A stretch of DNA of 28,000 nucleotides from a virus, in the IMG/VR virus record IMGVR_UViG_3300045988_175865, positions 90,001 to 118,000 of that record. The stretch is one strand, 5' to 3'. The translations under genes were made by a program, and so were the position numbers. The notes under the pieces are model-generated. The model did no database searches, was not told the DNA's origin, and worked only from the letters and a program-made list of their open reading frames with translations. The first letter of the stretch is position 1; each line of letters begins with the position of its first letter. Below are positions 1 through 28,000 of this stretch, one piece after another.

Positions 1-14
1 TATGTATCGTGTCA

Positions 15-53
15 ATGTATCAATCTGACATCGGTATGTATCAATCTGACATC
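15..53. repeat. Two perfect 18-bp direct repeats ATGTATCAATCTGACATC (15-32 and 36-53, 21-bp period), with an extra ATGTATC heptamer at 2-8; candidate iterons or operator sites
   Basis: Read directly from the sequence. The array may continue upstream of the window. It lies about 120 bp upstream of a winged-helix DNA-binding gene. Confidence 0.6.
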
Positions 54-62
54 ACATGCTGT

Positions 63-130
63 ATTACAATATTAATAATTATTTATACAAATTATATAAA
101 ATAATATACAAATATTTTGTATATTGTAAT
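63..130. promoter_or_regulatory. AT-rich nested inverted repeats: ATTACAATAT 63-72 pairs with ATATTGTAAT 121-130, and ATATACAAA 104-112 pairs with TTTGTATAT 116-124
   Basis: Reverse complements checked by eye. The region is non-coding and sits immediately upstream of the first gene. Confidence 0.45.
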
Positions 131-169
131 ATTATTCATATTTTTGTACTATAATTAAAATAACTAATT

Positions 170-952
170 ATGGAAGAGAAAAAAATATCAAAACAACATA
201 TTCAAGTTCCACATAATCTAGGAGAAAGAAATGAGGAAATAAAAATAAAAATGAATCCAACAGATTATCTTGTATATGGTTATTTACGTAAATTTATGAA
301 TAAAGATACTTATCAAACGCTTGTGTCTTTAAGAAAGTTAGCCAATTTAGTAGATGTATCTATTAACACTGTACAAGCTAGTATTAAAAAGTTAAAAGAA
401 GCAGGAGAGATTAAGGTTTTGGAAGAAAAAAATGGTAGAAGTAATATATATGAAATACAGAAAGGCAGTAAATATTTTGAACGATTTACTTTTGAATTTT
501 TAGATTTAGATGATAATATTCTTAAACCTGAAGATAAGGGAGTTCTGTTAGCGATGCAACAATATAGTGATACTTCTAGCGGAACATTTGCCATTAATAC
601 TAGTTCTAATAGAGAGTTATCTAAAAAGTTACATATTGGGACTAGAGCCTTATCAAGTGTATTTCAGAGACTTGAAGATAGAGGCATTTTAACTACAAAA
701 CCTCTTACTACCAGAGATTCTATCACAGGATTAAATAAAACTGCTAAATATATAGATTTATCTATTATTTGCCAAGCTATATTATTTATCAATAAAAAAG
801 TAGATGAACAAGGTGAACAGATTAATGAGCATGATAAGAGGCTACATACTGTAGATAAAAATATTCTTAAAATGCAAGAAGAGATAAACAGACTAAAAGA
901 AATTATTGAAAAGAGTAATTTAAAAGAGTCATCAGGCTTTAAATTTGAATAA
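170..952 (+). CDS. DNA-binding protein with two winged-helix-like segments and a C-terminal coiled coil; candidate regulator or replication initiator
   Basis: Uninterrupted 260-aa ORF with ATG start and TAA stop. Segments LVSLRKLANLVDVSINTVQASIKKLKEAGEIKV and SNRELSKKLHIGTRALSSVFQRLEDRGIL look like HTH plus wing. It contains no Trp codon of either kind. Confidence 0.6.
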   Translation: MEEKKISKQHIQVPHNLGERNEEIKIKMNPTDYLVYGYLRKFMNKDTYQTLVSLRKLANLVDVSINTVQASIKKLKEAGEIKVLEEKNGRSNIYEIQKGSKYFERFTFEFLDLDDNILKPEDKGVLLAMQQYSDTSSGTFAINTSSNRELSKKLHIGTRALSSVFQRLEDRGILTTKPLTTRDSITGLNKTAKYIDLSIICQAILFINKKVDEQGEQINEHDKRLHTVDKNILKMQEEINRLKEIIEKSNLKESSGFKFE

Positions 953-956
953 AAAT

Positions 957-1166
957 ATGGATCAACAGAAAAACTTACCATTTAGTTTTAATCCTATTAG
1001 TTTAGAAGGTATAGGAGACGATTACAGTATTATCATAGATACAGGTAGAGATCATTTAGATAGATTTAAAACAAGGGAAGAGGAGAGATTAGATGAGCTC
1101 TACGATAGAGTAGAGAAGTTAGAATATAGGATTGTAGAACTAGAAAACAGGTTAAGGAATAGATAA
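957..1166 (+). CDS. Small hypothetical coiled-coil protein (69 aa)
   Basis: The track ORF 945..1166 begins at TTG; the first ATG is at 957. The C-terminus ELYDRVEKLEYRIVELENRLRNR is heptad-like. TAA stop. Confidence 0.45.
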   Translation: MDQQKNLPFSFNPISLEGIGDDYSIIIDTGRDHLDRFKTREEERLDELYDRVEKLEYRIVELENRLRNR

Positions 1167-1218
1167 GTTATTATTACTGAATAGTAGAATATTATTTGTT
1201 TTTGTTAAAAAAAAATGT

Positions 1219-1226
1219 TATATTTG
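1219..1226 (+). promoter_or_regulatory. TATATTTG, a match to the Bacteroidota -7 promoter consensus TAnnTTTG
   Basis: Lies 26 nt upstream of ATG 1252 in an intergenic A/T tract, with TTTG motifs further upstream at 1194-1204. The same octamer recurs at 7119-7126. Confidence 0.4.
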
Positions 1227-1251
1227 CGAAATAAAAAGTAAATATACTAAT

Positions 1252-3504
1252 ATGGATATAACCTACAAACCGTATATTAGAGATTCTTCATTTAAAGAAT
1301 TATCTATTAAAAGTCCTACTATTAATATTAAAGGATACAAACCTAAATATACTATTAAACAAGATAAAGAGGAGACAATTACTCCAGTAGAGTCTCCAAT
1401 AGAAGAGATACAAATGCATAAGAAACCTAAGATTAAAGAGGCAACTGCAAAAGCCATAAGATTTGAATCTAAAGAGGAGTTTAAGGATACTATGATTCCA
1501 ATATATGAGTCTCTCTTAGTTAAGAGGGGTTTAAATCCAGTATTTGCCAAAGCTTTAGTAGCTCAGGATGGATTAGAGTCTGCTTGAGGGTCTAAACCAT
1601 CTGGAAATTTTAATTTTGGGGGGATTAAAGGTAAAGGGGCTATTAAAAGAACTAGAGAGGTTATTAATGGTAAAGATGTCTATATAAATGATAGTTTTAG
1701 AGATTTTAATTCTCTAGAAGACTATGCTAATTTTAAGATTGACCTACTTAATAGTAATCGTTATAATGCTTTCTCAGGGAATATTTCAGAGTTTGCAGAT
1801 AGGGTTCAAAAAGGAGGATATGCCACAGATCCAAACTATTCTAGGACTTTAAACAAGGTAATTGCTACTGCTAAGTATGGTGGTACTCTTAAACTTCAAC
1901 TAGGAGGTGTTGTTCAAGGCAAACAATGAGTTAAAAATTGATATAAAAATCGTACATTTCAGATAAAAAGAAATATACAACAACATCAATTAATACCTAT
2001 ACCAGTTACAGGTGCCTTAGGGTATAATATTCTTGCGCATAATATAGATCTTACTACTGCCTCCATAGATCCTTCTAGAGTTCCTACGGATTCTAAAGGT
2101 GTATATTCCTATGGAGGTCGTAAAATATATCTAAGAGATGACTCTCCTTCTACTGCTGTTCATGAATGAGTGCATAGTAGCAGGCCTGATCCTCAAGTTA
2201 AAGAGATAGCTAGAATTAAGAATTTACTAGGGGATGCTTTTTATGACCAAAACTCAGTTATACCTGATGATTATCTAGATGATCCACAAGAGATATATGC
2301 AAGATTAATGCAGTTTAGGTATGCCTTAGGAGTAGATCCGAATCATAAGTTCACTAATGAAGAAATTGAAGACCTTAAAAAGAAGCATGTAAAACAAATA
2401 ACTCTAACAAATAGACTTAAAGGGAAAGATCATAATAGTTTTTCTACTACGGTGTTTGATAATGAAGGTAATGTTATCAGTACAGAGCCTTATCAACCTG
2501 AGTATAAGTATATTCCAGAAGAATCTACTGTTCATAGAGAATATGATACAAATAATACTTTTCAGTTCTTAGATAGATATAGTACTGATAGTATTCGTAG
2601 GATGTTAAATGATGTTGCACAAGTTCCTAATAAAAAGAAAAATTCTACTTTATATATAAAATTAGGATTAAAGATACCTAAATATCAACATTCTGGAGTT
2701 TTAAGAAATGCTTATAATGACCCAGAACATTATTATGATTATTCTAAAGGATCATATGATCCTGATACAGAACATTGATCAGGTAGAGATCCTGTAACTG
2801 GAATGGAATTAAAAAATCCAAACCATCCTACTGCATTTATGCACCATGAAGTAGAACAACAATTAGGGAATAAAAGATATCAAGATAGTAATGGTAGATA
2901 CTATACATTTCCAAATGGTGAAGCTCCGATCTGAAGAAACGTATATGGCCCACTTTCTGAGACTCCAGGACTCAAAGAGGTAAAATATCCGAGTTATGGA
3001 AAAGGAAAAGCCAGTGTGGAAGAAGCTATAAAAGACAATCTCCCAAGAGTACAATGAATTTGAGATCAATTAATTAGTGCAGGAGCATCTAAAGAGCAAG
3101 CAGCTGCTATATTGGGAAATTTCTGAAAAGAAAATCAAATTCAACCTTACGGTAAACCTTCAAGTAAAGGTGCTATGGGGCTTGCGCAACTTAAAGAAGG
3201 CAGATACGATAGATATATAGAATTTTTAAATAAAAATAAATTAATAGATAGTACTGAGTCTCAAATAAAATATTTGTTACCTATTATTTTTACAGATGAA
3301 GTAAATCCTCATAATTTAGATAATTATAACTCTTTTTGAAATGATTGAACAAAATCACAAAGAGAGGCTTTTAGAACTGCGAAAGGTCTAGATGATCTTA
3401 CAGTATCGTTTGCAGATAACTTTGAAAGAATGGGTAAAAAGGAAGCAGATTATGAGACTCGTATAAATGCCGCGAGATATATTTACAACTTAATGGTAAA
3501 ATAA
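1252..3504 (+). CDS. Multi-domain muralytic protein (750 aa in table 4): N-terminal glucosaminidase-like domain, central HExxH segment, C-terminal phage-tail-lysozyme-like domain
   Basis: Track ORFs 1252..1587 and 2170..2778 are in one frame and join across 11 in-frame TGAs with no TAA or TAG. Motifs: AQDGLES-A-W(TGA)-GSK...NFGGIKG...GGYATDPNYS (glucosaminidase-like); STAVHEWVHSS (HExxH); AAAILGNFWKENQ...GAMGLAQL (tail-lysozyme-like). Confidence 0.85.
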
Positions 3505-3531
3505 TTATAAATAAATTTAATAAATACATAT

Positions 3532-3780
3532 ATGTTTGCATTAAGAAAAATTACAAATGACGGTTTAGAAATGAATTTTAGTTTAGGAGACTCTTATACT
3601 TTAGTTATAAAAGAACGTTCTCCGAAAGAATTTGAAGATAAGATGAAAGATCATCCTTTTTATGATAAAACTTATGCTTTTATTTATTGAAAAGATGAGA
3701 TATTACCGTTATATAAAAATCAAAAAAACTATATTGTTTCTGAAAATGGGACAACTTATAGTAACTTAACATATAAATAA
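3532..3780 (+). CDS. Hypothetical protein (82 aa)
   Basis: ATG 3532 to TAA 3778-3780, with one in-frame TGA (FIY-W-KDE). Tightly packed with its neighbours. Confidence 0.5.
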
Positions 3781-3781
3781 T

Positions 3782-3973
3782 ATGACAACAATGACTTGGA
3801 AAACAAAATTAATTATTGCCACAATCGTAATTGCTTTAGTATTAGCAGGTTGTGGCATTGTGTCAGCTATGAGCTTTGGAAGTTTGTTGCTTGCATTAGT
3901 AAGTTTAGCAGTAGGAGCGGGTTGTGGTTGGTATGCTAAGCATATCTATGATAAATATTTTAAAGGTAAGTAA
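3782..3973 (+). CDS. Small two-TM membrane protein (63 aa); holin-like by size and topology only
   Basis: Hydrophobic stretches LIIATIVIALVLAGCGIVSA and LLLALVSLAVGAGCGW followed by a charged C-terminal tail. Both Trp are TGG and there is no TGA. A LAGC lipobox-like string is also present. Confidence 0.5.
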   Translation: MTTMTWKTKLIIATIVIALVLAGCGIVSAMSFGSLLLALVSLAVGAGCGWYAKHIYDKYFKGK

Positions 3974-3976
3974 TAA

Positions 3977-5026
3977 ATGAATACAATATTTTTTGGGCAG
4001 AATGTTCCTATACAATCAGCAACAAAGGTTAAAATAGATTATATCAATAAAACTAAACTTCCTATTAAAGTCAGTATTCGTTGAAGAGATAGAGATGTTC
4101 TAAATTATACTACTGAAACTTTAAATCTACTAGCTACGGGAATAGCTGAACAAACAGTAGCATTAAAAGAATTTGAATCAACCTCTGGAAAGGGTCTAGT
4201 AGTTGAGCCAATAACGAATGCAATTATCCAGTCTAGTACAACCTATCCTAATTTATTTATTAAAGCTACAGTAAAAGAGGTAGCAACAGGAGATACTATA
4301 GGGACATTTAACAAGGGAGGAACTATTAGTCCTATAATGGCTACAAAAGAGTATAAAGCAACTGTTACTTTTGAATATAATTCTGGAATTTATATCAATA
4401 GTACTGCTGCTAGTTATGTTCCTTCTGTTACCAGCAATCGCCCTACAATAACTGTATTTAGTGATGCTGATTCATATGGTATTACTGGAATATTTACACA
4501 AGACACAGCAGTAACTTATACTGATATAGAAGGAGATGGTTATACTCATTATATTAAAGTAAATAACTGTAAGAATATTGCATTAGATAGATATATTAGT
4601 GGAACTAATTCTGGATCTAACTCTAGTATTAGTTATTCAGATTTATATCCAACGGATATAGGAACAATAGATATCGGCAAAACTTTATTTTTATGAGTAA
4701 AATCATTTACATATGAAAAAGAATCTACTCCTACTCCTGATCCTTCAATTAGTTGTGATGTTTATGTATGTAGTCGCAATAATTTAAATAACACAGAATG
4801 TAGTATAGATATATATGAGGGGTATGGAACAACAGGAGTTCGTTTAGCCAATCGATCACTGGCCCCTGGGGAAGGAAATTGAGTTTCATATCAAGGTGGA
4901 TATAGAACATTCAGTTCCATACGTTTAAATTCGATTTTAAAGGGAACCCAGATAACTATCGCATTAAATGGGTCTCAAGTAAGTGATTGAGTAAATGAAA
5001 CAACTAAATATGTTTGAATTAATTAA
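3977..5026 (+). CDS. Hypothetical protein (349 aa), Ser/Thr/Asn-rich, possibly structural
   Basis: ATG 3977 is in frame with track ORF 4337..4696. The frame continues across several in-frame TGAs to TAA 5024-5026 and is followed by a strong terminator. Confidence 0.6.
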
Positions 5027-5030
5027 AAAT

Positions 5031-5060
5031 AAAAAGGGAGCTACTTAGCTCCCTTTTTAT
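5031..5060. terminator. Bidirectional rho-independent terminator: stem GGGAGCT 5036-5042 / AGCTCCC 5047-5053, loop ACTT, A-run on the 5' side and T-run on the 3' side
   Basis: Perfect 7-bp GC-rich stem flanked by AAAAATAAAAA and TTTTTATTTT, placed between convergent gene blocks. Confidence 0.8.
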
Positions 5061-5210
5061 TTTCATATTGTTTTGCGCTTATAATAAAGCATACTAGACT
5101 TAGTAATATATATATAGGTTGCAGTACTTTAGTACTTGTTATAAAAAATATTCCCATAAATATCAATCCTATAACATATCAAAATTTATACATTTCCAAA
5201 TTTTTTTAAA

Positions 5211-5231
5211 AAATCTCATAATGTGAGATTT
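5211..5231 (-). terminator. Hairpin AAATCTCA / TGAGATTT with a 5-nt loop, followed on the minus strand by a T-rich run
   Basis: Located 37 nt downstream (minus sense) of the TAG stop of CDS 5268..5654. Flanked by T/A runs on both sides. Confidence 0.6.
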
Positions 5232-5267
5232 GAATTTTTTATTGCATTTTGTTTTAAAGCATCCATA

Positions 5268-5654
5268 CTATCTTTTAGGTACACCTCCAAGTTTATCAGC
5301 TCATCTCTCTGAGAAAAACGAGTAATAAGATCTTTTAGACTTTGGGGTATGGACAGCTGCTCAAATAATACTAGGCAGTCCTATAATTAGTAAATAGAGG
5401 GGGCCTAAATATAAAGATTGTCGAGTATGTCCTCATTCATGTTCTTTTGTGTAATTTCTGTTATATTTCCAACTTGATTCTCCCATTAAGATATATAATC
5501 CTAATGAAATACCTCCAGGAAAGTCTCCCGCATAAATTGGAATTTCCCTAAAAGTTTCTTTGTACTCTACATTATAGCACCAAGTTAAAATAAGACCGAG
5601 AAGACACTGTGGAAATTCCCATATCCATCTCAGTATTTTAATATACCATTTCAT
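5268..5654 (-). CDS. Membrane protein with an HExxH motif (KEHEWGHTRQS), 128 aa
   Basis: Track ORF 5433..5654 continues through 4 in-frame TGAs to TAG 5268-5270. Hydrophobic segments CLLGLILTW, GGISLGLYILM and LYLLIIGLPSIIWAAV. The N-terminal Trp residues are TGG and the C-terminal ones are TGA. Confidence 0.6.
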
Positions 5655-5669
5655 ATAATATTTAATTTA

Positions 5670-6149
5670 TTATTTATAGTAAATTTGTTTAAATTGTTTT
5701 CAAAGTGAGTATTGAGCATCTATTGCTTCTTGTTCTCAAGGTCTTAACATATAATCCAATGAAGAATCAAACTGCTGTCCCTTTCATAAGAATACTAGTT
5801 TAGAGTCTTTTTTCACAAGTTCAAGATCTCTCCTTTCGTATTGATCAAAATGTTGCATTTCATGACATATAATAGTACTAAGACTATCAGATAACTTAGT
5901 TTTTAATAATAGATTATATGTATGAGGCACTGGTGTTTTATCTAATAGAGCTTGTAGTTCACATTCCTCAGTTGAAAATTTATTTAAGATTTTATCATTA
6001 TATTGTACTAAGATATTTGCATTAGTATAGTCAAATATTTTAGTTCCTATGACTTTAATTAATTCCTCCACATCATATTGTTTTGGAGATTCAATTAATG
6101 AGGTTACTTTAAATGTCTCAGGGAACTCTAATTTAGATCTTTCCTTCAT
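5670..6149 (-). CDS. Soluble HExxH metallopeptidase-like protein (159 aa)
   Basis: Track ORF 5784..6149 extends through 3 in-frame TGAs to TAA 5670-5672. It carries the motif TIICHEMQHFDQY and a downstream PWEQEAIDAQ. Family not assignable by eye. Confidence 0.55.
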
Positions 6150-6180
6150 ATTATTTAAAAACTAGTTATTATAACCTCTA

Positions 6181-6618
6181 TTAAACTCGTAGTTCTCCAT
6201 ATTGGTTTCTCATTCTTGGAGATATTCCTAAATGTACCCATGTAGTAGACCCACTTTTTTCAATAAAGCATTGATCTATAATGACTTTATTTCTAGTAAA
6301 ATAATCTTTAATAAAGTTAAAGAAGTTTTCTACTCCTTTAACAGAAGTATCTTCAGGTTGTAAATCTACTGCTTCATAGTATTGATGAGAGCTATTACTT
6401 ACGCCCCCCACAGCTTTATTAAGGCTTGGCGATCTATATCCAGAAGTAATAGTAATAGCAGAGCCTCATGCTTCTCTTAATGGATCTAAATATTCTATAG
6501 CTAGTTTACTTAGTTTTTCTATTCCCTCTCATGTAGGTAGATTTTCTATTTTTTTACTAATAGCTGTATCACTTCTTAAAAGTTCACTTAATTCAAAATA
6601 TTTAGGGGTATTTATCAT
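6181..6618 (-). CDS. Peptidase M15-type cell-wall hydrolase (VanY / L-Ala-D-Glu peptidase-like), candidate endolysin, 145 aa
   Basis: ATG at 6618. Reads FELSELLRSDTA...NLPTW(TGA)EGIEKLSKLA...LDPLREAW(TGA)GSAITITSGYRSPSLNKAVGGVSNSSHQYYEAVD...TTW(TGG)VHLG. This fits the SGYR...LN...GG..S.H...A.D...H zinc-peptidase pattern. Confidence 0.85.
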
Positions 6619-6621
6619 AAT

Positions 6622-6705
6622 TTAATCTATAATATATAATTTACCAAATTTCTCTAAAATCATATAAATATTTATTTGCGCTTTGATTTTCTTCCATGTC
6701 GTCAT
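6622..6705 (-). CDS. Possible 27-aa mini-ORF (MTTWKKIKAQINIYMILEKFGKLYIID) preceded by GGAGGTG
   Basis: ATG 6705 lies 9 nt after GGAGG (plus-strand CACCTCC at 6713-6719). The TAA stop at 6622-6624 is 3 nt before the endolysin ATG. Very short, with no homology evidence. Confidence 0.25.
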   Translation of the reverse strand: MTTWKKIKAQINIYMILEKFGKLYIID

Positions 6706-6719
6706 TTTTATACACCTCC

Positions 6720-6998
6720 TTACTTCTTATTTCATTTACGGCTATTGGCAGCAAATGTTGCTCGTTTTCTAATTGCTGGATCGGGGGATCTTTTGCCTTT
6801 AGCTATACACTCACTAGTTACTTTCCCACCACAATATTCTGTAAACTTACCTCTATTTTTCTTTTTAATATGAATCTTAGAACCTTTTTTCATCATTTCT
6901 ATGTACCCACTTGTAATATTATCTAGTCCGAGATTGTTATGATACTCTGTACTATATACCTCTACAATTTTGTTTAAAATGTCATTGTTATATTTCAT
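6720..6998 (-). CDS. Small basic hypothetical protein (92 aa)
   Basis: Track ORF 6732..6998 continues past one TGA (NSRK-W-NKK) to TAA 6720-6722. The C-terminus is Lys/Arg-rich (RGKFTEYCGGKVTSECIAKGKRSPDPAIRKRATFAANSRKW). Confidence 0.6.
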
Positions 6999-7039
6999 AC
7001 TTTATAAAATAATTAATAGGATTATTATCTAGTAATATA

Positions 7040-7126
7040 TGTTTTTGCAAAAATAATTATTTATTTAGATATTTGCAAGTATTTGGATAAATTATTTGGA
7101 TATCAGAAAGATTTATTATATATTTG
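7040..7126. promoter_or_regulatory. Divergent promoter region: palindrome TTTTTGCAAAAA (7042-7053), direct repeats TATTTGGATA (7080-7089 and 7093-7102), and TATATTTG (7119-7126, matching TAnnTTTG)
   Basis: 168-bp non-coding gap between the minus-strand gene ending at 6998 and the plus-strand gene starting at 7167. Motifs read directly from the sequence. Confidence 0.45.
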
Positions 7127-7166
7127 CATCATTCAAGTAAAATTATAAAGAGTTATATATATAAAT

Positions 7167-7859
7167 ATGGCAAAAACAAAACCTGATATAGATTCTGGAC
7201 TTTCATGACTAGAAAGAATCCTACAATTATGTAAAGAGTATGGAGTATTTAATATTTTGAAGGGGTTATTTATTCTAATTATGTTAAGTTTAACACTTAG
7301 GATTTGTTACAATCCTAGTTTTTTATTTGACAAATATACTGACTACATGATTCAAAGACATGCGAAAGAGTTACATAAAAGGACAGAATATGATCAACAA
7401 ATAAAAAGTCTCCTGCCTGTATATTTATATAAATATCATGCAGATAGGATATGAATTATTCAGTACCATAATGGTATTATGGACTGACAACATGGAACTA
7501 TGAGATTTGAATTATGTAATGATGAAGTTGAATCAATTAAAAATCAATATGATGATTTTAATCTAACCTGGATTAATCTTCCTTATTATTTAAAGACGAA
7601 CGAAGTATTTATAGGGGATATGGTTAAATTAGATAGTATTGATTCAACTCTTTATACACAACTCAAAAAAAATAATGTACAATATTTAGCCTGTACAATT
7701 ATAAAAGATAATAGTGGTTATCCAATTGGTATTTTAGGAGTGACTTGGAAAAATATTCCACCAAATATTGATAGATTACAAAATAAAATACATAACTATC
7801 TTATAGATGATAGAGCAGATATTAAAACTCTTATCCAATCTAATTATAATAAAGAATAA
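7167..7859 (+). CDS. Hypothetical membrane-anchored protein (230 aa)
   Basis: ATG 7167 is in frame with track ORFs 7257..7454 and 7500..7859, joined across 3 in-frame TGAs; two TGG codons are also present. TM-like segment GLFILIMLSLTLRI. Confidence 0.6.
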
Positions 7860-7868
7860 AAGTATAAT

Positions 7869-8807
7869 ATGCCTAAACTTAGAGGGAGTAAATTAAAATA
7901 TGTTAATGGGTATGCAGTAGATAAAGAAAATGATAATATTATATACTCTGATGAAAAGCATATTTATATGGATAAGACCGATAATTCGAAATATGAATCT
8001 GTAACGACAATAATAGGACAGTACTGTCAAAAATTTGATTCAGACTTTTGGTCATCATATAAAGCTTGTGAGGCGTTATTAGACCCCACAGTGTTTTACC
8101 CATTAAAATCAAAACTTCTTTCTTCTAAAAAATGAAAGGAGTCTTATATTGAAGAATATGGATTAGATCCTGTTGAATTTCTAAATAAGAAATCTGAAAT
8201 CCTACAAAGTTATGAAGATAAGAGGAATGCTAGTACGGAACGTGGTACTAAAATTCATGCTATGATGGAAGATCTATTTTATCAAGGGGATAAAAAGGCA
8301 ATAAGCAAATATGCAGGAGGAGGAACTTTTGAGGTAAAGAAGGGATATTATAAACTAGATATTGACAGGGCAATTTATCCTGAGTTTCTTATAAGTTATG
8401 AATTTGACGAATACTTAAAGATTGCTGGTCAAATAGATTATTTACAGATAAGTGATAATGAGATAGTTTTGTTAGATTGAAAGACTAACGGTAAGATTGA
8501 TAAAGAGTCTTATTTTGATAGAACTACTAAGAAAAGACAGATGATGCTCTCACCATTAGAAAATATTATGGATTGTAATCTATGTCACTATCAGTTACAA
8601 CTTAGTATGTACGCATATCTTCTTCAGAAGATTAATCCTAAATTCAAAATAAAAAAGCTAGCAATTGTTCATTTTGATCACGACGGTAATGAAACTGAAT
8701 ATGAAGTAAAATATTTAAAAGATGATATTGCCAGACTTCTTTTATATCATAGGAAGAAGAATAAAATAAAAGCAGAACTTGATAGAGACAAACCAATAGT
8801 ATTTTAA
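7869..8807 (+). CDS. PD-(D/E)xK nuclease of the RecB/Cas4/lambda-Exo-like type (312 aa)
   Basis: Track ORFs 7869..8135, 8262..8480 and 8541..8807 share one frame and join across two TGAs. Motifs: ERGTKIHAMME, IAGQIDYL, LLD-W(TGA)-KTNGK (D/ExK) and HYQLQLSMYAYLL (QxxxY). Confidence 0.75.
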
Positions 8808-8813
8808 AATATA

Positions 8814-9050
8814 ATGATTATGGAAAATGTAGATGATTTATATGAAAATAGAATGAAGATTTGCAAAGAATGTCCTCTATATCTAGATAGTCCTATGGGA
8901 GCTAGATGTAATTCTAGGCTATATTTATCCGAAGCTGATAAAAAGACAGTAAGTGATAGACCCAAATTAGGATATAAAAGAGGTTGTAACTGCATGTTAC
9001 AGAGAAAATTACGTATGCCCGCTGCAAAATGTGTTGTAGGGAAATGATAA
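8814..9050 (+). CDS. Small Cys-rich, probably Zn-binding protein (78 aa), paralog of the next gene
   Basis: Contains CKECP...C...GCNC...AAKCVVGK-W(TGA)-TAA. The only TGA is the penultimate codon, immediately followed by TAA. Confidence 0.6.
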
Positions 9051-9055
9051 GATTT

Positions 9056-9274
9056 ATGAGAAAAATATTACATACAATTAAAAATATTATAATAGGGTGA
9101 TATCGTAGATTCTTTAAACCTATCCCTGATTGAGCTGAAAGAAGATATAAGGTATGTTTAAACTGTCCTCATAAAGAAAAATTATTTGGAGAATACTGAT
9201 GTACTTTATGTGGATGTAATTGCTATAGTAAATCATTAGTAGAAGATGAACAATGTTATGATAATAGATGATAA
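9056..9274 (+). CDS. Small Cys-rich, probably Zn-binding protein (72 aa), paralog of the previous gene
   Basis: ATG 9056. Reads MRKILHTIKNIIIGW..PDW..VCLNCPHKEKLFGEYWCTLCGCNCYSK...CYDNR-W(TGA)-TAA. Three internal TGAs plus a terminal TGA-TAA. Absent from the track because of the TGAs. Confidence 0.55.
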
Positions 9275-9301
9275 TGTATAATTTTAAAATAATAATGAAT
9301 T

Positions 9302-9826
9302 ATGAGTAAAGAAAAGTATCTAGGAACTGATTACTATCAGTTAACAGGAAAACATTTAATGGGCAATAATATTAAACGTGAAATTGATCCTGAAGCACTT
9401 AAAAGGGCACAAGAAAAATCAGAAAGAGATCAAATGGAGTATGTAGCTAATTTAATGGCAAAAGATAAAGATTGCAAACCATATGAGAATAAGAAAATTG
9501 TTCCTACGGCAGGTAGAGTAGTTGTATTACCTTACGAAAAGAATCCTTATCGTTTACCATTACATGAAACCACCTCTGGACTTATCTTAGGTGATTTTGA
9601 AACATCTGCAACATATAAATCACAGGAAACTGGAGAACAAGAAGCCTCACAGCGTGGTATTTGGTGTTGTAAAGTTATTGCTGTTGGTAATGAATGTAAA
9701 AGTGTATTAGAAGGGGAAGATGTATATATTAATTTTACATTAGCTGCGCCACTCCCCTTTGGTGGAAAAGGATACTATACAATCAGTGAAAATAATATTA
9801 TTTGTAGTATAAGAGATAATGAATAA
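9302..9826 (+). CDS. GroES/Cpn10-like co-chaperonin domain protein with an N-terminal extension of about 65 aa
   Basis: The C-terminal region IVPTAGRVVVLPYEK...TSGLILGD...CKVIAVGNECKSVLEGEDVYINF...YYTISENNIICSIRD follows the GroES pattern (R-V-hydrophobic strand, mobile loop, G-x-V-x-A-V-G, GD-x-V, final D/E-I-hydrophobic). No TGA. Confidence 0.5.
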   Translation: MSKEKYLGTDYYQLTGKHLMGNNIKREIDPEALKRAQEKSERDQMEYVANLMAKDKDCKPYENKKIVPTAGRVVVLPYEKNPYRLPLHETTSGLILGDFETSATYKSQETGEQEASQRGIWCCKVIAVGNECKSVLEGEDVYINFTLAAPLPFGGKGYYTISENNIICSIRDNE

Positions 9827-9854
9827 GATGCACTAAAGGTGAATATAAAAAGTT

Positions 9855-10106
9855 ATGGATATGAATGAAAATTTGAATAAAGAAGGTAACTCATACCTAT
9901 TTTACACCCCTGGTCAGCTTGTAACCTTAAAACATAAGGAGCTAAATTCTCCAATAATGCTTATTCAAGAGAAAGTTACAAGGCAGTTTAAACAGGGAGA
10001 TCAGATGTATAATATCTTCAAGGGTATGAAATGTATTTGATTTGATAAAAATAATGTGCTGCAAGAAGCAGTATTTTCAACAAAAGATTTGGAATTATAT
10101 AAATAA
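9855..10106 (+). CDS. Small hypothetical protein (83 aa), resembling the YodC/DUF2158 style of small beta proteins
   Basis: Track ORF 9855..10040 continues across one TGA (KCI-W-FDKNN) to TAA 10104-10106. Pattern PGQLVTLKH...SPIMLI...C.WFD. Confidence 0.45.
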
Positions 10107-10114
10107 ACAATCAT

Positions 10115-10339
10115 ATGACTTTACAAATTGATGGATTTATAGTTACAGGGACGCCTGATGAGGTAAATACTTTTATTAAACTGTATCAGGTAAAACAATA
10201 TACCATTGTTAATTCCCAACAACCAATTATACCATTATATTATTCCCCTGATACTGATATTAAAAAGTGAGAGATAACTTGTAAAGATAGTAGTAATATT
10301 AGTAGTAATATTAATGGTAGTGTAGTTAAACCAGAATAA
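10115..10339 (+). CDS. Hypothetical protein (74 aa)
   Basis: ATG 10115 to TAA 10337-10339 with one in-frame TGA. Fills an otherwise uncalled gap. Confidence 0.4.
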
Positions 10340-10341
10340 GT

Positions 10342-11202
10342 ATGAATAAAGAAGACTTAACTCAGTTTATAGAGTGACTCCCAGTTAATATTAATGAGTT
10401 TAAAGATAAAACTCCTGATGAAGTAGTCACTATTCTAAATAAATTAGCCCAAACAGAAGAGGGGTTAAATGAAATATCTGGTCTTATTAGTCAATTTAAA
10501 CAAAAACAGATGTTTAAATTTGGGGGTAAATTAGGGCAACTTATTAATAAATTTCAACAAGGAGGAAAATCTGATCAGAGAAAATCTGATAAAGTAAGAA
10601 AAAATTTTCATGGAGTTAGTTTATTTGAATATGGTCCTAATAAATATAAAACTGCAAGAGGCACTTTAGTTAGAGATTTAAAACCAGGAGTTCATCAAGA
10701 AACTCTTCCTAATGGTATAGGTCTAAGACAGATTACTAGAAATAATACTACAACATCAGAATTAGTATCTCCAGATAAAAGGGATACATTATATATTAAT
10801 AATGCAGATGCTGGAAGAATTGACAGTAATATTAATGATGCTGGTATATTAGGTAAATTAGGATTACGGACACCAACCCCTGTAAGTTCTAATTTTAGAA
10901 GATTACAAGGTATTTTTAATGCCAAAAAATTTAATACAGGAGGAGAGGTAACTAAAGATGGATACAAGTCTAGTTCTGTAACAAATCCTGATGGTTCTAT
11001 AAAACAAACTTTAAGATATCCTTCTGGGAAAGAAGAATATAGAACTATAAGTAGAGACAAACAAGATACTATATATACTAATAGTGTCAATGGTATTACT
11101 AGAAGAAATAATCCTAAATGATACCACTTTGTTGACAAAGAAGCTAATAAAAAAGGCTATGCAGAAAGACAAAGACGATTTAATGAACATTACAAAGAAT
11201 AA
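10342..11202 (+). CDS. Hypothetical basic protein (286 aa) with internal repeats
   Basis: ATG 10342 is in frame with track ORF 10510..11121 and extends over TGAs at both ends to TAA 11200-11202. Repeats: SPDKRDTLYINNADAGR / SRDKQDTIYTNSVNGITR, and GG motifs FKFGGKL, FQQGGKS, FNTGGEV. Confidence 0.6.
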
Positions 11203-11786
11203 TGACAGATATATTCCTTTATAATAATACTACAGGATCTCTTGAACTTAATGTTCATGATATCCTACTTGTAAAGGAGTTTGAGGCATTATGAGACTTA
11301 GATAGAAATAAATGTAGTGAAGATCCTACAGGTAAAAAGAGACTACGAGCATGAAAAGAATTTAAATATATTTGATTATTTGCTGATTGGAAGAGTCCAT
11401 ATCAACAATATTTAGAGATGGAAAAACACAAAGCAGCTATGGAAGATTCAGGACTATCTGATGAAGAATGAAATGATCCCACTTTTAGAGCTGCCGTTAG
11501 AAAATATATTGAAATTAAAGATTCTTCTCGTATTCTAAGTCTTATAAAAACTGCCTTCAGAACTCTTGAAAAGATGAGAGTATCATTAGACAATATTGAC
11601 CTTGAAGAAAGAGATCCTGTAAATAACAAACCAATCTGAAAAGCTAAAGATATTCTTGATAGTATTGGTTCTATCGGCACTATGACTGATAAGTTAAAGG
11701 AACTAGAACTAAACTATAAGAAAGATCAAATTGAAAGTAGTTCTAAAGTTAGAGGTGGTTTGGAGCGAGGATTTATGGATGAGTAA
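11202..11786 (+). CDS. Hypothetical protein (194 aa) immediately upstream of TerL; small-terminase position, unproven
   Basis: ATG 11202 overlaps the previous TAA (TAATG). 5 in-frame TGAs and 1 TGG, ending at TAA 11784-11786. Invisible in the ORF track; the antisense ORF 11402..11680 is its shadow. Confidence 0.55.
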
Positions 11787-11792
11787 TGAACT

Positions 11793-14111
11793 ATGGCGAA
11801 AAAACTAAGTATTGAAGCTGAAATGAGAGCTGCTCAGAGAGATATGAAGAAGAAGTTGAGTGGTGAAGATAAGGAAGAGGTAAAGAAGGTTAAAAAGAAA
11901 GCTAAACCAGTAAAAGAACAATATAAGGAAATAAAAGAATCTCTTAAAGAAAAAGAGGCTCCTAAGGAAATTGCTTTTAAAGATAATTATGAAGAGGAAT
12001 TAATTAGGGAATTATTTAAAGGTGATATTACTGTTTCCCAAGCTCTGGGTAAAGAAGATGAGCCTGAACAACCTAAAAGAGAGAAAAGTGGATTGTGGGA
12101 TTATGTTCTCGAAGATGAAATAGAATTCTTTGACCCTGAATGTAGTTATGAATTGACTGGTTATAGACCTATAGATGAAACTCATGGATTAGATTTTGAT
12201 CCAGCACCTTTTTGTGAAGCGGGAAGAGTCTATACTGAAACTGGTCACTATACTGAATATCCGTCTGGATCTAAACCATATGCTGATTTCTGACAAGAAC
12301 AATTAGATAGATGCATTAATGGTTATACGATTGGTAAGTATAGAATTACTGGAGATAATTATTTCTTCCTTAATTTTTATAGGATGCCTGTTGTAGACGA
12401 TTCTAAAAAACTGGCGGAAGCTTCTGGAGAAGGATTTCCAAAATTTGTAGCAGAGCAATATAAATTCTTTCATTATTTTGAAATGTGCGAACTACTTAAA
12501 AAAGACTGCGTTGCACTAAAAAGCCGAGGCATAGGCTGAAGTGAGATAGGAGCTTGTTTAGGAGTTCGTCCATTTATAACAGGAAGAAATTTTAATTCAA
12601 CATATATTACTTCTTCACTAAACTATCTGGAGCCGACATTAAATAAATGTTGAGCCCAGCTTCATTTTTTAAATGGAAACACCAACGGTGGATTTAGAAG
12701 ACCTATGATGAAGATTAACAATGCTCTTCATAAAAGAACTTCTCTTACTAATAATGAAAATCGCGAATGAGGCAGATTAAATAATATAGAAGGAATTGTA
12801 GCAGATAATATTAACAAAGTCCGTGGTATTCGTTCTAATAGACTTTTCTGAGAGGAGGGAGGGTCCTTCAAAAATCTAGAGACTGCTTGAATTAAAGGAG
12901 AGGCATTAGTAACAGTTGCGGGTGCTAGAAAAGGCATTATGAGTGTCTGAGGTACAGGAGGTGATTCAGATGCTTCTGCACTAGAGGGTCTATCTAAAAT
13001 GTTTAATAATCCAAAAGAATACAATGTACTTCCATATAAAAATAATTACTCTGAGGATGGTGAAGTTCAATATACTGGTTATTTTATACCCGCTTTTAAT
13101 ATTATGCTTAAAAAAGGTTTCTATGATAATAGAGGAGTTACAGATAGGAAAAAAGCAAGAGAACATTATGAAACTGAAAGAAAAAAGAAGTCTGGGCAAA
13201 ATTTATTAGATTATTGTGCAGAATTTTGTTTCACCCCTAGTGAGGCATTATTAAAACAAGGTGATGGTATTTTTGATCCAGTACTTATAGCAGATCGTTT
13301 AACTCAACTTCGTATACAAAAAGTAGGGGTAAAACCACAACAAGTTGATTTGTTATGAGATGTTCCAAAAGGGTTAGAAAATAATCCAAGAAATAAAGTT
13401 AAACTTATTCCTAATGCACAAGGAAAAGTATTTATATATGAACCTCCTCTTAGAGATGGGGAAGGGAATCTTTATAAAAATCTCTATATTGCAGGAATTG
13501 ACTCTATTGATCAAGGTACTGCAGATTCCTCAACAAACAATGATGTATCTGATTTTTGTATAGTAATTAAGAAAAGAATCTTAGGTTCCAATTCTTCAAA
13601 TTATGTTGCAATTTATAAAGATAGACCTAGGGACATTGCTACGGCTTATGAAAATGCTATGAAATTATGTGTATATTATAATTGTAAGGCGATGCTAGAG
13701 CATACAAAAATTAGTATTATTATGTATTTTCGTTCTAAAAAGAAAGATAATCTTTTTATGAAGAGACCAAAATCAACGATGCCTGATATTCGAAAAGGTA
13801 ATTCTGGAATGATTGGATATCCTGCAACTGAAACGTATCTACGTCATGGACTTGAATTAATTAGTAGATTTGTAGATGAATCTTGTTATTCTATACAGAT
13901 TGATGAAATGCTAGAACAATTACTTAAATATTCCTGGGAAAATAAACGTAAATTTGATATTGTTGCAGCTATGATAGCTGCTGAATTAGGGGATGAAGAC
14001 CTTTTAGGATTTACTCCAAGGGCTCAAGATGAAGTAAGAAATTCATGAAAGGATTTTGGATGATATTATGATTCAAATGGACAAAAACGATATGGCATTA
14101 TACCTTCGTAA
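11793..14111 (+). CDS. terL: Terminase large subunit (772 aa in table 4)
   Basis: Track ORFs 11793..12293, 12999..13358 and 13659..14048 share one frame and join over 10 in-frame TGAs. Motifs: ITGDNYFFLNFYRM, KSRGIGW(TGA)SEIG (Walker A-like), RLFW(TGA)EEGGSF (Walker B-like), W(TGA)GTGGD, YIAGIDSIDQG (nuclease Asp). Lys/Glu-rich N-terminal extension. Confidence 0.9.
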
Positions 14112-14400
14112 AGAAAGTAATCTTGAGTGTAGAGTTAGAGAACTAATTAACCAAGTTACACAGTCTGAGTATATTTCTCCTATTGATGTTAAATATGAAG
14201 ATGAGATATATACATTAAGACTTGGATTAAATTGTAAAGATGCAGCTCCAATATCTTTTGGGTATCAAGGTAGTGAAGAAGGATTTTTGAAATTTTTAGA
14301 AAAAGAATTTAAAAAGAGAAAACTTCAGAATATTAATTATACTACAGGAGTACTTATAAATGGAGATAGTAATTTGCATTTTCCAATAATAGAGTTATAA
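14068..14400 (+). CDS. Hypothetical protein between TerL and portal (about 110 aa)
   Basis: Track ORF 14056..14400 begins at TTG; ATGs follow at 14068, 14077 and 14092. It overlaps the table-4 C-terminus of TerL in another frame, so the start is uncertain. No TGA. Confidence 0.5.
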   Translation: MIQMDKNDMALYLRKESNLECRVRELINQVTQSEYISPIDVKYEDEIYTLRLGLNCKDAAPISFGYQGSEEGFLKFLEKEFKKRKLQNINYTTGVLINGDSNLHFPIIEL

Positions 14401-14402
14401 AA

Positions 14403-15578
14403 ATGAATGTTGATAGAGAAATAAAACAAATTGACAAAGCTATAAGTGAGTTAATATACCCTAAGATAGCACTTCAAAAAGCTTATAATTACTATCACAG
14501 TAGACGAGATGCAGATCAGTTTAGGCATATTGAAGAAAATTATGGTATTGGTGTACCCACTGGAATTACATTTAATCCTCTTGTTCGCCCTCATATAGAT
14601 AGGTTAATTGGAGAATATTTAGGATTAAATCAAGATTTAAAAATAACATGTAAAGATGAGGAAACAGTTTCTAATATTATGAGAGAAAAACAATTATTAA
14701 TTAGTAAAGAACTGTTTAATTATCTAAAAAAATATTTAGAAAATAATATAATATCTTCTATTATTAACAATGAAGAAGTTTCAACGGATCCATTTATTGA
14801 GAAACAATTAAATAAAATTAGTAATAGCATTAATGATTCTTTTGTATCTCAATATGAAATTGCAGCTCAGAATATTCTTGACTATTTAAAGCAGTCAAAA
14901 AATATAGATTTAACAAATAAAATGCATAGTCTGCTTACAGATTTATGTATTACTGGTACATGTTATTATAGAGTAAGACCTTCTAACAGTGGAGATAATA
15001 TACAATTTGAGGTATTGAACCCTATTAATACATTTGTAGAAAAAAATCCAAATTCAGACTATTTAGCAGATTCATACCGTGTAGTGGTTAGAAGGTATAT
15101 GTCTGTAGAAGATGTTTTACTAGAATATCGTAAAGATCTAAAGGAGGAACACATAAAACTTCTAAAGGAAGAGAATAACAGCACAATTGAGTCAGACGGT
15201 CCTTCTTATTATATTAGAGCCACATCTCCTGAAATAGCTGGAGTTTGAAACAGTACTCATACTGGAATTTTAGGGGGACTAGAAACACATCCTATATGAC
15301 CAGGTGAAACTAGCAGAACTAATAGGTACACTTACCCAAAAATGTGAACTGTTTATGATGTAGAATGAATTGAAGTTGATTATAAAACAGGAAAACAGAC
15401 TAGACATGAAGGTACACGTATTGGAGAAGAAATTTATATAACTAGGGGGGAATCTGAAAATATTATTAGAACAAAAGATAATCCGAATAAATGTAGATTA
15501 AGTGTTAATGGTTTATTTTTCCTAGATAAGAATGGAGATCCAAACTCCTTGATTATCAAGACAATGGATCAACAGGAT
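14403..15578 (+). CDS. Portal protein, exon 1 (392 codons)
   Basis: ATG 14403. N-terminal KAYNYYHSRRDADQF is portal-like. The frame continues past 4 in-frame TGAs to ...IIKTMDQQD, then hits TAA at 15579, which is the first codon of the intron. Confidence 0.8.
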
Positions 15579-15934
15579 TAAGATTATATGAGTCCTGTCT
15601 AAACCTCGTGAATTGCTGGAAACTCTTAAATTGAATGAAAGTAAATCTAAGACAATCAGCAGCCAAGCTCGTAAGAGAAGGTTCAACGACTATCCTGAAA
15701 GGGAGTACACTCAAGTGAGTGGAAGTGCGGGGGCAAATTTGATTTAAACTAATTATAAGTAGTTATGAAATATAACGAAATAGAATTTAAAAATCTAGTA
15801 GCTACAGAATGTTTTTCAACAGATTTATTTGAATTAGTTTTAGAACAAATTTGTATGATATAGTCTAATCTATATGGTGACATATAGCAGTCGCAAGACG
15901 GGTGTAAATTAACGACTTACACTGAATAAAAATG
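15579..15934 (+). ncRNA. Group I-like self-splicing intron (356 nt) with no homing-endonuclease ORF
   Basis: P1: exon CAGGAU (15573-15578) pairs with intron GUCCUG (15592-15597), placing U15578 opposite G15592. The last intron nucleotide is G15934. GNRA hairpins: CTATATG-GTGA-CATATAG (15870-15887) and GTC-GCAA-GAC. Hairpin CACTC-AAGT-GAGTG (15708-15721). Long-range complement CGACT (15687-15691) / AGTCG (15889-15893). Removal restores the portal frame. Confidence 0.75.
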
Positions 15935-16969
15935 AAATATGACTTATTAGTATTTTATCGAGATAACTTAATTTCTAGTTCAGGTACTGTTGGAGATTGA
16001 GTTGACTTAGCTTATGTACCACAGGTTTTAGGAGTAGATTTACCAGAACGATTACAAAAATGATTAGCTTATAAAAAGCAAGGTATGGGCTTAATTGATA
16101 GTAGTCAAGAAGGAGCTCAAACAATGAATACGATATTTAATGGTTATGATGATACTATTAAAGCACAAAGTATCCAGGCAATTAATTTAGCTATACAATC
16201 AATTCAACAACAGGTTTCTATGGTCACTGGTGTTTTACCTGAGGCTCTAGCTCAGTATGAACAACGTGATGCTGTTTCAAATGTTAAGTTGGGAGTACAA
16301 ACTACAATGCTTTTAACTAAGCAAATTTTCAATGCTATGGATACTGTATATCAAGAAGCAAATTATGATATGCTTAACCTTGCGAAACTAGTTTGACCAA
16401 AAGGAATAACAGGCACAATTGTTTTAGGTAATTATTCCAAAATATTTACAGCCCTTCCCCAATATTATACCTTAACTGATTTTGATATTCATATTGAAGA
16501 TAGTACTAAATCTTATCAGAACGTACAATCATTAATTGCAATCAGTGGAGAGCTTGTTAAGAGCGGAGTAGCAGATTTAGGAGATATTACAAATATTATA
16601 ACTGCATCTTCTATTACTGAATTAAAGCGATATATTGATCGCTCTATAGCTCGTAAAAAAGAGGAAAATGATACTATTGAACAGTTACAACAACAAATTC
16701 AACAGTATGAACAAAATTCTAAAGAACTTCAAAAAGTTAATCAACAATTACAAGAACAAATTCAACAGCTACAGAATCAATTACAAGCTAATAATCAAAC
16801 TAAACTTGAAATTGAAGCAGAAAAGGTTGCAATTGAGAAAGAAAGGATGAGGAATGATAAGGAATATAATGATAAGAGTCTAGAAGTTAAAAATAAACAA
16901 ATTGATGCACAGGTTGCTGAGATATATGATGATAATCCGTATAATAATAAAATAAAAAGTGTAATATAA
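15935..16969 (+). CDS. Portal protein, exon 2 (344 aa plus stop), with a Gln-rich coiled-coil C-terminus
   Basis: Starts KYDLLVFYRDNLISSSGTVGD-W-VDLAYVPQ and includes track ORF 16085..16396 in the same frame. Three in-frame TGAs. TAA at 16967-16969 overlaps the next ATG. Confidence 0.8.
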
Positions 16970-17769
16970 TGAGTAACTTAAATGTTCGTTTAATAGTTTA
17001 TCCAAATTGCAAATTGTCTGCTATTGATGATAGTAGTTATACTAATCTGCCAGGTAGATATGGGACATTATTTGAAAATATAGCGGATTATGTCTCTTTA
17101 GAGTTTCTAGTATATTCTAATACAAATGAAATTGAACCCAATACTTTAATTTTTGAAAACTATCAACATAACAGAGATAATTTTTTAACAGATAGTATTT
17201 TTCCAATTATAAAAGATGGAGTTCATCATTATTATAAAATAGTTATTCCCAAACTAGAAACTCTATTTATCAAAGATACTCCTTCAGAAGATTTATACTC
17301 TTTAATATATTTAAAAGATCAGACATTCTACTATAACAATAATTTTTATGTTGCAAAACAGAATTATGAAACTGCTCCTACTTCTAAAGAGGAACTATTA
17401 AATAAAATTGATCTTATTTTAAAAGAATCTGAAGCAGAAATTGTAACTAATTATATTGATCTTTATAAACTGTGTGGCAGTCAATCTTTTTGCTGCAAAA
17501 AAACAGTATTTACAATTTGCAAATTAACACAATGTTTACTAAATTTACAACGCCAAATTATAGATCATGCTATTTATAATAAGTGTGCTGATTATAAAGA
17601 TATTATAGAAAAAAGAGACTTTATTCTAAGTACAATTTATGTTCTAGATTATTTAAAGGATATTAATAATTTTCAGGAAGCACAACGTATTGTAGAAAAT
17701 GTTCTGGGATGTAATGATATTTGTAATACAGATAATACATTAAATAACAATTGCGGGTGTAATGGATAA
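16969..17769 (+). CDS. Hypothetical protein (266 aa) with a Cys-rich C-terminus
   Basis: Uninterrupted ORF with no Trp codon. C-terminus reads CGSQSFCCKK...CKLTQC...GCNDICNTDNTLNNNCGCNG. Confidence 0.6.
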   Translation: MSNLNVRLIVYPNCKLSAIDDSSYTNLPGRYGTLFENIADYVSLEFLVYSNTNEIEPNTLIFENYQHNRDNFLTDSIFPIIKDGVHHYYKIVIPKLETLFIKDTPSEDLYSLIYLKDQTFYYNNNFYVAKQNYETAPTSKEELLNKIDLILKESEAEIVTNYIDLYKLCGSQSFCCKKTVFTICKLTQCLLNLQRQIIDHAIYNKCADYKDIIEKRDFILSTIYVLDYLKDINNFQEAQRIVENVLGCNDICNTDNTLNNNCGCNG

Positions 17770-17959
17770 ACTATATGAAACTTTATATATCCTCTATTCT
17801 ACTGAGCTAGTAAATCTAAATATTGGATATTCTTTAGATAGAAAGAAACTAAATCAAATGATAGATATTATAGGAGCAATAGAATATATAAAAAATACTA
17901 ACAATGATCAAGAGGATATTATTAATATAATTAATTACTATAATAAATATATCAACTAA
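17762..17959 (+). CDS. Small hypothetical protein (65 aa)
   Basis: Its ATG overlaps the end of the previous gene by 8 nt. TAA stop. Confidence 0.4.
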   Translation: MDKLYETLYILYSTELVNLNIGYSLDRKKLNQMIDIIGAIEYIKNTNNDQEDIINIINYYNKYIN

Positions 17960-17966
17960 ATTAATA

Positions 17967-20900
17967 ATGGTTTCGGATACATATTATAATGCAATGGGTT
18001 CACGCTCATTTTATAAAGGTACATCTTTTAGATGTACAGAATGATGCTTAGAAACTCACTACTTTAACAATGAGGACTTTATTGATTTTGTATCATATAA
18101 AGGGGCTCTTCTTAGATGTACAAGAAGTCATATTTCCTCTGTTGATAATGAACCATCTCTTGTTATTAATAATAACTTAATTGTTGGAATTAATGACTCT
18201 CCTGTTTGGGAATTTATAATGGGAGGAGGATCAATTGAAACAGGTCAATTAAATATTGATTTCAAACTAGAAGACGGCCATCTTTGAGTTTTTTGTAATG
18301 AAAAATGGAAGGACTTAGGAAATGTTAAAGGAGATCAAGGTGAAACTGGAATACAAGGAATACCAGGAGACCCTGGTAAGGGAGTGCCAAGTGGGGGTAA
18401 TACAAATCAGGTACTAGTAAAACAGTCCAATTCTGATTATGATACTATTTGAAAAACTATAAATACTTCTGGAGGAGAGCTCCCAACGTTTTCTGCAAAA
18501 GTATTGAGTACTACTAGTACGGAGGATGCTCCAGAAGCTACTGTAACTTTAAGTGACTCTAATGAATTTCAGTTTTCATTTAAATTACAAAAAGGACAAG
18601 ATGGAGTTAATGGTACTCCAGGAATTAATGGAGACGGCTTAAAGTACATATATATTCGAACTACTAAAGCAAATAAGCCAACAACTCCAACTGGTAGCGG
18701 AGAAGATGTAGAGTTGCCTACTGATGTAGAGTGGGGTCTATGAAAGTCTTCCCCTACAGGTGTAGATTCTACATATAGATGGGAATGAGTTAGTGCTAGT
18801 GTTTATATTAACGGTAGTTGAGAGTCTTATAGTGAACCATCTTTATTTGCTTATTATGCTCTTGATGGAGTTAATGGAACTGCTCCAAATTATAAAACTT
18901 ACGTTTATGCTCAATCTAATTCTAAACCAGATAAACCTAACTTCAATACTCCTCAACCTCCTACAGAATCGCAGTGAAAAGATTACCCATTAAGTAGTGG
19001 GCAGTGATGGCAATGTATAGGAGTTGTGGATGGACAAACAAATACAGTTATTCAATGAGGAGAAGTATTACCTGTAAATGGTAAAGATGGAACTGCTCAA
19101 GATGGAAAATTTACTGAGTTTAGATTTGCTGTAAATAGTAGTAATATTACTCCTCCAAGTCTATCAAATACAGTAAGAACTCCAGAGGGATGGTCTTTAA
19201 CACCTCCAACTAAGAGTAACTCTCAATACTTATGGATGACAACAGCAGTTATTAATCCTAATGATACTTTGTTTAGAAATTGATCTACTCCAGTATGTAT
19301 TAGTGGTGAAAATGGTGAACCAGGAGCTACTGGAGCTGCTGGTAATTGAACTTCTTATGTATTTAAAAACAGTTCCTCTACGCCAGATACTCCTACAGGC
19401 ACTGATCCTGTCCCCACAGGATGATCTGATGCACCAACATCATCAGATGGTACTTGATGAATGTCTAAAGCATTAATTAGTGGAGTTACTCAAAAAGTGG
19501 TTGGAGAATGATCCGCTCCACAACGAATTACGGGAGAAAAGGGACAAGATGGTGAAGACGGAACTAATGGAACTGATGGGATTTATACAGATTATAAATT
19601 TGCAAAAAGCTCTTCCAAAAGTGAAGTGCCATCAATTAACAAACAAAGTTCTAATCCTGGTAGTAATTGAAGCGATCAATGGCCCGTAATTAATTCTGGA
19701 GAATTTCTCTGAATGACTTTTATTAAAAAGAATTCTAAAGATGATTCTATTGTATTAGGGGAAGAATGAGCAACTCCTGTATGTATTACAGGAGAACAGG
19801 GTCCTCAAGGTCCTATTGGATCTACAGGAGCATCAGGTACTCCAGGTGTGGGTATTGTTATGAGATTTTGTAATGGTACTGACACAGAGCCAAGTAATGC
19901 TAAACCAACAAATACATTAGATACTGCAAGTCAAGGATGAACTGTTACTCCTCCCTCAACTACAGAAGATTATCCTAGATTATGATTTATACAGGGTAGA
20001 ATAAAATATTTAAATAATGAGGATCGAGATGGGCAACTTGATGGTAGTTGAAGTGATCCTGCATTGTTTAATGGGCCTGCAGGAGTAAATGGAGAAGCAG
20101 GTAAAAAAGGTCAACTGATTTATCCAGTAGGTGTTTATGATATAAATACTACATATAGTACTACTGAAGAAAGTGCTCCTTATGTCTATGTCTATAATTC
20201 AGAATCTAGTAAATCTGGATACTACTTATTATCAGCAGTTACCAGTTGAACAGGAACTGATCATAATAATTGGTCTCCAGTTGAATCAATTGATAATGAA
20301 GAGCATTATTGGACTAAATTTAACCACTTTGAGGCAATTTTTGCGGATGTGTCTATTTTCCCCAACTCTCTTGTTGGATCAGCTGTTTTTAATGGAGATT
20401 ATATGTTTAGTCAAACTGGTAAGGAGTCAACAGGAATAACTACAAATTACAATAAGTTTGATCCCGAAGATCTATCCAAATGATACCCTGCTTACTATAT
20501 AAATTTAAGAACGGGAGAATGTTCATTAAACTTTGGCCAATGTACATTTAAATATTCAGATTCCTTTAATTCAAAAACGTTAATGACTATTGAAGGAGGT
20601 ATTAATATAATCCCAGATATGATCTCTCCATCTAGATATAGTAACTATATTTCCACACCTTGTATTTCAATTTTAGCAGATGAAGAAGGATTAGCAAATG
20701 GCAATATATATAAGTTCGCTTTATCAGAGGAGTACCTACCTATTACTAAGGGAGTTATTAAGGGTTCTATTGATAATTGTACATATTTAAATGGACTAGA
20801 AGAAAATGATGAAGATTATGTTGTAATATCTCCAGCAGAAAGTACAGAGAGTAGTAATGGTATAATAAACTTTGTAACATATCAAAATGGTACTATAAGA

Positions 20901-21203
20901 AGTACAATATCTGAAATATACCTAGGAGCGGGCAGAACTTTATCATATTCATTTGTGCCAATTAAATATTTAGGAGACTCACTTTATAGCACTTATACTT
21001 CTATCTTTGATGTTGCAGATACAGAAGATGGAACAACTGCTTATAGAGGTATATCTGGTATACTAAATATATCTAATGTTAATGATTTTGTATTAATTGT
21101 TTGCCATCAATCAGGACAGGGTATACAATATGGGGGTCTTACTTTTACAAAAGCTGGGTCTTTTCTAGTTTCTAAAGTTCTTGATGTTAACCCAGTAAAA
21201 TAA
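17967..21203 (+). CDS. Large tail-fibre or receptor-binding protein (1078 aa) with collagen-like Gly-X-Y tracts and six Trp-rich repeats
   Basis: ATG 17967 is in frame with track ORFs 18504.., 20064.. and 20583..21203. By my count it has 23 in-frame TGAs and 10 TGGs. Examples: GDQGETGIQGIPGDPGKG, GQDGVNGTPGINGDG, GEQGPQGPIGSTGASGTPG. The C-terminal 200 aa or so are non-repetitive. Confidence 0.85.
18640..20130 (+). repeat. Six tandem protein-level repeats of about 80-90 aa: G-X-Y tract, then Y/F-x-F, then P..GW(S/T)..P, then LW(M/F), then W(S/A).P..I.G
   Basis: Manual alignment of the translated fibre. The repeats are degenerate at the DNA level, and the boundaries are approximate. Confidence 0.65.
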
Positions 21204-21216
21204 TATATTTTAAGGA

Positions 21217-22842
21217 ATGAAAAATATTAAACCAGATATTGATCTTCAAAATTCAATTGAACGTAGTAGGATTACTGAATCTAGAGAGTATTACAAAGGC
21301 AAGTCTTTTAACTTTGCTAAAGAATGGCACCCTGGAATAAATTATTTTAATGATAATTATATTACTGACTTTGTATCTTATAAAGGAACTTTATTAGTAT
21401 GCCGTAGAACACATCTTTCTAGTAATAGTAACAGACCTGAGCTACTATTTGAAGATCCAAAAGATTCAAATCAGCCAACTGGAGTAAAATCTGAATATTG
21501 AGATTTTATATTGGCTGGAACTCCAGGACCTGGAGGAAAAGTATATATCCCTAACTATAATACATCTACTGGAGAACTTTCTTGAGTTATATCTGATAAT
21601 ATAGAAAGTATTAATCCTGTAAATATAAAAGGGGAAGATGGTAAAGATGGAAGAGATGGTAAAGATGGAAAGAATGGAACAAATGGAAAAGATGGTGATA
21701 CTTATGTCCCACAACCAGAGCTTGATAATAACTACATAGTATTTAAATCTTTACAAGGAAAAGAAACTATTAAAGTAGATTGTAGTAACTTAAAGGGGGA
21801 ACCTGGAGAAAAAGGTGAAAAGGGTAATGATTGAATATTTAGTAAGGTTAATACTATTACCTTGTCTCCTGATGATAGCGGATATGCAGAAATATCTGCA
21901 GATACTCCAGGAAGTGAATCTACAACTTATACTTTAACTTTAGGAATCCCTCAAGGAAAAACAGGTCTTAAGGGGAATAAGGGAGAAAAAGGAGAGAAAG
22001 GAGATCAGGGAGAAAAAGGAGAAGCAGGTCCTACCCCTCTTTTTAAACTTATAAGGAATGAGAGTACTAGATCTATAGATTTATATTGATCTATTGATGA
22101 AGATTCAGACTGAGTGAATCTAGGAAGTGTTGGAGGGAAATCCCCAAAATTATTGAGAGTTTTTGATGTTGCAGAACACCCAAACGCTCAAAATAATACT
22201 AGACGAGATGATCGTATAGTATGAGGTTATGATGGAGTTGCAGTTAGTGAATGAACTACTCTATGTTATCTAGATGAACTTAGAGGAGATGAAAATATAT
22301 GAATAAGTACTGAGGAAGTTAAACCAGGAGAGGGTAATCATCCAGTAATGGAAGTTAGAGACCCAGATAATCCTGATAAGACTATCCAAGTTGAAGATAG
22401 AGATAAAATATGGTATGATCCATTTGATTATAGTTTAGATGAATTTAGCTCATTTGAATTTGTATTCAATGCTTATAAGGAGGCGGGGGGTCAATTAAGT
22501 GAGGATGCTTTTAGAAATACCTTTGCTAATGTTTCTAACTTAACCATTAAATTTTGGAAAAGAACATTAGAGGATTTTCTCAAAACTGATGCATCTAGTC
22601 ATCAAAATGAGCTGTGGCTAGTTAGATCAACAACTGGAACTAGTGATGATACTTTTGAAGAGTATTATGCAGTACAGTCTCCTGAAGTTGGTAAATGAAT
22701 GTGAGAAAAATGGGGATCTGGATCTATTAATGTAGATTTAAGTGATTATATTACAAAAGCTGAGGCAAATTCATATATACAAGAACAGGTAAATAACATA
22801 CTATCTTCTCTAGTAATAGATGGGGGGGAATTAACAATATAA
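21217..22842 (+). CDS. Second collagen-like tail-fibre protein (541 aa)
   Basis: Track ORFs 21217.., 21862.. and 22348.. share one frame, joined over TGAs. G-X-Y tracts: GEDGKDGRDGKDGKNGTNGKDGD, GEPGEKGEKGND, GKTGLKGNKGEKGEKGDQGEKGEAGP. The N-terminus is paralogous to that of the 17967 gene. Confidence 0.8.
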
Positions 22843-22846
22843 TTAT

Positions 22847-23335
22847 ATGAATATTAGTACTATACAATTTAAACGAATATTAAAATATTCTGGGACTAGT
22901 ACAGAAGCAATAAGATATATACGAGAACAATTAACTCCTCCATTAAAAAATGGAGAGCCTCTTTTAGTCTCTTACAAGGATATTACAGAGGAAAACTATA
23001 AGTACTTTATAGCAATTGGTATAGATGAAAACAATAGAAAAATACAGATATCTCCAATATTTAATTCTATAGAAGATTTTAATAATTATATAGAAAAACA
23101 CAGTCTTGGAGTAACTTCCGAGAATTTGGCAGATGACTCTGACATTACAATTAATAAAGATACTTCTGGAAATTATATAGTTAAGGTTAAAACTCAGATA
23201 ATCTCTGCAGATAATATTAATACTACAATATCTTTAGAAGAACCTGAGATGACTATAACTCAGAATCAATTTAATAATTTAGTGTGAGAAAAAATATCAG
23301 AAATAAACGATAAGTTAGTCTGATATGAATTATAA
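22847..23335 (+). CDS. Hypothetical protein (162 aa) inside the fibre cluster
   Basis: Track ORF 22847..23287 continues over two TGAs (NLV-W-EKISEINDKLV-W-YEL) to TAA 23333-23335. Confidence 0.55.
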
Positions 23336-23356
23336 ACAAAAAAAAATTAAGAGTTT

Positions 23357-24442
23357 ATGGATGTATTAAAGTTTAAATTTGGTACAGAATTAACTGAATC
23401 TGTACAAAAAGGAGACTTTGTTGCTATTAATAAAGGTATTAAAGAAGAAAATGATTCTGAATCATTAAACTCTAAACTGGGATCTTTATATAAAGGCAAC
23501 AAAATTCTTGGTACTACAGAAGCAGATAAACTTGTTACTACAGAAGAAATTACTGTCGCGGGCTTAAACGGAGATTTAGGAGCAGGAATTCAGAATGGTA
23601 AAACAATTCCAGCAGGAACTAGTTTACAAGAGTTTTTAGTGATGTTATTAAGCAAGGAATTAAATCCTGGGGCAGCTACAAAACCTTCTATTTCAATTAC
23701 AGGAACTTCTAATATGAGATTGAAGGAAATATATTCGACAGTTACTATACCAGCAGTTAGTATGTCTACCAACAATGGTAAGTTTAATAATAATGGTTGA
23801 ACAAGTCCTGCACAGCCCTCTGTAAAAGGAGTAAATTGATCAGGAAAAACGATTACTCCAAGTGCGCAGGCTGGATTTACTGGATATACTCCTGAAGCTG
23901 GTGAAGTTATTGCTCAATTTACTTCAGCAAAAATAGCACTTGGACAAAATACCGTTACATATACTGCAACTGGTAACTACACTGCTCCAACTAATAAACC
24001 TATTACTAATTTAAATCATGAATATACAGGAGCAGATGCTACTTTTACTGCTGGTTCTGCAACTAATTCCAGTCGTACCACAGCAACAGGTGTTTATCCA
24101 GTATTTACAAATAATGCTGTGACTTTAACTGCTCAGGCAAGTACCAAACTAACTCTTACTGAAGGACCTTCATTTGAAGTTAGTTTTAATAGTGAGTTAG
24201 CTGCAGGGCAATTTATTATGGTAGCTATTCCAGATAGTTTTACTATTACTAAGGTAGAAGCATATAATACGATGAGTAATAAGTATGAAACTTATGGAGG
24301 ACAATCAAAATTTGAAGCTGAAGAAGAAAAAAGAAGTATTAATGGCACAGAAGTTCAATATAAATTATGAACTCGACAAGGAGACAATAAAAATGATGCT
24401 ATTAAATATCGGTTCACATTAAGTAAAAAGTTAAGTGCATAA
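23357..24442 (+). CDS. Hypothetical structural protein, probably a tail or fibre component (361 aa), Thr/Ser/Ala-rich
   Basis: Track ORFs 23357..23800 and 24119..24370 share one frame, joined over TGAs. TAA at 24440-24442. Confidence 0.6.
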
Positions 24443-24444
24443 TT

Positions 24445-25980
24445 ATGGCAAGAGGTACAAATACATTTAGTTTAGGCGCAGGTTTTAATATAACTGGCCA
24501 GGAGCCTATTGATTCTAGACTTGTTGTTGGTACATTAAGTGATCTTACTACACAAGAAACTTGGAATGGTATAGGTCTTTATAACGGATTAGTTGTAGCT
24601 GTTACTGAGTCATCAACATTATATGTACTTAAAAATCGTGATGATGTAACTAATCCAGAATCATGAGTAGCTGTTGGAGGCGATGTCTCTGATGATTTAG
24701 CCGAATTAACTGCTGATGTTGAAGGTTTAAAAACTAGCAAACAGGATAAAATCATTGCTGGAAACGGTATTGATTTAAATGCAGATGGAAAAACCGTTTC
24801 TATTAAAATTGATTCTACAGGGCAAGGACTTGAACTAGGACCTAATGGTTTAAAAGCAGTTATTCCAGAAGCCGCTGAATATACTATTGCAGCTGCTGAT
24901 TCTCCTACTGAAGGATATTTAAAGAGTTATGAACTTCGTAAGAATGGAGATAAAGTAGGAGTTTCTATTGATATCCCCAAAGATTTAGTAGTTACCAAAG
25001 GTGAGGTCAAAGAAGTAGAAAAAGAAAACACTCCATACGAGGGGGCATCTGTTGGAGACCTTTACTTAGAGCTATCAATTGCAAATCAAGGAACTCCTGT
25101 ATATATCCCTGTTAAATCATTAACTGATGTTTACATAGGAAGTACTTATATTAGTGTTGATGCTGGAGTTATTTCTATCAAGTATGATGACTTAAAGGGA
25201 CAAATCAATACAGATTTAGTAACACCAATTTCTAGAAGGGTAACAACAGTTGAAAGGAAAGTAACAGCATTAGAAACAACTGTTGGAAGTGTTTCGAGTG
25301 GGTTAGTTAAAGATGTTAATGACTTAAAAACTAATATAGACCAAAAGGTAGATAAAGTTGAAGGCAGCTCATTAATTACATCTGAAAAATTAGCTTTGAT
25401 TGATACTAATGCTTCCAAAATTGGGACTTTAGAAACAACTGTATCTGCAAAATTAGATAACACAGCTACTGTTAATGGTCAATCTTTTGTTGGAGGATCT
25501 TGTACAATTAACGCTACTCATATTAACATTGAGGACAAAATTGGAGATAATGTTGCGGGGACATCAATTGAAGAGGTTTTATCTAACTTTAATGGTAAGA
25601 TTACTGATGCTGCAGATGCTGGAGTACAGTCTTTTGGTGGAAAAACAGGAGCAATCACAGTAAAAGGAGGAAATGATGGTTCTACCCCTGCAGTTAATCT
25701 TACAATGAGTGATAATGAACTACAGGCTATACCCATAGGCGTAGCTAGTTCAGCACAAGGAGCAAAGGCAGACACTGCACTTCAAAATATAACTGCTTCT
25801 TCTAGCTCTGATTATCTTACATTAAGTACAAGTAGTAAAAAAGGAGGTTCACAGGGTATTACTGGAAATTTAAATATACAAAGTATTGAATCTGCTTCTA
25901 TAGAATCTAAAGGACTTGCAGAATCATATGATGTAAAACAATACGTTGATAATATGCTTGTTTGAGAAGAATTGGGATAA
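24445..25980 (+). CDS. Tail-fibre-like protein (511 aa) with a central coiled coil
   Basis: Track ORFs 24445.. and 25396..25965 share one frame. N-terminal SRLVVGTLSDLTT...GLYNGLVVAV...LYVL is fibre-like. Heptad-like stretch RRVTTVERKVTALETTVGSVSSGLVKDVNDLKTNIDQKVDKVEG. Ends ...MLV-W-EELG-TAA. Confidence 0.7.
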
Positions 25981-25991
25981 AATAATAAGGT

Positions 25992-26013
25992 GGGTAGGAA
26001 TTTTTTCCTACCC
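25992..26013 (+). terminator. Hairpin GGGTAGGAA-TTTT-TTCCTACCC between two fibre genes; no 3' U-tract
   Basis: Perfect 9-bp stem followed by a C-run rather than a T-run. It may be an attenuator or an RNA-stability element rather than a canonical terminator. Confidence 0.35.
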
Positions 26014-26035
26014 CCCCCATCTATATTAAAATAAT

Positions 26036-28000
26036 ATGGCAAATAAAAATAAGTTTATTTATTGTAAAACTAAAGCGAACTTTAATTCTTATTTACAGGA
26101 ACATGAAGAGGAGCTTTATAATTGTACCACATTTATACAAGATTCAAAAGAAATTTATACTCATGGAAATTTTTATAAGGCTAGTAATAGATGGGCTATT
26201 TCAAGTCTAACAGGCAGCTCTGATTATGCAACATTAGCTTATAATAATGGTAAGGTCGGGGATATATTTGACATGTCTTCTGGGACTACTGTTCATGGTA
26301 TATTAGGTACAATTAATGATAAGAAATGATATATATTCTATAAAGATTCTATTAGAGAATATATATATAATACAGATACAAAAAAATTTACAGCAGGAGC
26401 TACAATTAATCTTGCTAATGACTCTGAAATTCCAGATCCTGCTACTGTGGCTCCTAAAATGGATGGTACAGCTGCTGTAGGATCATCTAATAAATATGCA
26501 CGTGAAGACCATGTGCATCCTTCAGATAATACCAAACAGGATACTCTTGTTAGTGGAGAATCAATTAGAACAATTAACAATCTTTCTTTATTAGGGGAAG
26601 GTAATATTAATGTAGGCGATGTTCCTTCTATTACAGTAGAAAATGAACAAATACCAAATGAGACAGATTTTAATAGAGTTGCAGAAGCTGCGGCAAATAA
26701 TAGAGCTGTTTTAATTAGAATTAAAACTACTGAAATGACGTTAACCTCTAATTATTGACAGTATACCTCTTCAGAATCTCAGAGAGGCTTTGTTGCTTAT
26801 GCAACATATTTATCAGAAACTAATAACATAACTCTGACGGCACATATTATAGAAAATCAACCAGTTATGGTAGAAACTTATGATAAAGAATTACAAGAAG
26901 AGTTAGTTTCTGGGACTAATATTAAAACTATTAATGGTACTGCTATACTAGGATCAGGTAATATAGACACTCCAGATAGTAAGGTTACTAGTGCTGCTAA
27001 TCACTATACTCCTGTTGGAGGAAGTGCTACATCTGGAACTATTATAAATTCTATTACTAAGGATGAGAAAGGACATATTATAGATATAGGGGTTGCTAAT
27101 GGTATAGATGCTGGTAAAATTACCTCGGGAGTTATTGATATTGAGAGATTGCCTAAGGGAGCACTGGAGCGTTTAGTAATAGTTGCAAATAAAGCAGCAA
27201 GACTAGCTTTAACCACTGAACAAGTACAAGAAGGCGATACTGTTAAAGAGAAAGATACAGGTGTAATGTATTTTGTTATTGATTCTTCTAAATTAAATAG
27301 TGAAGATGGCTACTCTATTTATACAGCAGGAGCAGCATCTAGTGTGCCTTGGTCAGGAGTGACAGGTAAACCTGATTTAGTTAACTCGGTTAAGTTAGTA
27401 CTGCCAAGTTCCATATTCATTAATTCTGAAAGTACACTTACAGGAAATGCAGAATTAGGATCATCTTTAAGTACACAAAACGCTAATACAGTATGAGCAG
27501 CTCCAAGTGGCACATCTGGGGTACCAACATTTAGGAAATTAACTTTCCTAGATATGAATACAGTAACGTCAGATAAATTTAACTATATACCCCAGACATT
27601 TAAAGGAGGAAGGCTAGTAATTAATTATAAAAACTCTGCTGGGGGTCAAAATACTGACAACACTATAACAGAATACCAATTTGGAGATGGGGCCAGTAAT
27701 CTTACATACATAACAGCAAAAGGTTTTAAAACTTCGGAAAATAATGGACACAGGGTACTATGTTCAAATGGATCTTCCAAATTATTGTATGGACCATCAA
27801 CTCCTGGAACAGCAGGACAAGTATTAATTTCAAATGGGTCATCAACTCCTGAATGGGGAAAAGTACCTATAACTAGTATAGGAGGACCTACTGTTGATAC
27901 TGCGACTTCTAATACTGTACCATATGGAATTACTTCATATATTGGGGAGTACCGTTCTGATAAATTAGCGTTTATAAAGAGCACTGATTTATATGGAGAA
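26036..28000 (+). CDS. Tail-fibre protein, 3'-truncated by the window end (more than 654 aa)
   Basis: Track ORFs 26036.., 26447.. and 26867.. share one frame, joined by TGAs, and the frame stays open to 28000. Common fibre motifs: PKMDGTAAVGSSNKYAREDHVHPSD, VPWSGVTGKPD, APSGTSGVPTFRKLT, GTAGQVLISNGSSTPEWG. Confidence 0.8.

Follow-up and report, generated by a model that had tools for sequence, protein, structure and literature searches.

Mollicutes, to which translation table 4 is native, lack peptidoglycan. The window analysed here is a 28,000-nt stretch of the viral record IMGVR_UViG_3300045988_175865 (positions 90,001 to 118,000). Coding density rises from 0.68 to 0.85 once TGA is read as sense, yet the window encodes enzymes directed against peptidoglycan. 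This raises the question of what kind of host such a recoded phage infects, and whether the recoding belongs to the phage or to its host. The first-pass annotation had proposed a phage-specific code on a walled, Bacteroidota-like, standard-code host. The features on which our answer draws are listed in Table 1.

Table 1. Features of the window, in window coordinates, with the evidence for each.
Position	Strand	Feature	Evidence and remarks
116..146	+	Bacteroidota-type promoter, TTTG-N19-TATTTTTG	Pattern search; 24 nt upstream of the HTH gene
170..952	+	HTH_36 DNA-binding protein, 260 aa	Pfam PF13730, E 3e-17; zero in-frame TGA
1195..1226	+	Bacteroidota-type promoter, TTTG-N20-TATATTTG	26 nt upstream of the hydrolase gene; both boxes invariant in 4 relatives
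1252..3504	+	Muralytic multi-module protein, 750 aa	Single ORF under table 4
3782..3973	+	63-aa protein, two hydrophobic segments and a basic C-terminus	Hydropathy scan
3977..5026	+	349-aa protein	Missing from more distant relatives (no match in L020 or L021)
5026..5063	+	Terminator-like hairpin, strong, 17 pairs	Closes the plus-strand unit
5268..5654	-	128-aa membrane protein with HEWGH motif	TM-like segment; dN/dS 0.05-0.08
5670..6149	-	159-aa protein with HEMQH motif	PHROG families of unknown function; dN/dS 0.20
6181..6618	-	M15 zinc peptidase, single domain, 145 aa	Pfam Peptidase_M15_3 PF08291, E 1e-16; phrog_894 endolysin, E 2.5e-28
6720..6998	-	Basic 92-aa protein, first gene of the minus-strand unit	ORF; kept in relatives, dN/dS 0.12-0.34
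7048..7079	-	Near-consensus Bacteroidota-type promoter, CTTG-N20-TATTTTTG	Faces the M15 unit; block kept in relatives, one of which (L012) has a perfect TTTG
7095..7126	+	Bacteroidota-type promoter, TTTG-N20-TATATTTG	41 nt upstream of gene 7167; invariant in relatives
7167..7859	+	230-aa protein, membrane-anchored (N-terminal)	ORF, hydropathy scan
11793..14111	+	TerL, large terminase of crAss-like type	phrog_6681, E 3e-61; 10 in-frame TGA
14403..16969	+	Portal gene, two exons	phrog_6547 matched by both halves
26530..28000	+	Tail-fibre segment (start), 2,256 bp, common to the crAss-like phage and a 29.8-kb phage	Sequence comparison

Where the relatives carried a different codon at a TGA position of the window, this was TGG in 84 of 129 cases, followed by Tyr and Phe codons, and a Gly codon in 5 only. 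Judged by these alignments, TGA codes for Trp and not for Gly, and table 25, the CPR code in which TGA is Gly, was therefore excluded. The recoding is partial and block-wise. TGA makes up 0.77 of the Trp codons in the window and 0.42 in the replication genes, while its share falls to 0.17 in the 55-90-kb block, which includes tRNA genes and is readable with the standard code. In-frame TGA was found in 54% of genes; for comparison, 26-71% of genes are affected in recoded phages on standard-code hosts, against ~90% on code-matched hosts (Borges et al., 10.1101/2021.08.26.457843). Ordinary tRNA scans did not find a suppressor tRNA. A split tRNA gene of 439 nt is nevertheless present at contig c[53663-54101], with a host-type promoter (see below) 24 nt upstream, and its predicted splicing by the group I rule would give a canonical 5-bp anticodon stem, a CU-UCA-AA loop and a G73 discriminator. 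Because an Rfam search did not recognise the intron as group I, it is this structural argument that supports splicing and a UCA anticodon, and by it the phage carries its own intron-split suppressor tRNA(UCA).

A tblastn search with TerL matched crAss-like phages only: all 130 phage records belonged to this group (28-44% identity), and every named host of the matched phages was a member of the Bacteroidota (Bacteroides, Flavobacterium, Cellulophaga, Azobacteroides). The closest TerL in the annotated phage collection was only 44% identical. The lysis region is 93-96% identical to, and collinear with, that of complete relatives of 164-171 kb, a genome size inside the Zeta range of 145-192 kb. 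The window probably covers the lysis and structural genes of a crAss-like gut phage of the Zeta group, with an estimated genome of ~167 kb, of which ~49 kb are missing from the contig. Its portal gene is split by a 350-nt insert (15585-15934) that the relatives lack, their alignment skipping it. Giant ORFs occupy contig positions 3-15037, one of them with a PD-(D/E)XK domain, and no MCP was recognised within the window.

At least three peptidoglycan-directed modules had been claimed for the window, and the glucosaminidase and tail-lysozyme-like modules of the 750-aa protein, as well as the M15 peptidase, were all matched by Pfam. Residues 97-207 of the 750-aa protein correspond to Glucosaminidase (PF01832, GH73; E 4e-16) and residues 602-748 to Phage_lysozyme2 (PF18013; E 8e-20). 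Between them lies a conserved HExxH region with a near-invariant HEWxH motif (aa 304-308), possibly a further module, for which profile and structure searches gave neither a family nor a fold match. The GH73 domain has the catalytic Glu of the LE(S/T)xWG motif and the YATDPxY motif, both kept in an alignment to FlgJ structures, the latter as YATDPNY; E109 and Y190-Y196 are invariant in 32 homologues. Fold matches included FlgJ structures (TM 0.55-0.74) and phi29 gp13 (3csr; TM 0.63). TGA encodes all 11 Trp residues of the protein, among them W112, which in the alignment is the counterpart of the catalytic-motif Trp of FlgJ, and a dN/dS of 0.19-0.27 shows purifying selection. Most probably, it belongs to the virion or tail and breaks down the cell wall during entry.

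The M15 peptidase is probably the endolysin, as its family matches suggest. Residues H77, D84, D114, E119 and H128 show no variation among 28 homologues, the His-Asp-His zinc ligands (H77, D84, H128) are present, and the SxHx6D motif aligns to 1LBU. The gene carries two TGA codons, has a dN/dS of 0.14 and encodes no wall-binding domain. Its best phage matches were Bacteroides fragilis phages (41-43% identity), and the remaining named hosts among the matches listed were all Gram-negative. Inactive relics, which would have spoken against a walled host, are not what these hydrolases appear to be, with their catalytic residues intact and dN/dS values of 0.14-0.27. The 63-aa protein is a holin-like candidate, a label that we infer from its hydrophobic segments because it had no family match; Pfam and PHROG searches with the 349-aa protein gave no match either.

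The 8-mer TATATTTG, which the first-pass annotation had read as a Bacteroidota -7 element, is located exactly at 1219-1226 and 7119-7126. Its general form carries no weight alone: TAnnTTTG occurred at chance level in the window (39 against 38.6 expected) and in all non-coding DNA of the contig (37 against 32.5 expected). The Bacteroidota primary-sigma promoter consensus pairs TAnnTTTG at -7 with TTTG at -33 (PMC7366714), and TTTG sits exactly 20 nt upstream of both TATATTTG sites. The window contains 4 copies of this bipartite form, TTTG-N19-21-TAnnTTTG, where 0.66 would be expected, and the non-coding 15% of the contig contains 12, where 0.50 would be expected, a ~24-fold enrichment (maximum of 3 in 300 shuffles). 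Most of the matches are correctly oriented and precede a start codon or a tRNA by 11-41 nt. At the two TATATTTG sites, neither the boxes nor the distance between them varies among relatives, in which the flanking DNA is only 57-70% identical. The sigma-70 pattern, by comparison, was at chance (80 against 73 +/- 9).

The initiation regions were examined in the same way. The claim that starts generally lack Shine-Dalgarno (SD) sequences held throughout the window, where none of 22 genes had an SD core (AGGA, GGAG or GAGG) at -18 to -3; in the crAss-like part of the contig, 4 of 100 genes had one, compared with 10-11 of 100 in control windows. Adenine was present at -12/-13 in 63% of genes against a background of 40% (p ~1e-9), and the three most A-rich leader positions were -13, -12 and -3. 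The published Bacteroidetes signature is the lack of SD with A enriched at -12/-13 and -3 (PMC6847099). The phage also encodes an IF-3, whose best 80 bacterial matches all came from Bacteroidales, Prevotellaceae among them (53-57% identity); when the search was unbiased, the cellular matches began with Alistipes and Tidjanibacter (56-57%).

TerL, the promoters, the A-rich leaders without SD, the M15 type, IF-3, the intact hydrolases, the partial recoding and the tRNA(UCA) support the proposal of a phage-specific code on a walled host. With a probability of roughly 85%, we conclude that the host is a standard-code bacterium with a wall, belonging to the Bacteroidota and most likely to the Bacteroidales, in which the phage reads TGA as Trp by means of its own machinery. 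Bacteroidota use TGA as a stop codon, and in the examined Bacteroidales loci (those of the IF-3 matches) genes do end with TGA, which bears on a question that the first-pass annotation had posed about candidate hosts. The check for CRISPR and prophage links that it had also called for was less informative: two low-power scans, in each of which 20 kb of the window was compared with a sample of 401 Bacteroidales genomes, yielded no match of the CRISPR type, and a low-power search found no prophage relatives in bacterial genomes. Because no link of either kind was found, the host is one that we infer from the features above.

A walled, standard-code Bacillota host, for example of the Erysipelotrichales (Holdemanella, Faecalibacillus), would leave the recoding phage-specific and change the host phylum, and peptidoglycan hydrolases suit any walled host. 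Bacillota and their phages have strong SD sequences in most genes, however, and here SD cores are absent or depleted (0/22 and 4/100 genes), the A signature at -12/-13 is present, and the sigma-70 consensus is at chance where the Bacteroidota-specific bipartite promoter is enriched and conserved. IF-3 is closest to that of Bacteroidales, and the single-domain M15 peptidase, with no wall-binding domain, is nearest to endolysins of phages with Gram-negative hosts. In favour of Bacillota, iPHoP calls Holdemanella and/or Faecalibacillus for three opal-recoded Zeta phages of 176 kb and 30-33% GC, not necessarily close relatives of the present one (Babkin et al. 2025, PMC12386605), and a few crAss-like spacer matches fall outside Bacteroidetes (Yutin et al., PMC7886860). 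We consider a Bacillota host unlikely.

That the phage took over the code of a host natively reading TGA, be it a Mollicute (table 4), a member of the CPR (table 25) or an unrecognised walled table-4 lineage, would agree with TGA being sense over much of the genome and with the tRNA scans that missed the suppressor, but is highly improbable given the partial, block-wise recoding (54% of genes, with a TGA share of 0.17 in the block with the tRNA genes), the phage's own tRNA(UCA), and promoters, initiation regions, IF-3 and TerL that all point to Bacteroidota. For a Mollicute in particular, all three domains directed against peptidoglycan have stayed intact under purifying selection, and no Mollicute-phage protein was matched, the TerL and M15 searches included. 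The profile of a Mollicute phage, with no need of hydrolases and near-complete use of TGA for Trp, was likewise rejected, as the hydrolases are intact and the recoding is partial.

With a Bacteroidota host, infection would probably proceed as follows. The host's primary-sigma RNA polymerase would recognise the TTTG / TAnnTTTG promoters ahead of the HTH gene, the hydrolase, the M15 unit, gene 7167 and the suppressor tRNA, and ribosomes would start without SD pairing on the A-rich, Bacteroidota-like leaders. The low-TGA block with its tRNA genes could be translated in the host's standard code, and the intron-split tRNA(UCA) would be made, spliced and charged. The TGA-rich late genes would then become translatable, among them the 750-aa hydrolase, including the Trp of its GH73 catalytic motif, and the M15 endolysin. 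Since both enzymes need TGA read as Trp, wall degradation would be withheld until the code switch, as in the published gating hypothesis. Host-type promoters were also found ahead of TGA-rich genes, which counts against this explanation.

The contig itself was observed to be a fusion of the crAss-like phage with a separate 29.8-kb phage, joined via the common tail-fibre segment. The smaller phage is TGA-recoded as well, and it might need co-infection with the crAss-like phage, the carrier of a suppressor tRNA, for its TGA codons to be read, as a 'genetic-code hitchhiker' comparable to a satellite. In this doubtful scenario, the tail-fibre cassette of 2.26 kb common to both phages would mean that a single Bacteroidales cell is the target of both.

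A phage-specific TGA-to-Trp code on standard-code Bacteroidota, with wall-degrading enzymes among the most recoded genes, is already published (Yutin 2021, Borges 2021), so the value of the present case is confirmatory and it adds no new concept. It does indicate that the host phylum of a recoded, uncultivated phage can be assigned from raw-sequence cues without CRISPR data, the useful ones being the bipartite promoter, A-rich leaders without SD, the endolysin type and a host-derived IF-3 gene. These cues conflict with the Bacillota calls made by a machine-learning tool for some opal-recoded Zeta phages.

Among known systems, the 750-aa protein shares a multi-domain muralytic architecture with phi29 gp13 and tail-associated hydrolases, its C-terminal domain belonging to the 'phage tail lysozyme' family, and the retained catalytic Glu and YATDPxY with FlgJ-type GH73 glucosaminidases. 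In gp13 a lysozyme-like domain is followed by M23, whereas here GH73 is followed by an uncharacterised HExxH region and a lysozyme-like domain, and the virion location is putative. The M15 peptidase resembles the endolysins of the B. fragilis siphophages B124-14, Barc2635 and vB_BfrS_23 (41-43% identity over the full 145 aa), which are likewise single-domain zinc peptidases with H-D-H ligands; these phages are small, unrelated and of standard code, in contrast to the TGA-containing M15 gene here.

At the level of the whole phage, alternatively coded gut phages on standard-code hosts (Borges et al. 2021/2022, 10.1101/2021.08.26.457843; Ivanova et al. 2014) have in common with it a low GC content, recoding concentrated in structural and lysis genes, an encoded suppressor tRNA, a low-TGA block readable in the standard code, and lysis enzymes that need read-through; as a difference, the replication genes here are also moderately recoded (TGA share 0.42). 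The opal Zeta crAss-like phages (Yutin et al. 2021, PMC7886860; Babkin et al. 2025, PMC12386605) are similar in their crAss-type TerL, the genome size of the relatives, multiple tRNAs, TGA read as Trp most strongly in late genes, introns in conserved genes (here the portal), a giant protein with a PD-(D/E)XK domain, human-gut relatives and a presumed Bacteroidales host. They differ in that the listing of several published genomes gives no suppressor tRNA, and that of some a Bacillota host call, while the present phage, a putative Zeta member, has a suppressor tRNA that is intron-split and missed by standard tRNA scans.

The contig (a single sequence of 148,631 bp and 30% GC, of which the window represents bases 90001–118000) carries two large terminase genes and two portal genes, which rules out that it is one phage genome. 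In the window, the large terminase matches phrog_6681 and the portal, present in two pieces, matches phrog_6547; tail-fibre-like proteins are also encoded. Contig 118786–146375 encodes another terminase (phrog_2) and another portal (phrog_11226), together with a protease, and the last 2,256 contig bases (146376–148631) are an exact repeat of 116530–118785. Collinearity with complete relatives, namely related phage contigs in IMG/VR, passes through window position 26530 and ends exactly at contig base 118785. A random chimera at 26530 was ruled out, given that the complete relatives are continuous across this junction. The contig is an assembly fusion of an incomplete crAss-like phage (contig 1–118785) and a circular phage of 29,846 bp (the small phage). 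The repeat and the end of collinearity imply that the assembler passed from the crAss-like phage into a shared tail-fibre segment, once round the small phage, and into the shared segment again. The wall-hydrolase and promoter findings lie entirely within the crAss-like part.

When the terminase was searched against an annotated phage collection, all 130 of the 130 records matched were crAss-like, with Bacteroides, Flavobacterium, Cellulophaga, and Azobacteroides as hosts. The best match was 44% identical, and classical crAss-like phages ~ 30%. Close relatives with 97% terminase identity are IMG/VR contigs of 164–171 kb, some rated complete, with terminal repeats. One relative with a complete genome is the 167.6-kb IMG/VR contig IMGVR_UViG_3300045988_159576. 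The region of wall-hydrolase genes is collinear with them at 93–96% identity and is therefore integral to this lineage. In genome size, presence of introns, and opal recoding, the phage is consistent with the crAss-like Zeta group (PMC7886860). A 350-nt insert divides the portal gene into two ORFs; its precise absence from relatives at 93–96% identity is as expected of a mobile intron, and no Rfam group I intron model matched it.

The shared tail-fibre segment (2,256 bp) is entered in frame by fibre ORFs of both phages. It is 90–92% identical in a complete crAss-like relative, and so native to that lineage. An independent relative of the small phage, 30.8 kb long, carries it at 95% identity; ~ 20 other relatives of the small phage have a different cassette at the same place. 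Given its occurrence in relatives of both, two TGA-recoded phages have really exchanged this module, which implies a common host.

Window genes are fragmented under table 11, and reading TGA as sense yields long fused ORFs. Coding density over the whole contig rises from 0.68 to 0.85 with this change, a far larger gain than with TAG or TAA reassignment. Where diverged relatives differ at TGA positions of the window, TGG was observed in 84 of 129, followed by Tyr and Phe, and Gly in only 5, which excludes table 25. All 11 Trp residues of the 750-aa wall-hydrolase protein are TGA-encoded, including W112 in its GH73 catalytic motif, which aligns with a FlgJ Trp. The recoding is partial: of the genes encoding 100 aa or more, 54% have in-frame TGA. 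TGA makes up 0.77 of the window's Trp codons and 0.70 of those in the initial 15 kb; its share is 0.42 in the replication block and, in the 55–90-kb block where the tRNA genes lie, 0.17. For recoded phages of standard-code hosts, 26–71% of genes are reported to be recoded, compared to about 90% in phages matching a recoded host (Borges et al., 10.1101/2021.08.26.457843).

Ordinary scans of the contig found 11–13 tRNAs, none of them UGA-reading. The intron mode of ARAGORN identified a 439-nt split tRNA, placing the splice site such that the anticodon arm is defective. Under the group I rule (splicing after U, intron ending in G), the same gene would have a 5-bp anticodon stem, the loop CU-UCA-AA with anticodon UCA, and a G73 discriminator. 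Its long extra arm has the loop CU-CCA-AA, a copy of the tRNA-Trp anticodon loop, and the gene follows a Bacteroidota-type promoter at a distance of 24 nt. Splicing to a phage tRNA(UCA) is inferred, since no group I intron model of Rfam matched around the gene. Elsewhere on the contig is a tmRNA-like phage gene (Rfam RF00023, scoring 50 bits where the threshold is 47), with the tag peptide AKNTVRKMANKVMPLATPMRAQVAFAA according to ARAGORN. Two over-long weak tRNA matches (105–129 nt, 33–35 bits) adjoin the tRNA cluster, one with a Bacteroidota-type promoter 12 nt upstream, and may be further tRNAs with inserts.

The peptidoglycan-directed modules proposed in the first-pass annotation were recovered as Glucosaminidase (E 4e-16) and Phage_lysozyme2 (E 8e-20) in the 750-aa protein and Peptidase_M15_3 (E 1e-16) in the 145-aa M15 product. 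Aligned with FlgJ structures, the GH73 domain keeps its catalytic Glu (E109, LESAWG) and YATDPNY motif, both invariant across 32 homologues; the central H304-E305-W-x-H308 and the C-terminal-domain residue E627 are nearly invariant. In the M15 peptidase, the zinc ligands H77, D84, and H128, as well as D114 and E119, are invariant in 28 homologues, and its SxHx6D motif aligns with 1LBU. Judging from these retained motifs and from dN/dS against relatives (0.19–0.27 for the 750-aa gene, 0.14 for M15), neither hydrolase is a relic.

In the AlphaFold model of the 750-aa protein, confidence is moderate overall (mean pLDDT 60) and good in the domain cores; the model's fold matches are FlgJ-type enzymes and phi29 gp13, the cell-wall-degrading enzyme of the phi29 tail. 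The family of the 750-aa protein is common on 144–175-kb contigs, with the C-terminal muramidase module swapped between PF18013 and SLT; sequence search found no solved homologue of this domain. Even at E <= 1, Pfam gave nothing for the middle HExxH region, and the AlphaFold model showed no significant fold match there. Since the small single-domain M15 peptidase is the better endolysin candidate, we lean slightly towards a virion-associated entry enzyme for the 750-aa protein. Two hydrophobic segments make a 63-aa protein a holin candidate; it was rejected as a unimolecular spanin, as it has a lipobox-like motif (LAGC) but too short a mature part. Three HExxH motifs surround the endolysin, in proteins all under purifying selection, with no recognizable family or fold. 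An ORF of 349 aa, without homologues, occurs in close relatives and is missing from those at ~ 65% identity, and the strongest terminator hairpin of the region follows it.

Coordinates of features in the window and, where marked, in the whole contig
Feature	Position	Strand	Remark
750-aa wall-hydrolase gene	1252–3504	+
HEWVH motif	aa 304–308 of gene 1252–3504
63-aa protein	3782–3973
349-aa ORF	3977–5026
HEWGH motif protein	5268–5654	-	membrane protein
HEMQH motif protein	5670–6149	-
M15 peptidase	6181–6618	-
Portal insert	15585–15934
Tail-fibre segment	from 26530
IF-3 gene	contig 15105–15611
Split tRNA	contig c[53663–54101]	-
tmRNA-like gene	contig 70715–71138	-
Over-long tRNA matches	contig 83536–83665 and 83801–83905	-

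A Bacteroidota -7 element had been reported from two intergenic sites. The sequence TATATTTG is present at both (1219–1226 and 7119–7126), but the 8-mer class alone occurs at chance frequency, with 39 TAnnTTTG in the window against 38.6 expected and 37 in non-coding DNA of the contig against 32.5. At each site a TTTG lies exactly 20 nt upstream (1195–1226, 7095–7126), and the two boxes together make up the complete consensus for the primary sigma factor of Bacteroides (PMC7366714). This bipartite promoter, TTTG-N19-21-TAnnTTTG, has 4 occurrences in the window (0.66 expected) and 12 in the non-coding 15% of the contig (0.50 expected; at most 3 in 300 shuffles). Eight matches, correctly oriented, precede a start codon by 11–41 nt, and 2 more lie immediately upstream of tRNA genes. 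At the sites 1195–1226 and 7095–7126, both boxes and the spacing are invariant in relatives whose flanks are only 57–70% identical. Intergenic region 7030–7166 holds a second, near-consensus promoter on the opposite strand, conserved and facing the M15 unit. When the initial 20 kb of the window were compared with four Prevotellaceae/Bacteroidales genomes, the best short DNA matches (36–47 nt, 81–89% identity) fell in this divergent region (7037–7084) for three of the four, which suggests a resemblance to host promoter sequences. As a control, sigma-70-type matches were at chance (80 against 73 ± 9). The described absence of Shine-Dalgarno sequences held for the window, with cores upstream of 0 of 22 genes, and they are depleted across the crAss-like part (4 of 100 genes against 10–11 of 100 in control windows).

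The three most A-rich leader positions are -13, -12, and -3, and A occupies -12/-13 in 63% of genes against a background of 40% (p about 1e-9); this pattern is described as characteristic of Bacteroidetes (Baez et al., PMC6847099). The best phage relatives of M15 are Bacteroides fragilis phage endolysins, and the other named hosts among the matches listed are Gram-negative. The best 80 bacterial matches of the phage IF-3 gene are all Prevotellaceae or other Bacteroidales (53–57% identity), and an unbiased search gave Alistipes and Tidjanibacter (56–57%) as the first cellular matches after the phage's own lineage. TGA is a stop at the IF-3-matching Bacteroidales loci. The promoters, missing Shine-Dalgarno cores, initiation regions, endolysin, and IF-3 point to a Bacteroidales host.

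No CRISPR spacer match was found for window 1–20000 in 401 genomes from the family of a Xylanibacter genome, or for 8001–28000 among 401 genomes of the same order, with two candidates scored per genome. A 36-nt match of 92% lies inside a bacterial coding region with no flanking repeats, and other short matches were rejected as a terminator-like hairpin, an intron-core match, and a collagen-like repeat. A pattern scan with M15 and the small phage's terminase as queries found no prophage relatives in bacterial genomes.

A Bacillota host, as iPHoP calls for some opal-recoded Zeta phages (Holdemanella, Faecalibacillus; PMC12386605), is improbable here, given that Shine-Dalgarno sequences and sigma-70-type promoters would be expected and neither was seen. 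Still less credible is a host with a native TGA sense code, which conflicts with the presence of wall hydrolases, with the recoding being partial, with the phage having its own tRNA, and with every Bacteroidota signal. The promoters, leaders, IF-3, endolysin, partial recoding, and tRNA support phage-specific recoding on a standard-code host, probably a member of the Bacteroidota. The first-pass interpretation is correct, and its concept is already known: TGA-to-Trp recoding of crAss-like phages with Bacteroidetes hosts has been published, as has the finding that recoding is concentrated in late and lysis genes (PMC7886860; 10.1101/2021.08.26.457843).

Follow-up and report, generated by a model that had tools for sequence, protein, structure and literature searches.

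Is TGA a stop codon in a stretch of phage DNA whose genes, decoded with table 11, fall into fragments, and if it is not, what does it specify and by what means might it be read? The stretch, here called the window, is the 28,000 nt at positions 90,001 to 118,000 of IMGVR_UViG_3300045988_175865, with a GC content, from base composition, of 31%. For the genes at 1252-28000 the first parts of the question have a plain answer: TGA there is a sense codon, and it specifies tryptophan. When TGA is freed, the summed length of the stop-to-stop ORFs that reach 100 aa goes up from 19.4 kb to 34.5 kb, the longest ORF grows from 433 to 1091 aa, and those on the plus strand follow one another across the window with hardly a gap. 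Only the freeing of TGA brings this gain and this tiling; when TAG is freed instead, the longest ORF stays at 433 aa. From the base composition of the window TAA and TAG are expected to be ~6.5% of random codons and, by our arithmetic, the chance of a 1091-codon frame devoid of both is near 1e-32. The 24 tiled genes from 1252 to the window end have 102 in-frame TGA codons versus 32 TGG, and the stop codons of the 25 complete genes of the window are TAA 24 times, TAG once and TGA 0 times. Reading TGA as sense, then, restores full-length conserved genes that end in TAA or TAG.

The initial annotation had proposed that reading through TGA fuses fragments into full-length genes, that TAA (mostly) and TAG still terminate, and that the muralytic gene has 11 in-frame TGAs and no TGG; the ORF gain, the tiling and the counts (Table 1) all agree with this. 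It set the number of fragments too low, as the terminase large subunit (TerL), with its 10 in-frame TGAs, is in 11 pieces under table 11, and the fibre gene has 23 TGAs. In the portal gene, what interrupts the frame at 15579-15934 is a group I intron and not an effect of TGA. Since three minus-strand genes also carry in-frame TGA, both strands are recoded, and the recoded block, as read in relatives, extends at least 10 kb past the window. The muralytic protein has a GH73 glucosaminidase domain at its N-terminus and a phage tail lysozyme domain at its C-terminus. The HTH_36 gene is the first one on the plus strand and lies directly before the recoded block.

Table 1. Features of the window, with their coordinates and the in-frame TGA and TGG codons counted in them.
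Feature	Coordinates	Strand	Matches and remarks	TGA	TGG
HTH_36 DNA-binding protein	170..952	+	Pfam PF13730, E 2.9e-17	0	0
Muralytic protein, 750 aa	1252..3504	+	PF01832 and PF18013	11	0
349-aa protein without assigned function	3977..5026	+	PHROG match none	5	0
Minus-strand gene	5268-5654	-		3	
Minus-strand gene	5670-6149	-		3	
M15_3 peptidase	6181-6618	-	PF08291, E 2.1e-15	2	
PD-(D/E)XK nuclease	7869..8807	+	PF12705; one TGA at 8478 in LLD-W-KT	2	
Terminase large subunit, 772 aa	11793..14111	+	PHROG 6681, E 3e-58	10	2
Portal exon 1	14403..15578	+	PHROG 6547	4	
Group I intron in portal gene, 356 nt	15579..15934	+	Rfam RF00028		
Portal exon 2	15935..16969	+	PHROG and alignment	3 to 4	
Collagen-like tail fibre, 1078 aa	17967..21203	+	about six W-rich repeats	23	10
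Tail/fibre gene	21217-22842	+		10	
Tail/fibre gene	22847-23335	+		2	
Tail/fibre gene	23357-24442	+		3	
Tail/fibre gene	24445-25980	+		2	
Tail/fibre gene, ~1540-aa protein	26036 onward	+	runs past the window end	3	

That the TGAs are nevertheless real stops, whether in pseudogenes, in assembly artefacts or in genes rescued by leaky readthrough without a dedicated tRNA, would fit the fragmentation under table 11 and the presence of this TerL in NCBI nr only as 119-166 aa pieces ('hypothetical protein [virus sp. ctrcb4]'), but can be dismissed as next to inconceivable: hundreds of independent assemblies have the same full-length TGA-bearing frames, TGA and TGG swap synonymously where the protein sequence on either side stays conserved, down to 50% identity, and leaky readthrough cannot pass 10 to 23 stops per essential gene. 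Of the blocks of the collection, 597 list a 266-aa protein of the window and 1171 the HTH protein.

Which amino acid is inserted? Three independent tests agree that it is Trp, and not Gly or Sec. When TGA was masked as X and related loci were searched by tblastn (358 HSPs), the window TGAs had opposite them TGA 1040 times, TGG 168, aromatic codons ~37 and GGN 11, and opposite window TGG codons there was TGA 111 times. In an alignment with crAss-like TerLs that keep TGA as stop, all aligned relatives have W at the TGA columns 167 and 287 and most have it at column 366, columns 249, 353 and 386 show W, F or Y, and no column is mainly G. The TGA at 1585 (LESAWGS) aligns with the W of ESGWG in the GH73 hydrolase PDB 7qfu_A. 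Trp content is 1.64% when TGA is counted as Trp versus 0.39% from TGG alone, and as it is normal only with the former, this too argues that TGA is Trp. The comparison of TGA columns with homologues that the initial annotation had suggested thus gives W or an aromatic residue in TerL and W in GH73. The other motif TGAs that it had pointed to, at 8478 (LLDWKT) and 12537 (GIGWSE), are in frame, as is that at 1585. So are its fibre positions, TGG at 19191 (PEGWSL) with TGA at 19422 (PTGWSD) and 19938 (SQGWTV), and TGG at 19233 (YLWMT) with TGA at 19710 (FLWMT), and the two codons are used interchangeably at paralogous positions of the repeats. That there are six paralogous repeats is seen by motif, but blastp self-comparison of the fibre gave no significant match.

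Phages with code 25, in which TGA is glycine, do exist in association with Absconditabacteria or Gracilibacteria (10.1101/2021.08.26.457843), and the UCA tRNA of relatives, described below, is labelled 'SeC' by ARAGORN and has a long variable arm and G73. Even so, glycine, selenocysteine or cysteine as the meaning of TGA is extremely improbable here. GGN stands opposite the window TGAs 11 times against 168 for TGG and ~37 for aromatic codons, the TGA columns do not align to Gly, and the conserved columns of TerL and GH73 are W. For selenocysteine, 102 TGA sites rule out SECIS-dependent insertion, and where bacterial tRNA-Sec has an 8/5 acceptor/T arrangement and a 6-bp D stem, this tRNA has a 7/5 arrangement and a D stem of 4 bp.

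What sort of phage is involved, and is all of it recoded? The window is the lysis, packaging and tail module of an uncultured crAss-like gut phage of ~165-170 kb, the related contigs being 155-175 kb long. Its TerL gives tblastn matches to crAss-like, Bacteroides, Flavobacterium and Azobacteroides phages and is 27-31% identical to the TerLs of ICTV Crassvirales (E 1e-37 to 1e-49); none among the records of the phage collection has a TerL >60% identical. TerL and portal match crAss-like homologues (PHROG families in Table 1), and some relatives have inteins in TerL. The phage is probably of the 'Zeta' type, because its size, intron and inteins and its late-gene TGA-to-W recoding are within what is described for Zeta phages (PMC7886860, PMC12386605).

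The portal insertion is clearly a group I intron. RF00028 of Rfam matches 15545-15887 at E 8.5e-17, with 67.1 bits against a gathering score of 50, the last base of the exon is T (U in the RNA) and that of the intron G, the spliced ORF has 736 aa and 0 internal stops, and the intron-less allele, an unsplit 736-aa portal, is present in relatives L001 and L003, with exon 1 aligning with bases 1-1176 of the unsplit gene of L001.

Close relatives permit reading of the ~38 kb directly upstream, and there the usage is the reverse: ~45 genes have TGG 93 times and TGA 26 times, versus 102 TGA to 32 TGG in the window (Fisher p = 2e-18), and those upstream TGAs are mostly in LicD and homing-endonuclease genes (HNH, LAGLIDADG). 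With the upstream block so read, TGA occurs chiefly in the late genes for structure and lysis. The claim that table 4 applies across the phage genes was therefore right in equating TGA with Trp in 1252-28000 and overstated in its scope, as the upstream ~38 kb encodes Trp mostly by TGG. The recoding is of the late- and lysis-gene type found in crAss-like and other gut phages, not a genome-wide code of the Mollicutes type.

Could the phage simply follow a host that uses code 4 throughout, of the Mycoplasma or Spiroplasma type, with no phage-driven switch? The 31% GC, the absence of Shine-Dalgarno motifs from the window, the use of TGA by nearly every Trp-bearing gene in it and the failure of default scans of the window and ~95 kb of related sequence to find an intact suppressor tRNA would all suit such a host. 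However, an AT-rich code-4 genome would show TGA everywhere, whereas the adjoining block keeps to TGG, with TGA mainly in mobile endonucleases and LicD; TerL and portal are those of a crAss-like lineage that infects Bacteroidota (PMC7886860); relatives have a phage tRNA(UCA) gene; and surveys find such phages on hosts with the standard code (10.1101/2021.08.26.457843). A code-4 host is thus very unlikely, and the essentially TGG-only early block, the lineage and the literature together suggest a host with the standard code.

How, then, would UGA be read in such a host? The initial annotation had advised a search for a UCA tRNA. There is no tRNA gene in the window, and ARAGORN with default settings found no UCA tRNA in ~95 kb of related sequence; with introns allowed, a split tRNA(UCA) gene emerges in relatives (L038, L052 and L054), missed by default because 527-633 nt split its anticodon. 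In the close relatives, contigs whose TerL is 97% identical to that of the window, it is ~38 kb upstream of the window's equivalent, where the TGG block has its far edge. The insertion, between U34 and C35, carries an endonuclease ORF. Seven loci (L052-L057 and L038), among which the insertion has three variants, share exons that are 100% identical. Minimum free energy alone folds the 94 nt of the joined exons into a cloverleaf, which has A1-U72 and G73. In a syntenic relative, L149, the same gene is unsplit, and IMG/VR has 25 unique unsplit members of the family. Covariation across the family supports the extra arm, whose loop always has UCCAA; the arm copies the tRNA-Trp anticodon stem-loop, with loop YUCCAAA, and no prior account of such copying was found in the literature searched. 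The existence of the gene, split in relatives and unsplit in one, is shown directly. That the opal suppressor of the clade is this two-armed tRNA, with a tRNA-Trp body and UCA, a copied CCA loop in the variable arm preserving TrpRS recognition and, in this lineage, a gene split in the anticodon, is a tentative proposal to which we give somewhat less than an even chance. All of the 13 phage tRNA(UCA) assayed in E. coli extract inserted Trp (PMC12636597).

The competing possibility that deserves most attention is that a mobile endonuclease has broken the split gene and left it dead, and that some other factor of the phage, or a tRNA-Trp of the host that the phage has modified, reads UGA. Its insertion has no match to RF00028 (E up to 10), an internal guide sequence could not be placed, and the 5' ends differ between two insertion variants. 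Given the missing Rfam match and the variant 5' ends, the insertion may not be removed and the gene could be dead. Furthermore, an intact second suppressor, an RF1/RF2 gene or a TrpRS gene could sit in the ~80 kb of the genome beyond the sequence read, and a detectable suppressor is present in only 35% of code-4 phages, for which other mechanisms have been proposed (10.1101/2021.08.26.457843). Yet a dead gene sits poorly with exons kept identical over seven loci and three insertion variants, and with a 5' exon that ends in U and an insertion that ends in G. The insertion also has a conserved 3' part of 202 nt, whose fold is strong (z = -4.6). The U34/C35 site, which we take to be that of the classical tRNA-Leu(UAA) group I intron, also counts against it, and the window alone has >100 essential TGA codons. 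A dead copy is accordingly rather doubtful, though it is the alternative that fares best.

In the mechanism that we infer, following the model published for recoded gut phages, early genes, readable under either code, would be translated by the standard machinery of the host. The phage would then supply an opal suppressor derived from tRNA-Trp, with anticodon UCA, and its presence would permit completion of the TGA-rich late genes (muralytic protein, TerL, portal and fibres), TAA and TAG being the sole terminators left. For this tRNA to work its insertion would have to leave the RNA, and the copy in the variable arm would keep TrpRS recognition after the change of anticodon from CCA to UCA; timing, splicing and charging are alike features of the model. 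That the window is the late module of a crAss-like, probably Zeta, phage reading UGA as Trp, most likely by way of a phage suppressor, is, in our judgement, very probable.

Table 11 turns this abundant gut phage into annotation debris, as standard gene callers shred its recoded genes, and as nr holds fragments only of its TerL, code-aware gene calling is needed. The recoding itself is ordinary; the split suppressor is the interesting lead. If it is functional, decoding of >100 late-gene TGAs would hinge on RNA processing, a checkpoint added to the proposed early-to-late switch of code, and split genes would explain some of the suppressors 'missing' from most code-4 phages. A functional variable-arm copy would be a natural way to hold TrpRS identity after an anticodon change, of interest for genetic-code engineering.

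The closest known systems are the Zeta crAss-like phages, with genomes of 145-192 kb, many tRNAs (Yutin et al. 2021, PMC7886860; Lera phage, PMC12386605) and a high density of introns and inteins (PMC7886860, PMC12386605). TGA-to-Trp recoding of late genes is already published for this group, of which the present phage is a further case: it shares with them a Crassvirales-like TerL and portal and the use of TGA for W mainly in structural and lysis genes, though none of the Zeta genomes in Table 1 of PMC12386605 matches its ~167 kb and ~31% GC. In several opal-recoded Zeta members standard tools detect no suppressor tRNA (PMC7886860, PMC12386605); Lera phage has an ordinary, detectable tRNA-Sup(TCA), whereas in the relatives studied here an insertion divides the anticodon of the gene. 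As in other recoded gut phages, early genes are readable by either code and lysis and structural genes recoded (10.1101/2021.08.26.457843; PMC9523058), homing-endonuclease ORFs prefer TGA (Borges et al., 10.1101/2021.08.26.457843; Peters et al. 2022, PMC9523058), and a phage suppressor tRNA is the proposed switch (10.1101/2021.08.26.457843; PMC9523058); the proteomic proof in those studies concerns TAG to Gln (10.1101/2021.08.26.457843; PMC9523058). No 'code change module' like that of Jade phages (tRNA, TrpRS and RF1) turned up in the ~95 kb of related sequence.

Group I introns of the cyanobacterial tRNA-Leu(UAA) type lie between positions 34 and 35, with U at the exon end, G at the insertion end and homing endonucleases as cargo. 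The tRNA(UCA) insertion resembles them in site, terminal U and G and endonuclease ORF, but differs in having no RF00028 match. With code 4 of Mollicutes and mitochondria there is in common the reading of UGA as Trp by a tRNA-Trp-like tRNA with UCA; here, however, only part of the phage genome is reassigned and, unlike the tRNA-Trp(UCA) of code 4, the tRNA bears an additional arm, a copy of the CCA anticodon loop.

Is TGA a sense codon in these genes? At a GC content of 31.2%, stop-to-stop ORFs of at least 100 aa in the window total 19.4 kb when the three standard stops are used, and the longest is of 433 aa; with TGA as sense, a comparison proposed in the initial annotation, the total rises to 34.5 kb and the longest to 1091 aa. 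If TAG is freed in place of TGA, the longest ORF in the window stays at 433 aa. TGA-sense ORFs tile the plus strand from approximately 1156 to 28000, and three more such genes are on the minus strand at 5268-6618. The 24 genes called from 1252 onward contain 102 in-frame TGA codons versus 32 TGG (11 and none, respectively, in the muralytic gene), and the stop codons of the 25 complete window genes are TAA in 24 and TAG in one, with TGA in none. The individual codons quoted earlier are all present and in frame; the fragment counts offered with them, three for TerL and four for the fibre, were too low, there being 10 and 23 in-frame TGAs.

The initial annotation's observation, and its core interpretation that TGA specifies tryptophan in the window genes, were right. 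When all window proteins, with TGA masked as X, were compared by tblastn with 18 related loci, window TGA codons were opposite TGA 1040 times, TGG 168 times, Tyr or Phe codons approximately 37 times and GGN 11 times, and window TGG codons were opposite TGA 111 times. Because the two codons interchange in this way, they act as synonyms. In an alignment of the window TerL with those of cr1_1, ProJPt-Bp1, cr60_1, cr4_1, cr273_1 and MT835470.1, some of which recode TAG and none TGA, the TGA columns 167 and 287 have W in all the relatives aligned, column 366 has W in most, and columns 249, 353 and 386 have W, F or Y; the other TGA columns are variable. The TGA at 1585, which had been placed on the Trp of the glucosaminidase motif, is indeed opposite the GH73-motif W of PDB 7qfu_A. 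The comparable alignment of the M15 peptidase with PDB 1lbu, where TGA faces Met, is uninformative. Trp content is 1.64% with TGA as Trp and otherwise an implausible 0.39%. The reading of TGA as glycine (code 25) fails on the 11 GGN counterparts versus 168 TGG and on there being no mainly-Gly TGA column in TerL, and selenocysteine is excluded by the codon swaps, the W columns of TerL and GH73, and the Trp composition. That the TGA-broken genes are pseudogenes is rejected: their full-length frames turn up, TGAs included, in hundreds of independent assemblies, and TGA swaps with TGG within conserved protein sequence.

One break has another cause than TGA. A group I intron of 356 nt lies within the portal gene, matched by Rfam RF00028 with 67.1 bits and E 8.5e-17 in an E-value scan; a gathering-mode Rfam scan of the whole window gave no matches and missed it. 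Relatives L001 and L003 have an intron-less portal allele, and joining the two exons gives an uninterrupted ORF of 736 aa. Against the phage collection, megablast of the window produced just two matches, of 40-55 nt, to Staphylococcus and Aeromonas phages, both in the core of this intron.

How far does the recoding extend? The initial annotation had assigned table 4 across the phage genes, and while the Trp reading stands, a uniform table 4 does not. Upstream sequence was followed in close relatives, contigs with a TerL 97% identical to that of the window; 49.6 kb of IMGVR_UViG_3300045988_163797 was assembled, and related loci cover approximately 95 kb of a genome of approximately 167 kb. Over the first 38 kb or so upstream of the window, the genes of these relatives, among them genes of nucleotide metabolism and scattered tRNAs, are on the opposite strand and their Trp codons are 93 TGG versus 26 TGA (Fisher p = 2e-18 against the window). 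These TGAs are mainly in a LicD gene, in HNH and LAGLIDADG endonuclease ORFs and in a few doubtful ORFs. Genes of this early block are close to bimodal, TGA-only or TGG-only, and the LicD-family gene has four TGA and no TGG. Past -38 kb TGA-only genes return, interspersed with TGG-only genes; one of the TGA-only genes, for an RNase H, has its TGAs at positions occupied by W in E. coli RNase HI. The TGA-rich structural block runs on for at least 10 kb past the downstream end of the window. The recoding is thus partial, module by module, which argues against a code-4 host, and that explanation is rejected. A GTDB scan with the D-arm motif of the tRNA described below retrieved mainly tRNA-Gln(CUG) and tRNA-Trp(CCA) from many phyla and was uninformative on host. 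Window start codons have A/T-rich sequence approximately 22 nt upstream and almost no Shine-Dalgarno motif, as is typical of Bacteroidota and of phages that infect them; this near-absence does not decide the host.

What, then, may decode UGA? No tRNA was found in the window, and default ARAGORN gave approximately 12 kinds of tRNA, none of them UCA, in the approximately 95 kb of related loci examined. With introns allowed, a tRNA-Trp-like gene with a UCA anticodon, tRNA(UCA), appeared in the related contig L052, with equivalents in L054 and L038. It lies at the end of the TGG-only block that is farther from the window, approximately 38 kb upstream of position 1. An insertion of 633, 609 or 527 nt lies between U34 and C35. 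The exons are identical across seven loci (L052-L057 and L038), the last base is U in the 5' exon and G in the insertion, the HNH ORF of the 633-nt form contains two TGAs in frame, and the final 202 nt of the insertion, identical in all variants, fold far better than shuffled sequences (z = -4.6). The insertion gives no match to the Rfam model of group I introns, and blastn found no paralogue of it elsewhere in the related loci examined. By minimum free energy alone the spliced tRNA, of 94 nt, takes up a cloverleaf that has an A1-U72 pair and G73, and its anticodon arm, GCGGU-CUUCAAA-ACCGU, is much like that of E. coli tRNA-Trp. A tmRNA-like gene of 404 nt with tag AKKIFHKMTNKVMSLITPMNTQVVLAA, predicted by ARAGORN in the tRNA region of one relative, L039, and not seen in the other contigs, is probably spurious.

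Scanning IMG/VR with the anticodon arm in contiguous form yielded 50 unique tRNA(UCA), half of them (25) unsplit relatives of the split one. One of these is in a 163.7-kb phage, L149, which carries the gene unsplit between syntenic flanking genes 51-71% identical; given this and the rest of the family, the exon junction is real and the insertion secondary. All 25 have a long variable arm, its stem of 4-5 bp showing compensatory changes and its 7-nt loop containing UCCAA in every case and usually being CUCCAAA, the anticodon loop of tRNA-Trp(CCA). To judge from this sequence, the variable arm may keep recognition by TrpRS. No description of a YUCCAAA variable-arm hairpin in tRNA(UCA) was found in the literature searched.

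Features of the window and of related contigs (negative positions are upstream of the window)
Feature	Location	Strand	Source or remark
HTH protein	170-952		Pfam
Glucosaminidase and phage tail lysozyme	1252-3504		Pfam
M15 peptidase	6181-6618	minus	Pfam
PD-(D/E)XK nuclease	7869-8807		Pfam
TerL	11793-14111		PHROGs
110-aa ORF	14068-14400		other frame
Portal, in two parts			PHROGs
Portal group I intron	15579-15934
Megablast matches in intron core	15674-15727
LicD and endonuclease ORFs using TGA	-20809..-19931, -6053..-5529		composite of L024, L029, L035, L052
Split tRNA(UCA)	L052:12585-13311	plus	ARAGORN, introns allowed
Its exon junction (at slash)			...GCGGUCUU/CAAAACCGU...
tRNA(UCA) with YUCCAAA-loop hairpin			examples L099, L106, L115, L149, L151; alignment A2 of the family
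tmRNA-like prediction	L039 208-611		probably false positive
TerL with in-frame intein	L018 10001-13456; L002 ~5106-6284

TerL and portal were recognised by PHROGs and not by Pfam. TerL is 27-31% identical to those of classified Crassvirales phages; it is 44% identical to that of one unannotated human-gut phage, and no record in the phage collection exceeds 60%. In NCBI nr and UniRef it is present only as fragments of 119-166 aa, labelled 'hypothetical protein [virus sp. ctrcb4]' or 'Terminase large subunit [Bacteriophage sp.]', and has therefore been broken up by table-11 annotation. Exact copies of window proteins are found in numerous metagenome contigs of 160-170 kb; more than 2000 proteins, from contigs of 155-175 kb, make up the TerL family, and several of them have inteins. 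The in-frame inteins of relatives (also in family proteins P0006-P0011) match Pfam PF14528, PF14890, PF05203 and PF05204; the TerL of relatives L016 and L017 has an insertion holding TAA and TAG stops, probably an intron, and the window TerL is uninterrupted. The 110-aa ORF overlapping its last 44 nt has neither TGA nor TGG and is gene-called in all related contigs.

TGA recoding has ample precedent among crAss-like and other gut phages and in itself holds modest interest; what merits further study is the split, two-armed candidate suppressor tRNA. In cell-free tests 13 of 13 phage tRNA(UCA) inserted Trp (PMC12636597). For the candidate split tRNA(UCA) to decode UGA, putative removal of the insertion and charging would be required, and a second suppressor may be conceivable in the remaining approximately 80 kb of the genome. 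A suppressor is detectable in only 35% of code-4 phages (10.1101/2021.08.26.457843), and four opal-recoded Zeta genomes are without one (PMC12386605); split genes such as that in L052 could account for part of this gap. Four features, genome size, the presence of introns and inteins, abundant tRNAs and late-gene TGA recoding, agree with what has been published on the Zeta crAss-like group, to which the window phage probably belongs.

What the first reader, a model, noticed from the sequence alone, without database searches (positions are those of the whole stretch)
15573..15937. ORF-less group I-like intron interrupting the portal gene
The portal frame ends ...KTMDQQD at 15578 and meets TAA immediately. 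It resumes as KYDLLVFYRDNLI at 15935 in a different frame.

The intervening 356 nt are non-coding and show group I hallmarks:
- A P1 helix pairs exon CAGGAU (15573-15578) with intron GUCCUG (15592-15597), placing the canonical U-G wobble exactly at the 5' splice site.
- The terminal intron nucleotide is G (15934).
- There are two GNRA-capped hairpins (GUGA at 15877-15880 and GCAA at about 15894).
- A P8-like hairpin lies at 15708-15721.
- The distant complement CGACU/AGUCG is a P7 candidate.
- From memory, strings such as GUCUAAAC, AGACAAUC, GCAGCCAAG and GGUUCAACGAC resemble core segments of phage and Tetrahymena group I introns.

Splicing gives a continuous 736-aa portal.
Basis: partly seen in the sequence, partly recalled or inferred. 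Interest (0 to 1): 0.8.

Follow-up and report, generated by a model that had tools for sequence, protein, structure and literature searches.

The report
Self-splicing intron in phage portal gene
A 356-base self-splicing group I intron that has lost its own endonuclease gene interrupts the portal gene of a gut phage that reads TGA as tryptophan; it is real and very well supported, but it is an ordinary kind of element for such phages.

Summary
The finding holds. Bases 15579-15934 are a group I intron splitting a 736-aa portal gene (14403-15578 + 15935-16969, TGA = Trp).

- **Family match:** Rfam Intron_gpI scores 67.1 bits (gathering score 50) when the searched stretch is small. Whole-window scans miss it.
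- **Boundaries:** A ~96% identical phage contig lacks exactly these 356 nt and encodes an uninterrupted portal. The junction D392|K393 lies in a gap-free conserved block.
- **Fold:** Nine diverged copies at the same site keep the fold. 23 of 74 pairs show compensatory changes (8 expected), including two in P10.
P7 is 15688-92/15861-65, not CGACU/AGUCG. The "P8-like" hairpin is P7.2. There is no P2.
- **New:** "ORF-less" is secondary. The AT-rich P8 loop holds a 32-codon stump (15765-15863), which equals codons 1-13 plus 270-288 of a 288-aa endonuclease (phrog_681). That ORF is intact in 1129-nt relatives. It was lost here by a 769-nt deletion between AGTAGCT repeats.
- **Population:** Relatives show every stage from intact endonuclease gene to intron-less allele. 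The intron-bearing allele is the common one.

This is a new member of a known kind. No RNA evidence was available.

The parts
14403..15578 (+). Portal gene exon 1 (392 codons, 4 in-frame TGA = Trp)
   Evidence: Table-4 translation. The spliced product hits phrog_6547 portal at E = 9e-45. The exon-1 product is protein P0241, found on 287 contigs.
15579..15934 (+). Group I intron, 356 nt, IA-type, endonuclease gene deleted
   Evidence: RF00028 at 67.1 bits, E = 1e-16. Exactly absent from the ~96% identical L001. Covariation.
15935..16969 (+). Portal gene exon 2 (344 codons plus stop)
15579..15581 (+). In-frame UAA stop formed by the first three intron bases; halts ribosomes at the 5' splice site
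   Evidence: Present in every same-site intron examined. The role is inferred.
15572..15598 (+). P1 hairpin: exon ACAGGAU (15572-78) pairs with guide sequence GUCCUGU (15592-98); U15578.G15592 marks the 5' splice site
   Evidence: Six of the seven pairs, including the U.G wobble, are invariant in 9 of 9 sequences; the outermost pair A15572-U15598 is kept in 8 of 9. Recovered by RNAalifold.
15584..15589 (+). P10, guide-sequence strand (UUAUAU)
   Evidence: Pairs with 15937-15942. Two positions show compensatory changes across variants.
15937..15942 (+). P10, 3'-exon strand (AUAUGA)
15604..15610 (+). P3 5' strand (CCUCGUG)
   Evidence: Pairs with 15726-32. Two pairs with double-sided and two with one-sided changes.
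15726..15732 (+). P3 3' strand (UGCGGGG)
15614..15661 (+). P4-P5 domain: P4 15614-19/15656-61, P5 15624-28/15648-52, P5a 15630-32/15644-46
   Evidence: P4 and most of P5 are invariant. P5a covaries (AU to UA in 3 sequences).
15662..15682 (+). P6 (15662-64/15680-82) and P6a (15668-70/15675-77) with GUAA loop
   Evidence: Compensatory changes in 1 P6 pair and 3 P6a pairs.
15688..15692 (+). P7 5' strand (GACUA), with the conserved J6/7 UCAAC just upstream
   Evidence: Matches the Rfam consensus GUUCAAnGACUA. Invariant in 9 of 9.
15861..15865 (+). P7 3' strand (UAGUC); UAG is also the stop codon of the stump ORF
15693..15721 (+). P7.1 (15693-96/15701-04, GAAA loop) and P7.2 (15708-12/15717-21): IA-type peripheral hairpins between P7 and P3'
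   Evidence: One compensatory pair in P7.1 and two in P7.2. RNAalifold recovers both.
15733..15854 (+). P8 stem (15733-41/15846-54) enclosing the 104-nt AT-rich loop
   Evidence: All length variation among variants (235-1129 nt) lies in this loop.
15765..15863 (+). 32-codon stump of the intron's endonuclease gene: codons 1-13 fused in frame to codons 270-288 of the 288-aa ORF
   Evidence: The intact ORF in L126/L127 matches phrog_681 endonuclease at E = 3.5e-20.
15797..15803 (+). AGTAGCT, the single remaining copy of the 7-nt direct repeat that flanks the 769-nt deletion; the junction lies after 15803
15870..15922 (+). P9 (15870-76/15881-87, GUGA loop), P9.1 (15890-92/15897-99, GCAA loop), P9.2 (15902-07/15917-22)
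   Evidence: Compensatory changes in 2, 1 and 6 pairs respectively.
15934..15934 (+). Terminal G (omega-G), the last intron base
   Evidence: Boundary fixed to the base by the intron-less allele. Conserved in all variants.

Best explanation
[quoted passage not shown] It sits between codons D392 and K393 of the portal gene of an uncultivated gut phage with a genome of about 160-170 kb that reads TGA as Trp.

Inferred mechanism, by analogy with characterised group I introns:
1. The late packaging transcript (TerL, a 110-aa ORF, portal) contains the intron.
2. Ribosomes translating exon 1 stop at the UAA formed by intron bases 1-3, so they do not unfold the ribozyme.
3. The exon end ACAGGAU pairs with the internal guide GUCCUGU to form P1, with the U.G wobble at the 5' splice site.
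4. The core folds: P3-P8 with the P3/P7 pseudoknot, and peripheral P5a, P6a, P7.1, P7.2, P9, P9.1 and P9.2, with four GNRA loops.
5. A free guanosine bound at P7 attacks after U15578.
6. P10 (15584-89 with 15937-42) aligns exon 2. G15934 then enters the G site and the exons are joined as ...GAU|AAA..., giving mRNA for a 736-aa portal.

The copy in this window cannot move on its own.
- Its P8 loop once held a 288-codon endonuclease gene (phrog_681; weak DUF723 and T5orf172 signatures).
- A 769-nt deletion between two AGTAGCT repeats left a 32-codon in-frame stump.
- It persists because it splices.
- It can still spread by recombination, or with endonuclease supplied by co-infecting relatives that keep the gene.
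For: **Shown**
- RF00028 covers the full model at 67.1 bits, E = 1e-16. A relative scores 82.6 bits.
- The core is similar to introns in 550 phage records.
- L001 aligns to window 4822-15578 and resumes at 15935. The insert is therefore exactly 356 nt and its ends cannot be slid by one base.
- The junction lies in a gap-free conserved block in 23 full-length portals.
- Nine distinct same-site introns were compared, from portals that are 60-100% identical. 97.3% of cells are paired. 23 of 74 pairs show double-sided change, against 8.0 +/- 1.9 in shuffles (0 of 500 reach it) and 0-4 when the partner strand is slid.
- RNAalifold independently recovers every helix that is not a pseudoknot.
- The MFE z-score is -3.6.
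- P10 covaries at two positions.
- The identical 356-nt intron is present in 8 of 8 sampled contigs from different samples. Its exon-1 product is on 287 contigs. An essential gene could not persist like this unless it is expressed.
- The intact 288-aa ORF lies in the same P8 loop in L126/L127, and a frameshifted copy lies in L124/L125.
- That ORF matches phrog_681 at E = 3.5e-20.
- The deletion repeats are shown.

**Inferred**
- The chemistry of splicing.
- The role of the UAA stop.
- Mobilisation in trans.
Against: - There is no RNA or biochemical evidence.
- Rfam's standard whole-window scans report nothing. The hit appears only when the searched stretch is short.
- P1, P4 and P7 never vary, and P5 shows no compensatory change, so covariation says nothing about them.
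- There is no P2; only 5 nt separate P1 from P3.
- P10 starts 2 nt inside exon 2.
- The intron is AU-rich (33% GC), which usually makes folding depend on cofactors.
- The endonuclease family assignment rests on a PHROG match. The Pfam hits are below their thresholds.
Confidence: 0.93

Rival explanations
1. The portal is genuinely made as two polypeptides. The intron no longer splices. Exon 1 terminates at UAA, and exon 2 is translated from the in-frame AUG formed by the last three intron bases (15932-15934), which sit in an A-rich leader.
For: In every same-site variant examined the intron ends in AUG, in frame with exon 2 and preceded by an A-rich run. Gene callers do call a 345-aa product from this AUG.
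Against: - The split falls inside a strongly conserved contiguous block.
- The ribozyme core and peripheral helices are maintained by compensatory changes, including P10, which only matters for exon ligation.
- Uninterrupted alleles at ~96% identity coexist.
- The terminal G is needed anyway, so only the preceding AU needs explaining.
Confidence: 0.03
2. The insert is a dead relic or an assembly artefact, and the window comes from a defective genome.
For: No expression data. The intron is AT-rich and carries a deleted ORF.
Against: - The same 356 nt, base for base, occur in 8 of 8 independent assemblies.
- The allele is on hundreds of contigs, up to 193 kb.
- The catalytic core is intact and scores above Rfam's threshold.
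- Among listed members of the 90% cluster, intron-bearing alleles outnumber intron-less ones by contig count.
Confidence: 0.02
3. The gap is bridged by another recoding device: an intein, a group II intron, or translational bypassing (hopping) as in T4 gene 60.
For: Relatives do carry inteins or LAGLIDADG elements in TerL, so other mobile elements circulate in this lineage.
Against: - The insert opens with a stop codon and shifts the frame, so it cannot be an intein.
- No group II model hits in Rfam.
- 356 nt is about seven times the T4 gene 60 gap.
- The sequence matches the group I model from end to end.
Confidence: 0.01

Closest known systems
Phage IA-type (IA2-like) group I introns, e.g. 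T4 td, Staphylococcus Twort/Kayvirus introns, DNA-polymerase introns of T7-like and N4-like phages
   Same: - Same conserved core strings: AAUUGCnGGAAA, CAGCAGCCAAG, GGUUCAACGACUA, GAUAUAGUCUAAUC.
- P7.1/P7.2 lie between P7 and P3', and P9.1/P9.2 extend the 3' end.
- An in-frame stop lies at the intron start.
- The endonuclease ORF sits in a peripheral loop and its 3' end runs into the core.
- blastn finds the core in 550 phage records.
   Different: - The host gene is a portal gene. I found no explicit earlier report of that in the searched library, which is not proof that none exists.
- There is no P2.
- The host phage reads TGA as Trp.
- The subgroup label rests on architecture recalled from the literature, not on a classifier.
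Lysin-gene group I intron of Streptococcus thermophilus phages and its three deletion derivatives (Foley et al. 2000, cited in PMC8541194)
   Same: One intron at one site in a late gene across a phage population, present as a full-length form with an ORF and as several shorter forms with internal deletions of that ORF.
   Different: Different gene, host and endonuclease. Here at least four independent stumps (356, 348, 335 and 328 nt) and five minimal forms (235-278 nt) are seen, along with intact and frameshifted ORFs.
Intron-dense, stop-codon-recoded gut phages: crAss-like Zeta/Delta groups (Yutin et al. 2021, PMC7886860) and TGA-recoded 'Agate' phages (Borges et al. preprint, 10.1101/2021.08.26.457843)
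   Same: - Genome size about 150-190 kb and gut origin.
[quoted passage not shown] - The portal is distantly related (25-27%) to crAss-like portals.
   Different: - Membership of either named clade was not shown; the accessions I tested were absent from Yutin's tables.
- Those surveys found introns through endonuclease domains, so ORF-less copies like this one were outside their reach.
Homing cycle of parasitic introns (Gogarten and Hilario 2006, PMC1654191)
   Same: All predicted stages coexist in one gene of one phage lineage: empty site, intron with intact endonuclease, frameshifted endonuclease, deleted endonuclease, and minimal intron.
   Different: The cycle is a model, not a family. The direction of the changes is inferred from comparison, not observed.

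Membership tests
Group I intron (Rfam RF00028) | Covariance-model score at or above the curated gathering score | tested here: met
   67.1 bits against 50, E = 1e-16, model positions 1-253. 82.6 bits for the 266-nt relative. Missed by whole-window scans because of the speed filters.
Group I intron (Rfam RF00028) | 5' splice site follows a U that forms a U.G wobble in P1 with an internal guide sequence | tested here: met
   U15578.G15592 within a 7-bp P1. The wobble and the five adjacent pairs are identical in 9 of 9 variants; the outermost pair is kept in 8 of 9.
Group I intron (Rfam RF00028) | Intron ends with G (omega-G), and exon 2 can pair with the guide sequence (P10) | tested here: met
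   G15934, with the boundary fixed by the intron-less allele. P10 is 15584-89/15937-42, with two compensatory positions.
Group I intron (Rfam RF00028) | Conserved core P3-P9, including the P3/P7 pseudoknot, maintained in evolution | tested here: met
   Compensatory changes in P3, P5a, P6, P6a, P8 and P9. P4 and P7 never vary and P5 shows no compensatory change, so they are uninformative, but they match the Rfam consensus.
Group I intron (Rfam RF00028) | Precise removal restores a continuous, conserved ORF; intron-less alleles exist | tested here: met
   Uninterrupted 736-codon alleles are also present in L003-L010.
Group I intron (Rfam RF00028) | Guanosine-dependent self-splicing | not testable with these tools
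   Needs an in vitro transcript with GTP, or RT-PCR.
Subgroup IA (IA2-like phage introns) | Extra hairpins P7.1 and P7.2 between P7 and the 3' strand of P3 | tested here: met
   15693-15704 and 15708-15721, with 1 and 2 compensatory pairs. Also predicted by RNAalifold. That this feature defines IA is recalled from the literature.
Subgroup IA (IA2-like phage introns) | P2 hairpin between P1 and P3 | tested here: not met
   Only CUAAA (15599-15603) separates P1 from P3. Rfam forces a 3-bp 'P2' onto the P1 loop. I therefore file it as IA-type and leave the exact subgroup open.
Autonomous mobile intron (intron plus homing endonuclease) | Encodes an intact endonuclease ORF | tested here: not met
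   The window has only a 32-codon stump, 15765-15863. Relatives L126/L127 have the intact 288-aa ORF, phrog_681 at E = 3.5e-20.
Autonomous mobile intron (intron plus homing endonuclease) | Signs of homing: the intron is more conserved than its host gene, and flanking exon sequence is co-converted | tested here: inconclusive
   - Over the stretches that align (the P8-loop segment is missing from the shorter copy), the L017 and window introns are 89-94% identical while their portals are about 62% identical.
- Intron-bearing alleles of the window/L101 lineage share synonymous exon-2 variants at +12, +18, +21 and +24. The intron-less alleles lack the first three, and most lack the fourth.
- Mismatch peaks within about 90 nt of the site.
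- However, the L127 lineage has the 'intron-less' flank, and similar divergence peaks occur elsewhere in the window.
Intein | In-frame insertion translated with the host protein | tested here: not met
   The insert starts with TAA and is 356 nt long, which shifts the frame by +2.

The most novel reading that the evidence does not exclude
The intron may be more than a tolerated parasite and may act as a timing or quality switch for portal synthesis in a phage that changes its genetic code during infection.

- Every same-site variant examined keeps a UAA at intron bases 1-3.
- Every one also keeps an in-frame AUG formed by the last three intron bases.
- Unspliced RNA could therefore yield two portal halves (392 and 345 aa), while spliced RNA yields the full protein.
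- The balance could depend on translation, GTP level or the code switch.

Nothing here excludes this. Nothing supports it beyond the conserved UAA and AUG, and shared descent plus the need for a terminal G may explain those.
Probability: 0.04. Interest if true: 0.6.

Novelty: new member of a known kind. Interest (0 to 1): 0.3.

Why it matters
- **Annotation.** This portal is called as two genes (392 + 345 aa) in hundreds of public assemblies. Rfam's standard pipeline misses the intron when a 28-kb window is scanned. Surveys that look for endonuclease domains cannot see ORF-less copies. Intron load in recoded gut phages is therefore probably under-counted.
- **Evolution.** One site in one essential gene shows, within a single phage lineage, every stage of the homing cycle. 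The stages run from empty site, through intact, frameshifted and independently deleted endonuclease genes, to a 235-nt minimal ribozyme. This makes a compact natural data set for how mobile introns decay yet persist.
- **What it does not do.** It does not change what is known about how group I introns work.

Tried and rejected
- **Whole-window Rfam scans.** Both gathering and E-value modes gave no hit. This is a filter artefact, not absence, because the 901-nt scan hits.
Rejected after alignment to the Rfam consensus and the covariation test.
- **First DNA pattern for relatives.** I gave it the wrong spacer length and it found nothing.
- **Attempts to find the intact intron ORF that failed:**
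  - DNA patterns from L036 found nothing.
  - A 38-aa query was too short.
  - A 40-aa protein search found only another stump, P0121.
  - Pfam on the N-terminus gave nothing.
  - tblastn against phages gave only E = 0.6-1 hits to annotated homing endonucleases.
  - The exhaustive HMMER job with P0121 found only P0121 itself.
  - What worked was the cluster-member list followed by a contig look-up.
- **Portal N-fragments of 431 and 544 aa.** Considered as further insertion sites and rejected. They end at in-frame TGA = Trp codons that were read as stops.
- **Another intron in the 3501-3977 gap.** Nothing found.
- **Placing the phage in Yutin's groups by accession.** Not found in their tables.
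- **PDB sequence search with the endonuclease.** No hit.
Full report

Yes. The window (31% GC) is fragmented under the standard bacterial code but resolves under table 4. Summed ORF length rises from 6430 to 11465 aa. The portal gene has 7 in-frame TGA and no TGG. TGA outnumbers TGG in nearly all genes of the window.

Read this way, an ORF starting at 14403 ends ...KTMDQQD at 15578 and meets TAA. A second ORF carries on as KYDLLVFYRD from 15935, in another frame. Joined, they give 736 aa. That product matches phrog_6547 'portal protein' at E = 9e-45 over residues 26-718. It also matches hundreds of full-length proteins of 731-743 aa at 100% coverage, some of them annotated as P22_portal. The terminase large subunit (phrog_6681) lies just upstream.

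**2. Boundaries.**

The decisive result is an intron-less allele. Contig L001 has the same gene order and is ~96% identical. It aligns to window 4822-15578 and resumes at 15935, and its portal gene is one ORF of 736 codons.
- The insert is therefore exactly 15579-15934, 356 nt. Shifting either end by one base would change the joined sequence.
- In an alignment with 23 full-length homologs, the junction D392|K393 sits in a gap-free, highly conserved block...NGDPNS-I-KT-DLQD|KYDLL-FYRDNLI-SSGT....

**3. What is it?**

Rfam's group I model (RF00028) matches 15545-15887 over its whole length at 67.1 bits (gathering score 50), E = 1e-16, but only when the searched stretch is short. Scans of the whole 28-kb window report nothing in either mode. 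This is an effect of the speed filters and is worth knowing.

The core resembles introns in 550 phage records, including Staphylococcus Kayvirus, crAss-like cr116_1, Acinetobacter phages and the PhAPEC5 DNA-polymerase intron.

**4. Structure and covariation.**

Pattern and protein searches recovered homologous introns at exactly the same codon boundary. They come from portals 60-100% identical to this one and measure 356, 348, 335, 328, 278, 276, 266, 261 and 235 nt.

I wrote an explicit structure in window coordinates:
- P1 15572-78/15592-98
- P10 15584-89/15937-42
- P3 15604-10/15726-32
- P4 15614-19/15656-61
- P5 15624-28/15648-52
- P6 15662-64/15680-82
- P6a 15668-70/15675-77
- P7 15688-92/15861-65
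- P7.1 15693-96/15701-04
- P7.2 15708-12/15717-21
- P8 15735-41/15846-52
- P9 15870-76/15881-87
- P9.1 15890-92/15897-99
- P9.2 15902-07/15917-22

On the nine-sequence alignment:
- 97.3% of cells form standard pairs.
- 23 of 74 pairs show changes on both sides, against 8.0 +/- 1.9 in shuffles. None of 500 shuffles reaches the observed value.
- Sliding the partner strand by 1-3 columns gives 0-4 such pairs. The six-sequence version gave the same picture.

RNAalifold was given no structure. It recovers every helix that is not a pseudoknot, adds a covarying P5a (15630-32/15644-46), and extends P8 by two pairs. The single-sequence MFE fold of the 266-nt variant shows the same helices, with z = -3.6.

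P10 covaries at two positions: AUAU/AUAU here, AUAC/GUAU in L017, and GUAU/AUAC in L013. This ties the 3' splice site to the guide sequence. P1, P4 and P7 never vary and P5 shows no compensatory change, so they carry no covariation information. They do match the family consensus.

- The proposed P7 is wrong.
- The 15708-21 hairpin is P7.2.
- There is no P2; five bases separate P1 from P3.

The architecture, with P7.1/P7.2 and P9.1/P9.2, is that of phage IA-type introns. I leave the exact subgroup open because P2 is missing.

**5. 'ORF-less' is a secondary state.**

All length variation lies in the P8 loop. The window's loop contains a 32-codon ORF, 15765-15863: MKYNEIEFKNLVA-TECFSTDLFELVLEQICMI.
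- A partial locus (L036) showed the same first 13 codons continuing as real coding sequence.
- A 30-aa protein present on at least 24 contigs (P0121) has the first 21 residues (one substitution) plus the same last 9, so it is a different deletion.
- After several dead ends, the cluster-member list and contig look-up produced full-length copies.
- L126/L127 carry an 1129-nt intron with an intact 288-aa ORF in P8. L124/L125 carry an 1126-nt intron with the ORF frameshifted.
- The ORF matches phrog_681 'endonuclease' at E = 3.5e-20. It has sub-threshold Pfam hits to DUF723 and T5orf172 and no PDB sequence relative.

The window's stump equals codons 1-13 plus 270-288, fused in frame. In L124 both breakpoints end in AGTAGCT, so the loss is a 769-nt deletion between 7-nt direct repeats.

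Deleting that segment from L124 in silico gives 357 nt. This differs from the window's intron at 23 positions, all within the first 155 nt. The remaining ~200 nt are identical. The window's intron is therefore also a recombinant of two intron lineages.

The stump's stop codon is the UAG of the P7 3' strand. The ORF's end therefore overlaps the ribozyme core, which explains why the C-terminal codons survive.

**6. Population picture.**

- The window's exon-1 product (P0241) is on 287 contigs, and the index lists it in 500 blocks. Eight of eight sampled loci carry the 356-nt intron base for base, with the same flanks.
- Among the listed members of the 90%-identity cluster, intron-bearing forms sit on about 410 contigs and uninterrupted forms on about 27.
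- Dozens of more distant clusters of portal N-halves of 388-400 aa exist, from 92% down to 45% identity. Three of three sampled have an ORF-less homologous intron at the same site.
- Fragments of 431 and 544 aa are not introns. They end at in-frame TGA codons read as stops.

**7. Mobility.**

- Intron and host gene have different histories. Over the stretches that align, the L017 intron is 89-94% identical to this one, yet the portals are only about 62% identical.
- Mismatch between the window and L001 peaks at 13-15% within about 90 nt of the site, against 4.2% overall.
- Intron-bearing alleles of the window/L101 lineage share four synonymous exon-2 variants. The intron-less alleles lack three of them, and most lack the fourth.
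- This fits co-conversion during homing, but two facts weaken it. The L127 lineage carries the 'intron-less' flank, and comparable divergence peaks occur elsewhere in the window. I rate it as suggestive only.

**8. Comparison with what is known, and verdict.**

- Group I introns in phage late genes (terminase, lysin, capsid, tail) are well documented. A population of deletion derivatives was described for the S. thermophilus phage lysin intron.
- Gut phages of 145-192 kb with TGA or TAG recoding and very high intron density are described (PMC7886860). TGA-recoded 'Agate' phages with a group I intron endonuclease are also described.
- I found no explicit report of a portal-gene group I intron in the searched library. 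That is weak evidence of novelty.
- The host phage's portal is 25-27% identical to crAss-like portals. I did not establish which clade it belongs to.

The element is a new member of a known kind, and its interest is moderate to low. What is missing is any RNA or biochemical evidence of splicing.

Noticed in passing
window 1-28000: The window uses TGA as a sense (Trp) codon. Stop-to-stop ORF content nearly doubles under table 4. TGA outnumbers TGG in nearly all genes: 11:0 in 1156-3501, 11:2 in TerL, 7:0 in the portal. No tRNA gene, and so no suppressor tRNA, lies in the window.
   Followed up: partly
window 15545-15887: Rfam's standard procedure misses this intron when the whole 28-kb window is scanned, in both gathering and E-value modes. 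The intron nevertheless scores 17 bits above the gathering threshold when 901 nt are scanned. Routine annotation of such phage genomes will under-report group I introns.
   Followed up: yes
L109 1253-3706; L126 1-1209; L114 1220-1750: Close relatives carry other mobile elements in the neighbouring terminase gene. One TerL is 817 aa with a LAGLIDADG_3 hit. Another is 1125 aa with Hom_end_hint/Hom_end, which is intein-like. The window's TerL (11787-14108, 772 aa from its start codon) is uninterrupted.
   Followed up: no
window 15908-15916 (loop of P9.2): Most of the 9-nt loop of P9.2 (AUUAACGAC) is invariant (UAACGA) in all nine variants, while its stem changes at all six pairs. This suggests a tertiary contact whose partner I did not identify.
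   Followed up: no
L021-L100 (e.g. L032, L055, L078): The 20-nt P3-P5 motif GAATTGCTGGAAACTCTTAA occurs in about 70 other metagenomic and viral contigs, in unrelated flanking sequence. Sources include marine and other non-gut samples. Some contigs have two copies 300-1400 nt apart, so this intron family is widespread and sometimes multi-copy within one gene region.
   Followed up: no
L127 2866-3732: The intact intron endonuclease ORF has no TGA codon, and its single Trp is TGG. The surrounding portal uses TGA only. This hints at foreign origin, or at expression before the code switch. One codon is too few to decide.
   Followed up: no
window 17931-21200 and 21214-22839: Two large ORFs downstream (1090 and 542 codons stop-to-stop) have G-x-x collagen-like repeat stretches. 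Pfam Collagen hits are faint, and are for the homologous genes in relatives. They have the heaviest TGA use in the window (23 and 10). Against L001, divergence peaks at about 17256-17375 and 18246-18305, and there is a small overlap or indel at 18598-18615.
   Followed up: no
P0145: One NCBI copy of the portal N-fragment is filed under a Cellulosilyticaceae (Firmicutes) metagenome-assembled genome. Yet the portal's only named relatives are crAss-like phages of Bacteroidetes. The host of this phage lineage is therefore unclear.
   Followed up: no
window 5271-6621 (minus strand): A short block on the opposite strand includes an endolysin-like Peptidase_M15 gene (6184-6621, phrog_894 at E = 3e-28). 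It sits between the replication-type genes and the packaging module.
   Followed up: no
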